This document shows, one piece after another, positions 1 to 64,000 of a stretch of 64,000 nucleotides of DNA. The notes below the pieces were generated by a model that had not been told where the DNA came from, did not search any database, and saw only the letters and a program-made list of their open reading frames with translations. This stretch comes from Winogradskyella sp. (GTDB lineage Bacteria; Bacteroidota; Bacteroidia; Flavobacteriales; Flavobacteriaceae), in NCBI RefSeq assembly GCF_028289625.1, contig NZ_JANQOM010000053.1, positions 2,023 through 66,022 on the forward strand. Reading direction: 5' to 3'. A program made the position numbers and the translations under genes. The first letter of the stretch is position 1. Each line of letters opens with the position of its first letter.

Positions 1-19
1 AACAAAATAAAAAGCCAGC

Positions 20-187
20 AGGTAACAACGGCTATAATTCATTGCGGTTGAATTCCTAATCAAAATTCAACGCTTTTTTGCTAAATTTATGGTTACGGCA
101 GAATGATACTCGCGTACCATTCCGTAACGACACGAGAGACTGAAGGTCTCGAACTGACGGAGTAAACCATAGCCAAAACCGTTAGGT
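20..187 (+). repeat. attC-like site 0 (family A)
   Basis: Left box AGGTAAC (20-26), L'' GGCTATAA, L' CCATAGCC, spacer AAAACC, right box GTTAGGT (181-187). Internal stem TTACGG..AATG/CATT..CCGTAA. Confidence 0.75.
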
Positions 188-206
188 GCAATACTTAGAA
201 TCAGCC

Positions 207-812
207 ATGAGAATTCGAATCCTTCTATTATTATTTCTTTCAATTCTAAGTTGTAATCAACCTAAAAATAAGAAATCAGAAACTGTAGAGAAACCAGAGC
301 CTGAAGTTATTATTGAGAAAAAAGTAGAATTCGAATATAACTCACTTTATATATCAGACTCTTTTGATTTTCCTGTTGGTAAGCCAGATGCCAGTGGATA
401 TTACAATGCCCAAAAGTTCGGCGAAAACTTGCATTTAGGTGATGACTGGAATGCTATAACTGGAGGAAATTCGGACTTAGGTGATCCTATTTACTCAATT
501 GCAAATGGATATGTCAAATATGCTCAAGACTATGGTGGTGGATGGGGAAATGTCATAAGAGTTATTCATAAAATGCCGAATGGAAAAATGGTAGAATCTC
601 TTTATGCGCATTGCGATACAATATTAGTTAAAGAAAAGCAATGGATTACAAAAGGAATGAAAATAGGAACGATTGGAAATGTAGATGGACAATATTTTGC
701 GCATTTACATTTTGAAATTCGAGATGATTTGGATTTACCTATAGGTTATGGGTATTCTGATAATACCAAAGGATATTTGGATCCAACAGAATTTATAAAA
801 GAAAACAGATAA
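207..812 (+). CDS. M23/LytM-family metallopeptidase, lipoprotein
   Basis: ORF 186..812 trimmed to the first ATG, because the GTG at 186 lies inside the attC right box. Signal LSILSC. HxxxD (HLGDD) and HxH (HLHFE) motifs of M23 peptidases. Confidence 0.85.
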   Translation: MRIRILLLLFLSILSCNQPKNKKSETVEKPEPEVIIEKKVEFEYNSLYISDSFDFPVGKPDASGYYNAQKFGENLHLGDDWNAITGGNSDLGDPIYSIANGYVKYAQDYGGGWGNVIRVIHKMPNGKMVESLYAHCDTILVKEKQWITKGMKIGTIGNVDGQYFAHLHFEIRDDLDLPIGYGYSDNTKGYLDPTEFIKENR

Positions 813-821
813 CCGTACAGC

Positions 822-954
822 ACCTAACAACGTGTATAGTTAATGCAGCTTGCTGGTTAAGCTGAAGAATTTTTCTTACTTTTATTAAAACATGACTTCC
901 ATCGGAATCATCCTGCGGACGATTCCGCACAAACCATACACGAACACGTTGTAA
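822..954 (+). repeat. attC-like site 1 (family A)
   Basis: GCACCTAAC (820-828) is the exact reverse complement of GTTAGGTGC (181-189). L'' GTGTATAG pairs with L' CCATACAC. Right box GTTGTAA (948-954). Confidence 0.85.
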
Positions 955-960
955 ACAGTT

Positions 961-1158
961 ATGGAAAACGTACTAACATTTTTACTTGGAGCTTTGTTGA
1001 TAGCACTTGGAATTATTTGGTACAATTACGAAAGAAAGAAATTCGTTGCTCAAAGAAAAAATGAAGATTATATGCGAATGTCGTTCACGATTGAATTCAT
1101 TTTAGGTGCATTTATCCTTTTTGCAATTGGAATAAGACTAATTTACGACTCATTTTAA
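961..1158 (+). CDS. small membrane protein (2 TM), unknown family
   Basis: 65-aa ORF with two hydrophobic helices. First gene of a two-gene cassette. Confidence 0.5.
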   Translation: MENVLTFLLGALLIALGIIWYNYERKKFVAQRKNEDYMRMSFTIEFILGAFILFAIGIRLIYDSF

Positions 1159-1641
1159 ATGAACGAAAACAAAGATTATTTTAAAATCTCTAAAAATGGA
1201 AGTATTCACACTTTGAGTGACCGAATTCCATTTAACTGGAAAGAACTAATGATTTGGACTTCTGCTTCATTCATTTTCCTGATTTGGTTTCTCGGAATTG
1301 GAATAGGAATTTTTGTAGCAATTTTAACTTTAATCGGATATACATTTTACCGATTTACTTCTTGGATTTACTACACGGAATTAAAAATTGACGAGCAAAC
1401 TGGAAAAATAACCCGACTAAAAAAAATACTCAACCGAACTCAAAAAACGGAATTAATTGCAGATAAATTTGACCCAACCCGATTTGAGTATTCGGAATTG
1501 ACTCGTAGCGGAAAAACAAAATTCTTAATGAATTATAGAACACATAAAAATAATGAATTACTGATTCTAAAGAATAAAGCTGATAAAGAACTTATTATAA
1601 AATACATTGCGGAAAAAATAACTGGTTACAACAATGCATAA
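1159..1641 (+). CDS. membrane protein, unknown family
   Basis: 160-aa ORF that starts immediately after the previous stop. Two adjacent TM helices and a basic C-terminal domain. The attC left box lies in its last codons. Confidence 0.55.
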   Translation: MNENKDYFKISKNGSIHTLSDRIPFNWKELMIWTSASFIFLIWFLGIGIGIFVAILTLIGYTFYRFTSWIYYTELKIDEQTGKITRLKKILNRTQKTELIADKFDPTRFEYSELTRSGKTKFLMNYRTHKNNELLILKNKADKELIIKYIAEKITGYNNA

Positions 1642-1809
1642 CCGCAATTTGCTGCCGCCAGTTCGCTCCGCTCTTGTCGGCAGATTCGCCTACCCTTCGA
1701 CAAGCTCAGCAAAGGCCAAGCGAATCCACTCGGAATTGCTAAAGTCTGGGCTTAACCGAAAAACAGTAACTTAAAATCCGTAACTGACGGTTATACGAGA
1801 CCGTTGTGC
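1626..1809 (+). repeat. attC-like site 2 (family B, 184 bp)
   Basis: TTACAAC (1626-1632) complements GTTGTAA (948-954). Internal stems CTGCCG/CGGCAG and GATTCGC/GCGAATC. L'' CATAACCG pairs with L' CGGTTAT. Right box GTTGTGC (1803-1809). Confidence 0.8.
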
Positions 1810-1834
1810 TTAATTTAACCCAAACAAAAACATA

Positions 1835-2992
1835 ATGAAAAATTATTCAAAAAAAATATTTTTACTTGTTCTATCTCTAACTCTAATCCATTGCTCAAGC
1901 GGCAATGATTCATCGGAAAACCCTCAAAATAATGATGATTATTTTGTTCAAATGTTTTCTGGGATAGTACGCTTTGGCTTTGAAACTATACCAAATGACA
2001 ATTCAATTTACATAAGAACAAATATTGAGACCCTTGTAGCAGAATTCATAAGAATAGATGAATCTGGAAATACTACAACTACTGATATTTCTTCTATCGC
2101 ATTTAATAATAGTGCTTACATAGATGCCATTTTTTATGATTTTAATAACCAAATTAATATTGTAGTACTGGAAGAAGTAAATCCATCCGAATCAAATATT
2201 AAAATGATATCATTAGATTATAATGGTACTTTGATTAATCAACAAACACTTGAAACTAACACTATTTACACAAATCTAAGAATTCATTCAAATGGATTCT
2301 TAGCATATACTGAGATTTCTGATTTGCAGGAACACACTCTAAATTATAAGATATTTAATCAGTCAGGAAATCCTGTAAATACTCAAATAATCGATTTTGG
2401 TGCAGACAATCCTAGAATTGATGATGTCTATTTTGAAAACAATAATGTTTTCGTAATTGGTAAAAATAATTGGATGCAAGGACAAGGTTATACTAACCAG
2501 ATATGCAGAGTTTATAATAGTAATGGAGAGTTAATTAACAGCCATAGTTTTGATTTCATTTATAATAGCAACAACGTATTAAGAGTGTTAAACAATAGAA
2601 TCCATCGTTCATATAATGCTGGACTAGGTACTGAAATGGAAGTTTATGATATTGATGGAGTTTTAATTAACGCTACAACTTTAAATCATTTGCTTAATTT
2701 TAGTTACAATTCTATTGGGCAATTTATGTACGTAGAATATAATAGTACATTAAACAAAAACCTTGATTTTAAAATTTTAGACTCTCAATTAGAATCCGAA
2801 ATCTATTCTAGAAATTTTGGTGCTGATAATAGCACAGGTAATACTGGAACAACTTGGGTATTTTCGATTAAAGAAACCGAAAATTTCTACAAAGTATTTG
2901 GTCAAACTACGGCACCAAAGAATGGTGATTTTGATTTACCAGAAAACTCAAGTAGCTTCGATGATTATCTAGCTCGATTCAATAAAAACTAA
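1835..2992 (+). CDS. hypothetical lipoprotein
   Basis: 385-aa ORF with signal LTLIHCSSG. Asn/Ser/Thr-rich and repeat-like. No family recognised. Confidence 0.6.
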   Translation: MKNYSKKIFLLVLSLTLIHCSSGNDSSENPQNNDDYFVQMFSGIVRFGFETIPNDNSIYIRTNIETLVAEFIRIDESGNTTTTDISSIAFNNSAYIDAIFYDFNNQINIVVLEEVNPSESNIKMISLDYNGTLINQQTLETNTIYTNLRIHSNGFLAYTEISDLQEHTLNYKIFNQSGNPVNTQIIDFGADNPRIDDVYFENNNVFVIGKNNWMQGQGYTNQICRVYNSNGELINSHSFDFIYNSNNVLRVLNNRIHRSYNAGLGTEMEVYDIDGVLINATTLNHLLNFSYNSIGQFMYVEYNSTLNKNLDFKILDSQLESEIYSRNFGADNSTGNTGTTWVFSIKETENFYKVFGQTTAPKNGDFDLPENSSSFDDYLARFNKN

Positions 2993-3110
2993 GCACAACA
3001 ACGTGTATAACTCATTGCAGCTGAATTCCTAATTGAAGTTCATTAACTTTTGGTTACGGCAGAAAATCAGCTATGATTTTCCACAACAAGCCATACACAA
3101 AACTTTGGCT
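2993..3110 (+). repeat. attC-like site 3 (family A, right box degenerate)
   Basis: AAGCACAAC (2991-2999) is the exact reverse complement of GTTGTGCTT (1803-1811). L'' GTGTATAA pairs with L' CCATACAC. Stem GAAAATC/GATTTTC. The right-box position reads TTTGGCT (3104-3110), so the first G is lost. Confidence 0.75.
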
Positions 3111-3160
3111 AACATTTACGCAACCTTTTGAGAAAATCGCATCTTAAAATAAATTAAAGT

Positions 3161-3619
3161 ATGAGAAAATTAATCTTGATTTTATTTTTAGCTACTTCAT
3201 GTGAAATTAAAATGGATAATGATTTCCCTTTGTCAGTATCTAACAATTCGGAAACATCCATTAACGTATATTTTAATACTGACCAAAACTTTCAATATAT
3301 ATATCCTGATTCTACAATCACAAATTTTGAAAATAGAATTAGTGAAAAAATTTTGCCTAGTCAGATAATTGCTGTTTCAGGAGGAAGTTCTCACTGGGAA
3401 AGTATTTTTGAAATTAATGTGCCTAACGATACTTTATCTATGTTTATAATAAATTCTGATACATTAAATTTATACAATTTGGGCGAAATTGGTTCCACAT
3501 ATAATATTTTAAAACGCTATGACTTAAGCTTGAGTAACTTAAAAGATTTAGACTTCATTGTTAGTTACCCACCAACACTAGAAATGGAAAACATTAGACA
3601 ATACCCTGAATTTGAATAA
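3161..3619 (+). CDS. hypothetical lipoprotein
   Basis: 152-aa ORF with signal LFLATSC. No family recognised. Confidence 0.55.
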   Translation: MRKLILILFLATSCEIKMDNDFPLSVSNNSETSINVYFNTDQNFQYIYPDSTITNFENRISEKILPSQIIAVSGGSSHWESIFEINVPNDTLSMFIINSDTLNLYNLGEIGSTYNILKRYDLSLSNLKDLDFIVSYPPTLEMENIRQYPEFE

Positions 3620-3628
3620 AAAACGATT

Positions 3629-3785
3629 TGCCAACAACGTGTATAGCTCATTACGGCTGAAATTCCTAATACCTACGCTAAAGCTTCGGTGTTAGATGCG
3701 GAATTCATTGCAATTTGCTATCTTTCGGTTACGGTGGAAAATTCTAGCAGATTTCCACAACGAACCATACACAAGACCGTTGTGC
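3629..3785 (+). repeat. attC-like site 4 (family A, 157 bp)
   Basis: Left box TGCCAAC (3629-3635) complements TTGGC at 3105-3109. L'' GTGTATAG pairs with L' CCATACAC. Right box GTTGTGC (3779-3785). Confidence 0.8.
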
Positions 3786-3798
3786 AACATTAGTAAAA

Positions 3799-4302
3799 AT
3801 GGAAAAAATAAGAAGGCAACTGACTTTGTTCCTTAATGAACCGAATGGTATTATCGAGAAAATTCGTGCCGAATTTAATCCAAAACAATACAGACTGATA
3901 TCTGCACATGTAACACTCTGTCGCGAAGACGAAATTGAACCGATTGAAAATATTATTTCAAGAATAAAGTCTATTGAATTAGAAAAAACAATCCGAATTG
4001 AATTTGGAAAAGCAGAACGGTTTTCGAACGGAAAAGGCGTTTGTATTTCATCCTTAGACCATAACAATGAATTTAAAGAATTAAGAAAATTAGTTCTAGG
4101 ACAAACCGAATTGGAAAAAGAGCAAGTTCCTCATATAACACTAATGCACCCAAGAAATTCGACTTGTACTAATGACATATTTGAGAGAATTGAAAAATAT
4201 GACTTACCAACTGAATTGAATTTTGGGAAAATTAGTCTAATCGAGCAAAGAAATGGTGGAAAATGGAAGGTATTACAGGAATTTGGAATTGTAAAAAAAT
4301 AA
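3799..4302 (+). CDS. 2H phosphoesterase superfamily protein (LigT/2'-5' RNA ligase-like)
   Basis: 167 aa with two H-x-T-x motifs (HVTL and HITL) at the spacing typical of 2H phosphoesterases. Confidence 0.7.
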   Translation: MEKIRRQLTLFLNEPNGIIEKIRAEFNPKQYRLISAHVTLCREDEIEPIENIISRIKSIELEKTIRIEFGKAERFSNGKGVCISSLDHNNEFKELRKLVLGQTELEKEQVPHITLMHPRNSTCTNDIFERIEKYDLPTELNFGKISLIEQRNGGKWKVLQEFGIVKK

Positions 4303-4306
4303 CGTT

Positions 4307-4463
4307 GCACAACAACGGCTATAGTTCATTGCGGCTGAATTCCTAACACCTACGCTAAAGCTTCGGTGTTCGATGCGGAATTCATTGCAATTTGCTATCT
4401 TACGGTTACGGCGGAAAATCGGCTATGATTTCCCGCAACGAGCCATACACAAAACCGTTGTAA
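4307..4463 (+). repeat. attC-like site 5 (family A, 157 bp)
   Basis: GTTGCACAAC (4304-4313) is the exact reverse complement of GTTGTGCAAC (3779-3788). Near-copy of site 4, with a covarying internal stem (GCGGAAAAT/ATTTCCCGC). Right box GTTGTAA (4457-4463). Confidence 0.85.
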
Positions 4464-4478
4464 GCCATTAGAACGAAC

Positions 4479-4958
4479 ATGACGATAAGAAAACTAAGAG
4501 ATACTGAATCGGACTTTCTAGCAGAAATGTTATATGAAGCGATTTTTATTCCAGAAGGACATGACCCTTTACCAAAAGAAATCCTTAAAGAAAAATCATT
4601 ATCCAAGTACTTTGAAAATTGGGGAAAAGATAAGTTTGACATTGCTTTGGTAGTGGAATCTGACAATGAACTTGTCGGAGCAATATGGGGACGACTTTTC
4701 ACAGGTGAGAGCAAAGGGTTTGGATATGTGGACAACAAAACACCAGAAATCAGTATGGCAGTTCAACATGAATATCGAAATCAAGGAATTGGAACCGAAT
4801 TGATTAATGCAATCGCTTCTGAGTATCAAAGAATCAACGTGGATTATTTGTCGCTTAGTGTAGACAAGGCAAACAAAGCTGCAAATTTGTACAAACGCCA
4901 TGGCTTTGAGATAGTGGCGGAGAATAAAACAGATTGGACCATGAAAAAACAGATATGA
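4479..4958 (+). CDS. GNAT-family N-acetyltransferase
   Basis: 159 aa with acetyl-CoA binding motif Q/RxxGxG (RNQGIGTELI) and a C-terminal YKRHGF. Confidence 0.85.
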   Translation: MTIRKLRDTESDFLAEMLYEAIFIPEGHDPLPKEILKEKSLSKYFENWGKDKFDIALVVESDNELVGAIWGRLFTGESKGFGYVDNKTPEISMAVQHEYRNQGIGTELINAIASEYQRINVDYLSLSVDKANKAANLYKRHGFEIVAENKTDWTMKKQI

Positions 4959-5025
4959 AAAAAATTGACAGAATGATGACCAATATTTGTTCAGAGAACC
5001 AAATAACTAAAGTAGTGATAAGGTA

Positions 5026-5379
5026 ATGAAAGGGCAAATTTTCTTTTACTTAGGTCTCTCCCTTATGGCAATGCACGAAATGGATGCTATCCGTTGCAAA
5101 GAGTGGCGAATATTTCCAGGACTTTCAATGCTTGATGACAAAGTTGGACATATTTTATTTCTCTTTGCTCACATTCCTCTGTTTTACTTTATATTTTGGA
5201 AACTAACCAATAACAAAAATATTGAATCATTTATCTACGGCTTTGACATTTTTATGATTGTGCATTTAGGACTTCATATACTATTTCTAAAACACAAAAA
5301 CAATGAATTTAAGGATTGGATTTCTTGGTCAATAATTGTCGGTGCAGGACTTTGTGGACTAATAGACTTAGTGATATGA
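5026..5379 (+). CDS. membrane protein (4 TM), unknown family
   Basis: 117-aa hydrophobic ORF in the same cassette as the GNAT gene. Confidence 0.5.
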   Translation: MKGQIFFYLGLSLMAMHEMDAIRCKEWRIFPGLSMLDDKVGHILFLFAHIPLFYFIFWKLTNNKNIESFIYGFDIFMIVHLGLHILFLKHKNNEFKDWISWSIIVGAGLCGLIDLVI

Positions 5380-5478
5380 TATTTGTTACATAAAATAAAC
5401 TAACTACTAAAAGAGAATTGAAGTGCCTTGAAATTCAGCACTACTCATATACGATATAGTTGTAACCAACTTGAGAAA

Positions 5479-6264
5479 ATGTCTAAAGCAAAAGAAAAAA
5501 ATATTGGTTTTAAGAATACGCCTGCAAAAGTGAGAGAGATTGTTTTTGCTCTCAGAGATGGCTTACAAAATACAATTAACGATAAACTTATTGGTTTGTA
5601 CTTGTATGGCTCTCTTGCTTATGATTGCTTTAATCCCGAAATAAGCGACATAGACTTCGTTGTAGTTTTGTCTGAATTACTAACCCTTGAAGAAGAGCAA
5701 AGAATATCTCAACTGCATAAGCATTTGGGCTGTGAACCCAAGTATGGAAAACGTCTCGAAGGGACATATATCACGGAAGAACAGGTAAAATCTGATAATT
5801 ACCCGCCTAATTTCCTTTATTACGTAGAAGGTCATGAATTTGTAAAAGCAAAAAACGGACAAAAAGAGCAAGATTTCCCCATGCATCGCCAGCATTTACA
5901 TGAATCAGGCGTAAGGATTATTGGCTATGATACTCAGAAATTGTTTAAACCTGTGCCGTGGGAGGTATTAAAGCATTCCCTCAAGCAGGAAATGCCATTC
6001 ATCAAAGAACAATTCGAAAAACGACCTATATATGCTGTACTTAATTTGTGCCGAGTAGTTCGAGCATATGAAACTCGGAGACTTTCTTCAAAGAAGCAAG
6101 GCGGTGAATGGGGACTTCAATTTTTACCTGTTAAATTTTATGAATTAATCAAAATTGGACTTAACGGATATACAAACAGAATAACGGACGGACAAAAAGA
6201 ATTCTTAATAGAAAACCTTCCACTTTTCTATGAGTATTGTTTTGAAAGGACAGCTAATAGTTGA
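5479..6264 (+). CDS. nucleotidyltransferase, AadA/ANT-like architecture
   Basis: ORF 5428..6264 (TTG) trimmed to the ATG at 5479. Pol-beta NTase motif LYGS...SDIDFVVV. C-terminal helical domain with FKPVPW and LNLCRV...SKK..GEW, resembling the aminoglycoside adenylyltransferase layout (recalled from memory). Confidence 0.7.
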   Translation: MSKAKEKNIGFKNTPAKVREIVFALRDGLQNTINDKLIGLYLYGSLAYDCFNPEISDIDFVVVLSELLTLEEEQRISQLHKHLGCEPKYGKRLEGTYITEEQVKSDNYPPNFLYYVEGHEFVKAKNGQKEQDFPMHRQHLHESGVRIIGYDTQKLFKPVPWEVLKHSLKQEMPFIKEQFEKRPIYAVLNLCRVVRAYETRRLSSKKQGGEWGLQFLPVKFYELIKIGLNGYTNRITDGQKEFLIENLPLFYEYCFERTANS

Positions 6265-6283
6265 AAAGAAATAAAAAAACTGG

Positions 6284-6341
6284 CTACAACAACACCTATA
6301 CGCAATACCCTTCGGGACACTGCGCATAGCCAACATTGTAG
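6284..6341 (+). repeat. attC-like site 6 (minimal, 58 bp)
   Basis: Layout: CTACAAC, spacer AACAC, CTATACGCA, loop with CCC/GGG stem, TGCGCATAG, spacer CCAAC, ATTGTAG. Classic attC size and architecture. The first base of the right box is A, not G. Confidence 0.8.
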
Positions 6342-6367
6342 AGCACATTAAATCAAACCAAGAACCA

Positions 6368-6931
6368 ATGAACAAAACCATAGTTTTATTATTACTCTTG
6401 ACAATCGGATTTTTATCCTGCAAAAACTCTGAAAAAGAAGTTGACAAAATTGAAATTGTTAAACAATACTTTAAGACTCTTGACAATTCTGACTATTCTA
6501 AAATATCTGATTGGTTTGCTGACAGTTTAACTACAATTGAAGGAGAATATAAACAGGCATATTCTAAAAGCGATTATTTGGGATTTTTAAAATGGGATTC
6601 TGTTTTTGACCCTAACTACGAAATACTTGAAATTGGGCAAAATAATGGAATTGTAAAAGCAAAAATTTCAAAGATGGACAAAAGAATCTCTTTTCTTCAC
6701 GAAGAACCGTTTATAATAAATCAGATAATCAAATTCGAGAACGATAAAATAATTAGTGTTGAAACGGAATACATGGGTTTTAATGAAGCGACTTGGGAAA
6801 GGAATAAAAACGGACTTTTGAGCTGGATTGATGAAAACCATGCTGAATTAAACGGATTTATATACGACCAAACTGAATCTGGAGGAATAAAATTCTTAAA
6901 AGCAATTGAACTGTATAAGAATAAAAAATAA
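6368..6931 (+). CDS. hypothetical lipoprotein
   Basis: 187 aa with signal LTIGFLSC. No family recognised with confidence. Confidence 0.55.
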   Translation: MNKTIVLLLLLTIGFLSCKNSEKEVDKIEIVKQYFKTLDNSDYSKISDWFADSLTTIEGEYKQAYSKSDYLGFLKWDSVFDPNYEILEIGQNNGIVKAKISKMDKRISFLHEEPFIINQIIKFENDKIISVETEYMGFNEATWERNKNGLLSWIDENHAELNGFIYDQTESGGIKFLKAIELYKNKK

Positions 6932-6935
6932 CGTG

Positions 6936-6965
6936 CTACAACAACCTCTATAGCTCATTACCACA
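6936..6965 (+). repeat. truncated attC (left half only)
   Basis: CTACAAC (6936-6942) complements TTGTAG (6336-6341). It is followed by an L''-like CTCTATAGCTCATTACC. There is no right half before the next ATG (6977). Confidence 0.55.
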
Positions 6966-6976
6966 CATTTTTCAAA

Positions 6977-7507
6977 ATGACGAAAAAACAACGAAAAATA
7001 TTCTATGCTATAATTTTCATTTTAGGAATTTTATTAATGATTTGGCAAATCAAAATATATCGGAATACTATGATTGACTTATCAATCTTAATCGGAATTA
7101 TTATTATTGTCGGATTGGTAGCTTTTATTGCAGACTATAAAAATTATGAAAAAACATACGGTCACGAAGGAATTGGACTCTACTTTTATTCTGGAATGCA
7201 GTACATAATTGGATTTGGATTTATTGCTTGCTCAATTTTCACACTATCGAATTACTATTTTGCTGAATCGAAAACCAAAACCGAATCTTACGAAATTATT
7301 GACCGAACTTGGATACAAGGCGGAACGAAATACAGGAGGAATAAAAAACAACCAGTATTCACAATAAATTACGAAGGAAAAAATAAAGAACTTGTTTTTA
7401 ATTCCAATTACTATGAAAAAATGGAACTTTATAAAAGTGTTGAATTTGAAACTAGAGAAGGTTTATTTGGATTTAAAATTCTGGAAAATAAAAAACTGAA
7501 TGAATAA
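6977..7507 (+). CDS. membrane protein, unknown family
   Basis: 176 aa with three TM helices and a soluble C-terminal domain. Confidence 0.5.
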   Translation: MTKKQRKIFYAIIFILGILLMIWQIKIYRNTMIDLSILIGIIIIVGLVAFIADYKNYEKTYGHEGIGLYFYSGMQYIIGFGFIACSIFTLSNYYFAESKTKTESYEIIDRTWIQGGTKYRRNKKQPVFTINYEGKNKELVFNSNYYEKMELYKSVEFETREGLFGFKILENKKLNE

Positions 7508-7514
7508 AAACGTT

Positions 7515-7699
7515 GGGTAACAATGTATAACCTCAATTTGCTGCCCCCTGTTCGCTCCGCTCGTGTCGGCGGATTCGACTACCCTTCGACTTCGCTCAGG
7601 GCAGGTCAAGCGAATCCACTCGGAATTGCTAGCATCAGTTCTAAACCAAAAACCAGTAATTTAAAATCCATAACTAACGATTATACGAGATCGTTTTAG
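7515..7699 (+). repeat. attC-like site 8 (family B, 185 bp)
   Basis: Roughly 80% identical by eye to site 2 (1626-1809) over its full length. Right box GTTTTAG (7693-7699). Confidence 0.8.
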
Positions 7700-7767
7700 C
7701 CAATTAAAACTAAACAATTGCAACGTAGATAGAATTCAATCGTCTTTTTTCCAAAATAAATACAATA

Positions 7768-8964
7768 ATGATAAAAAATCTATTTTGCGTAGCCCTGTTT
7801 TTCTTGATAGTCTTTAGTTGCCAAACTAATCAAGAAGGGACGACAGTCTCAAAAAAAGAAATTAAAGAAACTAAGCAACTAAGTGTTGGTAGGAAACAAA
7901 TGATTAGTTCCACAATTCTAAACGAGGATCGTCCAATTATCATTTCCTTGCCAAAAGATTATGATATATCTGATGCAAAATATCCTGTTTTGTATTTAAC
8001 CGATGGCCTGCAGAATATTTGGCACGCTGTAGGAACACTAGAAGTATTAACAAGAACCGGTAGCATTCCGCCAATGATTGTTGTTGGTATTGAAAGCACA
8101 AATAGAATGCGTGATTTTACACTAACAGTTAGTGAGAACAATCCAGGAAGTGGAGGCGGAAAAAAGTTCTTGGAATTTATTGAAAAAGAATTAATTCCTT
8201 ATGTAGAATCGAATTATAGAACGAATGCCTACCGAGTCTTAGAGGGGCATTCTTTGGGCGGATTATTTACAGCATCAACCTTTATGGAAAATCCAGATTT
8301 GTTTAATAGTTATATAGTGATGAGCCCTTCATTATGGTGGAATGGAGAGGAACTTACGAAGAAAGCTCAAGAATTTTTCAAAACAAATTCTAAGTTAAAG
8401 AACTCATTGTTTTTTGGTATTGGCACTTATGAATCTGGTGCTGAATATGGAATGAGAAAAGAACTCAAAAACTTTGTGGATGTCATATCAGAAAACAAAC
8501 CTAAACAATTAAGATTTGAGCGGAAAGAAATCGAAAAAGAAGGACATATGTCTTCAGTTCTATTATCAAACTATCATGGGCTAAAATTTATTTTTTCTGA
8601 TATGAATTTTCCCGAAAGTCTGTATAAAAACTACACCGATGGAAAATTTTTGGAACACGAAAACTATATAATGGATAAATATGGCGAAGCAGCAAAACAA
8701 TCAGCAGAGTCTTACGTGAATTTAGCCGCCACGTTAAGGCAACAAGAAAAATATCCAGAAGCAATTACTGTACTTAAGAGAAGTGTGTCAGCTTATCCTT
8801 TTGATGTAGGTTTAATGAATTTTTTAGCCAATACATATGAAAAGAATGATGATATTGACTCAGCAATAGCAACTTATAAAAATGCAATAGCAACTTCAAA
8901 GAAAAACAATTACAATCGAGAAGAAGAATTTAAAACTCAAATTGAACGACTTATAAAAAAATAA
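7768..8964 (+). CDS. alpha/beta-hydrolase esterase with C-terminal TPR region
   Basis: 398 aa with a signal peptide, YPVLYLTDG and nucleophile elbow GHSLGG (putative-esterase family). TPR-like C-terminus. Confidence 0.75.
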   Translation: MIKNLFCVALFFLIVFSCQTNQEGTTVSKKEIKETKQLSVGRKQMISSTILNEDRPIIISLPKDYDISDAKYPVLYLTDGLQNIWHAVGTLEVLTRTGSIPPMIVVGIESTNRMRDFTLTVSENNPGSGGGKKFLEFIEKELIPYVESNYRTNAYRVLEGHSLGGLFTASTFMENPDLFNSYIVMSPSLWWNGEELTKKAQEFFKTNSKLKNSLFFGIGTYESGAEYGMRKELKNFVDVISENKPKQLRFERKEIEKEGHMSSVLLSNYHGLKFIFSDMNFPESLYKNYTDGKFLEHENYIMDKYGEAAKQSAESYVNLAATLRQQEKYPEAITVLKRSVSAYPFDVGLMNFLANTYEKNDDIDSAIATYKNAIATSKKNNYNREEEFKTQIERLIKK

Positions 8965-8968
8965 CTGG

Positions 8969-9148
8969 CTATAACAATGGCTATAATTCATTACTAGGAA
9001 AGAATTAAAAAGAAAAACAATTGCTACATTTGAAATCTAAAAACAGCAACCCAATTATCGATTTATGCTGCGCCTCTTTCTAGCTCGACTTGCCTTATCC
9101 GCGTCACAGTTTGAAGACGCAACGACATCAAAGCTGAGACCATTGGTA
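8969..9148 (+). repeat. attC-like site 9 (degenerate right box)
   Basis: TGGCTATAAC (8966-8975) matches the reverse complement of GTTTTAGCCA (7693-7702) at 9/10. L'' GGCTATAATTC. Right end GAGACCATTGGTA, with ATTGGTA (9142-9148) in place of GTT... Confidence 0.6.
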
Positions 9149-9162
9149 ATTATTAAACTAAA

Positions 9163-10212
9163 ATGCTAGAAAACATATATTTTATCGCATCTTTCGTAGG
9201 GATATTGATGGGATTTATATTAATATCTCAGCTATTTAAAGGCAAAAAATCAGATTTTTTTATTGGAATCGTTGTTTTGACTTTAGGCATAGAATTATTG
9301 TTTTCTTGGGGTGTTCTATCTGGCTATACCAATAGCCCAAATGCCATTCCTTACTGGAAGTTGTTGAATTACCTACTACTACCACCATCTACTTGGTTGT
9401 TTATTAAGTATAACACAAATGATAATTTCAAACTACAACTGTGGCATTACAGTCTGTTTTTACCAGCAATTATAGCCTATGGTTTAGAGCTTTACTCAGA
9501 CCTTGTAACAATTTCATTGTGGAAATATGATGCATGGATTTGGCTGACTGAATACCTGCCAATATTGGGTATGCTTTATGTAATTATATTTTTTTGGGTC
9601 ATTTATTATAAGCTACACTTCGGCAAAGGAAAGAGCAAACAAAAAAAACAAAAAATCCAACAATTAAGGCTAGTTCTATTAATGGTAAGTATAACTCTAT
9701 TGACATTGTTATGGTTGATTTTCACCTTTATTGGTTGGGATTATTATAACATGATTGAGATTATCATAATATCTATGTTCCTTGGATTCACTGTTTTGAA
9801 CTTTGTGCATAATCAAGGATTTCAGACACTAAAGCTAGAAGAAAAGAATCGTAGTTTTCCTAATTATAACGACGAGGAAAACGTTAAATTATTGAAAAAG
9901 CATTTAGAGCAAAATCAACCATACCTAAAACCCATACTTCCTTTGAAGGAATTAGCACTCCAATTAAGCCTCCCACCAAGATATTTATCATTTTTAATCA
10001 ATGAATACCTCGGTAAAAACTATAAGGAATTTATTAATGAGTATAGAGTTAATGCCTTTTTGAACAAAGTTCAATCTAACGAACTGAATACCAAAACCAT
10101 TTTAGGTCTTGCCTTGGAGTGCGGCTTCAATTCAAAATCTACTTTCAACTACGTTTTTAAAAATATTACCGGTAATTCCCCTAAGGAGTATTTAAATAAG
10201 TATTCCAAATAA
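9163..10212 (+). CDS. AraC-family transcriptional regulator with N-terminal multi-TM domain
   Basis: 349 aa with about 7 TM helices, then a C-terminal AraC HTH (GFNSKSTFNYVFKNITGNSPKEY). Confidence 0.85.
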   Translation: MLENIYFIASFVGILMGFILISQLFKGKKSDFFIGIVVLTLGIELLFSWGVLSGYTNSPNAIPYWKLLNYLLLPPSTWLFIKYNTNDNFKLQLWHYSLFLPAIIAYGLELYSDLVTISLWKYDAWIWLTEYLPILGMLYVIIFFWVIYYKLHFGKGKSKQKKQKIQQLRLVLLMVSITLLTLLWLIFTFIGWDYYNMIEIIIISMFLGFTVLNFVHNQGFQTLKLEEKNRSFPNYNDEENVKLLKKHLEQNQPYLKPILPLKELALQLSLPPRYLSFLINEYLGKNYKEFINEYRVNAFLNKVQSNELNTKTILGLALECGFNSKSTFNYVFKNITGNSPKEYLNKYSK

Positions 10213-10298
10213 GTGTTTTTGTACTTCCTAAAACGTGTTTTAGGTCGATTCTTACCATAGAACAGTGGTTCTTTGTGTAAAATTTAAAAACACTATTT

Positions 10299-11339
10299 AT
10301 GAGAATTACAATTATCCTTTTGATTATTATTTTGCCTACACAGGTATTTTCACAGAACAATAAAATTACGATTAACACAAATAAAAATATTGAGTTCTTA
10401 GGGTATATTATTGAACAAGGTGACCCTATGGGCAACGAAAAGAGCCATCCCATTTCTGTCATAATTAATAAGTATCCCGAGAATAAGAATAGTGAAACGT
10501 TGTTGAAGCTATTCAATCTGGCTAGTGATATAAATTATAGCACGCTAACATATCTAATGTATTTTTTACCTGAATTACCCTTAGCCAAAGATTACAGTGT
10601 ATCTCTAGAACTTGCATCCTATCTAGGATTTAATTCAGAAACCGAAAAGAAAAACCTCAATCAAATGGTATCGGAATTAAATAACTACTATCATGAATCA
10701 AATTTCGACACCATATGGAACGAACTTAGACCTTATCGAAAAAATATAACATCTATTTTGCACGAAAATCGACCTGAATCAAAGGTTTTTGACCAAATGG
10801 AAATGTTCTATCAATACAAATATGATCATTACAGCATACAGCCAATTATAACGCTTTGGCCATGTGGATTCGGTATCCGAGATTTAGAAAACAAAAGAGC
10901 CGTCTTTGTAATGGGACCTTTAAACATAAATTATGATTTCACTGATCAAGAAGCTTATATAAATTTAGCAATTCACGAATTTGGACACTCATTTGTAAAT
11001 CACGTGGTACTTAAAAATGAAAATCTTTTAAACAAAACGAAGAAACTATTCGCACCTATTAAGGAGGATATGACCAGACAGGGATATTCCGATTGGAAAA
11101 CGTGTATCATAGAACATTTTGTCAGAGCTGGAGAAGTTATTATTAGAGATTTAATGGGTGATAAAAAACAAAGTGAAGCCTTATTAAAGTCCTATACAGA
11201 AGATAAAAAATATATTTTTCTTCCTTCTATAGTTCAGAGCCTTAAGGCTTATCGATTGGATAAAAATTTATCTTATGAAGCTGCTGTAACTGCTTCGCTG
11301 AGTGATTTATCCGAAGAGATGAAAATTGAAAACGAATAG
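10299..11339 (+). CDS. secreted HEXXH zinc-metallopeptidase-like protein (possibly DUF4932 family)
   Basis: 346 aa with a signal peptide and motif IHEFGHSFVNH. Paralog of the next gene. Confidence 0.65.
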   Translation: MRITIILLIIILPTQVFSQNNKITINTNKNIEFLGYIIEQGDPMGNEKSHPISVIINKYPENKNSETLLKLFNLASDINYSTLTYLMYFLPELPLAKDYSVSLELASYLGFNSETEKKNLNQMVSELNNYYHESNFDTIWNELRPYRKNITSILHENRPESKVFDQMEMFYQYKYDHYSIQPIITLWPCGFGIRDLENKRAVFVMGPLNINYDFTDQEAYINLAIHEFGHSFVNHVVLKNENLLNKTKKLFAPIKEDMTRQGYSDWKTCIIEHFVRAGEVIIRDLMGDKKQSEALLKSYTEDKKYIFLPSIVQSLKAYRLDKNLSYEAAVTASLSDLSEEMKIENE

Positions 11340-11400
11340 TCTAACTGTTGCTAATAATGGCTATAATTCAACGTTACCTTTTAACTTTAAAACAAAAACC
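11339..11400 (+). repeat. collapsed attC remnant
   Basis: GTCTAAC (11339-11345), then AATGGCTATAATTCA (L''-like, compare site 9), then TAACTTTA (11382-11389). No GTT right box. Confidence 0.4.
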
Positions 11401-11407
11401 AAATCTG

Positions 11408-12595
11408 ATGCAAAAATTATTGACTTTAGGAATTTTAACACTACTCATTTCCTGCCAAACCCCAAAAAAGCATTCTGACAAATTCTTTACAAACTTTAAT
11501 AAGAATATAGAAACCTATTTTCTAGCCGAGCTACTTTCTATAAATCATAGAAAAACAAACAAGCAATGGGAGGAATACAAACTAAAAACCTGTAAAGAAT
11601 ACCAACCTATTGTTGCCAAAGCCTTAGCTGATTTTGGAAACCTTAACCAAAGTAAAATAGCGATAGAAACAGCTAAACTAAATGATACCTTAGTAAGTTT
11701 AGGATATGGAAACGATGTTATGATGGGAATTTTATTAGAGCAACCTGAATTTAATCTTTTACAAGAGCCTTCAGATTTTAAATTTTCATATACCCATTTG
11801 AAAAACCCACAAAAAAAGGGATTGGAACAACTAATCTCAGATTATTTAAAATTACTATACAATTTCTATCAAAATGAGAACATCGATGATTTCTACGAGA
11901 AAAATATACGTTTTTACAATGGTGCAATCAATGAAGTTCAGACGCATATACCCGAAGGATTTACAGAAGCAATGGAAATATATTATGGGGACGACAGAGA
12001 TGAATATATTGCTTTGGTGAGCCCTATGATGATTTGGCCCATAGAAGACAATGAAGGACGAGGAATAGCAGCGACGGTTAAAAAAGATGGTAAACGCATA
12101 GTTTATGAAGTTATGAGCCCTTACGTTCAAGTGCCAGTTGATTTTACAAAAAACAACTACGATCAATTCGGTTTTGATTATCAACCGAGAGCAAGAACTT
12201 TAACGATTCATGAGTTTGGACATTCATTTGTCAATTCAGAACTCGTACCATATCAAAAACAAATTGAGAGACATTCTTATCTATTTACCGATCGTTTAGA
12301 AAAAGTAATGGAAACAAAGGGTGTTCAAGATTGGAATGTTCATGTCATTGAAAGCTTTGTACGCTTAGGAGAGATTAGAATAGCCGAAATTCAAAACGAT
12401 AAAAAAAGGGCTGATTATTTACGAAACTATCATACTAATTTGGAGGATTTCATTTTTCTACCACAATTAGAGGAAAAAATAATCGAGTTTGAAAATAATC
12501 GGGAAAAATACCCAATGTGGAAAAATTTCATTCCAGAACTTTTAAGCGTGTTTGAGGAAAGCACGACAGAATTCGTGAATAAAAAACTAAAATAA
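11408..12595 (+). CDS. HEXXH zinc-metallopeptidase-like lipoprotein (paralog of 10299..11339)
   Basis: ORF 11348..12595 (TTG) trimmed to the ATG at 11408, which gives the lipoprotein signal LLISCQ. Motif IHEFGHSFVN. Confidence 0.65.
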   Translation: MQKLLTLGILTLLISCQTPKKHSDKFFTNFNKNIETYFLAELLSINHRKTNKQWEEYKLKTCKEYQPIVAKALADFGNLNQSKIAIETAKLNDTLVSLGYGNDVMMGILLEQPEFNLLQEPSDFKFSYTHLKNPQKKGLEQLISDYLKLLYNFYQNENIDDFYEKNIRFYNGAINEVQTHIPEGFTEAMEIYYGDDRDEYIALVSPMMIWPIEDNEGRGIAATVKKDGKRIVYEVMSPYVQVPVDFTKNNYDQFGFDYQPRARTLTIHEFGHSFVNSELVPYQKQIERHSYLFTDRLEKVMETKGVQDWNVHVIESFVRLGEIRIAEIQNDKKRADYLRNYHTNLEDFIFLPQLEEKIIEFENNREKYPMWKNFIPELLSVFEESTTEFVNKKLK

Positions 12596-12600
12596 ACGTC

Positions 12601-12733
12601 ACATAACGCAGTATATAAGCAATAACGGTTTGAGTGCAAACTCGAACCGTTTTTTGTTTAAATTAAGTTATATTGTAACCCGAAAAGTGATCTTATAAAA
12701 ATCTGCTACTGCTCATATGCAAAACCGTTGAGT
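12601..12733 (+). repeat. attC-like site 10
   Basis: Left box ACATAAC (12601-12607). L'' GCAGTATAT pairs with L' ATATGC. Spacer AAAACC. Right box GTTGAGT (12727-12733). Contains a terminator-like hairpin. Confidence 0.55.
12624..12656 (+). terminator. rho-independent terminator-like hairpin inside attC site 10
   Basis: AACGGTTTGAGT, loop GCAA, ACTCGAACCGTT, followed by TTTTT. Confidence 0.6.
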
Positions 12734-12782
12734 GGCATAACAAGACGGAATCGTAGCTCCTAAGTTTACTAAAAAAACTCTT

Positions 12783-13385
12783 TTGTACGAGAATTGTAAA
12801 TACCAATTGTTCAGAACTGCCTTAGAAGAAGGTGCGCCTATTACAGACGAAAATTGGGATACAATAAAACCTCATTTAAAACTTAGGCATTTTAACAAAG
12901 GAGAGGCCATAATTGAACACGGTCAAGTTGAAAACTATCTCTCAGTAGTAGCAAAGGGGTGCGTAAGATTTTTTGTTCATAAAGATGGTAATGAAATAAA
13001 TTTTGAGTTTTCGTTTGAAGGTGAGTTTTCTACTTCCTATGCCTCTTTCTTATCCAGACGTCCTTCGTTTGTGTTGATGGAAGCTGTTGAAGACGTAACC
13101 TTGATCAGTATACACTATGATAATTTACAAACTTTATACAAGGATTCTGCTACCGGAGAAAAAATTGGGCGGCTAACTACAGAAGGCTACTATATATGGC
13201 GGGAACATCGTGAAATTCAATTGCTCACACTTTCTGCAGAAGAACTATATATTGACTTACTTAATCAATATCCCGAATACATCAACCGTATCCCACAAAA
13301 GTATTTGGCTTCATATCTTCAGGTACAACCTGAGTCACTAAGTAGAATAAAACGACGAATTTATAGTAATAAAAAACGAAAATAA
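12783..13385 (+). CDS. Crp/Fnr-family transcriptional regulator (cNMP-binding domain)
   Basis: 200 aa with a cNMP-binding-like beta-roll and a C-terminal HTH (ASYLQVQPESLSRIKRR). The only available start is TTG. Confidence 0.7.
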   Translation: MYENCKYQLFRTALEEGAPITDENWDTIKPHLKLRHFNKGEAIIEHGQVENYLSVVAKGCVRFFVHKDGNEINFEFSFEGEFSTSYASFLSRRPSFVLMEAVEDVTLISIHYDNLQTLYKDSATGEKIGRLTTEGYYIWREHREIQLLTLSAEELYIDLLNQYPEYINRIPQKYLASYLQVQPESLSRIKRRIYSNKKRK

Positions 13386-13449
13386 CCCAGGTTATTTTTA
13401 GTCAAGTTTCCTCTACGGAACTTTGTAATGAAATTCAAAAATTGAAATT

Positions 13450-14172
13450 ATGAAAGTTCACAAGAGGTTTTTAATGACAATTATTGCCTTAAGTATCTTT
13501 ACTTTATCTAATGCTCAAGAGATGGCTACCACGTTTAATAAGCATAATAACTTCTATATAAGTTTTGGGGCAGGCACTTCTGTACTGAGGGATCTTCCAT
13601 CGGATATTTATTTTGACGGAAGTACCAACCTACAGTTGGGATTTATGTACGAACGTGCATTTCACAAACGATTTTCTTTTCTTACTGGTATTGAGTTTGA
13701 ACAGGCAACTTATAATTTTAACGGAGACCTTGATTTTAACTCGAATAATGGTTTTGATCTAGTCAGAGCTGGACCAGACAAGAAATATACAGGGTTTAGG
13801 CAACGCAATCTCACGGCCCCAATTCAAGGAAGGTTCTATTTTATGGATAACAATGCTTCCGATTCGCGCAATATATTTATTCAGGCTGGATTAAGATTAA
13901 CCCAGTCTCTGGACTTCATTGGTAATGATAGTTTTGAAACTTATTATTTTTATCGCAGTAGAGGAAAAGATGAGTCAATCATGTTAACAGATTTTGTCAA
14001 TCAAAGGCGCATACAATTAGAATTCATGTTTGGATTTAAAGGACAGTTTTTTAAAAAGTTTGATGTATTAAATGCCTCAACTTTAGGCTTTATGTATCAA
14101 TTGAATCCGATTTTTACAAGTGATTCAACAGCAGTACATCCAATACATTTCACATGGCGATTTTTGTTTTAA
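13450..14172 (+). CDS. outer-membrane beta-barrel protein
   Basis: 240 aa with a signal peptide (LSNAQ), alternating amphipathic strands and a C-terminal aromatic residue (RFLF). Confidence 0.6.
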   Translation: MKVHKRFLMTIIALSIFTLSNAQEMATTFNKHNNFYISFGAGTSVLRDLPSDIYFDGSTNLQLGFMYERAFHKRFSFLTGIEFEQATYNFNGDLDFNSNNGFDLVRAGPDKKYTGFRQRNLTAPIQGRFYFMDNNASDSRNIFIQAGLRLTQSLDFIGNDSFETYYFYRSRGKDESIMLTDFVNQRRIQLEFMFGFKGQFFKKFDVLNASTLGFMYQLNPIFTSDSTAVHPIHFTWRFLF

Positions 14173-14194
14173 CAACAAATTGAACGTAAGAGAT

Positions 14195-14836
14195 ATGGAC
14201 AGAAGAACTAAGGAAAATAATGACTCTACCTGGTTAAATACCTTAAAACAGCATTTTCCATGGAAAGCATTTTTTGTTGGAGCACTTTTACCTATTATCG
14301 TATATTACATTTTTCACCTATATGGCCAGCCCTTAACTGGTGCTTTTATAGCTGCCGCATGGGGAGGTGTTGTTGTTCTCATATCACATTTTATTCTGCG
14401 AGATGTTAATCTTTTCGCCATATTATCCTTACCACTTACACTTATAGAAATTATAGGAACTCTAATAACATTGAGCCCAGACTTTTATTTAGCAACATCG
14501 GCAATAGATCATTTTCTTTGGGCTGTTGTATTTTTAATATCGTTAGCATTTTCTCGTCCATTGATACTAGTTTTTGCCGACGCAATGAAAAGTATTCCGA
14601 ATACTACCGAAATTCTTGAATTTCGTAAAACAAAAGCATTCAGAAATGCTTGGGTTAAGCTAACCTATATCTGGGCCGCTGCACATTTAGTGTCTGCTAT
14701 TGTATTGATTATTTCTCAACTTTATACGTCAGTCGAATTCTTTTTAATTATTAGAACCTTATTAAACTTGCCCTTATTAGCTGTTTTAATAACTATAAGT
14801 TTTTGGTTTCCGGAATGGTATTGGGAAAAATCTTGA
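14195..14836 (+). CDS. integral membrane protein, unknown family
   Basis: ORF 14120..14836 trimmed to the ATG at 14195 to remove overlap with the previous CDS. About 6 TM helices. Confidence 0.55.
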   Translation: MDRRTKENNDSTWLNTLKQHFPWKAFFVGALLPIIVYYIFHLYGQPLTGAFIAAAWGGVVVLISHFILRDVNLFAILSLPLTLIEIIGTLITLSPDFYLATSAIDHFLWAVVFLISLAFSRPLILVFADAMKSIPNTTEILEFRKTKAFRNAWVKLTYIWAAAHLVSAIVLIISQLYTSVEFFLIIRTLLNLPLLAVLITISFWFPEWYWEKS

Positions 14837-14863
14837 ATAAATCAACTAAAAAAATATTTAAAT

Positions 14864-15877
14864 ATGAAAACCGTTAAAATACTAATCACCGTCCTTATTG
14901 TTAGTTTGACAAGTAGCTGCATGCATAAAAGCAATACCAGCATGGATGATGTTCTTAACTCTAAACTTTTGGTCTATCAGATTTCTGGTTTTGATGGGCC
15001 CAAAGTGAATATCAATAACGATAGTCTTGCACAGTTCCTCACGTCTTTGTACTACAACGTTCCACTTACTGATATTGAAACAGCATTACAATGGGATTCA
15101 GAAACAACATTGAATAATATCGATGTGCTCATCGAAAACAAGTTACTTTCAAAAAGAGGTGATTATTATCAACCAACTCTTGGAATATTGACTCTAGAGC
15201 GAGGACAACTATTGAAAGAAGAGGCTCAAAAAGTAGCCAACATTATTGCAGACAGTATTATAAAGAGCTTACCTAAAATTCAAAAGATACACGACCAAAC
15301 CAATATTTCCAATTACCATGATTTTAAAGAATTATCTTTCTTTTATCTCAGTAATGTTCTTCTTGATAATTTTCAAATTCAGGCCATGGAAGAAGGTTTT
15401 TTAAATAAGCCGCGACCTATGAGAAATGGGAGTAGATATTATATCGCTATTGTTGAAGACTATACAGACAACAAAACAGAGCCCTATGGTATCTATGGAA
15501 ACCAAGGTCTTTTTTGGAACGATTCCATTGGCATTTCTGTTTATGGCAATAAAAGAGTTAAGTCTAATGTAGGCTGGGATAATTATGAGGATAAGGAGGT
15601 TTATGTTTTTGATAAAGATGATACGCCTTTGGTTACAGAGAAAATGCCAACAGCTTTTTTACCAACTTTACTTGATCTACTTAATGACAACAAATCAAAT
15701 TTTGAATCCACTTATCAAAAACTGAATTTTGACAAAGAAGTTACCTTCGAGGAATTTTTTATTTTTTACTATCACTTTGTATATACTGTAGCTACCGATA
15801 TTCTTATTGAAAAAGACATTATAATTAAGCCTCAAAACAGTTTGTTTTATTATCAAATTGCACATAAGGTTCAATAA
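14864..15877 (+). CDS. hypothetical lipoprotein
   Basis: 337 aa with signal LTSSC. No family recognised. Confidence 0.55.
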   Translation: MKTVKILITVLIVSLTSSCMHKSNTSMDDVLNSKLLVYQISGFDGPKVNINNDSLAQFLTSLYYNVPLTDIETALQWDSETTLNNIDVLIENKLLSKRGDYYQPTLGILTLERGQLLKEEAQKVANIIADSIIKSLPKIQKIHDQTNISNYHDFKELSFFYLSNVLLDNFQIQAMEEGFLNKPRPMRNGSRYYIAIVEDYTDNKTEPYGIYGNQGLFWNDSIGISVYGNKRVKSNVGWDNYEDKEVYVFDKDDTPLVTEKMPTAFLPTLLDLLNDNKSNFESTYQKLNFDKEVTFEEFFIFYYHFVYTVATDILIEKDIIIKPQNSLFYYQIAHKVQ

Positions 15878-15926
15878 TTAGTTTATTGTTGCTTAAAATT
15901 AAAAATCTAAAAAGAGTTAAAATGCC

Positions 15927-16127
15927 AAACAACTAGAATGACTATAGTTAATTAAGGCTAACTCCGATAGGGTATTCAACGCTTATTTACTATCTTTAAG
16001 CTACAGCAGGAAAGAATCCTCTCACCTTTGCTAAAGCTTCGGTGAGCGTAGACGGATTTTTCTGCAACGACATGAAACGTCTTTAGTGTCGTACTGACGA
16101 AGTAAATCATAGCCGAAACCGTTAGAA
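15927..16127 (+). repeat. attC-like site 11 (family A variant, 201 bp)
   Basis: GCCAAACAAC (15924-15933) matches the reverse complement of GTTGAGTGGC (12727-12736) at 8/10. L'' GACTATAG pairs with L' TCATAGCC. Its right end is near-identical to site 0 (ACTGACG.AGTAAA.CATAGCC.AAACCGTTAG). Right box GTTAGAA (16121-16127). Confidence 0.75.
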
Positions 16128-16147
16128 AGTTTAATAATAACAAAACT

Positions 16148-16312
16148 ATGGGTAACGCAAACGATCCTACTGATCACGAATATGGAATCAGTAATGAACA
16201 AAGAGCTAGAAGGGAAAGCTCAAAGAAATCGGATAATAATCCTTGGCCAGGAATTGGTGGAGCAATTATTTTACTTTTAATCATATTTGCACTGTTAAAA
16301 GGATGTTCTTGA
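16148..16312 (+). CDS. small tail-anchored membrane protein (54 aa; below ORF-track cutoff)
   Basis: Hand translation: MGNANDPTDHEYGISNEQRARRESSKKSDNNPWPGIGGAIILLLIIFALLKGCS. It is the only ORF in a cassette-sized unit between two attC-like sites. Confidence 0.35.
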   Translation: MGNANDPTDHEYGISNEQRARRESSKKSDNNPWPGIGGAIILLLIIFALLKGCS

Positions 16313-16330
16313 ATTTAAAACAAAGAAATT

Positions 16331-16467
16331 CCCTAACAATTCTTCAGCGTGAATTCAAAAGTTAAAAACCTCCCACTCAAAAATCGCTTCAACAATCCCG
16401 TTGCCGGTATTACTCAAATGAATTAACTTTGGGCTACAGATGAAAATCATCATCGAGAACGTTGTAC
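16331..16467 (+). repeat. attC-like site 12
   Basis: Left box CCCTAAC (16331-16337), a partial complement of GTTAGAA. Internal TTG-N20-TAACTTTG (16401-16431). Right box GTTGTAC (16461-16467). Confidence 0.65.
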
Positions 16468-16479
16468 TTAATTTGAGAA

Positions 16480-17094
16480 ATGATGAGTAAAAAATCAATC
16501 TTGATTTCCGTCCTTATAATCGCAATTGGACTCACACTCTGGAATTTTGGATTCTTCAATCGATATAATTACTTGACTGCTAAAGCAGACATTGCAAAAA
16601 ATAACCCTCAAATAGTTTATGTTGGTGAATCAATATTAACACCAGCAGATTTAAATAAAGTAAGTAAAAAGTATGGCTTTGAAATCGTTGGTCTAGGTTG
16701 CACACTGAGTGGAGTTGAGCAAAATGGAATTGATATTTACAATTCCCAGATTAACAACTATCTGGACAAGCTAAACGGAAACGGATGGAAATCTGAATAC
16801 ACAAAAGAGATTGATTCTTTGATGAAGCTAACTAACATTCCAAAAACTGCATTTTGGATTGAAAAAAATGGAAATGGACATTGGTACAATGTAGATTTTA
16901 TGCATAGCCATAAAAACAATGCGAGAATTTCGATTTTTGACAAATTTGGTGAGCTAATAACCAAAGGGCATTTTATTCTAATTTGTCCTAGTGATGAAAT
17001 TGAATTTATGGGCGAATTAGATACTCAAATCGACTTTTATGATGGTGAAAAAATTCAACTTAAAAGTAATTGTTATTTGATGAAAAGAAAATAA
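16480..17094 (+). CDS. hypothetical protein with N-terminal TM anchor
   Basis: 204-aa ORF. No family recognised. Confidence 0.5.
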   Translation: MMSKKSILISVLIIAIGLTLWNFGFFNRYNYLTAKADIAKNNPQIVYVGESILTPADLNKVSKKYGFEIVGLGCTLSGVEQNGIDIYNSQINNYLDKLNGNGWKSEYTKEIDSLMKLTNIPKTAFWIEKNGNGHWYNVDFMHSHKNNARISIFDKFGELITKGHFILICPSDEIEFMGELDTQIDFYDGEKIQLKSNCYLMKRK

Positions 17095-17102
17095 ACTGCT
17101 TA

Positions 17103-17201
17103 AAACAACAGTAAAATCACTTTACCACTCCACATTGCTCAAATCACTCAAATTCATTAACTTTAAGTTACGGAGGAAAATCGTAGCCGAGACTGTTAGG
17201 C
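17103..17201 (+). repeat. attC-like site 13
   Basis: TTAAAACAAC (17100-17109) approximates the reverse complement of GTTGTACTTAA (16461-16471). A 40-nt core (17127-17166) is identical to 18567-18606. Right box GTTAGGC (17195-17201). Confidence 0.7.
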
Positions 17202-17899
17202 ACAAGTTGAAATCAAATACATTGAATAAAAGATTAATAAGCATTCTAAAAGCCGTTTTGGCAACTCTATTGTATATAGTTGGAATGGAGCTTATTGGTT
17301 CTTGGCTTTATATCGCAGAAGCCATTGAATTCAAAAATTATAATAGTTACTATAATTTAATACAAGGTATATTACAATTTATAGGAGTTCTAATTTTTAT
17401 ATACTTCATTAAAAACAGGACATTTAAAAGTTTGATTAAGAAAACGGATAGAAAATGGTATTTACTTGCACTTATATTGGGTGTTTCATTTGCTTTTATA
17501 CAAACACCATTAAAGTGGGTTTACAACTTATTGTTTGGGACTGAATATTACATTGCTTATAGATTTGATGGATTACCAAAATTCAAGAATATAAATATGA
17601 TTTCAGGCGTACTTCTGATTCCTATTGCCGAAGAACTTTTTTTCAGAGAGTATATCCAAAATAAATTACAGAAAAAAACCAACATAATAGTTGCTATTTT
17701 AACAGCGTCTATATTGTTTGCTTCAATTCACTCACCTTATCTTAATTTAATATTTGATTCGGTAAAACAAGATTGGCATTGGTTTTATTTGACAATATTT
17801 GGTGGCATACTCTCAGGACTCTTATATTACAAATCCAATTCAATTGGGCCACCTATTATCTTTCACATGTTTTGGAATATAATGGTATATATTGTCTGA
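17135..17899 (+). CDS. CPBP-family intramembrane glutamic endopeptidase (CAAX protease/bacteriocin-immunity type); true start uncertain
   Basis: Motifs EELFFREY, FASIHS and HMFWN. The first ~22 codons of the tracked ORF are attC site 13 sequence. The real start is probably downstream, for example an in-frame TTG around 17207-17225. Confidence 0.75.
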   Translation: MLKSLKFINFKLRRKIVAETVRHKLKSNTLNKRLISILKAVLATLLYIVGMELIGSWLYIAEAIEFKNYNSYYNLIQGILQFIGVLIFIYFIKNRTFKSLIKKTDRKWYLLALILGVSFAFIQTPLKWVYNLLFGTEYYIAYRFDGLPKFKNINMISGVLLIPIAEELFFREYIQNKLQKKTNIIVAILTASILFASIHSPYLNLIFDSVKQDWHWFYLTIFGGILSGLLYYKSNSIGPPIIFHMFWNIMVYIV

Positions 17900-17916
17900 T
17901 ATGTATAAAAGCCAGT

Positions 17917-18017
17917 GCCTAAAAATACCTATAACCCCTTCCCTAACCATATTGCTCGTGTCAGTCTAATTAACTAACTTTAGGCTATAGCGGAAAACCT
18001 TAGCCAAGAAGTTAGCA
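17917..18017 (+). repeat. attC-like site 14
   Basis: AGTGCCTAAA (17914-17923) matches the reverse complement of GTTAGGCACA (17195-17204) at 8/10. Internal TAACTTTA-GGCTATAGCGGAAAAC module. Right box GTTAGCA (18011-18017). Confidence 0.65.
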
Positions 18018-18032
18018 TGTAAGCTCGAATAA

Positions 18033-18437
18033 ATGAACGAAGTCGAAATCAAAGTATATCACAAAGAAGAGAAAGTAACAACTACACTTTATGTTGAGCA
18101 ATTGTCTGAAAATAAATTTCGGATGATAGATAACGACTTTTGCAACTATAAACTAACTTTGGGTACGGAGTTCGAAACAAGAATAAACAAAGACGGTAAA
18201 CACGAGATAACAAAAATTACGAAGGAATCGGAATACATTACTCGCAGATTCGGATTGACACCAAATCATAAAGAATCTGATTATAGAATGCTTGGAGAGG
18301 AATTGACCCTAAGAGGTGGATTTTGGCAAGTTGATATAGGGAGAATTGCTACTATTAGCATTCCAAAAGATTTTGAGTTTGATATTGACGAAGTAATCAA
18401 AGAGTTGGGCCTAAAGTTGGTGGAAATAATTGATTAA
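18033..18437 (+). CDS. hypothetical cytoplasmic protein
   Basis: 134-aa ORF with no TM helix or signal peptide. No family recognised. Confidence 0.5.
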   Translation: MNEVEIKVYHKEEKVTTTLYVEQLSENKFRMIDNDFCNYKLTLGTEFETRINKDGKHEITKITKESEYITRRFGLTPNHKESDYRMLGEELTLRGGFWQVDIGRIATISIPKDFEFDIDEVIKELGLKLVEIID

Positions 18438-18439
18438 AA

Positions 18440-18672
18440 TGCAATCAAAATCTATTGAACAGCTTGAAAATGATTATTGGAAAGAAGAAATTTGACCAAA
18501 TAAATGAAAAAATAAAACCTATTGTGCGGCAATAGCTATCGCTCTTTATTTGTAAGTTACTTCCCGACTCCACATTGCTCAAATCACTCAAATTCATTAA
18601 CTTTAAATTACGTCGGAAAATGACTCGTGTCCTTTGCTGCGACAAAACCACATACAAACCCTAATGTTTAAT
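18440..18672 (+). repeat. degenerate attC-like site 15
   Basis: Contains a 40-nt core (18567-18606) identical to site 13. L'-like CCACATACAAACC. No clean GTTRRRY box (CTAATGTTTAAT). Confidence 0.4.
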
Positions 18673-18679
18673 TTAAGAC

Positions 18680-18802
18680 ATGAGAATATCATTACTTGGG
18701 GCAACAGTAAGAACCGGTAAACTAGTACTGAAACGAGCACTCGAAAAAGGCTATCAAGTGAATTGTCTTGCTCGTAAAATTGAGCGGATTAAAAAAAAGT
18801 AG
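18680..18802 (+). pseudogene. N-terminal fragment of an NAD(P)-binding (NmrA/SDR-like) protein
   Basis: 40-codon ORF MRISLLGATVRTGKLVLKRALEKGYQVNCLARKIERIKKK. It matches the beta-alpha-beta GxxGxxG start of NAD(P)H-binding proteins (GATVRTG) and then stops. Confidence 0.4.
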
Positions 18803-18814
18803 TGATATCAAAAG

Positions 18815-19011
18815 CATAAACACTAATAAAACTACTAGCAAAACCGTCCAAGTCGCATTGCATTAAGTCGCTAAGACATGGAAAAATTCTCACATAAATT
18901 TACTATCTTTAACACATAGAAAATCGAGCAATCAGCTTGTGTCTTCCTTTAAGAAATCCAGCCTACCTCGCGGCTATTTTTCCATTGTAGAACAGACACA
19001 ATCCATTAGCA
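18815..19011 (+). repeat. degenerate attC-like site 16
   Basis: Left part CATAAACACTAATAAAACTACTAG resembles the left end of site 11. Internal TTTACTATCTTTAA module is shared with site 11. The right-box position reads ATTAGCA (19005-19011). Confidence 0.35.
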
Positions 19012-19029
19012 TACATTAAAAATTGATTT

Positions 19030-19905
19030 ATGAAAAAAGAAATAAGCCTTTTAGTCTTTAGCATCCTAATATTGACCTTTTCATGTTCATCTGATGATGA
19101 CTCGAACGATGGTGGAGATACAATAAATCCCATAAAATTAATTCAAAGCCTCTCTTTTGATGATGAAACAAACGTTGATAGCCTGTTCTATGACAACAAC
19201 AATAGATTGATCTTAAAGAAAGAATATCTAGACGTCGGACAATTGGACTATGACACACACTATGAATACGATTCTGCCAATAATTTGATAAGAACATATA
19301 GAATCCATTCTACTTCTGTTACACCAAGTGGAGAAGTGAATTATACTTATGATACAAATGGTAATTTATTATCTCGGGTTTACTCCACGTTTGGGTCAAC
19401 CCAAGAATACCTCTTTGAATATGAAGCTAATGTTATTATCGTTAATAGAAATCAGGAAGATGAAGTTAGAATCAACTTATCATCTGGCAATAGAATACAA
19501 TCTGTGGAAAGAAAAAATGCCAGTAATCAATTTTTCGTATACAAAGAATACATCTATGATGGTAACAACATCACAGAAGTGAGAATAAATGAAGGCTCGG
19601 AAGTTATTTCTTTTGTTTTCGAATTTGATAACAACAACTTTCCTTTCTCGGTTTTTGATTTCGACTTGCCAAATGGCCTAAGTATAAAAAGAATTGAGGA
19701 GGCTATTCTGTTTTCCAATTATCCTTTTATTACAATTGGAGATGGCGATAATTATTTTGGGTTTTTAAACGAAAATAATGTTATTTCTTGCTCTGGCAGT
19801 GGTTCTAGTAACTACAGTTATAGTTACGATTCTGAAGGTTATCCTGTGCAAATCACCTATGATTTTTTGTTTATCCCTAGCAGCCTAATTGTAACATATT
19901 ATTAA
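19030..19905 (+). CDS. hypothetical lipoprotein
   Basis: 291 aa with signal LTFSCSSDDD. Repeated YD-like beta motifs. No firm family. Confidence 0.55.
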   Translation: MKKEISLLVFSILILTFSCSSDDDSNDGGDTINPIKLIQSLSFDDETNVDSLFYDNNNRLILKKEYLDVGQLDYDTHYEYDSANNLIRTYRIHSTSVTPSGEVNYTYDTNGNLLSRVYSTFGSTQEYLFEYEANVIIVNRNQEDEVRINLSSGNRIQSVERKNASNQFFVYKEYIYDGNNITEVRINEGSEVISFVFEFDNNNFPFSVFDFDLPNGLSIKRIEEAILFSNYPFITIGDGDNYFGFLNENNVISCSGSGSSNYSYSYDSEGYPVQITYDFLFIPSSLIVTYY

Positions 19906-19920
19906 AATAATTTTTATTGA

Positions 19921-20036
19921 TCATAGTTATAGTAGCCTCTCTATAATGCTTAGCTGATATCACTAAAATTAATTAACTTGAAACTGTAAGTAAAGACCTT
20001 TAACAAGGTAAAAATCGTATGTGCTAAGTGTTATTT
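19921..20036 (+). repeat. degenerate attC-like site 17
   Basis: CATAGTTATAGTAGCC (L''-like). Module ATCACTAAAATTAATTAACTTGAAACTGTAAG resembles the cores of sites 13 and 15. Weak right box GTTATTT (20030-20036). Confidence 0.3.
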
Positions 20037-20055
20037 TAGCTTTAATTTACACTAT

Positions 20056-20220
20056 ATGAAAAAGATTTACATCTTGAGTGCCATCATAATGGTTGTCCTT
20101 GCTGTTGCAATTACCTATTTAGGTTTACAGCGCGATCATATTTTTAATCCACCCGTAATTACAGGAGTAGGATTTTTGGTAATTGCAATTGTCTTTATGG
20201 TTGCTGGAAATAAAAAATGA
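20056..20220 (+). CDS. small 2-TM membrane protein (54 aa; below ORF-track cutoff)
   Basis: Hand translation: MKKIYILSAIIMVVLAVAITYLGLQRDHIFNPPVITGVGFLVIAIVFMVAGNKK. Confidence 0.35.
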   Translation: MKKIYILSAIIMVVLAVAITYLGLQRDHIFNPPVITGVGFLVIAIVFMVAGNKK

Positions 20221-20296
20221 ACGCAATGCTGTAACCGAGTTACATTTTGGAAATGGTAAGGGAATAAGAAATGGCTTATGAAAAAATAATCATAAA

Positions 20297-21433
20297 ATGA
20301 AACCAATGAATATTTGCTTGTTGATGATTTTAACCCTGATGTCCACCTATAATGAGGACGAACAATCGAATACTACAGAAGTAGATGTTCTTTACATAAT
20401 GCCCGAAGAGAGCGAGCCTCATGAAGGCACTTGGTTGCAATGGCCGCATCACTATCAATATGGTATAGAATATCGAAATAGTTTAGACCCAACTTGGGTA
20501 GATATGACTCAAGCTTTAGTGAGTAGTGAAAACGTTCATATTGTCGCCTATAATGATACAGAAAAGAATAGAATTATTGGATTGTTGACCTCTGCAGGAA
20601 TACCTTTAGATCGTATAGATTTCAAAATTCACAGAACGGACGATGTTTGGGTGAGAGACAATGGACCAATCTATACCAAAGATTTAGCTGGCAATGTAGT
20701 TATACAAGATTGGGGGTTTAATGGCTGGGGAGAAAAAATTGACGCCGTCTCTGGCTTTCCTATAGAATTCGAAAACTGTGATGCTATCCCTACTAAAATC
20801 GGCGAAAGCCAAGGTATAAGCGTCATTGATTTAAATAACACAATGATTAATGAAGGAGGTAGTGTAGTGATAGACGGTAATGGTACCTTAATGGCCTGCA
20901 AAAGTTCTATTTTAAATGCTAACCGTAATCCTGAGATGACCCAAAAAGAGGCAGAACATATATTTAAAACATATCTTGGCGCGACGCATTTTATTTGGCT
21001 AGACGGCCAGGCAGGTCTAGAATTAACGGACCAGCATATTGATGGATTTGCCATTTTTGGAAACGCTACGACCATTGTTACGATGAATGAAAATGACCTC
21101 TTGGAGTATGATGTGCTTCAAAGTGATATTGATAAACTTTATGAAGCCACAAATAAGAACGGAGAGGCTTATAACTTTGTACAGGTCCCTTTAACCCAGA
21201 ATACCGTTAAAAAGACAGATGGAACAGACTTAGGCTATAAAGGCTCTTACGTCAACTATTATATTGCAAACAACAGCGTATTAGTTCCTAATTATAATGA
21301 TTCTAACGACGTTGTTGCCAATGAGATCATACAAACACTATACCCCACAAGAACCGTGGTAGGTATAGACGTAAGAAATCTATACGAAAATGGTGGCATG
21401 GTACATTGTGTAACACAGCAACAACCTCAATAG
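20297..21433 (+). CDS. aguA: agmatine deiminase (peptidyl-arginine deiminase family)
   Basis: 378 aa with EPHEGTWLQWPH near the N-terminus, WVRDNGP, and the C-terminal catalytic-Cys motif GGMVHCVTQQQP. Confidence 0.85.
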   Translation: MKPMNICLLMILTLMSTYNEDEQSNTTEVDVLYIMPEESEPHEGTWLQWPHHYQYGIEYRNSLDPTWVDMTQALVSSENVHIVAYNDTEKNRIIGLLTSAGIPLDRIDFKIHRTDDVWVRDNGPIYTKDLAGNVVIQDWGFNGWGEKIDAVSGFPIEFENCDAIPTKIGESQGISVIDLNNTMINEGGSVVIDGNGTLMACKSSILNANRNPEMTQKEAEHIFKTYLGATHFIWLDGQAGLELTDQHIDGFAIFGNATTIVTMNENDLLEYDVLQSDIDKLYEATNKNGEAYNFVQVPLTQNTVKKTDGTDLGYKGSYVNYYIANNSVLVPNYNDSNDVVANEIIQTLYPTRTVVGIDVRNLYENGGMVHCVTQQQPQ

Positions 21434-21524
21434 CATTGCTGGTAGACCATAGAATAAGTTTTTCTTTAAGCGTAAGTTTATGATTAAGAAACTTTTATGG
21501 ATTTACTTTATTAGTAGTAGTTCA

Positions 21525-22637
21525 CTATTCAAGATTTTTTAATCTAAAATTCCTATTAGCATTAAATATATTACCTAATGCTAATCTAATATTTAAGTAT
21601 TGACCATCAAGTTGTGTACCTCCACGGTTTCGGTAATCTACCCAATTATATCTAAGGTGAAGTCCCAAATATGCACCACTTTTTCCATATCTATATTTAA
21701 AAACCAATCCAATATTTGAATTAAAACTAGGTAAATTCTTTCCGTCATCGTCATCATCCTCATCAGTACTTAAGGCAACGATACTTTCGTAGGCAATACC
21801 AGGTGAAATCCCTAAATTTATTTTTCTGGAATTAAAAAAATCGTACGTATATTCTGCACCGAAGTATATACCAGTCCATGTGTCGTCTGTTATTAAATCT
21901 CCTTGGTAAACAAATGAATACTCTTCCGCCGAAGACCCTATTCTAATATCAAAAACAACGTCGATTGTGTGTTTTAGTGTTTTTCCCCCTAAAATTCCTC
22001 CAATGTGCGGTCTTGTACCAAAGACTGAAATATTACCATAGTTTAAGATGGCACCACCTATATATGCAAAGTGCAGTTCCCACATACGGAGTGTTTTGCC
22101 ATAAACTGTACTGTGCAAGCCTTTTAGCTTGCTGTAATAAGGTGCTCGTTTTATTTTGTCAAAAGAAGGGTTTTCATTTGCATAAAAATCTATCAATAAT
22201 TGCTCATCTAGAGAACCAGAATTAGAATCTTTCGCAATTTTTTGTGTTAAACTATCAATTGAATTAATTTTTTGGTAATAGCTGTTCTCTAAAGGTATTG
22301 AGTCATTTTTATTGTTTATTGAGCCTCTATAAAACAAAAGCGCTTCTATTGTAGATTCTGAAATTGATGTGGGCGAAAATCTATTTCCGTTTATGTCGAG
22401 AATAGTCCGCAATCGATCAATAGCCTCAATGTTCCCACATTTTGACTGCCAATAATCCAAGAAGTCATAAATCTTTATCATTTCATTATTGGCATACAAA
22501 TCCCCTATGATTGAAGATGCGCTATAGGTCACATCCCTACAGTCTATAGCCCTGTTACTAGAAATCATATCATCAAAGGATTGTCCCACGGAAATTGTAA
22601 AAAAGAATAATAGGATAAATGCGTAATAGTATTTCAT
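21525..22637 (-). CDS. hypothetical secreted/outer-membrane protein
   Basis: 370 aa with a signal peptide (FFFTISVGQ) and a beta-rich C-terminal half containing an Asp run. Confidence 0.55.
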   Translation of the reverse strand: MKYYYAFILLFFFTISVGQSFDDMISSNRAIDCRDVTYSASSIIGDLYANNEMIKIYDFLDYWQSKCGNIEAIDRLRTILDINGNRFSPTSISESTIEALLFYRGSINNKNDSIPLENSYYQKINSIDSLTQKIAKDSNSGSLDEQLLIDFYANENPSFDKIKRAPYYSKLKGLHSTVYGKTLRMWELHFAYIGGAILNYGNISVFGTRPHIGGILGGKTLKHTIDVVFDIRIGSSAEEYSFVYQGDLITDDTWTGIYFGAEYTYDFFNSRKINLGISPGIAYESIVALSTDEDDDDDGKNLPSFNSNIGLVFKYRYGKSGAYLGLHLRYNWVDYRNRGGTQLDGQYLNIRLALGNIFNANRNFRLKNLE

Positions 22638-22924
22638 GTGGAATCAATTCTAAGATCTAGGACATAAATAATAATGTTTGGTTAATTGCGTCATTTTCTA
22701 AGAATTTATTGACAGAATAATCTACAAAATCCATTTTTGTCGAAGTCCCTATAAATATAAAGCTATTCCATTCTATTTTGGCATTAATAAAGTAAAATAT
22801 ATTATAGGAATGGTTAATTTTACAGGTATTGTGCTCCATAAGCCACCGAACTCATAATGAAGATATAATTTTAGGATATGGTTCTGAGATGGTTAAAGAA
22901 TTTAAAAAAGCGAAACAAAACTAC

Positions 22925-23018
22925 TTACAACAATAGTTCATTATTGCTAATCTCAATAATTATCTAGACGATGTGGAAATTAATTTTCCCGTTCACTTCT
23001 TTTGTGTACTAATTGGAA
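22925..23018 (+). repeat. attC relic (possible distal end of array)
   Basis: TTACAAC-AATAGTTCATTATTGC resembles the family A left end. GGAAATTAATTTTCCCG resembles the family A internal stem. ATTGGAA (23012-23018) sits at the right-box position. Confidence 0.3.
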
Positions 23019-23153
23019 TCTCAAACCTTTTTACTAAATTGAAGTTCTAATTTTTTTTGCTTCTCACACCTATATGGAAGATATTATTTTCTTAAAATTT
23101 TGAATAACTAACTGTAAAAAAGATATTGTCATCAACTTAAAAAACAAATCAAA

Positions 23154-23633
23154 ATGAAAATTGCTACTGCAGATATTTGGGATGATTACATGGCAGATGT
23201 AAAACTGTTAAATGTAGAGCTAAAAAATTACGGGAAGAAAACAGCCTTTTATGGAGAAATCGTTACTCTTAAGCTATACGAAGACAATTCCATTCTAAGG
23301 AAAACCTTGGAAGAAAAAGGGGTTGGAAAAGTTTTGGTCGTTGATGGTGGTGGTTCTAAAAGATGTGCACTACTTGGAGATAATATTGCGACATTAGCCA
23401 TAGAAAATGGTTGGGCGGGGATTATTATATATGGTTGCATTAGAGACTCTAAAGTCATAAAGACATTGGATATCGGTGTAAAAGCCATAGGAACTTGCCC
23501 AGTAAAAAGTGCAAAAAGAAATGTTGGTTTAAAAGGTGAAACACTTTTAATACAGGGAACCGAAATAGTTCATGGCGGCTATATATATTCTGATGAAGAC
23601 GGAGTTTTACTTTCGAGAAAAAAATTGTTGTAG
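23154..23633 (+). CDS. rraA: RraA family protein (RNase E regulator / HMG-oxaloacetate aldolase fold)
   Basis: 159 aa with full-length resemblance to RraA (VLVVDGGGS..CALLGDNIA..NGWAGIIIYGCIRD). Confidence 0.85.
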   Translation: MKIATADIWDDYMADVKLLNVELKNYGKKTAFYGEIVTLKLYEDNSILRKTLEEKGVGKVLVVDGGGSKRCALLGDNIATLAIENGWAGIIIYGCIRDSKVIKTLDIGVKAIGTCPVKSAKRNVGLKGETLLIQGTEIVHGGYIYSDEDGVLLSRKKLL

Positions 23634-23732
23634 CTCCTTATTTAAAATTGAAAATGTATAAACCATCCTTATGTCCTAAGAATTCATGCACAAAACCCAC
23701 TTAATCAGAATTAATCTTAAGAGAATATCGCA

Positions 23733-24446
23733 ATGAACAAAATAGTTGTTATAGCTGCCTTGTTTCTATGTCTAGGATGTCACAATAACCATCACGAAAC
23801 AGCTACAGACCAATTAAAAGAACACAGTGATAAACACCATGGAGATAAACATGCGAAGAAGCATGGCCCAGCTAATGAGTTTATGCACCAAACTCCCGTA
23901 AAGGATTTAATTGAACGGTTCGAATCGCCTGAAAGAGATGATTATCAAAAACCTGAAAAAGTATTGAATTATTTAGGTGATTTACAAGGATACAAAATAA
24001 TGGATATTGGTGCTGGTTCTGGCTACTTTTCCGTGAAGTTGGCAGAAAAAGGAGCAACAGTTATTGCTGCCGACGTGGATGACGAATTCCTAAATTTTAT
24101 ACAAGACCGAATCGACACTGATAATTTAAAGCATATAGAAACTCGCAAAATACCTTACAACTCCCCTAACCTTAAAGAAAGTGAAGTCGATATGGTACTA
24201 ATAGTTAACACCTACCACCATATAGAAAATAGAAGCGATTATTTTTCAAAAGTAAAAATGGGAACCAAAGAGGATGGAGAATTGGTAATTATTGATTTCT
24301 TTAAGACAGAAGCGCCTGTGGGTCCACCAGCCAATCACAAAATATCTATTGATGTTGTAATAGCAGAGCTAAAAGAAGCAGGCTATACCAACTTTGTGGT
24401 TAATGTGGATTTATTACCCTATCAGTATATCATTAAAGCCAAGTAA
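23733..24446 (+). CDS. class I SAM-dependent methyltransferase with lipoprotein signal and His-rich linker
   Basis: Signal LFLCLGC, His-rich segment (HNNHHE...HSDKHHGDKHAKKH), and SAM motif I IMDIGAGSGYFS. Confidence 0.8.
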   Translation: MNKIVVIAALFLCLGCHNNHHETATDQLKEHSDKHHGDKHAKKHGPANEFMHQTPVKDLIERFESPERDDYQKPEKVLNYLGDLQGYKIMDIGAGSGYFSVKLAEKGATVIAADVDDEFLNFIQDRIDTDNLKHIETRKIPYNSPNLKESEVDMVLIVNTYHHIENRSDYFSKVKMGTKEDGELVIIDFFKTEAPVGPPANHKISIDVVIAELKEAGYTNFVVNVDLLPYQYIIKAK

Positions 24447-24510
24447 AGAAAAGGCAAATTTCAGCAATTTAATCTTATGGTATATTAAGAACAATTACTA
24501 CTGAAAATAC

Positions 24511-25269
24511 CTAATAACTCTTCAAGGTGAAGCCAAAGGTTAAAAATTGGTCTTCGCGTTTTTGGCCTTCTACAACAATACTCTCAAAGGTATGAAGGTA
24601 ATTAATCTTAAAGTTGAGGAACTTCCAAATAGGGAATTCAAGACCAAAATCGGCTTGCCAACGGTAATTGTTAGTTTCCTCTAAAGACGGTTGTATATAA
24701 CTTTCGTGGGTAATGATGACTTTTTCTTTAAAGAGGTGGTATTTACCGTTCACCCAAACCGTACCACGGAAGGTGTTAATTTCGTCACTACTATCGTAAT
24801 CATCGATATTAAAATCGGTATTATCAAAATTGGTTTGTTCGTACTCACTAGTGAGCGAAAACTTGAGCCAGTTTTTATTCTTTTTATAAGCTTGCCAAGT
24901 AAATCCAGCTCCTATCAACGATCGCGAGCTGATTTCTCGTCTAAAATTGGTACTTAAAAAGCCTAAAATCTGTGGATAAATTTTTTTCTCAGGATTGAAA
25001 TATAAAAAGTTGAGGCTTAAAAAATCGGCATCTGCCTTTTCTTTACCAAACTCTTGGTAGACATACGAGTTTTGGGTCTTCACCACCCATTTTTTCCAAG
25101 GCTTATACGTGACACCAGATTTAGCTCTAAAAATTAAGGTTTCTACATTACCACCTTGCCAAAAACCGGTTAAGGATAAATCGGCTTTAATCTTTAGCGA
25201 ATCACTTTCATTGATTTGTGCCGACAACAACAGAGGGAACCACAATAAAATGCATACTATCTTTTTCAT
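24511..25269 (-). CDS. outer-membrane beta-barrel protein (DUF481-like)
   Basis: 252 aa with a signal peptide (LLLSAQ), alternating beta strands and a C-terminal aromatic residue (KSY). Confidence 0.6.
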   Translation of the reverse strand: MKKIVCILLWFPLLLSAQINESDSLKIKADLSLTGFWQGGNVETLIFRAKSGVTYKPWKKWVVKTQNSYVYQEFGKEKADADFLSLNFLYFNPEKKIYPQILGFLSTNFRREISSRSLIGAGFTWQAYKKNKNWLKFSLTSEYEQTNFDNTDFNIDDYDSSDEINTFRGTVWVNGKYHLFKEKVIITHESYIQPSLEETNNYRWQADFGLEFPIWKFLNFKINYLHTFESIVVEGQKREDQFLTFGFTLKSY

Positions 25270-25380
25270 GCCACAGTAACTGAAATTATACTTCCAAATA
25301 CAATGCGAAGATATTTAATTGCCAAGGATTACCCTTAAATGGCCTTAAAATTTTACGATAACGTTTTCTTTAGAGGGAGA

Positions 25381-26619
25381 TTAAGGTTTGCCCTCATTTA
25401 ATAACTCAGCCACGAAGTTTTCAAATTCGGTTTTAAACTCAGTGTATTTTTCTCCAGTAGCCGGACCATTAAAACCAGTGTGTATTTTACGAACCTTTCC
25501 CTTTTTATCAATAAAAATGGAGGTTGGGTATGATAACACATGATTCAACATCGGCAATTTTTCCTGAGCCTTGGTTTTATTCGAGGTGCCAAACTGTGCC
25601 AAAAGTATTGGGTAGTCAATACCAATTTTAGATTGTAAACGGTTAATACGGCTATATGCGGTTTCCTTATCCTTGGCATATTCAAAGGCCAAGGCAATAA
25701 ACTCAACATCCTTACCCTTGTTCTTTTGGTAATAATCAGCGTAGTATTTGCTTTCATCCAAACAGTTTGGGCACCAAGTGCCCATAATCTGTACAATGAC
25801 CACTTTGTCTTTAAATCGATAGTCCTTTAGGCTTACCATTTCATCAGACGTATTAGGGAATGTGAAATCAATACTATCGTAACCTTCCTTTAAAAAGGTA
25901 AGTTCATTAGCACTAGGCAATTCATAATTTTCATTGCGTTTGCCTACAAAAGGTTCTTTCCAGTGATTCCCAGAATAAAAAGTACCTTCCATAGTGGAAT
26001 CGCTTACTTTTGCCGTGAATAAAAAAGCATGTGCACCATCGAAGGTGGAAAGTTTCATAGTATCACCATCCATTACACCTTCAAGATAACGGTAATCACC
26101 AGTTGTGGTTCTAAAAGTACCCGTAACTTTTTCACCTTGTTGCTCAAATATCCCTTTAGCGATATATTCATCACCTTCAATACCTTGACTAAATACAGTT
26201 TCCCAAACTCCCGAGACATCAAATTCTGGCTTTGTAGATGCTTCAAATCGAAGTGCAGGGCTAGGTCTACCATATTCAGCAAAAAACGGCACTACGCGAT
26301 CTAAGCTTTCTTTAATAAAGCTTCCCTTTAGGTTATCACCATGAAATGTAGCTGCTATATAACCTTCAAATACTGGTGTAGTAATAAAAATTGAATCGTT
26401 ACGATATTCAATTTCGTCCACCTCTATGACTTCTTCGGCATTAAATATTTTTAACTTGTTTTCTGATTCTACTTCAAAAACAAAGGGTAATTCTTCATTA
26501 TCTTGAACTTCTAAAACAGCTCGGTAAGTTCCAACTTTTAACTTATTCGCTTTAGCTGTTTCATTTTTACAAGAAATCGCAATCAACACAACCAAAAGAC
26601 CTAAAAAATATCGCATCAT
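25381..26619 (-). CDS. TlpA/ResA-like thiol:disulfide oxidoreductase lipoprotein with N-terminal extra domain
   Basis: 412 aa with signal LIAISC and a thioredoxin-fold C-terminal domain with WCPNC. Confidence 0.8.
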   Translation of the reverse strand: MMRYFLGLLVVLIAISCKNETAKANKLKVGTYRAVLEVQDNEELPFVFEVESENKLKIFNAEEVIEVDEIEYRNDSIFITTPVFEGYIAATFHGDNLKGSFIKESLDRVVPFFAEYGRPSPALRFEASTKPEFDVSGVWETVFSQGIEGDEYIAKGIFEQQGEKVTGTFRTTTGDYRYLEGVMDGDTMKLSTFDGAHAFLFTAKVSDSTMEGTFYSGNHWKEPFVGKRNENYELPSANELTFLKEGYDSIDFTFPNTSDEMVSLKDYRFKDKVVIVQIMGTWCPNCLDESKYYADYYQKNKGKDVEFIALAFEYAKDKETAYSRINRLQSKIGIDYPILLAQFGTSNKTKAQEKLPMLNHVLSYPTSIFIDKKGKVRKIHTGFNGPATGEKYTEFKTEFENFVAELLNEGKP

Positions 26620-26705
26620 AATATGGGTTTGTATGAAGTTCGAAATAACAACATTTACCTTACATAAAAAAGCAAAGCTTCATTTCATTTAGCGACAAGT
26701 ATTTT

Positions 26706-26713
26706 TATCTTTG
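26706..26713 (+). promoter_or_regulatory. Bacteroidota-type -7 box (TAnnTTTG) upstream of pheT
   Basis: TATCTTTG lies 22 nt before the pheT ATG (26735). Confidence 0.4.
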
Positions 26714-26734
26714 TAGCTTCATTGAACTGAAATT

Positions 26735-29161
26735 ATGAAGATATCATTCAACTGGCTTAAGCAGTTTATAAAGATAGATTGGGACGCTGAAAAAACTGGT
26801 GAACTACTTACGGATCTTGGCTTAGAAATAGAGGGAATTGAACGTTACGAATCCGTAAAAGGTGGATTAAAAGGTGTTGTGGTTGGTGAAGTCTTAACCT
26901 GTGAGCAACATCCTAATGCCGATCGCCTAAAAGTCACCACAGTGAACATTGGAGATGACGAACCTGTACAGATTGTTTGCGGTGCGCCTAATGTTGCAGC
27001 AGGACAAAAAGTGCCTGTAGCGACTATTGGCACTACCCTATATTCTGCTGATGGTGAAGCATGGAAGATCAAAAAAGGAAAGATTCGTGGTGAGGAAAGC
27101 TTTGGTATGATTTGCGCTGAAGATGAATTAGGTCTTGGTGAATCGCACGATGGGATTATGGTTTTAGACAAAAAACTCAAAGTAGGCACACTAGCAGCGG
27201 AAATCTTCGATATTGAGAATGATGATGTCTTTGAAATTGGTTTAACACCCAATCGTGCCGATGCTATGAGCCATTATGGTGTAGCACGCGATTTGAAAGC
27301 TGGTCTGTTACAAAAAGAAATTGCGCTAGAGCTCATTACACCATCGGTAATGTCGTATCACGTAGACACAAGATCCTTAAAGATTGATGTGGACGTTAAG
27401 GACAAAGAAAAATGTCCACGCTACTGCGGAGTGACGATTTCTGGTGTTAAAGTGGAAACATCTCCTAATTGGTTGCAGCATCGACTGAAGTCCATTGGCT
27501 TATCACCCATCAACAATATTGTAGATATTACCAACTATGTGTTACACGAACTGGGGCAACCTTTGCATGCCTTTGATGCCAATAAAATTTCAGGTAATAA
27601 AGTTTTAGTAAAAACCTGCAAGACTGGTACTAAGTTTACTACACTTGATGAAACAGTTAGAGAATTACATGAGGATGATTTGATGATCTGTGATGCTGAA
27701 AAACCGATGTGCATTGCTGGTGTTTTTGGTGGTATCGATTCTGGTGTTACCGAAAATACGGTGAATATATTCCTGGAGAGTGCTTATTTTGACCCTGTGA
27801 GTATTAGAAAAACAGCCAAGCGCCATGGACTAAATACGGATGCATCATTTAGGTTTGAAAGAGGTGTTGATCCTAATATCACCGAATATGCGCTAAAACG
27901 CGCTGCTTTGTTGATAACTGAAATTGCTGGTGGGGAAATTACAAGTGATATTTCGGATGCTTACCCAAATAAAATCGAAGATTTTCAAGTGCGCTTAAGT
28001 TTTGAGAATGCTAAGAAATTAATTGGTGAAGAGATTCCTAGAGAGACCATCAAAAGTATTTTAACATCCTTAGAAATAAAAGTGAATAACGTTACTGAAA
28101 CCGGATTAGGACTTACTGTACCGGCTTACAGAAATGACGTACAGCGCGAAGCTGATATTATTGAGGAAATCCTAAGAATTTACGGTTATAATAACATCGG
28201 CACCACTGAAAAACTAAATGCTTCCATATCCAATTCCAATAGATTTGAAGACTATAAACTTCAGAATGTGATTGGCAATCAGCTAGCCTCACAAGGCTTT
28301 TATGAGATTATGGCAAACTCTTTAACGTCCCCTAAATACATTGAATTAAGTGAGGATTTACAATCAGAACACAATGTTCAGATATTAAATCCGTTAAGTA
28401 ATGATTTGGAAGTGATGCGCCAGTCGCTATTATTCTCTGGGTTAGAAGCGGTATCTCACAACATCAATAGAAAGCGTAATGACTTAAAGCTATTTGAATT
28501 TGGTAAAACATATCATCAATACTCAGAAAACCGCAAAGAGCACAAACACTTATCGCTATTTGTTTCTGGAAATAAAACCGAAAAACGTTGGAATTCTGAA
28601 ACAAAATCTAGCAACTTTTTCTATCTAAAAGGGATTATTGAAACTGTTTTACAGCGTTTAGGTTTAAACCGTTTAAAATCTGCACCAACCAATTCTGGGG
28701 TTTTAAGTGAAGGGATGAGCCTTTCACTTGGAAAGAAAACCTTGGTCAATTTTGGATTGGTAAAGAAATCAGTGTTGAAACACTTTGGCATTTCGCAAAA
28801 TGTACTATTTGCCGATTTTAATTGGGACAATGTCTTGGAAATGGCACAGCATAACAAGATTAAGTTTAGTGAGATTCCGAAATATCCTGAAGTACGCAGG
28901 GATTTTGCACTATTGCTAGACAATGCTGTGACTTTTGAAGATATCCACACCATAGCTAAACAAACTGAAAAACAATTGCTTAAAAATGTAAATTTATTTG
29001 ATGTTTACGAAGGCAAGAACCTACCTGCTGGTAAAAAGAGTTATGCGGTGAGCTTCACCTTACAAGACGAACATAAAACCTTAACTGATAAACAGATTGA
29101 TAAGATAATGTCTAAGCTACAGGCTAATTTTGAATCCAAGCTTGGTGCAGAATTACGATAA
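26735..29161 (+). CDS. pheT: phenylalanine--tRNA ligase beta subunit
   Basis: 808 aa. MKISFNWLKQF N-terminus, tRNA-binding domain, B3/4, B5 and FDX-ACB domains in the canonical order. Confidence 0.97.
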   Translation: MKISFNWLKQFIKIDWDAEKTGELLTDLGLEIEGIERYESVKGGLKGVVVGEVLTCEQHPNADRLKVTTVNIGDDEPVQIVCGAPNVAAGQKVPVATIGTTLYSADGEAWKIKKGKIRGEESFGMICAEDELGLGESHDGIMVLDKKLKVGTLAAEIFDIENDDVFEIGLTPNRADAMSHYGVARDLKAGLLQKEIALELITPSVMSYHVDTRSLKIDVDVKDKEKCPRYCGVTISGVKVETSPNWLQHRLKSIGLSPINNIVDITNYVLHELGQPLHAFDANKISGNKVLVKTCKTGTKFTTLDETVRELHEDDLMICDAEKPMCIAGVFGGIDSGVTENTVNIFLESAYFDPVSIRKTAKRHGLNTDASFRFERGVDPNITEYALKRAALLITEIAGGEITSDISDAYPNKIEDFQVRLSFENAKKLIGEEIPRETIKSILTSLEIKVNNVTETGLGLTVPAYRNDVQREADIIEEILRIYGYNNIGTTEKLNASISNSNRFEDYKLQNVIGNQLASQGFYEIMANSLTSPKYIELSEDLQSEHNVQILNPLSNDLEVMRQSLLFSGLEAVSHNINRKRNDLKLFEFGKTYHQYSENRKEHKHLSLFVSGNKTEKRWNSETKSSNFFYLKGIIETVLQRLGLNRLKSAPTNSGVLSEGMSLSLGKKTLVNFGLVKKSVLKHFGISQNVLFADFNWDNVLEMAQHNKIKFSEIPKYPEVRRDFALLLDNAVTFEDIHTIAKQTEKQLLKNVNLFDVYEGKNLPAGKKSYAVSFTLQDEHKTLTDKQIDKIMSKLQANFESKLGAELR

Positions 29162-29231
29162 ACATTATCATTTTCTTTACACTTATCACAAACCCTTTTT
29201 TTATTTTTAACAAAACTTAAAACATCAAAAA

Positions 29232-29732
29232 ATGGCAAATGTAACACTTGGAGGTACTCCAGTAGAAACAATAGGAAACTTACCGGCAATTGGTAGCAAA
29301 GCACCTGATTTTAAACTCACAGGTACGGATTTAACAGACAAAACCAACGCTGATTATACAGATGTACGATTGGTATTAAACATTTTCCCAAGTGTTGATA
29401 CTGGTACTTGCGCACAATCTATAAGGACATTCAACGAAAAGGCAAGTCAATTAGATAACACTAAAGTATTATGCATTTCGAAAGACCTTCCTTTTGCTAT
29501 GGCGCGCTTTTGTGGTGCCGAAGGTATAGAAAATGTAGAGAGCTTATCTGATTATAAAACAGGTCAGTTCGGTAATGACTACGGATTAACGTTTACCACT
29601 GGTGCCTTTGAAACATTACTATCGCGATGTATCGTTGTTATTGATACAGACGGTACGATTCTACATACGGAACAGGTTTCTGAAATTGCAGATGAACCTA
29701 ACTATGATGCTGCTATTGAGAGTCTAGCATAA
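29232..29732 (+). CDS. tpx: thiol peroxidase (atypical 2-Cys peroxiredoxin)
   Basis: 166 aa. MANVTLGGTPV start, FPSVDTGTCA peroxidatic Cys and FCGAEG resolving Cys. Confidence 0.93.
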   Translation: MANVTLGGTPVETIGNLPAIGSKAPDFKLTGTDLTDKTNADYTDVRLVLNIFPSVDTGTCAQSIRTFNEKASQLDNTKVLCISKDLPFAMARFCGAEGIENVESLSDYKTGQFGNDYGLTFTTGAFETLLSRCIVVIDTDGTILHTEQVSEIADEPNYDAAIESLA

Positions 29733-29738
29733 CTTTTT

Positions 29739-30107
29739 ATGCAAAAAAAAGAACCCTTTATTGTCAATAGGCTTAAAAGTGTAGGTTTTGCCTTTAAGGG
29801 CATGCTCATTCTTATAAGAACAGAGTCTAGCATAAAAACACAAGTCCTTATTGCTATTGCCGTGACTATTGCTGGTTTTTATTTTGAGATTTCTTCAACG
29901 GAATGGATGGTACAAATCGCTATGATAGGATTGGTTATGAGTATAGAAGGTGTTAATACAGCGGTTGAATATATAGCGGATTTTATTCATCCCGATCATC
30001 ATCCAAAAATTGGACTAATTAAAGATATCTCTGCTGGTGCAGTTTTTATTGCCGCTGTAGTTGCTGTTATCGTTGGCTGTATCATCTATTTTCCTAAACT
30101 TTTTTAA
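29739..30107 (+). CDS. dgkA: diacylglycerol kinase (DgkA family, 3 TM)
   Basis: 122 aa. RLKSVGFAFKG, EGVNTAVEYIAD and IKDISAGAV motifs. Confidence 0.85.
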   Translation: MQKKEPFIVNRLKSVGFAFKGMLILIRTESSIKTQVLIAIAVTIAGFYFEISSTEWMVQIAMIGLVMSIEGVNTAVEYIADFIHPDHHPKIGLIKDISAGAVFIAAVVAVIVGCIIYFPKLF

Positions 30108-30180
30108 TACCAAAACCATTCAAATAAACGTTACAAAAGAGTGGCTTTATTCCACTTTTAATTTAATAGTACATCTTAAA

Positions 30181-30954
30181 ATGAAGTTGTTGGTGCTAAT
30201 TCTTTTTCTAGGCTATTTCTTAATGGGTTGCAATGCTAAAACTAAAGATACTGTTATCATCGAGACTATTGAAATAACCAAGGATACTATAGATACTATC
30301 GAAAAAGACACTTTGAATATCTCAAAGGATTTTGTTTTAGGGAAATTCGATTACAAAGTTGATTCTACATTTGTAAAGGTGAGCACAAAGTATGCAAACA
30401 AAACGATTTATTTAAAAGACGAAGTTTACAGAGCGTTTCTGCAAATGTGTGATGCTGCTACCAAAGACGGTATTTCATTCAAAATCATTTCTGGAACTCG
30501 GAATTTTTATGAACAAAAAGCGATTTGGAAACGCAAATGGAGTGCGTATAAAAATCTTAATCCAAAAGAACGTGCTTTGAAAATTTTGGAATATAGCTCT
30601 ATGCCTAGTACATCGCGACATCACTGGGGAACTGATATTGATTTGAATAGTTTAAATAATTCGTATTTTAACAGCGGAAAAGGATTAAAAGAGCACAAAT
30701 GGTTAATGGCTAATGCCAATAGTTTTGGTTTTTATCAAGTTTATACTGAGAAAACTAATGGTAGAACGGGATACCAATTAGAAAAATGGCATTGGTCGTA
30801 TTTACCTTTAGCAAGTCAATATCTAGCATTTTACAATGCCAATATTGGCGAAAAGGATATATCAGGATTTAAAGGCTCGGAATTAGTCTCGCAGCTTCAT
30901 ATCATTGAAAATTATGTGAATGGCATTTCTGAAAAAGCGATAAATTATAATTAA
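30181..30954 (+). CDS. M15-family D-alanyl-D-alanine carboxypeptidase (VanY-like) lipoprotein
   Basis: ORF 30061..30954 trimmed to the ATG at 30181, which gives signal FLMGC. SxHxxGxAxD-like SRHHWGTDIDL and EKWHWSY motifs. Confidence 0.75.
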   Translation: MKLLVLILFLGYFLMGCNAKTKDTVIIETIEITKDTIDTIEKDTLNISKDFVLGKFDYKVDSTFVKVSTKYANKTIYLKDEVYRAFLQMCDAATKDGISFKIISGTRNFYEQKAIWKRKWSAYKNLNPKERALKILEYSSMPSTSRHHWGTDIDLNSLNNSYFNSGKGLKEHKWLMANANSFGFYQVYTEKTNGRTGYQLEKWHWSYLPLASQYLAFYNANIGEKDISGFKGSELVSQLHIIENYVNGISEKAINYN

Positions 30955-30979
30955 ACTTCCGTTTTGTTGGAAGATATAT

Positions 30980-33391
30980 ATGGCAAAAAAAACAACTAAA
31001 AAGCAAAGAGCTACCAAAGCAAAGGCTAAGCCCAAAACAAGATTAAGAAAGCCTTCTTTTAAGTTATCAAATCAACAGAAGCTTATTTTTGGAAGCTTAT
31101 TGATTATACTGGGTGTTCTACTTTTTATCTCGTTTTTATCTTTCATTTTCACTGGGAAGGAAGATCAAAGTGCACTCAGCACTTTCCCAGAACGCTCAGA
31201 CGCTTATAAAAACTGGGCAAGTCAATTGGGCGCCTGGATTAGCGAACTATTTATAAGTAAGGGATTTGGTTTACCTTCGTTTATATTCTCAGGTTTAATT
31301 TTTCTGTCAGGTGTTTATGTTACTCTAAATCTAAAGAAAACAAAACTAAGAAAGCATTGGGTTTGGGGAACTCTAATTGTTATATGGCTCTCTATATTCT
31401 TTGGTTTTTTTACTCACAAATACGATATGTTAGGTGGTACCATAGGTTTTGAAATGAATCATTTCTTTCAAGATTATATAGGTAAAATTGGCACTGCTTT
31501 ATTATTGTTATTTGGACTTATTGCCTATTTAGCAATTAGGTTTAAGGTTACTGGTGATACCTTTGTCAATATATTTCGCAGTGCCAAAAAAGATTTGAAG
31601 AATGACTCGTCTTTAAATTCTGAAAATGAACAACCGCCTATTGTTGTCGATAACAGTCTTACCGAAGAAGCTGAAGCTATAAAATCTGCGTTTGAAATTC
31701 AACTCGACAAACAAGAACCAACAATAAGCAACCACTCTAAACCTAAAGAGGGTACTGAAAGTCTTAAGATAGAGATCGATAAAAAAGCAATTGACACATC
31801 AGGTTTAAAGGTTGAAGTTGAAGCGGTCGCTGAGGAAAAGTCTGAAACGGACAATCTTGCGGATAAATTGGTTGAAGATTTTGGACAATTTGATCCTACA
31901 CTGGAATTGAGCAACTATCAATTTCCACATTTAGACTTACTCAAAAAATATGATAATGAAGGTATTTCTATTGACCAAGAAGAGCTTGAAGAAAATAAAA
32001 ATCGTATTGTAGAAACCTTAAACAATTATAAAATAGGGATTACAAGCATTAAAGCGACTATTGGCCCAACGGTGACGCTTTATGAAATCGTTCCGGATGC
32101 AGGAATTCGAATTTCAAAAATTAAAAACCTTGAGGATGATATTGCTTTATCCCTTTCGGCATTGGGAATCAGAATCATTGCACCTATTCCTGGCAAAGGT
32201 ACTATTGGTATTGAAGTTCCTAATAAAAAAGCCACCATTGTCTCTATGCGTTCGGTGATAGCCTCTCAGAAGTTTCAGCAATCCAAAATGCAGTTACCAA
32301 TTGCCTTTGGTAAGACCATTAGCAATGAAACCTTTGTCGTTGATTTAGCCAAAATGCCACATTTGCTTATGGCTGGAGCCACAGGGCAAGGAAAATCTGT
32401 TGGTTTAAATGCTGTATTAACATCACTGTTGTATAAAAAACATCCGGCGGAAGTAAAGTTTGTACTTGTCGACCCAAAGAAAGTGGAGTTGACTTTATTC
32501 AATAAGATAGAACGTCACTATTTAGCTAAGCTTCCAGATAGCGAAGACGCCATAATTACCGATAATACCAAGGTTATAAATACACTGAATTCGTTGTGTA
32601 TTGAGATGGACAATCGCTATGATATGCTCAAAAATGCATTTTGTAGAAACATTGCAGAGTATAATGCCAAGTTTAAAGCTCGAAAACTTAATCCAAATGA
32701 CGGTCATAAGTTTTTGCCCTACATTGTACTAGTAGTTGATGAATTTGCTGACCTTATCATGACTGCTGGCAAGGAGGTAGAAACACCAATCGCTAGATTA
32801 GCGCAATTGGCACGTGCCATTGGCATCCACCTTATTATCGCTACACAGCGCCCTTCGGTAAATGTCATTACAGGTATTATAAAAGCGAATTTTCCGGCAC
32901 GTATCGCATTTAGAGTGACTAGTAAAATTGATTCGCGTACCATCTTGGATGGTTCTGGCGCAGATCAGTTGATTGGTCGTGGTGATATGCTCTATACGCA
33001 GGGTAACGACTTAATACGACTTCAATGTGCGTTTGTAGATACACCAGAAGTTGAAAGAATTACAGAGTTTATTGGCAGTCAAAAAGCGTATCCAGATGCA
33101 CATTTATTACCAGAATATGTTGGTGAAGAGGGTGGCACAAATCTTGATATAGATATCTCAGATAGAGATAAGTTATTTAGGGAGGCCGCAGAAATCATTG
33201 TGACAGCACAACAAGGTTCGGCTTCTTTATTGCAACGTAAACTAAAACTGGGTTATAACAGAGCAGGAAGATTAATAGATCAATTAGAAGCCGCAGGTAT
33301 AGTTGGTCCTTTTGAAGGTAGTAAAGCTAGGCAGGTATTAGTGCCAGATTTAGTAGCTTTGGATCAATTATTAGAAAATGAAAAACCATAA
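30980..33391 (+). CDS. ftsK: DNA translocase FtsK/SpoIIIE
   Basis: 803 aa with N-terminal TM helices, Walker A GATGQGKS, Walker B VLVVDEFADL and a C-terminal gamma wHTH domain (LLQRKLKLGYNRAGRLIDQLE). Confidence 0.95.
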   Translation: MAKKTTKKQRATKAKAKPKTRLRKPSFKLSNQQKLIFGSLLIILGVLLFISFLSFIFTGKEDQSALSTFPERSDAYKNWASQLGAWISELFISKGFGLPSFIFSGLIFLSGVYVTLNLKKTKLRKHWVWGTLIVIWLSIFFGFFTHKYDMLGGTIGFEMNHFFQDYIGKIGTALLLLFGLIAYLAIRFKVTGDTFVNIFRSAKKDLKNDSSLNSENEQPPIVVDNSLTEEAEAIKSAFEIQLDKQEPTISNHSKPKEGTESLKIEIDKKAIDTSGLKVEVEAVAEEKSETDNLADKLVEDFGQFDPTLELSNYQFPHLDLLKKYDNEGISIDQEELEENKNRIVETLNNYKIGITSIKATIGPTVTLYEIVPDAGIRISKIKNLEDDIALSLSALGIRIIAPIPGKGTIGIEVPNKKATIVSMRSVIASQKFQQSKMQLPIAFGKTISNETFVVDLAKMPHLLMAGATGQGKSVGLNAVLTSLLYKKHPAEVKFVLVDPKKVELTLFNKIERHYLAKLPDSEDAIITDNTKVINTLNSLCIEMDNRYDMLKNAFCRNIAEYNAKFKARKLNPNDGHKFLPYIVLVVDEFADLIMTAGKEVETPIARLAQLARAIGIHLIIATQRPSVNVITGIIKANFPARIAFRVTSKIDSRTILDGSGADQLIGRGDMLYTQGNDLIRLQCAFVDTPEVERITEFIGSQKAYPDAHLLPEYVGEEGGTNLDIDISDRDKLFREAAEIIVTAQQGSASLLQRKLKLGYNRAGRLIDQLEAAGIVGPFEGSKARQVLVPDLVALDQLLENEKP

Positions 33392-33413
33392 CATTACAAC
33401 ATAGACAAACAAA

Positions 33414-34103
33414 ATGAAATCTAAGATTCACAAACGCAATAAGAAAAATAGAAATCTTGTGAGTAAAAGAGTATTTATTCTAGTATTTTTAGGATTAGGA
33501 ATGATAGGTTTTGCCCAGAGTGATGCAAAAGCAGAGGCTCTACTTGATGAGGTAGGCAGCAAAATCAAAACTTATAGAAACATAAGTTTGGACTTTAAAT
33601 ACGAGCTTAATAATGTAAGCGAAAACATTAAGCAAGAGACAAGAGGTGATGTAGTTATTGAAGGAGAAAAGTACAAGCTTAATATTTTGGGAGTAACTAG
33701 AATTTATGATGGTAAGACCTTATATACAATAAGTCCTGAAGATGAAGAAGTTACCATTTCATCAGATAACACGGAAGATGAAGGTACTATAACTCCGAGT
33801 AAAATGTTATCATTTTATGAAGAAGGTTATACATTTAAAATGGATATCGTTCAAAATGTAAAAGGCCGAAAGATTCAATACGTTAAATTGAGTCCTATGG
33901 ATACCAATTCTGAAATAAAACATGTGTTATTGGGTATTGATGCAACTACCAAACACATCTACAATCTTATTGAAGTCGGTAAAAATGGAACGAAAACAAC
34001 ATTAACTGTTAATTCTTTTCAAACCGATCAGCCTATCTCAAAAACCTTATTTACATTTGACGAAAGTAAATACCAAGATTACTTTATAAACAGAATCGAT
34101 TAA
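33414..34103 (+). CDS. LolA-like outer-membrane lipoprotein carrier protein
   Basis: 229 aa with a signal peptide. Follows ftsK as in many Bacteroidota. LolA-like beta fold suggested by the sequence pattern. Confidence 0.65.
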   Translation: MKSKIHKRNKKNRNLVSKRVFILVFLGLGMIGFAQSDAKAEALLDEVGSKIKTYRNISLDFKYELNNVSENIKQETRGDVVIEGEKYKLNILGVTRIYDGKTLYTISPEDEEVTISSDNTEDEGTITPSKMLSFYEEGYTFKMDIVQNVKGRKIQYVKLSPMDTNSEIKHVLLGIDATTKHIYNLIEVGKNGTKTTLTVNSFQTDQPISKTLFTFDESKYQDYFINRID

Positions 34104-34121
34104 GGTTTTAAACGCTTATAT

Positions 34122-36104
34122 GTGAAAATACTTGATAGGTACATACTTATCACATTTTTAAGGACGTTTTTTAGCGTCTTTATTATATTCATGTTCATCT
34201 TTGTACTGCAAGGGGTTTGGCTCTATATTTCTGAACTCGCTGGCAAAGACTTGGATATTTCTGTTACAGCTAAATTCATTCTGTATTATATCCCAAAACT
34301 TATTCCCTTGGTGGTGCCCTTAACGATTTTATTATCGTCCATAATGGTATTTGGGAATTTTGCCGAGAATTATGAGTTTGCAGCAATGAAATCCACAGGG
34401 ATTTCTCTACAACGTGCCATGCGAAGTCTCAGTGTTTTTATCTTTGCTCTTGGTGTAGCTTGCTTCTTTTTTGCAAACAACGTTATTCCTTGGGGAGAGT
34501 ATAATTTTTACAACTTAAGAAGAAATATTGCTAAGGTAAAGCCTGCTTTAGCAATTGCCGAAGGACAGTTTAACGAAATTGGCAACATTAACATAAAGGT
34601 TAATAAAAAATCTGGAGATAGAGGCCAATATCTCGAAGGCGTCGTAATGCATCAAAAGAGTTCGTCAAGATCAGGAAATTATAAAGTAATAGTTTCAGAA
34701 AAAGGGGAACTAATTAGCACAACAGATTCGAATATTTTACAATTACAATTAATCAATGGTAATTACTATGAAGAAATTGTAAATAGAGATGCACGCAAAA
34801 ATCAAAATAAACCTCATGCCAAAAGCTATTTCGACACCTATACCATTAATGTTGATTTAGAAATCTTAAACTCTGAAGATCTTGATGAAAAAAATTATAA
34901 GGATCGTTATAGTATGTTGACGATTCAACAACTCACTAAACAAATAGATACCTTAAAAAAGGAAAGGGATAAAGATTATGGGGCTTTATCTACTACGCTT
35001 TATAATCGTACCACTTATAAATCACTTAACCGCAATATTAAAAAAGCAAAAAAAGACACTTTGTACACTGGTGAAATCCTTGATCTATTCGGTGCAAATA
35101 ACAAAGTTCAAATTGTAAATTTAGCTATAAATTCAGCAAACAGTACAACTCAAATTTTAGAGTCCAATAAGAAAAATTTTGAGTCTAAAACTATTTGGTT
35201 AAATAAACATATTATTTCATTTCATGATAAGTTTGTATTAGCTTTTGCATGTATTATACTATTTTTTGTGGGAGCGCCATTAGGTGCATTAATCCGTAAA
35301 GGGGGAATAGGTTTGCCTATGGTTATTGCCATAGTATTATTTTTAACCTATCATTTCTTTGGAATCTTTGCCAAGAATAGTGCAGAAAAAGGGAGCTTTA
35401 GTCCCATAATTGGCGCTTGGCTCTCAACAGCAGTAATGTTACCTTTAAGTATCTACTTAACTACAAGAGCTACCAATGATAAAGGTGTCTTTCAGTTTGA
35501 TGCTATTTTAGTACCATTAAAACGAGCATTCACACCAAAAAACAGATTACAACTTTCAGAAAGTGAAACCAAATCCTATAACTATTACAAAAGGTATTCG
35601 GTTGAAGAATTGGTAAACGTTATTAAACAGCAAGGTGAATATGACCTCGATAAAAAACCTAAGGAAATAGCGCTACATAACTTATTGAATAGAAATATTC
35701 CACTCGAAAAATTAATGGAAGAAGGACTAGATGTCGATAAAAAACTTATTCGTGGAAAGCATTTATTAAAAGATTATAAAGATTACTCAAAAACAAGCTT
35801 AGTCAGCTTTATTGTTGGAGGAGCTTTGCTGGGATTACACTTTATTTTTAAAAACAATAAATTACCTGTAGCAGCTGATGCTTCGCTTAGCTTAAGTATA
35901 ATAGCCTTTATCTTTTTTGCCATTTATGTCGTTGTTGATGCTTATGTTTATTCAAATTTTTATAAAACCATTGGTCAAAAAGACAAGCGTATCAACCCAT
36001 TTCTTTTAATATTATCGCTACCACTCTATCCATTAAAGTATATTATTCTTAGAAATAAGATAGAGCACGACTTCTATCAAAGTTGTATTCAGAATATAAA
36101 ATAA
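34122..36104 (+). CDS. LptF/LptG (YjgP/YjgQ) family permease with C-terminal extension
   Basis: 660 aa with a GTG start. N-terminus MKILDRYI is typical of the family. TM helices flank a periplasmic domain. Confidence 0.8.
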   Translation: MKILDRYILITFLRTFFSVFIIFMFIFVLQGVWLYISELAGKDLDISVTAKFILYYIPKLIPLVVPLTILLSSIMVFGNFAENYEFAAMKSTGISLQRAMRSLSVFIFALGVACFFFANNVIPWGEYNFYNLRRNIAKVKPALAIAEGQFNEIGNINIKVNKKSGDRGQYLEGVVMHQKSSSRSGNYKVIVSEKGELISTTDSNILQLQLINGNYYEEIVNRDARKNQNKPHAKSYFDTYTINVDLEILNSEDLDEKNYKDRYSMLTIQQLTKQIDTLKKERDKDYGALSTTLYNRTTYKSLNRNIKKAKKDTLYTGEILDLFGANNKVQIVNLAINSANSTTQILESNKKNFESKTIWLNKHIISFHDKFVLAFACIILFFVGAPLGALIRKGGIGLPMVIAIVLFLTYHFFGIFAKNSAEKGSFSPIIGAWLSTAVMLPLSIYLTTRATNDKGVFQFDAILVPLKRAFTPKNRLQLSESETKSYNYYKRYSVEELVNVIKQQGEYDLDKKPKEIALHNLLNRNIPLEKLMEEGLDVDKKLIRGKHLLKDYKDYSKTSLVSFIVGGALLGLHFIFKNNKLPVAADASLSLSIIAFIFFAIYVVVDAYVYSNFYKTIGQKDKRINPFLLILSLPLYPLKYIILRNKIEHDFYQSCIQNIK

Positions 36105-36107
36105 GCG

Positions 36108-36115
36108 TATCTTTG
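36108..36115 (+). promoter_or_regulatory. Bacteroidota-type -7 box upstream of ribBA
   Basis: TATCTTTG lies 20 nt before the ATG at 36136. Confidence 0.4.
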
Positions 36116-36135
36116 CTACGTATAAATCCATTGTG

Positions 36136-37284
36136 ATGACCGTAAATTCCATGAATACCCAAACCAAACTAAACACTATTGAAGAGGCTATTGAAGATAT
36201 TCGTCAAGGTAAAGTGATTATTGTCGTGGATGATGAAAATCGTGAAAATGAAGGCGACTTCTTAGCTGCAGCCGAAAAAGTGACTCCAGAGATGATCAAT
36301 TTTATGGCTACGCATGGTAGAGGTTTAATCTGTACTCCACTTACCGAGCATCGTTGTGAAGAATTAGAACTCAATATGATGGTAAGGAACAATACGGATC
36401 CCATGGAAACGGCTTTTACAGTTTCAGTAGATTTAAGGGGAAATGGTGTAAGCACTGGTATTTCTGCCAGTGATAGGGCAAAAACAGTAAAAGCACTAGT
36501 TAATAGAGATACCAAAGCTTTTGAACTGGCAAGACCTGGTCATATTTTTCCTTTGGTAGCCAAAGAAGGTGGTGTCCTAAGACGTACAGGCCATACGGAA
36601 GCGGCTATCGATTTTGCTCGTTTGGCTGGTTTTGAACCAGCAGGTGTTATAGTGGAAATAATGAATGAGGACGGTACCATGGCGCGCTTACCAGAACTTA
36701 TGGAAGTAGCCGAAAGGTTTGATTTAAAAATTGTATCCATCGAAGACCTTGTTGCTTATCGTATGGAGTACGATTCTTTAATTGAGAAAAAAGAAGACTT
36801 TGATGTTGAAACACGCTTTGGAAAGTTTAGATTAAGAGCGTATCTACAGACTACTAATAATCAGGTTCACATTGCTTTGACTAAAGGAACTTGGACATCT
36901 GATGAAACCGTATTGACAAGGGTAAATGCCACTTTGGTTAATAATGATATACTAGGTACACTGACCAATAATGCTGATAAGAAGTTAGATGATATGTTTA
37001 ATGCCATCAATTCTGAAGGAAAAGGAGCCCTAATTTTTATAAATCAGCAAGCCCAATCGATGAATCTTCTCTCACGCCTAACGGTCTTAAAAGAAAATCA
37101 GGTAGAGGGCAAATTAGTAAAAGCGCCAAGAATTCCTATGGATAGTAAAGACTTTGGTATTGGTGCCCAAATACTTCACGACTTAAAAATAAGTAAGCTT
37201 AGATTGATGTCTAATAGCCTACAAACCAAACGCGTTGGTATGATTGGTTATGGCTTGGAAATTGTGGACTACGTTAATTACTAA
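36136..37284 (+). CDS. ribBA: bifunctional 3,4-dihydroxy-2-butanone-4-phosphate synthase / GTP cyclohydrolase II-like
   Basis: DHBP synthase motifs (VVDDENRENEGD, RRTGHTEA), then a RibA-like C-terminal half. Confidence 0.93.
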   Translation: MTVNSMNTQTKLNTIEEAIEDIRQGKVIIVVDDENRENEGDFLAAAEKVTPEMINFMATHGRGLICTPLTEHRCEELELNMMVRNNTDPMETAFTVSVDLRGNGVSTGISASDRAKTVKALVNRDTKAFELARPGHIFPLVAKEGGVLRRTGHTEAAIDFARLAGFEPAGVIVEIMNEDGTMARLPELMEVAERFDLKIVSIEDLVAYRMEYDSLIEKKEDFDVETRFGKFRLRAYLQTTNNQVHIALTKGTWTSDETVLTRVNATLVNNDILGTLTNNADKKLDDMFNAINSEGKGALIFINQQAQSMNLLSRLTVLKENQVEGKLVKAPRIPMDSKDFGIGAQILHDLKISKLRLMSNSLQTKRVGMIGYGLEIVDYVNY

Positions 37285-38810
37285 TCGATTAATATCCGTT
37301 TACTTACCGAACGATTTTCTGAATTAATTTTTAATATATAAATACCAGAAGTTAAATTACCAATATCAATTTTTTTGGTACTCCTTTTACTTTTAATCAT
37401 AAGTTGGCCTAAAGTATTGTAAAGCTCTATATAGTCTATTGGTTCATCTGTTTTTATATTGATATAATCTGATGTTGGATTAGGGTATATATTAAATTTA
37501 TCTTCAAGAACCTCATCAGTTCCCAAATTATTTTGATAAACACGTACATAATCTATAACCATAGCACTTTCAGTAAAACTAGAATCTATAGTACCTGCAA
37601 AACCACCCATGGCCACATTCAATATTAAATACTGTTCTAAATCAAATGGCCAAGTATCAGCATCCTTAACAGCAGGATTATAGGTATAATACCCAACATC
37701 GTCTATCATAAAGGTTATTTGGTTGGGTGACCAATTCATGGAATAGACATGAAAATCATTAGCTACATCTGCCAATGGAAAGGTTTCGGTATTTACGGTA
37801 TTACCAAAACTAGAAGGTGTATGTATGGCACAACTCACTTCATTAGTAGCATGTAAGCCATGCTCCATAACATCCAATTCGCCGCAAGCAGGCCAAGTTG
37901 TAGTACCAAAACCTTGAGTTTGCCAATAAGCACCAGTCTCATTAATATTTTTACCAAGTGTCCATATAGCAGGCCAAGTACCATTACCTGCTGGTAATTT
38001 TGCCCTAACATCTACCCTGCCATACGTAAAGGCAAACTTAGAATTTAACCTTGCTGAAGTATAATTTAAGGTCACTCCATCTTGGGTTAAGTTTTCGTTC
38101 TTAGCCACTATGTTTAAGAAGCCATTTTCTACAAATGAATTATCCAAACGATCCGTATAGTGCTGCTCTTCTCCATTAAACCACTGGCCTCCATTTGGTC
38201 CAAATGTTTGATGATACCACTTTGTCCCATCAACTACTTCTGGAATAGAGCTGTCAAACTCATCAGACCACACCAAATCTGTATAAATCACATCGAGTTC
38301 ATGAGGGTCACTTGCAGCAGAACCGTTATTAATATCATCTATACGAAATGCACCTGGTATGTTGCTTCCATCATCTATTCTAATCACCAACCTGCTGTAC
38401 GTGCCACTTCCACCAACCGTTGAAAAATCAAAAGTGAGGTTTGACCAATTATTTTGATTTGATGGTACGGCAACACTAACCTCTACGTCGGGATTTGTAC
38501 CATTCTCTAATTTAACAACAACCATATGAGTATTTGGGTCAAAGGCATAGAATCGCATTGTAATTTCATCCTCTGTATCTAAATCAATTGGTTGGGATAA
38601 ATCAATATAATGGCCTTGTTCGGATGTAGAACCTGAGCGGAAAAACTCTCCTGTAGGATTATTGGAATCTGTTGGAGATGGTACAATAGTGAATGTACTG
38701 CCGCCCCAAACATTAAAATTATGCGAACTGTCTGAGAAATCGATTGGCATCTGCTGTGAAAACAACAAACTTATTGAGAAAAAAAATATTAGCAGGTAAT
38801 TTAACTTCAT
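37281..38810 (-). CDS. GH16 family beta-glucanase (laminarinase-like) with N-terminal CBM-like domain and T9SS C-terminal sorting domain
   Basis: 509 aa with a signal peptide, GH16 catalytic motif ELDVME and a C-terminal YPNPTSDYINI...GIYILKI Por/T9SS tail. Confidence 0.85.
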   Translation of the reverse strand: MKLNYLLIFFFSISLLFSQQMPIDFSDSSHNFNVWGGSTFTIVPSPTDSNNPTGEFFRSGSTSEQGHYIDLSQPIDLDTEDEITMRFYAFDPNTHMVVVKLENGTNPDVEVSVAVPSNQNNWSNLTFDFSTVGGSGTYSRLVIRIDDGSNIPGAFRIDDINNGSAASDPHELDVIYTDLVWSDEFDSSIPEVVDGTKWYHQTFGPNGGQWFNGEEQHYTDRLDNSFVENGFLNIVAKNENLTQDGVTLNYTSARLNSKFAFTYGRVDVRAKLPAGNGTWPAIWTLGKNINETGAYWQTQGFGTTTWPACGELDVMEHGLHATNEVSCAIHTPSSFGNTVNTETFPLADVANDFHVYSMNWSPNQITFMIDDVGYYTYNPAVKDADTWPFDLEQYLILNVAMGGFAGTIDSSFTESAMVIDYVRVYQNNLGTDEVLEDKFNIYPNPTSDYINIKTDEPIDYIELYNTLGQLMIKSKRSTKKIDIGNLTSGIYILKINSENRSVSKRILID

Positions 38811-38890
38811 AGAATCTATTTTTGTCTAAAAATAGAAATACTATAAACTAATCACTAGAAATTGACCTATACAAAAACTGTACAGACGAG

Positions 38891-41800
38891 CTATTTAAAT
38901 CCTATATACTCATCTTGAGCATCGAGAATTTCCTTAACATAAGCTTTGTACTCAGGGTAATCTTCTGGGGATATATCTTCTATTGAAGTGTTACATCTAA
39001 TTGAAACTTTCAACTGACTTGGCTTAGGCTTATCATAAGTAATATTGTAAAAATGATTTTTGAATGAAAAAGCCTTACTCTCTGGTATTTCAACGAAAGA
39101 CTTATCGCCCTCTAAATCAATAATGTAATCTGTTGTATAGATGTCCACATACTCATATTGAATATAATCGATTGGAAAATTTCGTTTTTCAAGCTGAATA
39201 ATTGAGCTTTCATAGGGATGTGTAATAATAGGTAACTGTAAAATTTTAATTGAACCTATACTATTTAATTTCTTATTGATTGTTAAATCAGACGTATATG
39301 AAATCATTTTATCATCATTCTTATTATCTATTTGAGACACATCATTTAATGTAAAATCATCGAATATTTTACCTTTATAATCATCCAAAATAGATTTTTT
39401 AATCACCTCAGGATTGGGTTCATCAAATACTTGATTATAGTAAGATGCATTATGTCCTTTAACCTTAGACGTTATAAGCAGATTCATATTTTTTTCTGTA
39501 ACCCCAACAACTACTATATTATTAATCTCCGATTTATCCCTAGCAATATTGTCTAAATGAAATAATTCATATTGTATTTTAGCTTCTTGGGAATCAAATG
39601 GTATTTCTAGTGCCGTTGCTCCACGCAAACTCGTAGGAAGTGATTTATAAGGTAAGTATTTATCCGTCAATTCTAAAAACTGTTCTTTGCCATCAATGAT
39701 GACCTTGACGATGCAATGATTAAAATTGGTACTCGGTAAAACCATATCATTTCTTCCGTAATCAGATGTAAGTATTAATACAAGATTTGACTTTAAATCT
39801 GCCATTTTGGCCAGAGTGGTAAATAATGTTGAAAAATCCTTACAATCCCCCAATTTGGTATTTATGGTTTTTGAGGGCTTTTGCGGTATAAAACCACTTT
39901 GCCTAAAGTTGACATAGCTATAATTAAAGTCCGAAGTCACATAATTATAAATAATTTTGGCTCTTTCATCTTCACTCAAATTTTTATGGCCATTGGGAAA
40001 CAATTTCTTAAACTCAGATTTAACCAAATCATTAACCTCTATTCTAGAACGTACCAAATCAGAATACCATTCCGAAACTTCATTCCAATCATTGATTGTG
40101 CTAAAATGCAAGTACCCCACTTCATCGACAGAGTTTGGCATATAGTCCTCTGCAAAAGGTAGCGTAGTCGGACTATCTAATTCCCATTGATAAAGCGTAT
40201 ATTCTTTTCTCTTATCAATCTTAGGTCGCAAATCACCATTGACAAACTTATAGTTGAGCTTTCGAGAATTTGGAATTAAAACTTTTGCCGAAGACTTTAC
40301 AATAGGGTGAAAAGAGAAAAATTGATACTTATCGGAAATATCCTTATAGAAATGGCCTGTGGTTGACGTAGTTCCTTCATAATCAATATAGACGATATCA
40401 CCTAAACTTATATCTGTAAAAACAAGACTTGAACCGCTTTTGTCCGCAGGCACAATATTGCCATTTGGTTTAATGAGTTCTGATTTTGTAATAGTATAAG
40501 ATCCCGTTAGACCCAAGTTGTATTCTTTAAATGTATCTATACCACTATTTGATGTAATCTCATAAATATAGATGTAGCGATACTTAAAACCTCCCTCTTT
40601 ATAAATTTCGATATAACTATCATCCAGAAGAATATTAAATCCATAATTATTGGATTTAATTTTGTTTCTGTTCACCTTTACAAAACCATAAACATCGTCC
40701 AAAACCAATTCTTTTATATTATCAGGTTTATTGGATAAATCCGAAATCTTTTTTCTTAAACCAGAATCGCCACTATTATGCGTCAAAGCCTTTTTGTAAT
40801 ATTTTAAGGCTTCATTAGGCTGGTCTAATTGTCTTAGTATATCTCCTTTAAATTCCATGGCGACAAAACTGTAAGGGAAGTTTTCCAATAACTGATTGGC
40901 ATAGGGCAATGCCTCTTTATACCTTTGATATTCAATCAGTTTATTTACTATTCTTTTAACATAAGCGTTATTTGACTTCAAATCGTCATAGTATTTTGTG
41001 ATCAGTCCAATACATTTTTCCTTTTCATTTCTATCTTCGTAATATCTTAATAACTTATTTTCAGCCTCCATAGAGAAGGTTCTAGAAATCATCATCTCAA
41101 GCAACTCAATAGTTTTATCCTGATCTTGAAATACTTGGTCATAAAGGGAGATAAATGTGAGGTCAAAACTATTATTTCCGGCAGAGTTTTCATGAATAGC
41201 ATCTAGTGCTTTACGAAGCTCAACAAGATTCTCCTTTCTAGCATAATAAAAGAAGTCCGCAGAAGCATGAAAAAGTTTGGAGTCAAAGGCCTTTTTTAGC
41301 TTATTAATATAGTCCTCAAAATCGGTCATGCTCATTCTGAGCAAGTCATTATAATTCGCCAACTTATTAAGTATTGGTAAATAATAATCAGGGTCGTCTC
41401 TTTCTATATTCTCATTTAATTCATTTATGGAGGTATCATCATTTTCAAGGTTATAGGTGGTTATTAGTGCCTTTCTCAAAAATGAACTTTCTGGGTACTT
41501 TTCATAATATGGCATAATTACAGCTCTTGCCTCATTATATCTTGAATTCCTTATATAGGTGTTGAAAAGAGCATAATGATAGAAAAAGTTCTCTTTATTT
41601 TTTTTAACTTTTTCTTTAAAATATAATTCAAAGTCATTCTCTTTAAACTCTGGCGACAGCGCTTGCAAATTCGAAGTATTATATTTGACAGGTTTACTAG
41701 AAATATTCAAACCCTTAATCGGCATTTTTAATTCATCGAAAACAGAAATTAAAAAATAGGAAGAAGAGTTGCTTTCGGCATTTTTAATAACTAAACGATT

Positions 41801-42643
41801 TGTGCCCTTCGGTAAATTTACCTTTAATTCGTACCCACTAAGATCTGTGCTAACATCTTTATCATTTTTAAAAATCTCGATATCATTCAAGAATATCTTA
41901 AATGCAGATCCACTTCCTATCCGTAAAATTACTCGTTGATCTACTGGAGATGTTATGAACGTTTGAGCATAATGTACTCCTGACCCATACTCAGCGTGAT
42001 TTTCAAAAAATTGATAGGCTTGTCCCTTGCTTACTTTATCATACCATTTTAATGATCCATTACTCCTAGCGTCAAAAATCACATCATCGTCCGATTGCAC
42101 TTCAGGTTTGTAGAACTTGTCAATCCCACTTTCATTTAAGTTTTCGAAAACACCACAATATTGCCAATCGTTGATACTATTTATTTTTTCGTTATCTGCA
42201 TAGTACGATTCCCAGTCATTGAGATGACGCTTTACAACGGATTGCATATAGATTAATGCATCTTTTAAATCAACGTTTGTCACCCTATCTGGGGTTATAT
42301 GATTTATGAGTTTAACATTTTGATTATTAAAACCGTTACTTATATAATCATCAAATATGAATGGATTACCCCAAAAAGCATATAAGAAATATTCAAAATC
42401 TTCCTGCTCTAAAAACTGCTCTACAAAACTCTCATTTCGCTCTAGCTTTCCTGCTTCTATTCTAGAAACTTCATTTAAAACCAGCCACTCGATGGTATTC
42501 TCTTCTTCTTCGTGAAGAATTTTAACGGCTTCCTCACGATTGTTTTTTAGGAGGTTATCCCAAAACGTATCATAGCTATTTTGAGCATTCGAATAAAAAA
42601 TTGTGAGCAAAAAAATAAATAGGAAAAAATGTGATTTTTTCAT
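38891..42643 (-). CDS. large secreted protein with TPR repeats and a transglutaminase-like cysteine protease core (DUF3857/DUF3858-type architecture)
   Basis: 1250 aa with a signal peptide, TPR-like helical repeats in the middle and a GDCKDFSTLF transglutaminase-core Cys motif. Confidence 0.7.
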   Translation of the reverse strand: MKKSHFFLFIFLLTIFYSNAQNSYDTFWDNLLKNNREEAVKILHEEEENTIEWLVLNEVSRIEAGKLERNESFVEQFLEQEDFEYFLYAFWGNPFIFDDYISNGFNNQNVKLINHITPDRVTNVDLKDALIYMQSVVKRHLNDWESYYADNEKINSINDWQYCGVFENLNESGIDKFYKPEVQSDDDVIFDARSNGSLKWYDKVSKGQAYQFFENHAEYGSGVHYAQTFITSPVDQRVILRIGSGSAFKIFLNDIEIFKNDKDVSTDLSGYELKVNLPKGTNRLVIKNAESNSSSYFLISVFDELKMPIKGLNISSKPVKYNTSNLQALSPEFKENDFELYFKEKVKKNKENFFYHYALFNTYIRNSRYNEARAVIMPYYEKYPESSFLRKALITTYNLENDDTSINELNENIERDDPDYYLPILNKLANYNDLLRMSMTDFEDYINKLKKAFDSKLFHASADFFYYARKENLVELRKALDAIHENSAGNNSFDLTFISLYDQVFQDQDKTIELLEMMISRTFSMEAENKLLRYYEDRNEKEKCIGLITKYYDDLKSNNAYVKRIVNKLIEYQRYKEALPYANQLLENFPYSFVAMEFKGDILRQLDQPNEALKYYKKALTHNSGDSGLRKKISDLSNKPDNIKELVLDDVYGFVKVNRNKIKSNNYGFNILLDDSYIEIYKEGGFKYRYIYIYEITSNSGIDTFKEYNLGLTGSYTITKSELIKPNGNIVPADKSGSSLVFTDISLGDIVYIDYEGTTSTTGHFYKDISDKYQFFSFHPIVKSSAKVLIPNSRKLNYKFVNGDLRPKIDKRKEYTLYQWELDSPTTLPFAEDYMPNSVDEVGYLHFSTINDWNEVSEWYSDLVRSRIEVNDLVKSEFKKLFPNGHKNLSEDERAKIIYNYVTSDFNYSYVNFRQSGFIPQKPSKTINTKLGDCKDFSTLFTTLAKMADLKSNLVLILTSDYGRNDMVLPSTNFNHCIVKVIIDGKEQFLELTDKYLPYKSLPTSLRGATALEIPFDSQEAKIQYELFHLDNIARDKSEINNIVVVGVTEKNMNLLITSKVKGHNASYYNQVFDEPNPEVIKKSILDDYKGKIFDDFTLNDVSQIDNKNDDKMISYTSDLTINKKLNSIGSIKILQLPIITHPYESSIIQLEKRNFPIDYIQYEYVDIYTTDYIIDLEGDKSFVEIPESKAFSFKNHFYNITYDKPKPSQLKVSIRCNTSIEDISPEDYPEYKAYVKEILDAQDEYIGFK

Positions 42644-42661
42644 TGAGAAGAGAGTTTGAAA

Positions 42662-43852
42662 TTAAATTGATTGTATGATACTTACCATGCTTTCAGCTCT
42701 TGTTTTAACTTCCTCAGTTGTCCAAGATAATTTAATCAAACAAGAGATATTTCTGGAGATATAAGCATCTGATTGTTCAAAAGTCTTTGTGTCAAGGTAT
42801 CGCAATCCATCTTTGACTTCTTTTGAAATAGGAAATAAAGATTTCAACTCTTTAAGGTGATCCCACTTTCTTATGTAATGCCAATTATTATCGTAATAGT
42901 GAAAACATCCATCGATACCATTATCCTTAAAAGCTTCGGAAACTTTTCTAGTTGTATCTAAATCAGGTAAGAAAAAATTTAAAAACGCATAGCTTTCTGT
43001 ACCACCTTCAGGCACCCTCCTAAATTCAACTTCTGCAATTTGAGAAAGTGCTTCTCTAATGATTGTATAGTTTCTCCTTTGAATTTCGATAAACTCTGGC
43101 AATCTCTTAACTTGAGCCAAACCAACAGCAGCATTTAACTCAGATATTCTAAAATTATATCCTAAAAAAGGATGGGTTTCTGCACCACGATCATGACCTA
43201 CATGATCATGGCCATGGTCTGAATAATGATCTGCGTTTATATAATAGTCCTCATTATTGGTGACAACAGCTCCACCTTCACCACAGGTAATGGTTTTTAC
43301 AAAATCGAAAGAAAAACAGCCTACATCGGCAATGCTTCCTAAAGGTTGTCCTTTATAGCTTCCGCCTATGGCCTGACAAGCATCTTCAACGAATATCAAA
43401 TCGTATTTATCGCAAACTGAACGTAAAGCATCCATATCACCCATACTCCCACACATCTGCACGATCATTACAGCCTTAGTTTTTGAGGTCACAGCCTCCT
43501 CTACAGCCTTAGGGTCTAAAGTCAACGTGTCGTCTATATCCACTAAAACCGGAACGGCACCCAGCATCATAATAGCTTCAAAACTCGCCACAAAGGTAAA
43601 TGTTGGCATTATAACCTCATCACCTGCTCCAACACCAGCGGAAGCCAATGCTACTGTTACGGCTGCTGTACCACTAGACACCAATTGCACATGCTTAGAA
43701 TTAAATGCTTTAGTAAGTTCTACTTCAAGTTCTTTAGCTTTCCAATGCCCTTTGCGCATACCATCAAATCCATAACGCATTAAAACACCATTGTCTAACA
43801 CATCATTAACTTCTTTTCGTTCTAAATCACCGAATAATTCGAATCCTGGCAT
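42662..43852 (-). CDS. DegT/DnrJ/EryC1/StrS family PLP-dependent aminotransferase
   Basis: 396 aa. SSGTAAV, DACQAIG and FSFDFVKTITCGEGG (PLP Lys) motifs. Confidence 0.9.
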   Translation of the reverse strand: MPGFELFGDLERKEVNDVLDNGVLMRYGFDGMRKGHWKAKELEVELTKAFNSKHVQLVSSGTAAVTVALASAGVGAGDEVIMPTFTFVASFEAIMMLGAVPVLVDIDDTLTLDPKAVEEAVTSKTKAVMIVQMCGSMGDMDALRSVCDKYDLIFVEDACQAIGGSYKGQPLGSIADVGCFSFDFVKTITCGEGGAVVTNNEDYYINADHYSDHGHDHVGHDRGAETHPFLGYNFRISELNAAVGLAQVKRLPEFIEIQRRNYTIIREALSQIAEVEFRRVPEGGTESYAFLNFFLPDLDTTRKVSEAFKDNGIDGCFHYYDNNWHYIRKWDHLKELKSLFPISKEVKDGLRYLDTKTFEQSDAYISRNISCLIKLSWTTEEVKTRAESMVSIIQSI

Positions 43853-43916
43853 AAGTTTATACAGTTATATTCTTACAACAAATATAGCTTTTTGTAGACT
43901 TTTTAAGAGGGTTTAT

Positions 43917-44546
43917 TTATAATTCTACTATAGTTTCAGATAAAGATTTTCTTACTTTTTTTAAATCCGCAAACATATCATCTTCTGCTCTGTAACCAAC
44001 TGGAAACATTAAAACAGAACTCAATCCATATTGGTCTAAATTTAGAGCCTTATCAATTTCTTCAGGAATAAATCCCTCCATAGGGCAGCCATCTATGCCT
44101 TCAACGGCACAAACAGTCATAAGATTGCCAAGGGCGATATAAGCTTGCCTTGTCGCCCAATCGATCTTTTTGTCATAGGGCATTTCGTTTATTGTGGTTT
44201 TCAAACCCTGCTTAAAAGGCTCTAATACGGCATCTGGTGTATTTCGTATTTCTTTAACGGTGTTAAAATGTACATCAACATCAACTTCATCGATATTGTC
44301 TTGAATACAGAGAATTAGGAGATGTGAAGCATCAGCTACTTGCTGCTGACCAAATGAGTGCTCTACCAATTTTTTACGTTTTTCCCTATCTTCTACTATG
44401 ACCATTTTTAATGTCTGTAGTCCATAGGATAAAGCGGTAAGATTAAAAGCTTCCTTTAAAGTCTGAATTTGTTCTTTTGACAGAACTTTTGTAGCATCAA
44501 ATTTCTTAGTAGCATAGCGCCACTTTAATTTTTCTAAAATAGACAT
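43917..44546 (-). CDS. NAD(P)H nitroreductase family protein
   Basis: ORF trimmed to the internal ATG (MSILEKLKWRYATKKF), the typical nitroreductase N-terminus. Confidence 0.8.
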   Translation of the reverse strand: MSILEKLKWRYATKKFDATKVLSKEQIQTLKEAFNLTALSYGLQTLKMVIVEDREKRKKLVEHSFGQQQVADASHLLILCIQDNIDEVDVDVHFNTVKEIRNTPDAVLEPFKQGLKTTINEMPYDKKIDWATRQAYIALGNLMTVCAVEGIDGCPMEGFIPEEIDKALNLDQYGLSSVLMFPVGYRAEDDMFADLKKVRKSLSETIVEL

Positions 44547-44749
44547 AGAATTTTTTTTGCAAAGATAATTAATAAGAAAAAGTTTTATAACAAAAAAACA
44601 CTTCACCTTTTCTGTGAAGCGTGTTTTGGATGAGAATGAAGAGGGATTATATATCCTAAATGGTTATCCTAGACAAACATAAATCCACACAACGCTTTGC
44701 GCAGTTGGTTTTCCATTTTCATTCGCCTTCAAAAGCAAGTCTTTGTCAG

Positions 44750-44788
44750 TTCCAAAAATACAAAACCCAAAACTTTCGTTTCGGGTTT
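44750..44788 (-). terminator. terminator hairpin after tRNA-Ser
   Basis: Minus strand AAACCCGAAAC, loop GAAA, GTTTTGGGTTT, followed by a T-rich run. Confidence 0.55.
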
Positions 44789-44794
44789 CTTTTG

Positions 44795-44879
44795 CGGAGA
44801 AAGAGGGATTCGAACCCCCGGAGGTGTGACCCTCGCTGGTTTTCAAGACCAGTGCATTCGACCACTCTGCCATTTCTCC
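44795..44879 (-). tRNA. tRNA-Ser (anticodon UGA)
   Basis: Hand-folded cloverleaf. Acceptor GGAGAAA/TTTCTCC, anticodon stem CTGGT/ACCAG with loop CTTGAAA, long variable arm, T-loop TTCGAAT, discriminator G. CCA is not encoded. Confidence 0.9.
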
Positions 44880-44925
44880 GATTGCATACCAGCCCAACAA
44901 AAATGCTTTACCGTTCTGGCGGGTG

Positions 44926-44933
44926 CAAATATA
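44926..44933 (-). promoter_or_regulatory. -7 box (TATATTTG on minus strand) upstream of tRNA-Ser
   Basis: Matches TAnnTTTG about 45 nt upstream of the mature tRNA 5' end. Confidence 0.4.
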
Positions 44934-45085
44934 AAACCCTTTTTGATGTTGCCAAAGGGTTTTTTTAGTTTTTTCAATTTAATGATGGTCATTGATTTTA
45001 AATAAAATTAGCAACATTAAATTAAGGATTGTATTTTCGGCACAATATATGTTATTAAAAACGTTATCATCACAAATCCATCTTT

Positions 45086-45868
45086 ATGAAACATTATGCA
45101 TTACTTGTAGTCGTTTTTTTAAGTGCGCTTAGCCTTGCGCAGAATAAAACAATAGCTATTGGTGAAAAACTGGTTTATGCAGCGTCTTACAATATGTCGG
45201 GATTGCTGACAGATATTGCACAGGTAAAAATGGAAACTAGTGAGGTTAAAACATCCAAGAGCTCTTTAATGCGTTTAAAATGTACTGCAACTACCTATAA
45301 GGATTGGGATGGTTTTTTTAAGATTAGGGATTTATACGAGAGTTATGTCAATCCAAAGACCTTAACACCATTTCTCTATAAGAGAGACATAAGTGAGGGT
45401 GGTTATTATAAATTTATGCAGTACAAGTATAACCATAAAGCCAAATTGGTAAATAGTTTAAAGCGTAAAAAAAGAAAAGACGGGACGACTTGGGACGAGA
45501 AGAAAAGTGTGAAAATCAAACCTGCAACTAAAGATTTAGTTAGTACTCTTTACTACATTAGGAACTTAGATATACATAAAGCTAGCCCTGGAGATCAGCA
45601 AAATTTTACGGTGCTGTTTGATAACGAAGAACATATAATCACATTAAAATATATAGGTAAAGAGACGATCTCTACAAAGCTAGGAAGAAAAGAATGCTAT
45701 AAATTGGCTATAGTAGCCATAAAAGGAAGTGATCTTCTGAAAGGTAAAAATGACAACTTGCTTTGGCTGACTGCAGACGCAAATAAAATTCCGGTTTATG
45801 CTAAGTTTAAAATTCCTGTCGGAAATGGAGAGTTAAAGATTCAATCTGCTTCGGGTCTAAGAAATTAG
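45086..45868 (+). CDS. DUF3108-like secreted protein
   Basis: 260 aa with a signal peptide (LSLAQ). Beta-rich. Family assignment is from memory only. Confidence 0.55.
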   Translation: MKHYALLVVVFLSALSLAQNKTIAIGEKLVYAASYNMSGLLTDIAQVKMETSEVKTSKSSLMRLKCTATTYKDWDGFFKIRDLYESYVNPKTLTPFLYKRDISEGGYYKFMQYKYNHKAKLVNSLKRKKRKDGTTWDEKKSVKIKPATKDLVSTLYYIRNLDIHKASPGDQQNFTVLFDNEEHIITLKYIGKETISTKLGRKECYKLAIVAIKGSDLLKGKNDNLLWLTADANKIPVYAKFKIPVGNGELKIQSASGLRN

Positions 45869-45899
45869 TTTAAAATACGTTAGTAAAAAACACATCAGA

Positions 45900-46238
45900 A
45901 TGATTAAAAAACTATTCATCATTTTAGGTTTTATAGCGGCAATTTTAGCTGTTATTTTAGCAGTTACTCCGCTTTCGAATTTGGCGATAGCTCCGATTAT
46001 TGTGGCATTTATAAGTGGATTGGTAATACTCTTGGTCTCAAAAAAAGAGAAAACCAAAACTAAAACCATCCAATATATTTTTCTGATGGTCATAATAGCT
46101 TTGTTTTTAACTATTTATAAAGGCATCTACGCTACTTCAGAAATTGGTAATACTGAACAACTAGAGCAACGCGATGAGGAAAACCTTGAAGATTCTAAAG
46201 AAATCTTAGAAGACATTGAGTTTGATGAAGATTTATAG
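45900..46238 (+). CDS. small membrane protein with acidic C-terminal tail
   Basis: 112 aa with three TM helices and an E/D-rich tail. Confidence 0.5.
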   Translation: MIKKLFIILGFIAAILAVILAVTPLSNLAIAPIIVAFISGLVILLVSKKEKTKTKTIQYIFLMVIIALFLTIYKGIYATSEIGNTEQLEQRDEENLEDSKEILEDIEFDEDL

Positions 46239-46305
46239 AATTTCGTTACTTACCTAAAAAATATTTGATGCTTTTAACTTATTTTTGCGCAAATCAAATA
46301 GTTAC

Positions 46306-47337
46306 ATGAAATTTTTAATTGCCTCAGCTCTAGTCCTTGTCGGTTCTTGTTCAACAATTCGACATAGTGAAAAGATAGATAATTTAAAGGAAAGCATATC
46401 CTATGATAATGCAAATACGGTTGAGCAATATTTAAGTACTATTAACTCAGAGCAACTGAGAACTTACGTCGAAGAAATATCCTCTGATAAATATGAAGGA
46501 CGCATGACTGGTGAGAAAGGTCATGATAACGTTTGTGACTACATTAGAAATTATTATAAATCACTTAATATTAAGGCGCCAGAATCGCATTCAAATTATT
46601 ATCAAAAGGTGCCCAAAAAGGCTTTACCAGAGAATATAAACGATTCACAAAATGTTATTGCTTATATAGAAGGTTCAGAATTTCCTGATGAATACATTTA
46701 TATAGCCGCTCATTCCGATCACGAAGGTATCATTGACGGTGAAATATATTCAGGAGCTGATGATAACGGTTCTGGTACAGCAGCTATATTTGAGATGGCA
46801 GAAGCCTTTAAAATGGCGTCAAATGACGGAAATGGCCCTAAGCGAAGCATTGTTTTTTTGCATGTTACTGCCGAAGAGGTAGGACTGCATGGTTCTCGCT
46901 ATTATACCGACAATCCAATCTTTCCTTTAGAAAATACCATTAGCACCATAAATATAGATATGATTGGCCGTGTTGATGAACGTCACAAAGACAATGAAGA
47001 TTACATCTATGTTATTGGTGCAGATCGCATAAGTACTGAGCTCCATTACATAATACAAGAAGCAAATTCTAATTTTGTAAACTTAGATTTAGACTATAAG
47101 TACAATGAGGATAGTGACCCAAACCGCTATTTCTACAGATCGGACCATTACAATTTTGCCGTAAAGGACATTCCTGTTGTTTTCTTTTTTAACGGTGAAC
47201 ACGAAGATTATACAAAGCCTACCGATACGGCAGACAAAATCAATTATCTACTTCTGGAAAAACGAACAAAGCTAATCTTTGCTACGGTATGGTATTTGGC
47301 TTATTCCCCCACTCCATTAAATCCAGAAATCATTTAG
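46306..47337 (+). CDS. M28-family zinc aminopeptidase lipoprotein
   Basis: ORF trimmed to the ATG at 46306 (signal LVGSCS). AHSDHEG, GADDNGSGTA, EEVGLHGS and RSDHYNF metal-ligand motifs. Confidence 0.85.
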   Translation: MKFLIASALVLVGSCSTIRHSEKIDNLKESISYDNANTVEQYLSTINSEQLRTYVEEISSDKYEGRMTGEKGHDNVCDYIRNYYKSLNIKAPESHSNYYQKVPKKALPENINDSQNVIAYIEGSEFPDEYIYIAAHSDHEGIIDGEIYSGADDNGSGTAAIFEMAEAFKMASNDGNGPKRSIVFLHVTAEEVGLHGSRYYTDNPIFPLENTISTINIDMIGRVDERHKDNEDYIYVIGADRISTELHYIIQEANSNFVNLDLDYKYNEDSDPNRYFYRSDHYNFAVKDIPVVFFFNGEHEDYTKPTDTADKINYLLLEKRTKLIFATVWYLAYSPTPLNPEII

Positions 47338-47448
47338 TGTTAAAGTTTATTAAAAGCTAAGAAGCTTATAATTTTCAGCTTTTGATTTTTCGTATTTTTG
47401 GTAGCTTACTTAAGCTAAAATTATAGCTTATAAACTAAAAATTTTCAA

Positions 47449-49047
47449 ATGATAAAGAAATTATTACTCCTGAGTATCACATTATTGCTGGTAAACTGTG
47501 GAAGTTCTTCAAAAGGTAACACCGCTTCGCAAATGAAGGAAGCAACAACTATTGATCCAACAGAATATGCAACTACAATTACCTCGGATGAATTAAAGGA
47601 AATGTTATATACCTATGCTTCAGATGAATTTGAAGGAAGAGATACAGGTGAAAAGGGCCAAAAAATGGCTGTAGAATACCTAAAAAACCAATACAAGTCC
47701 ATGGGTATTGCTACGCCGTTGGGCAACGACGATTATTTTCAGGAAGTCCCCTTAGAAAAACAAAGTGTAGCCGAAGCCAAAATTTCTGTCAATGAAACCA
47801 GTTTTAAAAGCTTTGAAGACCATATTGTTTTAAGGTCTCCTGGTAATGTATCCATTTCCGAAGGTGAAATCGTCTATATGGGTTATGGTATTGATGCGGA
47901 TAATTATTCAGATTACAAAGATATAAACGTCAAAGGTAAAATTGTTCTAGCTAAAGCAGGAGAACCAAAAGATGCAGAAGGTAATTATGTAACATCTGGT
48001 AAGCCAGAAAATACCAAATGGTCTTACGGTCGTCAATCAATTTCAAGTAAAAGGGATGCTGCAAGAGATCATGGAGCAAAAGGACTTATTTATATGGATA
48101 ATGACCTCTTTCTAAGATATGCATCATACTTCCAAAGATTAGCCTCAGCTGGTATCCCAGGACGATTGAGTTTGAAAAGTAATGAACCAGAAATGATGAT
48201 GTTGATGGTAAATGAAAATCTTGGTAAAGCCATATATAATACAATTCTAACTGATAATGAACAAAAATTAATCAAAACCAAAATAGAATTGTCCATTGAA
48301 AATAAATCGGAAATTGTAGCCTCAGAAAATGTGGTTGCTTACATTGAAGGTTCTGAAAAACCTGATGAATTTGTTGTTATCTCCGCTCACTTGGATCACG
48401 AAGGCATCAAAAACGGCGAAATTTACAACGGCGCTGATGATGATGGTTCTGGTACGGTAGCCCTTGTTGAAATTGCTGAAGCATTTAAAACGGCTGAAAA
48501 AGTAGGACATGGACCCAAACGCTCAATTTTATTTCTTCATGTAACAGGCGAGGAAAAAGGGCTTTTAGGCTCTAGACATTATACTGACAATGATCCTATA
48601 TTCCCTCTGGAAAATACAGTAGCTAATTTAAATATCGATATGATAGGTAGAACAGATCCTAAACGAGAAGAGGGCGATAGGAATTATGTATACCTTATTG
48701 GCAGTGATAAATTAAGTACAGAATTACATAACATTTCTGAAGCCGTTAACGCCAAATGTTGCAACATAGAATTAGACTATACCTACAACGACGACAACGA
48801 TCCTAATCGTTTTTATTACCGATCAGATCATTACAATTTTGCAAAAAATAATATTCCGGTTATCTTCTATTTTAATGGTACTCATGATGATTATCACAAA
48901 CCAAGTGATACACCAGATAAGATTGAATACGATTTGTTAGAGAATAGAGCACGCTTAGTGTTCCACACGGCTTGGGAGTTAGCTAACAGAAAAGAACGCA
49001 TTAAAGTAGACAAAGCTTTTGCCGAAACTAAACTGATGGGACAATAA
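47449..49047 (+). CDS. M28-family zinc aminopeptidase with inserted PA domain
   Basis: 532 aa (signal LLVNCG). Same motif set as the neighbour (AHLDHEG, GADDDGSGT, EEKGLLGS, RSDHYNF) plus a ~180-aa PA-like insert. Confidence 0.85.
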   Translation: MIKKLLLLSITLLLVNCGSSSKGNTASQMKEATTIDPTEYATTITSDELKEMLYTYASDEFEGRDTGEKGQKMAVEYLKNQYKSMGIATPLGNDDYFQEVPLEKQSVAEAKISVNETSFKSFEDHIVLRSPGNVSISEGEIVYMGYGIDADNYSDYKDINVKGKIVLAKAGEPKDAEGNYVTSGKPENTKWSYGRQSISSKRDAARDHGAKGLIYMDNDLFLRYASYFQRLASAGIPGRLSLKSNEPEMMMLMVNENLGKAIYNTILTDNEQKLIKTKIELSIENKSEIVASENVVAYIEGSEKPDEFVVISAHLDHEGIKNGEIYNGADDDGSGTVALVEIAEAFKTAEKVGHGPKRSILFLHVTGEEKGLLGSRHYTDNDPIFPLENTVANLNIDMIGRTDPKREEGDRNYVYLIGSDKLSTELHNISEAVNAKCCNIELDYTYNDDNDPNRFYYRSDHYNFAKNNIPVIFYFNGTHDDYHKPSDTPDKIEYDLLENRARLVFHTAWELANRKERIKVDKAFAETKLMGQ

Positions 49048-49114
49048 CCAAATAAGTAAAAAAAGGTTTTGCAAAAAAACGTAAATCCTTTACATTTGCA
49101 ATCCTAATTAAAAT

Positions 49115-49189
49115 GGTGGTTGTAGCTCAGTTGGTTAGAGCGCCTGATTGTGGTTCAGGAGGTCGTCGGTTCGAGACCGATCTTCCACC
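49115..49189 (+). tRNA. tRNA-His (anticodon GUG) with encoded G-1
   Basis: Hand fold: G-1, D-arm GCTC/GAGC, anticodon stem CCTGA/TCAGG with loop TTGTGGT, T-arm GTCGG-TTCGAGA-CCGAT, C73. The acceptor stem shows two adjacent U-U mismatches (5-68 and 6-67). Confidence 0.85.
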
Positions 49190-49200
49190 CAAAAAGACCA

Positions 49201-49228
49201 AGCCTTTCAGAAATGAAGGGCTTTTTTT
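49201..49228. terminator. bidirectional terminator (tRNA-His / bshB1)
   Basis: AGCCTTTCA, loop GAAA, TGAAGGGCT, followed by T7. It lies between convergent genes. Confidence 0.7.
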
Positions 49229-49234
49229 GTCCGC

Positions 49235-49957
49235 TTATATCAAGTCAAATAAAGAAGCTACAGCCGGATAACGCTCAACCGTAAAACCTTCACCATATTC
49301 AGTTCCGATAAGCCTTCCTATGTTTCTAGCTCTATAAGTAATACTATCGGTAAAGTTTTTGCTCGAAATTGGTGTTTCTGGCTCCTCACTGTTCGGATCA
49401 AAAAACTGTGTTCTATAGGCTTGAACCGATTCCATCTTTTTATCCATAAATCCAGTGACATCGACTACGATATCGGGTGTAAGATCTTTCCACTGAATAT
49501 AGTGATAAACGGCTTTTGGTCTCCAAGGTAATTGCCAATCATCTTCATCATCGTGCCTAGTATCAATTTTTCGTAAGCCACTTAAAAAACAGGCATCACT
49601 TACGAGTTGGCTAGCACGTCCATGATCAATGTGTCGATCTTCAATGGCATTGCATATTACTATTTCGGGCTTATACTTTCGTATTTCTTTAATAACTTCT
49701 ATTTGATGATGCCTATCATTAACAAAGAAGCCATCGGCAAATTCCATATTAGTGCGCATAGCTAAACCGAGAATCCGAGCGGCTTCAGTAGATTCTTCAT
49801 CACGCGTCTCAGCAGTGCCTCGAGTCCCCAATTCACCTCTGGTTAAATCTATAATCCCTACTTTTTTGCCATTGGCAACCTCTTTTGCAATCGTTGCCCC
49901 ACAACCTAATTCTACATCATCTGGATGTGCTCCAATGGCTAAAATGTCTAATTTCAT
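49235..49957 (-). CDS. bshB1: bacillithiol biosynthesis deacetylase BshB1 (LmbE/PIG-L family)
   Basis: 240 aa with AIGAHPDDVELGCGATIAK and the HxDH motif (HIDH). Confidence 0.85.
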   Translation of the reverse strand: MKLDILAIGAHPDDVELGCGATIAKEVANGKKVGIIDLTRGELGTRGTAETRDEESTEAARILGLAMRTNMEFADGFFVNDRHHQIEVIKEIRKYKPEIVICNAIEDRHIDHGRASQLVSDACFLSGLRKIDTRHDDEDDWQLPWRPKAVYHYIQWKDLTPDIVVDVTGFMDKKMESVQAYRTQFFDPNSEEPETPISSKNFTDSITYRARNIGRLIGTEYGEGFTVERYPAVASLFDLI

Positions 49958-50178
49958 GTGTTACTTAGTTTTTTCAGATGTCAAAAATATTAAAAAGCAT
50001 ATAGAATATCGATTTCTTTTTATTCCGCAAACGGTTTCGTTTAAATTCTCCCCATATTTCTTATTAAATATATCACTAAAATTGAATAATTCGTAATTCC
50101 AAGAAAGCATGACATTCGTCATAATTATTGCTCTGTTCTACAAGTAATTTTACTCTGTAATTCTTAGTAGACATAATT

Positions 50179-52017
50179 ATGAATTTAATGCTGGCCATCT
50201 TAATCATTACCATAGCTCTTTTTATTTGGGGGAAATTTACGCCAGATGTCGTTGCCTTACTTTCTATGTTAAGCCTATTCCTTTTTGGTATTTTAGATTT
50301 AACAGAAACCTTGAGCGGCTTTAGCAACCCAACTGTGATTATGATTGCCGCTTTATTTATAATCGGTGAGGGTTTATCCCAAACAGGATGGACTGCTTTA
50401 GCTGGTCAAAAATTCATAAAAATGGCCGGTAAGAGTACGACCAAACTTCTACTCATAACGACCCTAGGCTCTGGTCTTTTATCGGGAGTTGTCAGTAACA
50501 CAGGTACAGTGGCTACTTTAATGCCAGTAACCATTTCTTCCGCATGGAGTATCGGAACATTACCCTCTAAACTCCTAATGCCAGTAGCTTTCGGATCAAA
50601 TACTGGTGGTTTATTGACGTTAACAGGTACACCACCCAATATCATTGTTAATAACACCATGTTAGAAAGTGGTATGGAAGGCTTTTCCTTCTTTGAATTT
50701 GCATTAATAGGCTTACCGTTATTACTTATTACACTTGTCTACTTCAGATATATAGGATATAGATTATTACCCAGCAACAAAACCAATAACAAACCTGTAG
50801 ATATAAGCACTACACTTCATAAATGGATTGAAGCTTACAAAGTAGATGACGACTATTATCGACTTAGAGTCCGTTCGGTATCCCCTTTACTCGATACTAC
50901 ACTAGGGCAATGGAAGTTTGAAGACAAGCATCAAGTCTCTATCCTAAGAATTAAGCGACGTTATCCCAATCTTCTAAAACGTAATGAGTCCTTTATAGAA
51001 TTTCCCTCCGATGATACTGAATTTAAGTATCATGATATTATCACTGTAAAGGGAGATACTGAGGCCATCAATGCCCTAATGATTAGATTTAGATTAGGTC
51101 TTTTACCATTAGAACCAATTGCAGACGAACTTCGAAACAACCTTATCAACCAAGAGGTTGGTATGACTGAAATTATAGTAACACCGAAGTCAACCTTAGT
51201 AGGAAGAAAAGTAAGAATAGGCCGCTTCTTTAAACGATTTGGTGTTCAACTGATGGCCGCATCTAGAAACAACAAGGCGTTTACAGATCGCGAAATTGTG
51301 GTTAAAGCTGGTGATGCTTTTTTAATACGTGGTATCTGGAGCGATATAGAACAACTAAAAGCTCATCACGAAAATTTAGTCATCATTGGAAGTCCTGAAG
51401 GTATGGCCAAAACCGTGACCAACATCACTCACAAATCGTATATCGCACTTTTTGCACTGGTTTTAATGATAGGCTTATTAGTATTTAAAATCGTTCCTGG
51501 TGCTGTAGCTGCTTTAATCTCAGCTGGAATCGTTTTAGTATCGGGTTGTGTACCAATAACAAAGGCATATAAAGGCATCAGTTGGATTAGTGTCGTCATG
51601 ATAGCCGCAATGATTCCAATGGGATTAGCACTCCAAAAAACAGGAGTCGCACAGCTTATTGCCAGTGGTCTTGTTGAAACCTTGGGGAACTTACATCCTA
51701 TTGTATTACTAGGTGGCATATTCCTATTGACAACAACATTTAGCCAAGTGATTAATAATTCTGCTACGGCAGTGCTAATGGCACCAATTGTCATATTAGC
51801 CGCCAACAGTCTTAACCTGTCTGCAACACCATTTATGATTGCTGTAGCCATAAGCGCTTCAACAGCTTTCCTAACACCAGTTGGAACAACAACAAATGCC
51901 ATGGTGATGACAGGTGGTGGTTATAAGTTCAAAGACTATGTAACAGTAGGAGCACCTTTGCTTCTGCTATTCTTAATAACAACATTACTATTAGTGCCAT
52001 TGATTTGGCCGTTTTAA
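50179..52017 (+). CDS. SLC13/DASS-family anion permease with two central TrkA-C (RCK_C) domains
   Basis: 612 aa. Two polytopic halves flank about 200 aa of soluble RCK_C-like sequence. Confidence 0.85.
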   Translation: MNLMLAILIITIALFIWGKFTPDVVALLSMLSLFLFGILDLTETLSGFSNPTVIMIAALFIIGEGLSQTGWTALAGQKFIKMAGKSTTKLLLITTLGSGLLSGVVSNTGTVATLMPVTISSAWSIGTLPSKLLMPVAFGSNTGGLLTLTGTPPNIIVNNTMLESGMEGFSFFEFALIGLPLLLITLVYFRYIGYRLLPSNKTNNKPVDISTTLHKWIEAYKVDDDYYRLRVRSVSPLLDTTLGQWKFEDKHQVSILRIKRRYPNLLKRNESFIEFPSDDTEFKYHDIITVKGDTEAINALMIRFRLGLLPLEPIADELRNNLINQEVGMTEIIVTPKSTLVGRKVRIGRFFKRFGVQLMAASRNNKAFTDREIVVKAGDAFLIRGIWSDIEQLKAHHENLVIIGSPEGMAKTVTNITHKSYIALFALVLMIGLLVFKIVPGAVAALISAGIVLVSGCVPITKAYKGISWISVVMIAAMIPMGLALQKTGVAQLIASGLVETLGNLHPIVLLGGIFLLTTTFSQVINNSATAVLMAPIVILAANSLNLSATPFMIAVAISASTAFLTPVGTTTNAMVMTGGGYKFKDYVTVGAPLLLLFLITTLLLVPLIWPF

Positions 52018-52067
52018 GTGGAGTAAAAAAATAAATAGAAAAATAATGGACTATTAAACATATAATT

Positions 52068-53963
52068 ATGGAAACATTAGAATTTAAAAAAGATACTTTA
52101 CCTGTTGGTAACATTTCAGAATTACGGGAGTTACTTGATGTTGCACCAAGTGTTACGCTTGCAAGGAACACTGATGAACTTGTAGATTTAGCCGTTGGCG
52201 GCGAGTTGAACAAAACCAAAGAAGTTCGATTTGATTTGCCAGATGGAAGTAGTTATCACGAAGTAGACGTGATGCGAACTAAAAATGGTATAGCAGCAAA
52301 TTATACTGAGGTTTACATGCGCAGACGAGATCCTGAATGTATGGTAATAGCAGATGACCGACCTACCGATAAGCCTACATTTAAAGATCGGTTTGGAACC
52401 AGCTTTGATTCCCTTAGAGAAGAAACATTCGAGTGGTTAAAAAAACAAGACTTGGCCATGTTTTATTTTCATGCTGGTAAACCAGGTATGGGCTATAATG
52501 CAGTAGCGATTATCCCAGCTAATTGCGGTTTCTTTGGATTGGGATTAGCGCTCTTGCAGGGCATATTAGACTATACGGACTTACCTGAGGATTTTTCACC
52601 TGAAGCTGTTATTTATGTGGCACCTCCATTTAGACACACGCACTTTGAGGGAAAACAAGTTGTAGTACACAACAGAATACCTGATAAATATGAAATGTTC
52701 TCTTATAACCTCTATCCAGGACCAAGTGCAAAAAAAGGAGTCTATGGTATGCTAATTGGTAAAGGTGAAGATGAAGGTTGGGTAACGGCACACTGTTCCG
52801 CAGTAAGAGTAACTACACCTTATGATAACGTAATAACCATGATGCACGAAGGTGCCAGTGGTGGTGGGAAAAGTGAGATGCTACAACAGCCTCACAGACT
52901 TGATAATGGTAGAATCTTACTTGGAAAAAACATTTTCACTGACGAAGAATTTGCCTTAGAGCTTCCAAGGACCTGCGATTTGAGTCCTGTAACTGATGAT
53001 ATGGCCTTATGCCATCCTAACTTGCAGCAGGATGCCAAAAAACTTTGGCTAGAGGATGCCGAAGATGCTTGGTTTGTTAGAGTAGATCACATAAAACACT
53101 ATGGAACGGATATCACACTTGAGAAAATTACGGCTCAATCTGAGCAACCACTTTTATTCCTAAATATTGAAGCAGTACCAGGTGGAAGGGCGATGATTTG
53201 GGATCATGTTGAGGATAAACCAGGAGTACCATGTCCAAACCCAAGAGTAATTTTACCTAGGGACGCTATGCCAGGAGTGTATTCAGGATCTGTGAGGGTA
53301 GACATTAGAAGTATTGGGTTAAGAACTCCCCCTTGTAGCAAGGAAGAGCCAAATTATGGTATCGTTGGATTAATGCACGTTTTACCACCAGCTCTGGCTT
53401 GGTTATGGCGTTTAGTAGCTCCAAGAGGGCACGCTAATCCTAGTATTATTCAAACCGAAGGTATTAGTAGTGAAGGTGTTGGAAGCTATTGGCCATTTGC
53501 TACTGGTAAGAAAGTAAAACAAGCCAATTTGCTTTTAGAGCAAATAATCAGAACTCCTGGTGTTAAGTACATTCTAACACCAAACCAACATATTGGGGCT
53601 TGGAAAACCAGTTTTATGCCACAATGGATAAGTAGAGAATTTTTGGCTAGACGCGGAAATGCTAGTTTTAACGAGGAACAAATAAGCCCTTCTAGATGTA
53701 GTTTATTAGGTTATAGCTTAAACTCTATGAAGGTTGAAGGTGTAAGAGTCTCCAGAAGATTCCTTAAGGTTGAAAGACAAGAAGAAGTTGGAACTGAAGC
53801 TTACGACCAAGGTGCTGAAATGTTATATGATTTCTTCGTAAAAACCTTGGCTCAATTCCAAGATGAAAATTTACATCCATTGGGTCAAAAAATTATTGAA
53901 TGTTGTTTGAACCGTGGTACCATAGAAGATTACGAAAGAATCTTTAATGAGTATGTAAAATAA
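52068..53963 (+). CDS. uncharacterised PEPCK/HPr-kinase-like P-loop protein (DUF4914-like; family name from memory)
   Basis: 631 aa. P-loop GASGGGKSE (52851-52874) resembles the HPrK/P and PckA kinase-1a loops and is followed by a DD motif (PVTDDMALCH). Confidence 0.6.
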   Translation: METLEFKKDTLPVGNISELRELLDVAPSVTLARNTDELVDLAVGGELNKTKEVRFDLPDGSSYHEVDVMRTKNGIAANYTEVYMRRRDPECMVIADDRPTDKPTFKDRFGTSFDSLREETFEWLKKQDLAMFYFHAGKPGMGYNAVAIIPANCGFFGLGLALLQGILDYTDLPEDFSPEAVIYVAPPFRHTHFEGKQVVVHNRIPDKYEMFSYNLYPGPSAKKGVYGMLIGKGEDEGWVTAHCSAVRVTTPYDNVITMMHEGASGGGKSEMLQQPHRLDNGRILLGKNIFTDEEFALELPRTCDLSPVTDDMALCHPNLQQDAKKLWLEDAEDAWFVRVDHIKHYGTDITLEKITAQSEQPLLFLNIEAVPGGRAMIWDHVEDKPGVPCPNPRVILPRDAMPGVYSGSVRVDIRSIGLRTPPCSKEEPNYGIVGLMHVLPPALAWLWRLVAPRGHANPSIIQTEGISSEGVGSYWPFATGKKVKQANLLLEQIIRTPGVKYILTPNQHIGAWKTSFMPQWISREFLARRGNASFNEEQISPSRCSLLGYSLNSMKVEGVRVSRRFLKVERQEEVGTEAYDQGAEMLYDFFVKTLAQFQDENLHPLGQKIIECCLNRGTIEDYERIFNEYVK

Positions 53964-54012
53964 TTTAGAAGTCATTAATATTCAATCTGTCATATAAAAG
54001 TGAGGATAACTA

Positions 54013-54056
54013 ATGTCAAATAAGGGTTTTTGAATGCATCAATCCTTATTTGACAT
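54013..54056 (+). terminator. 13-bp perfect inverted repeat (hairpin) downstream of 52068..53963
   Basis: ATGTCAAATAAGG, N18, CCTTATTTGACAT. No clear T-run, so it may be a terminator or a regulatory hairpin. Confidence 0.4.
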
Positions 54057-54140
54057 GGCTTTCATAGTTTTTAAAACTCTAAAAAATAAGCATGATAAAT
54101 ATCATAGATTTTTGGTCTTAAACGAAGTAATTTTATGCAT

Positions 54141-54159
54141 TCATAAATATTATTTATGA
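54141..54159. promoter_or_regulatory. 19-bp perfect palindrome upstream of pckA (candidate operator)
   Basis: TCATAAATA-T-TATTTATGA. A third half-site, TCATAAAT, lies at 54163-54170, about 45 nt before the ATG. Confidence 0.35.
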
Positions 54160-54205
54160 TACTCATAAATCATTCTTTTGCAAAAAAAATCACAAACATA
54201 TAATC

Positions 54206-55843
54206 ATGGAAACATTATTAAAAGAACCAATTATGAAAACTAGAGACCTCACTAAGTATGGCATAATAGATTCTAAAGTACATTGGAATTTATCGCCAGA
54301 AGAATTACAAGCCATTACCGTAGAAAAGGGAATGGGGAAAGAGACTGCAAATGGTACATTGGCCATTAATACTGGGAAATTTACTGGACGTTCACCTCAA
54401 GATCGATTCTTAGTAAAAGATGATTATACAACAAATAGAGTATGGTGGGGAAAAACAAATAAAGGAATATCTCCTGAAAATTTTGATTATTTACAGTCTG
54501 AAATAGAAAAATACCTTAGTGGTAAAGAGATTTTTGCTAGAGATGGTTTTGTATGCTCCGACCCTAAGTATAGAATGGGTGTAAGAACTATAACTGAATA
54601 TCCTTGGTCTAATATGTTTATTTATAATATGTTCTTAAGACCAACAGCCGAAGAATTAGAGAACTTTGAAGAAGAGTGGTTGGTACTTTGTGCACCTGGT
54701 TACGAATGCCCAGAACCAGCTAAACGCGGACTTAGACAAGGTAACTTCTCAATACTTAATTTTACTAAGAAGATAGCACTTGTAGGTGGTTCCGCCTATA
54801 CAGGCGAAATGAAAAAAGGTATTTTCTCTGCTCTTAATATGATTTTACCTGTTGATAAAAACGTATTACCAATGCACTGTTCAGCTAATGTTGGCGAAGA
54901 TGGTGAAACCGCTATTTTTTTCGGTTTATCAGGAACTGGTAAAACTACTTTATCTGCCGATCCTGATCGTAAACTTATTGGTGATGATGAGCATGGTTGG
55001 ACAGCTGAAAATAGAATCTTTAATTTTGAAGGTGGATGTTATGCGAAATGTATAGACCTTACAGAAGAAAAAGAACCAGACATTTATAGAGCTATAAAGC
55101 CAGGGGCTATTCTTGAAAATGTGATTTTTAAGGACAATAATGAGGTAGATTATTTTGATAGCACCATTACACAGAATACGCGAGTAAGTTATCCATTATA
55201 TCATATAGATAATATACAAACACCATCTTATGCCGATAAACCCAAGAATATCTTCTTCTTAACTTGTGACGCATTTGGTGTATTACCGCCAGTATCGAAA
55301 TTAACTCCTGGTCAGGCCGCTTATCACTTTATATCTGGTTACACAGCTAAGGTAGCAGGTACAGAAGCAGGAATTACAGAGCCTGTACCATCATTCTCAG
55401 CATGTTTCGGTGAACCATTTATGCCATTACACCCAACAAAGTATGCAGAAATGTTAAGTGCAAAAATGCAAGAAGCTGGAGTTAACGTTTGGTTAGTAAA
55501 TACAGGATGGAGCGGTGGCCCATACGGTGTGGGTTCTCGCATAAAACTTAAATATACAAGAGCTATGATAACAGCCATTCTTAATGGAGACTTAGACAAT
55601 GTAGATTTCGAACAACATCCAATATTTGGATTATTTATGCCGAAGTATTGCCCTAATGTTCCAACGGAAATGTTAGACCCAATGAATACTTGGTTACAAA
55701 AAGGAGCTTACATAAGTAAAGCTATACAATTAGCACATTCTTTCCACTTGAATTTTGAAAAATTTGCAAGTGAGGCTTCAAATCAAATCATAGAAGGCGG
55801 TCCACTAATTGATGAACACCATCACTTAAACGACCACGTTTAA
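54206..55843 (+). CDS. pckA: phosphoenolpyruvate carboxykinase (ATP)
   Basis: 545 aa. FTGRSPQDRF, GLSGTGKTTLS, IGDDEHGW and NFEGGCYAK motifs. Confidence 0.96.
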   Translation: METLLKEPIMKTRDLTKYGIIDSKVHWNLSPEELQAITVEKGMGKETANGTLAINTGKFTGRSPQDRFLVKDDYTTNRVWWGKTNKGISPENFDYLQSEIEKYLSGKEIFARDGFVCSDPKYRMGVRTITEYPWSNMFIYNMFLRPTAEELENFEEEWLVLCAPGYECPEPAKRGLRQGNFSILNFTKKIALVGGSAYTGEMKKGIFSALNMILPVDKNVLPMHCSANVGEDGETAIFFGLSGTGKTTLSADPDRKLIGDDEHGWTAENRIFNFEGGCYAKCIDLTEEKEPDIYRAIKPGAILENVIFKDNNEVDYFDSTITQNTRVSYPLYHIDNIQTPSYADKPKNIFFLTCDAFGVLPPVSKLTPGQAAYHFISGYTAKVAGTEAGITEPVPSFSACFGEPFMPLHPTKYAEMLSAKMQEAGVNVWLVNTGWSGGPYGVGSRIKLKYTRAMITAILNGDLDNVDFEQHPIFGLFMPKYCPNVPTEMLDPMNTWLQKGAYISKAIQLAHSFHLNFEKFASEASNQIIEGGPLIDEHHHLNDHV

Positions 55844-55898
55844 TAATTCCATGACAGAGAGGAGCTCTTTCCGAGCTCCTCTTTTTTAATCACTCACA

Positions 55899-56591
55899 AT
55901 GAGACCCCAACTTTTCCCTCTTTTTTTATTTTTATTCACTTTTCAATTATTTTCACAAAATCCTTCGGAAAATCATCTTGGTTCCTGGTATACCTATGGT
56001 AGCCAACACAGATTAAGCGAACGAATAAGTCTATGTCCATATTCCGAATTGCGATTTTATGAGCCTTCATCAAATTATAATTTGGCCTTTGCATCAATAA
56101 GGGGAAACTATCATTTTAGTGCTAATCAAACCGTAGGTCTAGGTTATGCCTATTTAGATATTGACACTGTTTTTGAGTTTGATAATGAACCTAATATACA
56201 CGAGCATCGTATTTTTGAACAGTACACATTTTCGCACAAAGTTTCTCAAATCAGCCTGAGCCATCGTGCGCGTTTAGAACATCGATTTTTAGATTTCTCG
56301 GAGAGAAACGAACTTCAAAACCGTTTCCGTTATCGCATAAGCCTTAAGTACGATTTAAGCAAAACGTTCTTTGTGCTTGTGTCTGAAGAACCCTTTGTGA
56401 ATTTCCAAGACCAGGTATTTCATGAAAACCGTTTTTACGCCGGAATCGGCATTAACGTTCTAAAAAACTCCCGACTTCAAATAGGCTATTTAAAACAACA
56501 CATTAGAAAAAACAACTTGAATAGAATTCAAATTGGAATAAGCATAAAAACAGATTCCAGAAAATCAAAAACTAAGTTAGCACAGCTATAG
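55899..56591 (+). CDS. outer-membrane beta-barrel protein (DUF2490-like)
   Basis: 230 aa with a signal peptide and alternating beta pattern. Family assignment is from memory only. Confidence 0.5.
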   Translation: MRPQLFPLFLFLFTFQLFSQNPSENHLGSWYTYGSQHRLSERISLCPYSELRFYEPSSNYNLAFASIRGNYHFSANQTVGLGYAYLDIDTVFEFDNEPNIHEHRIFEQYTFSHKVSQISLSHRARLEHRFLDFSERNELQNRFRYRISLKYDLSKTFFVLVSEEPFVNFQDQVFHENRFYAGIGINVLKNSRLQIGYLKQHIRKNNLNRIQIGISIKTDSRKSKTKLAQL

Positions 56592-57717
56592 CCTGATCGA
56601 TATCTCTCTTTACATCTTTGAACTCCTCAATCCCAACAGAAAACCGAATCAACTGATCACTTATACCAACAGCTTCGCGTTCTTCTTGGGTCAATAAAGC
56701 ATGTGACGTTAAATGCGGAGAAATAACTGTACTCTCAATGCCTGCTAAACTCATCGATGGCTTAATCAATTTTAAGGCTTTTTGAAATTCATAGGCATCC
56801 AAGCCTTCTATTAATTCAAAAGATAACATAGCACCAAAACCATTCATTTGTAACTTTGCCAGTTTATGCTCAGGATGCGTTTTTAAGCCTGGATAGTATA
56901 CTTTAGCAATCTTAGGATGTTTGTACAACCATTTAGCTAGTTTCATGGCGTTTTTAGTTTGCGCTTTTACACGGAGTCCCAAAGTTTTCATACTACGTTC
57001 TAACATCCAAACAGTCATATCGCTTAAACTTCCGCCTAGGTTTTTGCTAACATTCCAAATTCTATCTATATGTTCTTGGCTACTTGCAACGGCTCCAGCA
57101 CATATATCACTATGGCCACCAAAATACTTGGTTGCTGAATGCATTACCATATCGATACCCAAATCGATTGGGTTTTGGTTAACTGGCGATGCAAATGTAT
57201 TGTCAATTGAAGTTAGAATCTGTTTAGACTTTGCTAGTTTAACCACCGCCTTTATATCGGTAATAGTCAGCAAAGGGTTTGAAGGTGTTTCTATGTGAAT
57301 CAACTTTGTATTCTCTTTTATTGCAGCTTCAAAATCTTCAACTTTATAGCCATTGGTAAAAGTATAGGTAATACCATACTTTGGAAATTCCTCCTTAATA
57401 AAATTAACCGTTCCTCCATATAAAGTGTTTTGTACGACCAAGTGATCGCCTTTTTCTAAAAAAGCAAAAAACATATGGCTAATGGCTGCCATTCCAGACC
57501 CAAAAATCAAAGCTGCTTCAGTATGTTCCAAAGCAGCAATCTTCTTAGCTAGGTATTCCTGATTTGGAGTATTAAAATATCTAGGATAGCGTTTTACATC
57601 AACATCTAAAAACTCGTAAGATGAGCTTAAATAGATGGGGGAAACAGCTCCTTTAAATTGCTTATCCTTAATTTCACCAACATGGGTACATATGGTATTT
57701 AATCCTAATTTTTTCAT
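56572..57717 (-). CDS. Cys/Met-metabolism PLP-dependent enzyme (cystathionine gamma-synthase/beta-lyase/methionine gamma-lyase family)
   Basis: 381 aa with a full-length family pattern. PLP-Lys motif SATKYFGGHSD. Confidence 0.88.
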   Translation of the reverse strand: MKKLGLNTICTHVGEIKDKQFKGAVSPIYLSSSYEFLDVDVKRYPRYFNTPNQEYLAKKIAALEHTEAALIFGSGMAAISHMFFAFLEKGDHLVVQNTLYGGTVNFIKEEFPKYGITYTFTNGYKVEDFEAAIKENTKLIHIETPSNPLLTITDIKAVVKLAKSKQILTSIDNTFASPVNQNPIDLGIDMVMHSATKYFGGHSDICAGAVASSQEHIDRIWNVSKNLGGSLSDMTVWMLERSMKTLGLRVKAQTKNAMKLAKWLYKHPKIAKVYYPGLKTHPEHKLAKLQMNGFGAMLSFELIEGLDAYEFQKALKLIKPSMSLAGIESTVISPHLTSHALLTQEEREAVGISDQLIRFSVGIEEFKDVKRDIDQAIAVLT

Positions 57718-57761
57718 GTTATAAAAATAAGAAATAAGACTTTTAAAATTTTTAAAGAAAC

Positions 57762-58631
57762 TTAATTCCTATATAAAAAATACATCACTATAACATGAGG
57801 AACGGTAATTGCAGCCAAAAAGGCAAAAAAGACGGTGACAAAATTTATGCTAAAATAAGTAGTAGCAACATACAATAGCACTAAACCAACTATTGAAATC
57901 AACCAATACACAAATGATGATTTTATGTATTGAACAATATTCACCTTATTAGACTCGCCATAGAGTGTCTTAATTTGATCCATAAGACTAGGTATCGAAT
58001 GCCATACTACAAAATATATGGCGAAAGCCCATAATAATGCAGCTAACTTAAAGAGTATGGCAAATAGAAATATCAAAAACAATTCTTGAAAGTGATTGGT
58101 ATCCTGCCCGAAATTTTTGAGATTAAGACCATAAAGAATTATAGTTGAAACTATCCCAAAACCCATAAACCATAAAAATTGCTGTTCAGTTAAAGCATAA
58201 CCAATCAATTCGTTAATGATTAAGGACGTACTTTCTGAATTAAAGTAGAAAAGTAAACCGAATATTAAACAGCCATAACTTAAAAATAATAATCTGGCCC
58301 ATAGATTGAGATGTGTCATTTGATTATGAAAATGTTGTTCACCAAAGTGATAACAACTAATAAAGACAAAGAAAACAAGTGCTAAAATGGGTAAAATCAA
58401 AAATGCAGTAATATTTAAGAGAACCAAACCAATGTAAAACAAAAGGTACTTTACAGAAAGCTTCTTTTGTTTCTTTACAACTCTAATAAGTGAAATATCA
58501 TTTGACCCATGAATTATACCTATAGTTAATATAAAAAAGTAAGATAAATACTCCTCATAAGAAGTACTAATTTGGGTTGTTAACCAAAAAAGGAATACTG
58601 TTAATATTAAGTTGAAAACTGGGAATTTCAC
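57762..58631 (-). CDS. blh: Brp/Blh-family beta-carotene 15,15'-dioxygenase
   Basis: 289 aa, polytopic. Conserved His sites (IIHGSND, YHFGEQH, VWHS, VPHV). Divergent from the rhodopsin gene. Confidence 0.85.
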   Translation of the reverse strand: MKFPVFNLILTVFLFWLTTQISTSYEEYLSYFFILTIGIIHGSNDISLIRVVKKQKKLSVKYLLFYIGLVLLNITAFLILPILALVFFVFISCYHFGEQHFHNQMTHLNLWARLLFLSYGCLIFGLLFYFNSESTSLIINELIGYALTEQQFLWFMGFGIVSTIILYGLNLKNFGQDTNHFQELFLIFLFAILFKLAALLWAFAIYFVVWHSIPSLMDQIKTLYGESNKVNIVQYIKSSFVYWLISIVGLVLLYVATTYFSINFVTVFFAFLAAITVPHVIVMYFLYRN

Positions 58632-58736
58632 AATATAAAAGTATGAAAATTATATTTTGTTTAATTTTTTTATGAAAACTTTAAACATTTTTTGTTTAAC
58701 TATTTTTAAATTTGTTTGAACAAAAAAATCATTTTT

Positions 58737-59480
58737 ATGAAATTACTAACCATACTCATCGATGGTACACAGAAAATTGCTACCGATGATTACGTAGGCT
58801 TTACATTCTTTGTTGGGTGTATGGCGATGATGGCCGCTTCGGCCTTTTTCTTTTTATCAATGAATAGTTTTGATAGAAAATGGAGAACTTCTATCCTAGT
58901 CTCAGGATTAATTACTTTTATTGCTGCGGTACATTATTGGTACATGAGAGATTATTGGGCTTCTTTTGCCGAATCTCCGACATTCTTTAGATATGTGGAT
59001 TGGGTGCTTACCGTACCATTAATGTGTGTTGAATTCTATCTTATTCTTAAGGTAGCAGGAGCTAAAAAGTCTTTAATGTGGCAAATGATCTTTCTATCCG
59101 TAGTAATGCTTGTTACTGGGTACTTTGGTGAAGCAGTTCATACGGCAGCACCTGGTCCAGCGATTTGGGGATTCATTTCTGGTGTAGCGTACTTTGCTAT
59201 CGTTTATATCATTTGGTTTGGAGCCGCAAAGAAATTGGCAGAACAAGCAGGTGGTGCTGTATTGAAGGCACACAAAACGCTTTGTTGGTTTGTACTGGTT
59301 GGATGGGCCATCTACCCATTAGGCTACATGGCTGGAACAGAAGGCTGGTATGATGGATTAGCTGGTTTAGGGCTAAATATGGATGTTATATATAACATAG
59401 GTGATGCCGTTAACAAAATAGGTTTCGGTCTTGTGGTTTATGCTGCTGCTGTAGCATCACAAGCTAAAGCTGAAGCTTAA
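58737..59480 (+). CDS. proteorhodopsin (DTE-motif light-driven proton pump)
   Basis: ORF 58716 (TTG) trimmed to the ATG at 58737. Helix C RYVDWVLTVPLMCVEF gives D88/T92/E99 (local numbering). Met96 is at the spectral-tuning position. Retinal Lys in DAVNKIGFG. Confidence 0.92.
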   Translation: MKLLTILIDGTQKIATDDYVGFTFFVGCMAMMAASAFFFLSMNSFDRKWRTSILVSGLITFIAAVHYWYMRDYWASFAESPTFFRYVDWVLTVPLMCVEFYLILKVAGAKKSLMWQMIFLSVVMLVTGYFGEAVHTAAPGPAIWGFISGVAYFAIVYIIWFGAAKKLAEQAGGAVLKAHKTLCWFVLVGWAIYPLGYMAGTEGWYDGLAGLGLNMDVIYNIGDAVNKIGFGLVVYAAAVASQAKAEA

Positions 59481-59498
59481 TCTTAGTTTAATTAGGTC

Positions 59499-59531
59499 AA
59501 AAAGCCTTTCCTGAGGGGAAAGGCTTTTTTT
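59499..59531. terminator. bidirectional rho-independent terminator (proteorhodopsin / MATE)
   Basis: AAAGCCTTTCC, loop TGAGG, GGAAAGGCTTT. An 11-bp stem flanked by an A-run and a T-run. Confidence 0.8.
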
Positions 59532-60936
59532 ATACCTTAATGGCTTTCCAATGTCCTTTTTTAAACCAAATAAGTCCTATCACAGTAATCAACACCTCTG
59601 CTAAGGTAATTGCAATAAAAACACCTAGTGGACCTAAATCCAGTGACAAAGCCGATAAATACGCTAGCGGTAACTGAAACAACCAAAAACATATAAAATT
59701 AATCCATGTTGGTGTCTTGGTGTCCCCAGCCCCATTAAAGGCATTGATAATTACCATTCCATACCCATAAAACACATAACCTGCAGCGATAATTCTAAGG
59801 CATAATGCACCATTTTTAACCACTTCTGGCTCTTGGGTAAACCATGAAATAATCTCTGGAGCAAAAATGAGATAGACTATAGACACAAAGCCCATAAAAA
59901 AGGCACTGTACTTCCCTGTTTTCCAAACTGAAGCTTCAGCACGATCTGGCTCTTGGGCTCCTAAATTCTGTCCTACCAAAGTTGCCGCAGCATTGCTCAT
60001 GCCCCAAGCAGGCATTAACGTAAACATCATTACACGAATAGCAATGGTGTAGCCTGCTAGCACTTCACTTCCAAATTCGCTCATAATACGCATTAAAAAC
60101 ACCCAAGATGATGTGCCAATTAAAAATTGTCCGATACCACCTAACGATACTTTTATGAGATTAACCATTACAGCTACTCTAAGTACTATATCCTTTAAAG
60201 CGACTTTTATTTTACTCCAGCCATAAAACAAGACCAATAATTGAAAAATTACTGCTGTACCTCTGCCAATTGTCGTTGCAATAGCCGCTCCTTTTACGCC
60301 GTAAGCTGGCATGGGGCCAAGTCCAAAAATAAATATCGGATCTAGTATAATATTCAAACCGTTGGATAAGACTAAAGCCCACATCGCTATTGAGGCATCA
60401 CCTGCACCTCTAAAAACGGCATTGATCAAAAACAACAACATTATAGTAACGTTCCCGCCAAGTAATATTTGTGTATAACCATAGCCCTCGGCAATTAAAT
60501 CGGGTTCACCTCCCATTAATTGCAATATGTCTTTCGGAAAAAATATACCAATTGCGCTAATTATAGCGGCAACAAAAATGCCTAGACCAATTACCTGCAC
60601 AGTGGCTTGTGAAGCCCCTTCTCGATCTCCTTCTCCTATTCGCCTTGCTACAATAGCTGTAGCCGCCATACTTAACCCTATGGCAACAGCATATACAAGA
60701 GTGATTACAGATTCGGTAAGGCCTATAGTCGCAACGGCATTAACACTTACCTGAGAGACATAAAATATATCTACAATGGCAAAGATTGATTCCATGAGCA
60801 TTTCCAAAATCATTGGAATAGAAAGCATAAACACTGCTCTTCGAATACTGCCTGATGTAAAATCCTGTTCCTTGCCAGAAACTGCGATTCTTAAATATTT
60901 AAAAAATTGTTTTATTGAAATTTTCTTGGATTGCAT
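59530..60936 (-). CDS. MATE-family efflux transporter
   Basis: 468 aa with 12 TM helices and the NorM/DinF-like pattern. Confidence 0.9.
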   Translation of the reverse strand: MQSKKISIKQFFKYLRIAVSGKEQDFTSGSIRRAVFMLSIPMILEMLMESIFAIVDIFYVSQVSVNAVATIGLTESVITLVYAVAIGLSMAATAIVARRIGEGDREGASQATVQVIGLGIFVAAIISAIGIFFPKDILQLMGGEPDLIAEGYGYTQILLGGNVTIMLLFLINAVFRGAGDASIAMWALVLSNGLNIILDPIFIFGLGPMPAYGVKGAAIATTIGRGTAVIFQLLVLFYGWSKIKVALKDIVLRVAVMVNLIKVSLGGIGQFLIGTSSWVFLMRIMSEFGSEVLAGYTIAIRVMMFTLMPAWGMSNAAATLVGQNLGAQEPDRAEASVWKTGKYSAFFMGFVSIVYLIFAPEIISWFTQEPEVVKNGALCLRIIAAGYVFYGYGMVIINAFNGAGDTKTPTWINFICFWLFQLPLAYLSALSLDLGPLGVFIAITLAEVLITVIGLIWFKKGHWKAIKV

Positions 60937-61065
60937 AACTAAAAATGAACTAGTAAAACATAGCTAAACAAATTGTTTTGTTTAACATTTTTACATCACA
61001 TGAAGAGTGACGATTTTTCCGAAAGGTGAATTAAGCAATCATGGCGCAAATATGCACATTATTTT

Positions 61066-61482
61066 TTAATTCTGAAGAAAATAAATCAATGTTATTAAAA
61101 ATAATAAGGTCCACAATGCTGTTCTTGCCCAATTTTTAGTTACCAATTTTTTACAGACATTCTCTACAGGATTATTACCATCTATACTAAAATGTAGTGG
61201 TACAAAGACTCTAAACGTTAGTATCCATAGTATTAAAATCAGCAATAAGCTAATGATGGTATACCAGTCCCTTATTTGCCATAAGTGAAAAATACCGAAT
61301 GCTAATTGACTAAACATCAAAGGTAATACTATGTAAGTAACACGTTTAGTGTAACTTCTATGCCACTTGACCAAATCTGATTTTGAATAATACGCAAAAC
61401 TCGGATAGATGACCAGCTGAACTGCCCAGATTAATACAACAAATCCAAAATCTATGAGCAGTCTTAATATTTCAAGTGTCAT
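61066..61482 (-). CDS. 4-TM membrane protein, unknown family
   Basis: 138-aa hydrophobic ORF. Last gene of a tightly packed three-gene minus-strand cluster. Confidence 0.5.
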   Translation of the reverse strand: MTLEILRLLIDFGFVVLIWAVQLVIYPSFAYYSKSDLVKWHRSYTKRVTYIVLPLMFSQLAFGIFHLWQIRDWYTIISLLLILILWILTFRVFVPLHFSIDGNNPVENVCKKLVTKNWARTALWTLLFLITLIYFLQN

Positions 61483-61483
61483 A

Positions 61484-61867
61484 TCAATTCGTCTTTCTTA
61501 CAATCCATACCCAATACATAAGAATTGGGTGGACAATTAATAATCTAACCCAAGCAATCCAAGGTGCCACACAAAACGCGCTTTCTACACAAGAACCTTT
61601 CAAGATAAAATCAACATGTGATGGTATAAATAGAATCAATAGGACGATAATTCCCTTAGCTGCTAACAGCCTCGTTTTTGGAAAAACAATACCTAGCCCT
61701 AAGAGAATTTCAAAAATACCGCTAGCATAGTTAATAAAGGAGTGAAACGGCAGATAATCAGGAATTAAATCTGAATAAAAATCTGGATTGATAAAATGAT
61801 AGCTGCCTGCAAAAAGATAGAAGCCAACTAATACTAAGCGCAAAATCTTAATCATGACAGTTTCCAT
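61484..61867 (-). CDS. DoxX-like membrane protein
   Basis: 127 aa with 4 TM helices and a DoxX-like pattern (assignment tentative). Confidence 0.55.
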   Translation of the reverse strand: METVMIKILRLVLVGFYLFAGSYHFINPDFYSDLIPDYLPFHSFINYASGIFEILLGLGIVFPKTRLLAAKGIIVLLILFIPSHVDFILKGSCVESAFCVAPWIAWVRLLIVHPILMYWVWIVRKTN

Positions 61868-62235
61868 TTATAATCTACATGTACTTTTTTCAGAATTAGA
61901 AAAAATGGAATCCACCAAATAAAATCATTGGTAATTAATGTATAAATAAATTCAAAAGGCACATCGCCATTTAGGTAATTGAAGATAAACCCTAAAGGAC
62001 CAAAAATTTTACCCAAAAAACCAACTGCTACAATTGGCCAATGTTTCATTGGATTATATGAAGCCCACCAATAGCCTAATCCATAGACACCAATAACCAT
62101 ACCCATACCTTGCCAAACCATGGGATGGTTTAAAGGGGCCATGCCAACAATTTCAAAAAAATGATTAGGGAAAAGAACTACCCAAGCTCCCCAAATAATA
62201 TTGTAAATCGCTGCAAATCGAAGTGTAAAACGCAT
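61852..62235 (-). CDS. 4-TM membrane protein, unknown family
   Basis: 127 aa. Overlaps the next gene by 16 nt, which suggests an operon. Confidence 0.5.
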   Translation of the reverse strand: MRFTLRFAAIYNIIWGAWVVLFPNHFFEIVGMAPLNHPMVWQGMGMVIGVYGLGYWWASYNPMKHWPIVAVGFLGKIFGPLGFIFNYLNGDVPFEFIYTLITNDFIWWIPFFLILKKVHVDYKWKLS

Positions 62236-62286
62236 TTTTCTTTTTTACGCAAAGATAAGGAAGGTAAAATAGGTAAGCGGAAGTTT

Positions 62287-62397
62287 TTAGTCGTTTTTAC
62301 CCGCTTTGTTATAAGCACGAATCATAAGAATAGCCCATAGAGCAACGAGTGCTATAACTGCAATAGAAAACCATAATACAATGTCATTTGCTTCCAT
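62287..62397 (-). CDS. 36-aa single-TM micro-protein (below ORF-track cutoff)
   Basis: Hand translation: MEANDIVLWFSIAVIALVALWAILMIRAYNKAGKND. Its start overlaps the stop of the upstream small ORF by 14 nt. Confidence 0.3.
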   Translation of the reverse strand: MEANDIVLWFSIAVIALVALWAILMIRAYNKAGKND

Positions 62398-62572
62398 GAT
62401 CTACAAGTTTTAAGTAAATCATAACACCGAGTAAGGTTGGTGCCCAAAGGCCTACAAATATACCATGCATTTGATCTCCGGTTAAAAACAAATATTCTGC
62501 GACAAGAATTATAACTGCGCACAAAATCAACATAAGCAAATTCGCAGTTCCTAATTTTTTGAAGTAATCCAT
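62384..62572 (-). CDS. 62-aa 2-TM membrane protein downstream of ccsA
   Basis: Hydrophobic ORF directly after the cytochrome c biogenesis gene. Confidence 0.4.
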   Translation of the reverse strand: MDYFKKLGTANLLMLILCAVIILVAEYLFLTGDQMHGIFVGLWAPTLLGVMIYLKLVDHGSK

Positions 62573-62646
62573 CTTTGAGGGTTAGTTTAAAACCTCAAGT
62601 TAACAAAAATTACAATGTGTGAAAAAAATACTAATAAAATAATTGG

Positions 62647-64000
62647 CTATTTGTAGTAGACTTTGTGCTTTCTATAAGCAAAGAAGGCTAATATTCCGAT
62701 GATAACCAATGTTATAGCAATAAACTGAAAACTTAATATTTGGTCACCACTAGCATACGCATGTAAACCTGACAAATAGAAATTTACGCCAAAATACGTC
62801 ATTAAAATACTACCGAAAGCCAAAACCGACATTAAATTATACAACCAACGTCCGCGCATTCCAGGCACCAAGCGCATATGAATGACAAACGCATAAATCA
62901 TAATGCTGATTAACGCCCAAGTTTCTTTTGGATCCCAGCCCCAATAACGTCCCCAACTTTCGTTAGCCCACATACCTCCCAAGAAATTACCAATAGTGAG
63001 CATCACTAAACCTACCGTCAATGCCAACTCATTAATTATGGTCAATTCTTTGATGTTGATAAGCATACGCTCTTTATTTGTTTTGTTAGTTAAAACCATA
63101 AGCAATAGTGCTACTACACCTAAAATCATACCTATAGCAAAGGGACCATAGCTTGCCACGATAACAGAAACGTGAATCATTAGCCAATAGCCTTGTAAAA
63201 CAGGTTGTAAATTGGCAATTGCAGGATCCATCCAATTCCAATGTGCAACCATCAGAATCATAGAACATACAAAAGCTGCAGATGCTATAGTGAGGTTACT
63301 CTTTCTACCAAATAAAAGACCAAATAGCATCACAGACCAAGCCACATAAATCATGGACTCATAGGCATCGCTCCAAGGAGCATGACCAGACAAATACCAA
63401 CGCCAAACTAAACTTAGCGTATGTGCAGTGAATAGAAGTATTGTAATTCCAATCATGCCATTTATGGCCCACTTCAACCCTTTGCTTCTGAATTGAAATA
63501 TCTGAACAATGATAAGGATAAACAATACAGTTGCCGTATACATGTACCAACTGAAGAGCTTCTTAAAAATATCGTATTTATTGTAAAGAATCTCAGATTC
63601 TATTTTTTCGTTAGATAACATAACGGCACTACCGAACTTCTGTTGGGTTTTCTTTATCCCTTCAAGTAGTTCTTCAGCTTTAGTAAAGTCACCCGTCTGC
63701 TTTGCATTATTTAATGTGACCAGATATGCACTAAAACCATTATTAATGAAATTTTGGTATAAAGAATCCTTTATTGTTTCACTGTAGCCTTTTTCCCTAA
63801 ATTCTAATGAAGAAATCCAAGTGTTGTTCTCATCTTCTGGAACTGGAAATATCTTTACCGAACGTCCTTCAATGGCATTATATAAAAGGTTGACGCGAGA
63901 GTCTGCTTCCTTAATTTCTTTTTGAAAACCATTAGGTACTTGCGCTTTGTATGCTTCTTCAAGATAAGGTCCTAATTTGTATGTTCCGTCTGGATTGAAA
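62647..64000 (-). CDS. ccsA: cytochrome c biogenesis protein CcsA, probably a fused CcsB/ResB-CcsA (5' end outside window)
   Basis: W-rich heme-handling motif WGRYWGWDPKETW. I checked the reading frame upstream of the tracked Met (63621) codon by codon. It stays open to position 64000, so the gene is partial. Confidence 0.85.
   Translation of the reverse strand, partial: FNPDGTYKLGPYLEEAYKAQVPNGFQKEIKEADSRVNLLYNAIEGRSVKIFPVPEDENNTWISSLEFREKGYSETIKDSLYQNFINNGFSAYLVTLNNAKQTGDFTKAEELLEGIKKTQQKFGSAVMLSNEKIESEILYNKYDIFKKLFSWYMYTATVLFILIIVQIFQFRSKGLKWAINGMIGITILLFTAHTLSLVWRWYLSGHAPWSDAYESMIYVAWSVMLFGLLFGRKSNLTIASAAFVCSMILMVAHWNWMDPAIANLQPVLQGYWLMIHVSVIVASYGPFAIGMILGVVALLLMVLTNKTNKERMLINIKELTIINELALTVGLVMLTIGNFLGGMWANESWGRYWGWDPKETWALISIMIYAFVIHMRLVPGMRGRWLYNLMSVLAFGSILMTYFGVNFYLSGLHAYASGDQILSFQFIAITLVIIGILAFFAYRKHKVYYK

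Follow-up and report, generated by a model that had tools for sequence, protein, structure and literature searches.

The additional domain of the integron integrase IntI has been described as both defining and necessary, and surveys count an integron as complete when its integrase carries this domain (PMC9668308; PMC2426708). As a consequence of this definition, the surveys report almost nothing in Bacteroidetes, i.e. only integrase-alone elements and one complete integron in Salinibacter (PMC9024848). No Bacteroidetes are found among the published taxon-specific attC models. The locus described here lies in a stretch of 64 kb (64,000 nt, hereafter the window), the host of which is probably Winogradskyella or a close relative. 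Positions 1-20036 (+ strand) are very likely the distal part, of at least 20 kb, of an integron-like array of gene cassettes carried by the chromosome of a marine member of the Flavobacteriaceae. A mode of action is proposed below for the putative integrase seen at related loci. The assignment is based on ORFs running in one direction, on model-matched sites confined to this region in a single orientation and on a rule linking the boundaries of successive cassettes. Our verdict is that a non-canonical integrase probably drives this integron-like array. No prior description of such an array together with such a recombinase was found in the literature searched.

The array is cut by the left edge of the window and terminates on the right at the last relic site. 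All its genes are on the + strand, and after each gene or group of genes comes a palindrome, imperfect and 58-201 nt long, which starts with ...AAC and ends with GTT... The minus-strand ORFs of the first 20 kb are short (≤111 aa) and, with few exceptions, overlap ORFs of the + strand; the first-pass annotation, which had placed every ORF of this region on the + strand, thus holds for the substantial ones. The 11 GTTRRRY boxes it had listed were all found again (at 181, 948, 1803, 3779, 4457, 7693, 12727, 16121, 16461, 17195 and 18011), and its pairs of left box and previous right box were as given when re-checked. Beyond this list, there are the degenerate right boxes of sites a4 and a7, two left-half-only relics (~6936 and ~11350) and a site with a degenerate right end (a10). 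The contents of the cassettes are typical of integrons, with an acetyltransferase, a nucleotidyltransferase and many unknowns.

From left to right, and always on the + strand, the first site, a1 (20-187), terminates a cassette the gene of which is located beyond the left edge; its left box ends at 26, its right box GTTAGGT starts at 181, and the covariance model presented below returned 23-145 (E 6e-8). Cassette 1 (182-948) carries an M23 peptidase (207-812, Pfam) and site a2 (822-954; model E 2e-13, bottom-strand fold z -4.8); a copy, 79% identical, is present in Jejuia spongiicola (L101). Cassette 2 (949-1803), with a 77% identical copy in Mangrovimonas (L076), has two small membrane ORFs (961-1158 and 1159-1641) and the 184-nt site a3 (1626-1809; E 3e-7). 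Cassette 3 (1804-3104) comprises a 385-aa ORF (1835-2992) and site a4 (2993-3110; E 9e-15), the right box of which is a degenerate TTTGGCT at 3104 that matches the next left box at 5/7 positions. Cassette 4 (3105-3779) contains a 152-aa ORF (3161-3619) and site a5 (3629-3785; E 5e-19); reading of the translations gave lipoprotein-like N-termini for both the 385-aa and the 152-aa ORFs. In cassette 5 (3780-4457), a LigT/2H phosphoesterase (3799-4302, Pfam) precedes site a6 (4307-4463; E 2e-15). This unit is 87.5% identical to a cassette of Winogradskyella sp. R77965, and the high identity extends from GTTGTGCAAC to a point inside the left arm of its own site. Cassette 6 (4458-6335) has three genes, for a GNAT acetyltransferase (4479-4958), a DUF6713 protein (5026-5379) and an AadA-like nucleotidyltransferase (5476-6264; all Pfam), and the short site a7 (6284-6341, 58 nt; right box ATTGTAG at 6335, fold z -4.0, E 0.008).

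The next units are less regular. Two fused cassettes (6336-7693) consist of a 187-aa ORF (6368-6931), a left-half-only relic (~6936-6965), a 176-aa membrane ORF (6977-7507) and site a9 (7515-7699; E 3e-6). A composite unit (7694-12727) begins with an esterase-TPR gene (7768-8964, Pfam), site a10 (8969-9148; E 2.5e-4) and an AraC regulator (9163-10212), and goes on with a DUF4932 gene (10299-11339), a left-arm relic (~11350-11375), a second DUF4932 gene (11408-12595) and site a11 (12601-12733; E 1.3e-10). A four-gene cassette follows (12728-16121), with a Crp-like gene (12783-13385), a 240-aa ORF, a DUF3159-like ORF and a 337-aa ORF (Pfam); it is closed by the 201-nt site a12 (15927-16127; E 0.025, boundary link 5/7). 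The three distal cassettes (16122-18011) carry a 54-aa ORF with a13 (16331-16467), a 204-aa ORF with a14 (17100-17201) and a CAAX protease with a15 (17917-18017). These three sites look decayed: GTT and AAC boxes are present (AAC has become AAA in the left box of a15), with links of 4/7, 3/7 and 6/7, the model matched none of them, and their folds were no better than those of shuffled sequences (z -0.45, 0.05 and 0.15). For this reason, the tally is 11 well-supported sites and 3 degenerate ones, where 12 clear sites had first been announced. The array ends with a decayed tail (18012-20036) made of a 134-aa ORF (18033-18437; 82% identical to an ORF in Aquimarina, L119), a site remnant (~18520-18660), an ORF fragment, an RHS-repeat ORF (19030-19905), the N-terminus of which is lipoprotein-like, and a final relic site with GTTATTT at 20030; the tail has interior sequence in common with a14 and a15. 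The best-preserved sites of the array are those at the left-edge end.

For 12 links, the boundary rule was assessed by taking the 7 variable nt that follow GTT and counting their matches to the 7 nt preceding the next AAC, read as reverse complement. The real pairing gave 64 matches out of 84, far above shuffled partners (30.2 ± 5.5, maximum 57), none of which reached 64 in 200,000 draws; pairing within the same element gave 26/84. The signal was distributed as 39/48 inside the 7-bp box and 25/36 in the three bases beyond. The same was observed in other genomes, where 167 cassette links from 119 blocks averaged 5.99/7 (versus 2.66 ± 0.11 for shuffled partners and 2.50 within the same site). 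The junction of a cassette thus falls between G and TT in the right box, which is what former circles would give. This shuffled-pairing control had been proposed in the first-pass annotation, the core of which (an integron-type array in a Flavobacteriia chromosome, its sites attC-like and its crossover at G|TT) is upheld.

That model, a family-specific covariance model, was built from 69 sites, all from other species. Over the 64 kb it detected 11 sites (E from 5e-19 to 0.025), in a single orientation, and none at 20-64 kb; for 10 of the 11 the ends were exactly those previously defined, the exception being the left-edge site. The sites display the outer RYYYAAC/GTTRRRY boxes, inner paired box and variable centre of attC, as judged from box coordinates and consensus structure: each is an imperfect palindrome in which the outer AAC and GTT boxes pair, and which has an asymmetric internal loop and, further in, a stem of ~14 bp. 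Their median length is 132 nt, with a maximum of 201. The consensus stem has 19 pairs, with 96.2% of the cells paired and 10 of the 19 pairs changed on both sides. The stem is preserved by compensatory changes, the covariation score being 0.268 versus 0.103 for shuffles (0/500) and 0.02-0.07 for slid partners. Folding of both strands, another check suggested at the outset, showed that the bottom strand had the greater stability in 190 of 204 sites, the mean difference being 2.7 kcal/mol (p 3e-33); among the 12 window sites folded, it was favoured in nine, with one tie and two opposite cases. On the bottom strand, two positions form G·T wobbles that are conserved.

The same family of sites is present in other genomes, in 119 blocks or more that come almost exclusively from marine Flavobacteriaceae, and its arms are on one strand only in 119/119 of them. 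Homologous cassettes in other genera have different neighbours, and the homology stops at the site boxes.

As the first-pass annotation had noted, there is no integrase in the window: no recombinase gene was found in the 64 kb, the array itself running past the left edge. It had predicted intI and attI to the left of position 1. The position agrees with what is seen at 14 related loci (L071, L084, L090, L067, L075, L040, L114, L070, L082, L128, L126, L202, L204 and L205), where a tyrosine recombinase gene is followed, 30-94 nt past its stop codon, by the start of the array at a GTTRRRY site; the recombinase there is, however, not of the IntI type, and its gene points with the cassettes and not away from them as had been expected. 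L206 begins likewise with the recombinase and the site, but its contig stops short of any attC. Of the 10 loci tested, nine have after the recombinase gene a 10-nt box that is the reverse complement of the left box of the first cassette, with 0-1 mismatch. An attI-like arrangement, that is a GTTRRRY crossover beside the gene of the putative integrase, was seen at the related loci only, where the site carries the conserved motif TATATTTG...ATATAAC-NN-GTT. The layout is the same in L126, where the recombinase has only 37% identity and the sites belong to a different sequence family.

The recombinase of the related loci retains the conserved motifs of the catalytic core and has an extra N-terminal domain of ~75-100 aa; the additional domain of integron integrases is absent from it. 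Its alignment with VchIntIA (2a3v) is split, 23 of its residues standing opposite 66 of IntI, and ~41 residues of IntI1 have no counterpart. The integron-integrase model TIGR02249 scored it at 179-214 bits, in two pieces, for a cutoff of 265. An adjacent integrase with the IntI-specific additional domain, as in a canonical platform, was thus found neither in the window nor at the related loci.

We propose that the recombinase would act on attC as a folded bottom strand and recombine it with the site beside its own gene, thereby inserting and excising cassettes as in classical integrons, and that it would recognise attC by means other than the additional domain. Given the decay of the distal sites, the far end of the array in the window is probably frozen. 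On balance, we lean towards the view that a full integron system, comprising an insertion site, attC sites folded as single strands and long arrays, operates in marine Flavobacteriaceae and in more distant bacteria that possess a recombinase 37% identical. Its integrase would do without the additional domain held necessary for attC recombination and have instead an N-terminal domain of unknown fold. Whether an ancestral form of the integron or an invention made in parallel, such a system would escape tools that rely on the additional domain.

Another possibility, which we regard as less likely, is that the array of the window is a CALIN, i.e. an orphan integrase-less relic, split off from a recombinase or never attached to one, and now largely immobile. 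The 64 kb without recombinase would fit, and so would the truncated sites, fused cassettes and decayed distal sites; moreover, two related arrays (L023 and L024) begin without a recombinase, next to unrelated genes. Against this, the array runs past the left edge and its best-preserved sites are located there. Besides, integrase-less clusters can still be mobilised in trans, and this reading concerns the status of the array and not its kind. That the system is an ordinary integron appears improbable. A classical integrase with the additional domain would then be encoded upstream of the window, or act in trans from elsewhere in the genome, and the Xer-like recombinase would be a bystander. The classical box layout and G|TT crossover of the sites, the continuation of the array into the unseen flank beyond position 1 and the integrase-only 'In0' elements reported in Bacteroidetes by IntegronFinder surveys (PMC9024848) are all compatible with it. 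However, tblastn searches with IntI1 and the new recombinases over the 119 array blocks returned only recombinases devoid of the additional domain. Furthermore, these are encoded 30-94 nt from a site that bears the junction of the first cassette (9/10 loci), and the layout recurs in L126 with its divergent recombinase and site family. As for dispersed REP/MITE repeats or transcription terminators between genes, suggested by palindromes that are intergenic, hairpin-forming and repeated, both the boundary rule and the orientation data refute them, which leaves them a negligible probability: the palindromes are confined to arrays in one orientation (in the window and in 119/119 blocks), the left box tracks the previous right box, which neither a terminator nor a MITE model predicts, and cassette-sized homology between genera stops at the boxes.

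At the very least, the window provides a sound annotation for 20 kb of otherwise puzzling sequence. More broadly, the site family occurs in at least 119 marine Flavobacteriaceae blocks and is accompanied by a platform that is consistent and based on another recombinase. If the latter is the integrase, a large pool of mobile cassettes has been overlooked in abundant ocean bacteria, the claimed requirement for the additional domain in single-strand attC recombination becomes directly testable, and a living comparison is available for the origin of integron integrases from Xer-like recombinases.

Among known systems, the Vibrio-type sedentary chromosomal integrons (IntIA, VCR-like attC) share with this one a long one-directional chromosomal array of cassettes that combine genes and an attC, RYYYAAC ... 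GTTRRRY boxes with a G|TT junction, sites resembling each other within a genome, the bottom-strand folding bias and an insertion site beside the recombinase gene. They differ in that the recombinase of the related loci lacks the IntI additional domain, has an extra N-terminal domain and is co-oriented with the cassettes, and in that the sites are here long (up to 201 nt) with two conserved G·T wobbles. Co-orientation of the integrase gene with the cassettes is also a feature of the 'reverse-orientation' integrons of Spirochaetota (Treponema type; PMC9668308), but the integrases there have retained the additional domain and are classed as IntI, unlike the flavobacterial recombinases. The IntegronFinder category CALIN, defined by two or more attC sites with no integrase nearby, resembles the window by its many attC-like sites and the lack of an integrase in 64 kb, but the array is here cut by the window edge, past which it continues. 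Lastly, Xer-dif or pdif modules were considered and rejected: the sites are hairpin-forming, 58-201 nt long and in one orientation with integron-type junctions, whereas dif-like sites are duplexes of ~28 bp, made of two recombinase arms around a 6-8 bp spacer, and the modules they flank alternate in orientation. Compared with the Xer recombinases (XerA, XerC and XerD), the flavobacterial recombinase is as near to archaeal XerA as to IntI, both by sequence (XerA 140 bits, VchIntIA 131 bits, XerD 97 bits) and by fold (XerA E 6e-19, VchIntIA E 2e-16), and, unlike Xer, it has in common with IntI1 a C-terminal SPLD motif.

All substantial ORFs from the left edge of the window to ~20 kb are on the + strand, and the minus-strand ORFs are short (≤111 aa), nearly all of them overlapping + strand ORFs. 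The genes, singly or in groups, are separated by imperfect palindromes of 58-201 nt, running from a left box that ends in AAC to a right box of the GTTRRRY type. The 11 right boxes listed by the first-pass annotation were all found in the sequence at their coordinates, and its pairs of complementary left and right boxes proved correct on rechecking. Five elements can be added to that list. The right boxes at 3104 (TTTGGCT) and 6335 (ATTGTAG) are degenerate, the elements at ~6936 and ~11350 are left-half relics (the latter a left arm), and the site at 8969-9148 is degenerate at its right end. Because of them, some of the ‘cassettes’ are multi-gene. A search of Rfam gave no match in the array, whose right flank is unremarkable chromosomal DNA with agmatine deiminase, pheT, ftsK and two tRNA genes. 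Two of the sites, a5 (3629-3785) and a6 (4307-4463), have long identical interior stretches in common, which fits homogenisation of sites within the genome, a feature of sedentary chromosomal integrons.

It had been claimed that each left box is complementary to the right box of the preceding site rather than to its own, and the shuffled-pairing control bears this out. For the 12 links of the window, the 7 variable nt following GTT were compared with the reverse complement of the 7 nt preceding the next AAC: 64 of the 84 positions match, versus 30.2 ± 5.5 for shuffled partners (maximum 57; none of 200,000 shuffles reached 64) and only 26 of 84 when the two ends of the same element are paired. 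The signal runs 3 bases past the 7-bp box (25/36 matches). The same holds for 167 cassette links from related genomes, where 5.99 positions out of 7 match; shuffling the partners lowers this to 2.66 ± 0.11, and pairing the two ends of one site to 2.50. Such boundary complementarity marks units that formerly existed as circles, with the closing junction between the G and TT of the right box.

Species-representative genomes were scanned with the exact pattern of the conserved left arm. At least 119 array blocks were retrieved, those listed not including the genome of the window, and almost all are from marine Flavobacteriaceae (Winogradskyella, Psychroserpens, Polaribacter, Tenacibaculum, Lacinutrix, Mesonia and others). 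Profile searches of the blocks listed yielded ~320 left arms and ~250 right arms, confined to one strand in 119 blocks out of 119; when these were paired, 204 sites resulted; their median length is 132 nt, and 164 measure 130-140 nt. A regular-expression scan (AAC...GTT plus the inner stem) was dropped for its poor sensitivity and specificity. The left-arm pattern also occurs outside Flavobacteriaceae: six arms in Moheibacter (L006, Weeksellaceae) form a real array, and the single arms in Balneola (L044) and in a Cytophagales MAG (L055) may reflect chance or transfer.

A covariance model was built from an alignment of 69 sites in bottom-strand form, each taken from a different locus outside the window. 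It matches 11 window sites (E from 5e-19 to 0.025), all in a single orientation; the ends are exactly those defined beforehand for 10 of them, the left-edge site being returned as 23-145. The model found no match between 20 and 64 kb of the window. The array sites are neither a dispersed repeat family nor dif-type modules. Three distal sites (16331-18017) gave no match to the model and fold no better than shuffled sequences; together with the relics beyond 18.4 kb, they show decay of the array at its far end.

In the consensus fold, the AAC and GTT boxes form an outer helix, followed by an asymmetric internal loop (~5 nt versus 2) and an inner stem of 14 pairs. Pairing is possible in 96.2% of the cells of the 69-sequence alignment, for which a second, independent count was also made, and both-sided changes are seen in 10 of the 19 pairs. 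Covariation in the alignment scores 0.268; shuffles (0/500) score 0.103, and slid partners 0.02-0.07. At two conserved positions an A·C mismatch on the top strand corresponds to a G·T wobble on the bottom strand, which makes the latter the stabler. The bottom strand folds more stably in 190 of the 204 sites, the mean difference being 2.7 kcal/mol (p 3e-33). This agrees with classical integrons, where the folded bottom strand of attC is the substrate (PMC2727003, PMC3458562).

The enzymes encoded by the cassettes are an M23 peptidase, a LigT-type phosphoesterase, a GNAT acetyltransferase, an AadA-like nucleotidyltransferase, a CAAX protease and an esterase with TPR repeats. The other products are an AraC regulator, a Crp-like protein, an RHS-repeat protein, one DUF6713 and two DUF4932 proteins, and many that belong to no family. 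For four of the window cassettes, relatives similar at the nucleotide level occur in other genera, with different neighbours each time. The LigT cassette is 87.5% identical to one of Winogradskyella sp. R77965; high identity extends from the preceding right box (GTTGTGCAAC) to the left arm of its own site, and the site interiors differ. As judged from these alignments, cassettes move between genera and hosts. The GNAT, DUF6713 and AadA-like (AadA_C + NTP_transf_2) genes share one cassette (4458-6335), closed by an unusually short site of 58 nt; the cassette could encode an aminoglycoside-modifying pair. The AraC gene and the two paralogous DUF4932 genes (8969-12733) lie with the degenerate-right-end site and the left-arm relic at ~11350, a layout that looks like cassettes fused by site decay, possibly with duplication. 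Non-coding DNA at 18660-19030, 3' of a decayed site and with a short truncated ORF (~18681-18800), is probably what remains of a lost cassette.

No tyrosine recombinase gene lies within the 64-kb window. Ten of the at least 119 array blocks hold one, directly upstream of the cassettes and co-oriented with them in nine cases. The same order is found on a TARA ocean contig (L128), in Leeuwenhoekiella blandensis MED217 (L202), in Winogradskyella sp. PC D3.3 (L204) and in two short assemblies (L205 and L206, the latter stopping before any attC). It is also found on a GC-richer metagenome contig, L126, where the recombinase is 37% identical and the sites belong to another sequence family; the boundary rule is kept there. 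A GTTRRRY box lies 30-94 nt past the recombinase stop codon. Ten loci were tested for agreement between this box and the first cassette: in 9 of them, the left box of the first cassette site is the reverse complement of the first 10 nt of the GTTRRRY box, with 0-1 mismatch, the outcome expected of insertion at an attI site. In L126 the site sequence next to the recombinase (TATAAGTTAGTTAGGCGTAAG) recurs inside the array, at ~20340-20370, 9 kb away from the gene, and is matched by the left box of the next cassette.

The region after the recombinase gene carries a conserved motif, TATATTTG...ATATAAC-NN-GTT. At seven loci (L071, L084, L090, L202, L204, L205 and L206), TATATTTG adjoins the crossover, 10-40 nt after the stop codon. 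The -7 promoter element of Bacteroidetes is TAnnTTTG, and TATATTTG fits it; its role could be that of a cassette promoter or of a binding site for the recombinase. Inspection by eye of one locus, L071, revealed no -33 TTG element at the usual spacing.

The Winogradskyella recombinase gene lies 3' of gcvT-rmlD-pterin dehydratase-yebC in two independent assemblies, and the platform is thus chromosomal and sedentary. A second layout exists in Ichthyenterobacterium magnum (L014, 4520-5353), where a 278-aa recombinase devoid of both the N-terminal and the additional domain is divergent from a same-family array ~1.1 kb away. In L. blandensis (L202, CH672395.1, 11291-17231), an AcrVA2-like protein is the product of the cassette nearest the recombinase. 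An HTH protein, two DNA methylases and an HNH nuclease make up the next unit, which is closed by a site arm and looks like a restriction-modification module; IS transposases come after it. Among the best 120 homologues of the recombinase (48-99% identity), all those with an organism name are from Flavobacteriaceae, under generic names (‘tyrosine-type recombinase/integrase’, ‘site-specific tyrosine recombinase/integron integrase’, ‘XerD’). Many are on contigs of 1.3-5 kb ending right after the gene. This fits assembly breaks at repeated sites, so that short-read assemblies and MAGs probably under-represent the arrays.

Pfam identifies Phage_int_SAM_4 and Phage_integrase domains in the recombinase, with no match in the first ~100 residues. 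The catalytic-core motifs (RxxE, KGxKDR, LRHSFATH, LLGH and IYTHV with the tyrosine) align with those of IntI1, and a C-terminal SPLD motif is common to both. With TIGR02249, the NCBI model for integron integrases, the match is in two pieces and reaches 179-214 bits, below the cutoff of 265; the same proteins score 203-230 bits with XerA_Arch and 172-199 with XerC/XerD. Alignment to archaeal XerA is continuous; that to VchIntIA (2a3v) is split, 23 residues (285-307) standing opposite 66 of the integrase (179-244). About 41 residues of IntI1 are unmatched, the ALER region included. The sub-cutoff score, the split alignment and these unmatched residues show that the recombinase of the related loci lacks the IntI additional domain, which is held to define integron integrases and to be necessary for recombination (PMC2426708, PMC9668308).

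An AlphaFold model (pLDDT 82) has XerA (E 6e-19) and VchIntIA (E 2e-16) as best fold matches, and predicts, at residues 1-75, a confident β-β-α-β-β-α-β domain. A single-sequence model of this N-terminal domain alone was of low quality (pLDDT 59), and no fold matched it significantly. An integron cassette protein (E 0.03) and the XPB N-terminal domain (E 0.5-0.8) were set aside as not significant. The non-significant matches to residues 1-75 of the recombinase P0001 (E 0.5-5) include the XPB damage-recognition domain and mismatch-binding regions of MutS, a model-based resemblance that is only a lead on how hairpin mismatches might be read.

We infer that the Xer-like recombinase would insert circular cassettes at the site adjoining its own gene, and that excision would proceed by attC × attC recombination on the folded bottom strand. 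How the hairpin would be recognised without the additional domain is a matter of speculation, the N-terminal domain being one possible means. To the left of position 1, the window array may continue into a recombinase platform; alternatively, it may be an orphan cluster. Two related arrays, L023 and L024, begin beside unrelated genes, and the large genes beside recombinase-less arrays (an RHS/MORN protein, a penicillin amidase) are unrelated. Exact matches to the first cassette protein and to the right-flank deiminase came only from short SRR20820731 contigs, which are identical to the window and do not extend it upstream; the flanking proteins of the window had no match among the array blocks, which gave no shared insertion locus.

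For Bacteroidetes, only integrase-alone elements and one complete integron, in Salinibacter, had been reported (IntegronFinder 2.0, PMC9024848). Reviews name Bacteroidota among the phyla with integrons without giving details, and the taxon-specific attC models do not include Bacteroidetes. Our literature search returned nothing on integrons in Flavobacteriaceae; since most subscription journals were outside its reach, absence is not proven, and within that scope the flavobacterial system of array and recombinase is apparently undescribed. By analogy, an array of the window type would work like a sedentary chromosomal integron. As in the ‘reverse’ integrons of Spirochaetota, the recombinase gene of the related flavobacterial loci is co-oriented with the cassettes; these loci differ from the integron family in that their recombinases, there being none in the window, lack the additional domain by which that family is defined.

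Follow-up and report, generated by a model that had tools for sequence, protein, structure and literature searches.

The first 18 kb of the 64-kb window, the whole stretch of Winogradskyella sp. DNA analysed here, is a one-directional gene-cassette array with attC-type sites between the genes. The array is likely chromosomal and integron-like, of a type widespread in Flavobacteriaceae and common in marine members of the family, and its long GC-rich sites ordinary ones that carry inserted mini-repeats. No published description of these arrays was found in the literature. The repeats lie where the first-pass annotation had placed them; its observations were confirmed, and its interpretation was partly supported.

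Sites and cassette boundaries

All sites in the window and in related loci have one orientation and are placed at gene ends (Table 1). The L''-side motif AACAAYGKSTATARYTCATT, with at most two mismatches, occurs seven times (0 expected), always on the + strand and within 24-8992.

Table 1. Recombination sites, remnants and inserts in the window (R1, score with the lineage model)
Feature	Position	Strand	Description
S0, attC site	18..189	+	L box GGCTAT/ATAGCC; canonical 126-nt backbone and one inverted mini-repeat; R1 53.3 bits
GC-rich mini-repeat nested in S0, inverted	131..164	-	reads TACTCCGTCAGTTCGAGACCTTCAGTCTCTCGTG on - strand; main-stem bulge; GC 0.53
S1, attC site	820..956	+	125 nt from AAC to GTT; insert-free; L box GTGTAT/ATACAC; R1 70.6 bits
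S2, attC site, family B	~1624..1811	+	L box of GTATAACC/GGTTATAC type; canonical 120-nt backbone and two inserts
Mini-repeat TGCTGCCGCCAGTTCGCTCCGCTCTTGTC in S2	1650..1678	+	inserted after GCAATT; GC 0.66
Second insert type CCTTCGACAAGCTCAGCAAAGGCCAAG in S2	1694..1720	+	loop of GGATTCG..CGAATCC hairpin
S3, attC site, subfamily A1	2991..3112	+	insert-free; R' TTT, not GTT; R1 62.2 bits
S4, attC site, subfamily A1	3627..3787	+	121-nt backbone and one insert; R1 67.4 bits
Insert ACCTACGCTAAAGCTTCGGTGTTAGATG in S4	3671..3698	+	loop of GAATTCC-TAAT-GGAATTC hairpin
S5, attC site	4305..4465	+	hybrid L box; 120-nt backbone and S4-type insert; R1 54.9 bits
Insert CACCTACGCTAAAGCTTCGGTGTTCGATG in S5	4347..4375	+	same insert as in S4
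S6, minimal attC site	6282..6343	+	hairpin 6284-6341, ~58 nt; R' ATT
S7, left-half attC remnant	6932..6976	+	only R'', AAC and L''
S8, attC site, family B	~7513..7701	+	119-nt backbone and the two inserts of S2, at 7539-7567 and 7583-7610
S9, long degenerate site	8964-9152	+	typical left arm; R' ATT
S10, left-half attC remnant	11344..11400	+	
S11, attC site	12596-12736	+	separate subfamily common to L064, L015 and L003; R1 51.1 bits
S12, attC site	15925..16129	+	125-nt backbone and two inserts
S12 insert 1	16020-16053		hairpin-2 loop
S12 insert 2	16071-16104		inverted; stem bulge
S13-S16, degenerate distal elements	16330..18665	+	S13 16330-16472, S14 17095-17208, S15 17915-18017, S16 18540-18665

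Neighbouring sites follow a boundary rule in the window and, in other genomes, in part of the adjacent pairs: the letters 3' of one GTT are reverse complementary to those 5' of the AAC in the site that follows. Within the window, R' of one site and R'' of the next are reverse complementary at 9-10 of 11 positions for S0/S1 (S0 R' being GTTAGGTGC), S1/S2, S4/S5 (10/11) and S11/S12 (9/11), the last match making 12.73-16.12 kb one large cassette; R' of S2, GTTGTGCTTA, is likewise the reverse complement of S3 R'', with 10 nt matched by direct reading. Elsewhere, a perfect match across the 6 nt beyond GTT/AAC is found for 45 of the 83 adjacent pairs, compared with 1.1% of random pairs and 3 of 173 same-site pairs. 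Each cassette thus defined starts with the TT of a GTT and ends with the G of the GTT in the following site.

Several window sites have close relatives: S0 is 91.8% identical across 110 nt to L029:5571-5680, and S11 shares 81-85% identity across ~119 nt with its subfamily. The family B pair, S2 and S8, described as roughly 80% identical, shows 79-90% identity. S6, singled out earlier as a 58-nt hairpin, folds more stably on the bottom strand (-10.1 kcal/mol vs -6.7 on the top strand) and is detected by model R1 (20 bits, E 0.017); it has no relatives among the fetched loci. S7, S9, S10, S11 and S13-S16, in or near the same span, had been left undiscussed. The interior of S9 matches no other site, matching being limited to the first 38 nt, and the R1 model does not detect it. 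S13-S16 have ..TTGC..TCATTAACTTTRRGYTAC.. in common, lack L-box pairing and are not found by R1.

Folded structure and selection on the bottom strand

The bottom strand, complementary to the genes, folds into the R box (AAC/GTT), a spacer, a stem and a variable tip; in S1, for example, the R and L boxes close this fold. The spacer is unpaired and asymmetric: its AAC arm has 6 nt, the opposite arm 3 nt. The stem of 17-18 bp consists of the L box and its extension and contains two conserved G.T wobbles (A.C mismatches on the other strand) and, in most subfamilies, a 1-nt T bulge. The tip of ~60-70 nt mostly forms two hairpins.

Compensatory changes affect 10 of the 14 consensus stem pairs among 150 distinct sites across genera. 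Pairing is seen in 98.0% of cells, as against 83.3 +/- 0.5% after shuffling (0/500 shuffles reach 98.0%) and 23-44% with slid partners. The L-box covariation noticed in the first-pass annotation, GTGTAT with ATACAC in S1, S3 and S4 (822, 2993 and 3629 in its numbering) and GGCTAT with ATAGCC in S0 (20), extends to 174 sites (association table 100/1/6/67; Fisher p = 7.6e-40), and the internal-stem variants it quoted for 2993, 3629 and 4307 were found in the sequence. The covariation is real, far beyond chance and no product of recent duplication.

The two L-box types co-occur within one array in 21 loci, and hybrids are rare (7/174 sites). One of them is S5 (4307), correctly described as combining GGCTAT with ATACAC, which leaves two mismatches. 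It may, plausibly, be a product of recombination between sites; since hybrids cannot come from R-box crossover, homologous exchange within sites would be needed.

There are 34 distinct versions of internal hairpin 2; their mean dG is -8.3, vs -1.6 for shuffled sequences. Of 154 sites, 143 fold more stably as the bottom strand (p = 3e-25), and greater stability of the strand complementary to the genes is a known feature of attC sites. These results support the proposed identification as attC-type recombination sites and selection on the folded single strand.

Mini-repeats inserted in attC sites

Unusual length and GC-rich cores had been proposed as features of these attC sites. Both were measured, with 149-193 nt from AAC (R'') to GTT (R') in seven window sites and a GC content of 0.41-0.69 in their centres vs 0.32 for cassette genes, but neither is a property of the sites themselves. 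Taking out one or two GC-rich inserts of 27-34 nt (GC 0.41-0.69 vs 0.35 for the window) leaves 119-126 nt in six of the long sites; S9 is long, yet has no recognised insert. The cores given earlier as examples, CTGCCGCCAGTTCGCTCCGCTC... and CACCTACGCTAAAGCTTCGGTG..., proved to be such discrete inserts in canonical backbones, the former belonging to a mini-repeat family common outside attC sites. Insert-free canonical counterparts are known for S0, S2/S8 (~125 nt, in L086 and L082), S4/S5 and S12; the S0 insert fits the mini-repeat pattern on the - strand and is missing in the canonical relatives.

Copies of the main insert, TTGCT..CGCCAGTTC-hairpin-TCGTGTC, a mini-repeat abundant in Bacteroidota, are present in at least 120 metagenome contigs; among the matches listed, 42 of 128 copies are in Flavobacteriaceae attC sites and about two-thirds elsewhere. 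L154 and L187 also have attC sites with the second insert type of S2, there after CCTAC. For the type present in S4, S5 and S12 (..GCTAAAGCTTCGGTG..), no occurrence was found outside the window; S5 and S4 are 95% identical across 82 nt.

The extra length and the GC-rich centres are due to mini-repeats inserted in loops or a bulge and are not intrinsic to the sites. Parsimony and the occurrence of the element elsewhere suggest that length changed by insertion, not deletion. The inserts probably persist because their positions leave the recombinogenic stem undisturbed.

It is very unlikely that selection maintains the long, GC-rich centres as a feature inherent to an unusually long, lineage-specific attC class, as first proposed. 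The inserts do form their own small hairpins atop existing ones, leaving the outer stem unharmed, and S2/S8 share both inserts and S4/S5 one, so insert-bearing forms propagate; moreover, a separate AT-rich, insert-free subfamily of ~190-200 nt in other genomes means that GC-rich inserts do not explain every long site. However, the backbones left after removal match insert-free sites of many genera, one and the same element recurs at varied positions, in either orientation, within backbones that are otherwise nearly identical, and most of its listed copies are outside attC sites. The usual site is 120-127 nt long, 156 of 179 sites fall into the 120-140-nt bin, and only ~22 of the 179 sites elsewhere exceed 140 nt.

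As inserted elements, the mini-repeats resemble REP/BIME in being small, multi-copy, hairpin-forming and nested in other repeats. Mobile DNA targeting attC sites includes IS1111-attC elements and group IIC-attC introns, and attC sites likewise serve the mini-repeats as a preferred landing place. Unlike all of these, the mini-repeats measure only 26-35 nt; no target-site duplication, terminal inverted repeats or linked transposase was found, and insertion, in either orientation, follows ..TT in a loop or bulge. Their sequence was not found in the literature.

Recombinase and attI-like site

The 64-kb window has no recombinase gene, so its array is linked to a recombinase solely through site homology. 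In related genomes, arrays begin 37-73 nt 3' of a co-oriented Xer/IntI-like tyrosine recombinase gene. In 7 of 8 loci this gene precedes the array and reads in the same direction; the first-cassette start, an exact match to the first R'', is 37 nt (L109) and 73 nt (L100) past the stop codon. In three loci fetched by protein alone, R1 finds 18 sites, all downstream and in a single orientation, and none in the 10 kb upstream. By analogy with integrons, the recombinase would cut in the bottom-strand AAC, and cassettes would be exchanged between the folded attC-type sites and an attI-like one, ..TATATAAC-N2-3-G|TT, predicted directly 3' of the gene that encodes the enzyme. For the window array, that gene would be outside the window, presumably to the left.

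A classical integron, with a true IntI carrying the IntI-specific domain elsewhere and the Xer-like gene as a bystander, is very unlikely. The absence of a recombinase from the window would agree with it, as would the near-equal scores of the adjacent protein, 215.7 bits with the XerA profile and 202.5 bits with that of integron integrases, each under the respective cut-off. On the other hand, in several genera the gene stops 37-73 nt short of the junction at which the first cassette begins, every site detected in the three protein-chosen loci is downstream and co-oriented, and the sites lack the canonical extrahelical bases contacted by the IntI-specific domain. Also, a survey of 22,301 complete chromosomes has no complete integron in Flavobacteriaceae, the only one named for Bacteroidetes proper being that of Salinibacter ruber (PMC9024848).

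Hardly any credence can be given to ordinary intergenic repeats (REP- or MITE-like, or terminators) grouped by recent duplication, without recombination function or structural selection: the sites are multi-copy (bins with repeats at 30-148x vs ~11x for unique DNA in the metagenome holding the organism) and several copies are degenerate, but the boundary complementarity, strictly uniform orientation at gene ends, compensatory changes across genera and an attI-like junction adjoining a tyrosine recombinase gene all argue against it. Contig joints in this metagenome fall in attC sites, but the contigs are unitigs of multi-copy repeats.

Comparison with known systems

The integron-like sites share several features with attC sites of sedentary chromosomal integrons (e.g. 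the ~130-nt Vibrio cholerae repeats): (i) location at the cassette 3' end, (ii) an AAC...GTT core with crossover at GTT, (iii) R and L boxes with an unpaired spacer between them and a variable tip, (iv) structure better conserved than sequence, and (v) a bottom strand stabilised by G:T pairs (PMC5027507). The typical flavobacterial length falls inside the known attC range. In contrast to the sedentary integron sites, the spacer measures 6 x 3 nt, the arm opposite AAC has no extrahelical bases, the only bulge is one T on the AAC arm, absent from subfamily A1 but present in the other subfamilies, and mini-repeats are nested in many sites. Several unrelated, cross-genus subfamilies are mixed in an array, whereas sedentary integrons have one homogeneous species-specific repeat.

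As in the system of PMC3607928, recombinase gene and array point the same way, and the first cassette junction directly follows the 3' end of the gene. The flavobacterial protein differs in lacking the IntI-specific insertion of ~40 residues, in having an extra N-terminal domain of ~105 residues (no Pfam match) and in scoring under the integron-integrase cut-off of 265 bits. Compared with Xer recombinases (XerA, XerC/D) and 'integron-like' simple tyrosine recombinases (Smyshlyaev et al. 2021, PMC8138268), XerA is the best match both by sequence (6.6e-40) and by fold (4e-17). Xer proteins act on double-stranded dif sites with no cassette-array linkage, whereas the flavobacterial gene is followed by an array of folded repeat sites.

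Site families and their spread

The family A of the first-pass annotation stands as a superfamily whose sole shared part is the outer stem; the shared interior did not hold. By interior sequence, the sites at 2993, 3629 and 4307 form one subfamily, and those at 20, 822 and 15927 represent three others: 822 and 15927 lack GGTTACGG..GGAAAAT, and site 20 carries GGTTACGGCAGAATGATAC in its place.

The GTT is mutated in three window sites (S3, S6 and S9), S3 being probably decayed given its TTT, and several others are truncated or degenerate; judging by these sequences, a large part of the window array may be inactive. The same site families were found in dozens of Flavobacteriaceae genera, with at least 119 genome stretches carrying them, including those of Winogradskyella, Psychroserpens, Polaribacter, Tenacibaculum and Dokdonia, in a sample biased toward one superfamily because the scan was seeded with its L''-side motif. 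The subfamilies are common to several genera, mixed inside single arrays and not peculiar to this genome.

Organization of the cassette array

Small and mid-sized ORFs, with few exceptions on the plus strand and separated by structured repeats, occupy bases 1 to ~18,000 of the window. The repeat families listed in the first-pass annotation were recovered by a repeat finder, and the left-arm motif, with at most two mismatches, has seven matches in the window, all on the plus strand, versus zero expected. The attC-type sites and remnants S0–S16 are listed in the table together with their inserts, boundary sequences, and associated genes.

Features of the cassette array in the window. R1 is the lineage-specific site model; R'' with AAC forms the left end of a site, GTT with R' its right end, and L''/L' are the inner boxes.
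Feature	Position	R1 score (bits)	Description
S0	18-189	53.3	mis-bounded owing to insert
S0 insert	131-164		same stem bulge as S12, inverted
S1	820-956	70.6	
S2	1624-1811	missed	different L box and inserts
S2 insert 1	1650-1678		after GCAATT
S2 insert 2	1694-1720		hairpin loop
S3	2991-3112	62.2	TTT for GTT
S4	3627-3787	67.4	
S4 insert	3671-3698		loop of hairpin GAATTCC-TAAT-GGAATTC
S5	4305-4465	54.9	mismatched hybrid L box
S5 insert	4347-4375		same loop as S4 insert
S5-S6 cassette	4466-6281		
GNAT acetyltransferase	4479-4958		S5-S6 cassette
DUF6713 protein	5026-5379		S5-S6 cassette
AadA-like nucleotidyltransferase	5479-6264		S5-S6 cassette
S6	6282-6343	20.0	ATT for GTT
S7	6932-6976		left half only: R'', AAC, L'', then straight into next gene
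S8	7513-7701	missed	different L box and inserts
S8 insert 1	7539-7567		after TCAATT, position as in S2
S8 insert 2	7583-7610		same hairpin loop as S2
S9	8967-9152	missed	ATT for GTT
S10	11344-11400		left half only: R'', AAC, L'', then straight into next gene
S11	12598-12736	51.1	
Four ORFs	12783-13385, 13450-14172, 14120-14836, 14864-15877		S11-S12 cassette
S12	15925-16129	missed	two inserts
S12 insert 1	16020-16053		loop of hairpin 2
S12 insert 2	16071-16104		main-stem bulge, inverted
S13-S16	between 16330 and 18665	missed	degenerate, pairing lost
TTG-N20-TAACTTT(G/A)	16401-16431, 17135-17165, 17952-17982, 18575-18605		in S13-S16
S0/S1 boundary			R' GTTAGGTGC, R'' GCACCTAAC
S2/S3 boundary			R' GTTGTGCTTA, R'' TAAGCACAAC
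S4/S5 boundary			R' GTTGTGCAAC, R'' GTTGCACAAC
S11/S12 boundary			R' GTTGAGTGGCA, R'' TGCCAAACAAC

The window was searched using R1 with filters off. Every match is on the minus strand, and the remaining 46 kb contain no match with E < 0.01. S0, S1, S3–S6, and S11 were found, and S2, S8, S9, S12, and S13–S16 were missed. Inserts defeated R1 in S2, S8, and S12 and shifted its boundaries in S0; thus, nested inserts and L-box diversity defeat a single model, and this failure is the practical core of the earlier concern that default detection limits could miss such sites. Rfam searches of the array found no family at gathering thresholds and none when E values as high as 5 were accepted; known Flavobacteria RNA motifs were likewise absent.

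The AAC and GTT triplets are invariant in all 150 sites of the alignment, a set that was itself selected on AAC/GTT. GTT is present in nine of the 12 better-preserved two-ended sites of the window (S0–S6, S8, S9, S11–S13), being absent from S3, S6, and S9, and the extended consensus RYYYAAC/GTTRRRY is followed only loosely (e.g., GTTGTAA). In S7 and S10, neighboring cassettes are fused through loss of the 3' half of the site. Because of the lost G of GTT in three sites, the two halved sites, the mismatched L box of S5, and the unpaired S13–S16, the array resembles the decaying distal portion of a sedentary array, whose recombinase end would be situated left of the window.

Bacteroidetes promoters follow the consensus TTG/TAnnTTTG. 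The promoter-like motif of S13 ends 48 nt upstream of an ORF start at 16480. A promoter as a general property of the sites was rejected: TTG-N18–21-TAnnTTT(G/A) occurs in 4/4 of S13–S16 but in no more than 2 of 174 canonical sites, the number also expected from shuffling. S13–S16 may be cassette promoters or a separate repeat family.

Of the sampled words of window bases 1–9000, 93% are present in a coral metagenome. The depth of unique DNA in this metagenome is ~11x versus 30–148x for the bins with sites, and hence the sites are many-copy in the coral community. Joints between Logan contigs were discarded as recombination events: 14 of the 15 listed joints lie in attC at both ends, yet they join unitigs of multi-copy repeats.

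Covariation and folding of the sites

To assess covariation, 150 distinct bottom-strand sites (the strand complementary to the genes) were aligned. The consensus fold has a 14-pair outer stem with compensatory double changes at 10 of the 14 pairs. Base pairing is observed in 98.0% of cells versus 83.3 ± 0.5% after shuffling (0/500 shuffles reach the observed value), and 276 cells are changed on both sides versus 88.7 in shuffled data, whereas only 23–44% of cells pair when the partners are slid by 1–3 columns. The strongest signal is the L-box covariation that the first-pass annotation had noticed: GTG/CAC occurs in 100 sites and GGC/GCC in 67, with 6 + 1 hybrids (Fisher p = 7.6e-40), and both concordant types are found together in one array in 21 loci. 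Other stem positions use three or four pair types (e.g., UA/GC/CG and AU/GC/GU), so the signal reflects more than two lineages. Family B, comprising S2 and S8, has a third L box, GTATAACC/GGTTATAC, in an unchanged geometry.

The coordinated changes seen earlier in an internal stem were also borne out. On the bottom strand, this stem has the form GCGGAA-variable-loop-variable-TTCCGC in 34 distinct versions, nearly all of which fold; the mean dG of this hairpin 2, with each version folded separately, is -8.3 versus -1.6 kcal/mol for shuffled sequences. RNAalifold applied to the interior, using the mixed alignment and a 61-sequence sub-alignment, returned the outer stem alone, since site interiors cannot be aligned from one subfamily to another. 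In 143 of 154 sites, the bottom strand folds more stably than the top strand (-20.4 vs -18.2 kcal/mol, p = 3e-25), and a conserved G.T wobble, present in 147 of 150 sites, contributes to this advantage. Both better folding of the bottom strand and G:T enrichment are known properties of attC (PMC5027507). The unpaired R–L spacer of the bottom strand measures 6 x 3 nt, its two arms being GGTTTT and GTT.

GC-rich inserts and the mini-repeat family

Each long site listed with inserts aligns to an insert-free relative except for one or two discrete blocks. Without these blocks, the backbones are 119–126 nt long, which is the canonical length: pairing of left and right anchors yielded, among the matches listed, 179 sites, 156 of which fall in the 120–140-nt bin. 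The unusual length ascribed to the sites at first is therefore not intrinsic. The GC content is 0.41–0.69 in the blocks, 0.37–0.44 in the backbones, 0.32 in the cassette ORFs, and 0.35 in the window; thus, the GC excess of the site centers is real, but it is not a property of the sites themselves, as both examples originally quoted are insert blocks. Inserts were found in 6 of the 12 recognizable window sites versus the ~12% of sites elsewhere that exceed 140 nt among the matches listed. S9 is long and has no recognized insert, and an AT-rich subfamily of ~190–200 nt is present in several genomes.

The main block, the commonest insert type, has the structure (T)TGCT-N1-2-CGCCAGTTC-hairpin-TCGTGTC with conserved arms and a small central hairpin that co-varies (GAGAC/GTCTC, GACGC/GCGTC, GCAC/GTGC, or GC/GC), and it always follows ..TT. 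In other genomes, it is found at different positions and in both orientations within near-identical backbones, and a metagenome scan detected it in at least 120 contigs. Among the matches listed, 42 of 128 copies are flanked by Flavobacteriaceae attC-like sequence (37 in top-strand orientation), and the remaining copies mostly lie in other GC-rich repeat hairpins, e.g., GCGGAGA-element-CTCCTGCGTCGGAATGACAA. Given this distribution, the main block is a general Bacteroidota mini-repeat nesting in hairpin loops.

A single family for all GC-rich inserts was rejected, as the main element has only a loose likeness to the S4/S5/S12 type and to the CCTTCGAC..GCTCAG type, both of which are distinct from it. 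The CCTTCGAC..GCTCAG block seen in S2 and S8 is also present elsewhere; in two metagenome contigs, for example, it follows the same CCTAC within attC sites. The ..GCTAAAGCTTCGGTG.. block was found in the window alone. MITEs and REP elements are both short, palindromic, and multi-copy; MITEs are further characterized by terminal inverted repeats and target-site duplication, and REP elements by a linked RAYT gene. In this comparison, the mini-repeat is a multi-copy element with a small co-varying central hairpin, and neither target-site duplication nor terminal inverted repeats are visible at the copies inspected.

In metagenome contigs (L161, whole; L151:8540-8860; L176; L199), the main mini-repeat is located inside further GC-rich repeats (..GTCGGAATGACAA.., ..CTTCGACAAGCTCAGCCTGACA.., and tandem CGGAATCGGATAATCTCGTGT units), and mutual insertion seems to occur among several short repeat families of Bacteroidota. 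S15 contains GCTCGTGTC (17954-17962), the 3' arm of the main mini-repeat with the rest of the element absent, which is probably a remnant of it.

Site subfamilies and their distribution

The genome scan, covering one genome per species and seeded with the left-arm motif, matched at least 119 stretches. Those among the matches listed belong to Winogradskyella, Psychroserpens, Polaribacter, Tenacibaculum, Dokdonia, Formosa, Leeuwenhoekiella, and many others, with a few Cytophagales and Balneola. Clustering of the matches listed revealed a handful of large subfamilies, each in 13–40 loci of different genera. S3, S4, and S5 form one subfamily (A1); S0 belongs to another, and a Winogradskyella wandonensis site is 92% identical to it over 110 nt; S11 and S12 fall into still other subfamilies, and S1 is a rarer type. 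The 'family A' proposed at first is thus a superfamily, in which the outer stem is shared and S0, S1, S12, and A1 are members of separate subfamilies. Since the subfamilies are common to different genera, the site families are not products of local duplication.

Cassette boundaries and contents

Each GTT is followed by a sequence whose reverse complement precedes the AAC of the next site; 9–10 of 11 positions match in the R'/R'' pairs of the window. Among 83 adjacent site pairs from other genomes, 45 show perfect complementarity over 6 nt past the triplet, versus 1.1% of random pairs and 3/173 for the two ends of the same site. This complementarity is the outcome expected of a crossover between G and TT with successive insertion of circular cassettes, and it marks the repeats as cassette boundaries.

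The cassettes of the window encode an M23 peptidase, a LigT-like phosphoesterase, a GNAT acetyltransferase, a DUF6713 protein, and an AadA-like nucleotidyltransferase, whose likeness to aminoglycoside adenylyltransferases is by Pfam only (PF13427, 2.5e-17). No site separates the three ORFs of the S5–S6 cassette. The region 12737-16124 (~3.4 kb) is presumably one unusually large cassette, because R' of S11 and R'' of S12 match at 9/11 positions. The LigT-like cassette (ORF 3799-4302) is shared between genomes: window 3758-4332 is 87.7% identical over 578 nt to Winogradskyella sp. R77965 (L041:4170-4745), and, attC sites aside, it is the sole part of the window matching any fetched locus. The protein of the first cassette is recorded only in a 1.3-kb coral-metagenome contig.

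In three other Flavobacteriaceae (L241:11291-16997, L242:14102-20815, L243:14494-21206), cassettes downstream of the recombinase carry defense-type genes: AcrVA2-like, two DNA methylases and HNH, UDG/OGG, AAA_21, two HEPN_AbiU2, and UvrD with DarT. Similar defense-gene content has been reported for Vibrio chromosomal integrons (bioRxiv 10.1101/2024.07.02.601686).

Array-linked recombinase

No recombinase gene was found in the window. Eight fetched loci contain a tyrosine recombinase of 345–404 residues, which in seven of them is upstream of and co-oriented with the sites; an integrase co-oriented with cassettes is known in Treponema integrons (PMC3607928). The sequence ..TATATAAC-N2-3-GTT.. 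is conserved directly after the recombinase stop codon, and in two fetched loci (L109 and L100) the sequence past this GTT (37 and 73 nt beyond the stop, respectively) reads exactly as the reverse complement of the first site's R'', which makes it an attI-like junction. In an unbiased test, three loci were picked by protein alone (Leeuwenhoekiella blandensis MED217, Zunongwangia endophytica, and Formosa haliotis): R1 identified 18 sites, all downstream of the gene and all in one orientation, and no site in the 10 kb upstream of the recombinase.

The recombinase is widespread: 6753 relatives were found at E <= 1e-30, and their annotations read 'tyrosine-type recombinase/integrase' or 'site-specific tyrosine recombinase/integron integrase'. 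It scores 215.7 bits against the XerA profile (cut-off 220) and 202.5 bits, split in two stretches, against the integron-integrase profile TIGR02249, under the 265-bit cut-off. Its alignment to XerA is continuous, and it has 23 residues where VchIntIA has 66; hence the IntI-specific domain is missing, and the predicted model has no extra helix at that position. A fold search with the predicted structure (pLDDT 80.6) ranked XerA first (4e-17) and VchIntIA second (2e-14). The array-linked recombinase is thus between Xer and IntI. The array-linked recombinases share an N-terminal alpha/beta domain of ~80–105 residues, confident in the model (pLDDT ~90), that is absent from Xer and IntI proteins and has no Pfam match (residues 1–105; e.g., L096:5135-6349, minus strand). 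Some 'integron-like' recombinases without the insertion were noted previously (PMC8138268).

Comparison with classical integrons

The sites share several features with attC: (i) position at the cassette 3' end in a co-oriented array, (ii) the AAC and GTT triplets, (iii) L''/L' pairing kept by structure, (iv) an unpaired spacer, and (v) bottom-strand bias. The integron platform, a tyrosine recombinase and attI followed by cassettes, was found in related loci only, as the window starts inside the array. By analogy, the Flavobacteriaceae arrays would work like integrons.

Two features set them apart from the classical integron family, namely, absence of the IntI-specific domain and of the canonical extrahelical bases. 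The IntI-specific domain contacts canonical attC at two or three extrahelical bases, which lie close to L'' on the arm that does not carry the AAC triplet (PMC5027507). No such bases were found in the 150 aligned sites: A1 pairs without any bulge, and in most of the other subfamilies the AAC arm is longer by a single T (alignment columns 18–19). The spacer is also more asymmetric than that of the textbook attC. The contact of the IntI-specific domain with the extrahelical bases was reportedly described by MacDonald in 2006; a recombinase without this domain and sites without its ligand would form a consistent pair.

In the literature, including a search with the mini-repeat sequence itself, we found no description of Flavobacteriaceae integrons, their attC sites, or the mini-repeat, although absence from the searchable library is no proof. 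In the largest published survey, Salinibacter ruber is the only named complete integron in Bacteroidetes proper (PMC9024848), and Ghaly et al., who provide taxon-specific attC models for 11 taxa, never mention Bacteroidetes in their paper. A Polaribacter phage paper with HattCI-predicted sites proved unrelated.

Implications

We tentatively propose, at slightly less than even confidence, that marine Flavobacteriaceae harbor a widespread unrecognized integron lineage with (i) a Xer-like integrase that has a new N-terminal domain and no IntI-specific domain, (ii) attC sites without canonical extrahelical bases, whose strand choice would depend on G.T wobbles, the asymmetric spacer, and the AAC-arm bulge, so that, together with (i), standard integron finders would overlook the lineage, and (iii) folded sites that would be a favored target of 26–35-nt GC-rich mini-repeats nesting in hairpin loops throughout Bacteroidota, possibly via targeting of single-stranded DNA.

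Annotation of these arrays needs lineage-specific site models such as R1, and nested mini-repeats lengthen the sites and break the models. The mini-repeats themselves form a class of loop-nesting elements that is very abundant in Bacteroidota and, to our knowledge, undescribed. With a recombinase intermediate between Xer and IntI and sites without extrahelical bases, both the origin of IntI from Xer and strand selection without the IntI-specific domain become testable. Cassettes of related arrays carry defense-type genes (HEPN/AbiU2, DarT, methylase with HNH, and AcrVA2-like), and those of the window an AadA-like nucleotidyltransferase and a GNAT acetyltransferase; if the arrays are active, integron-type gene capture reaches an abundant marine phylum.
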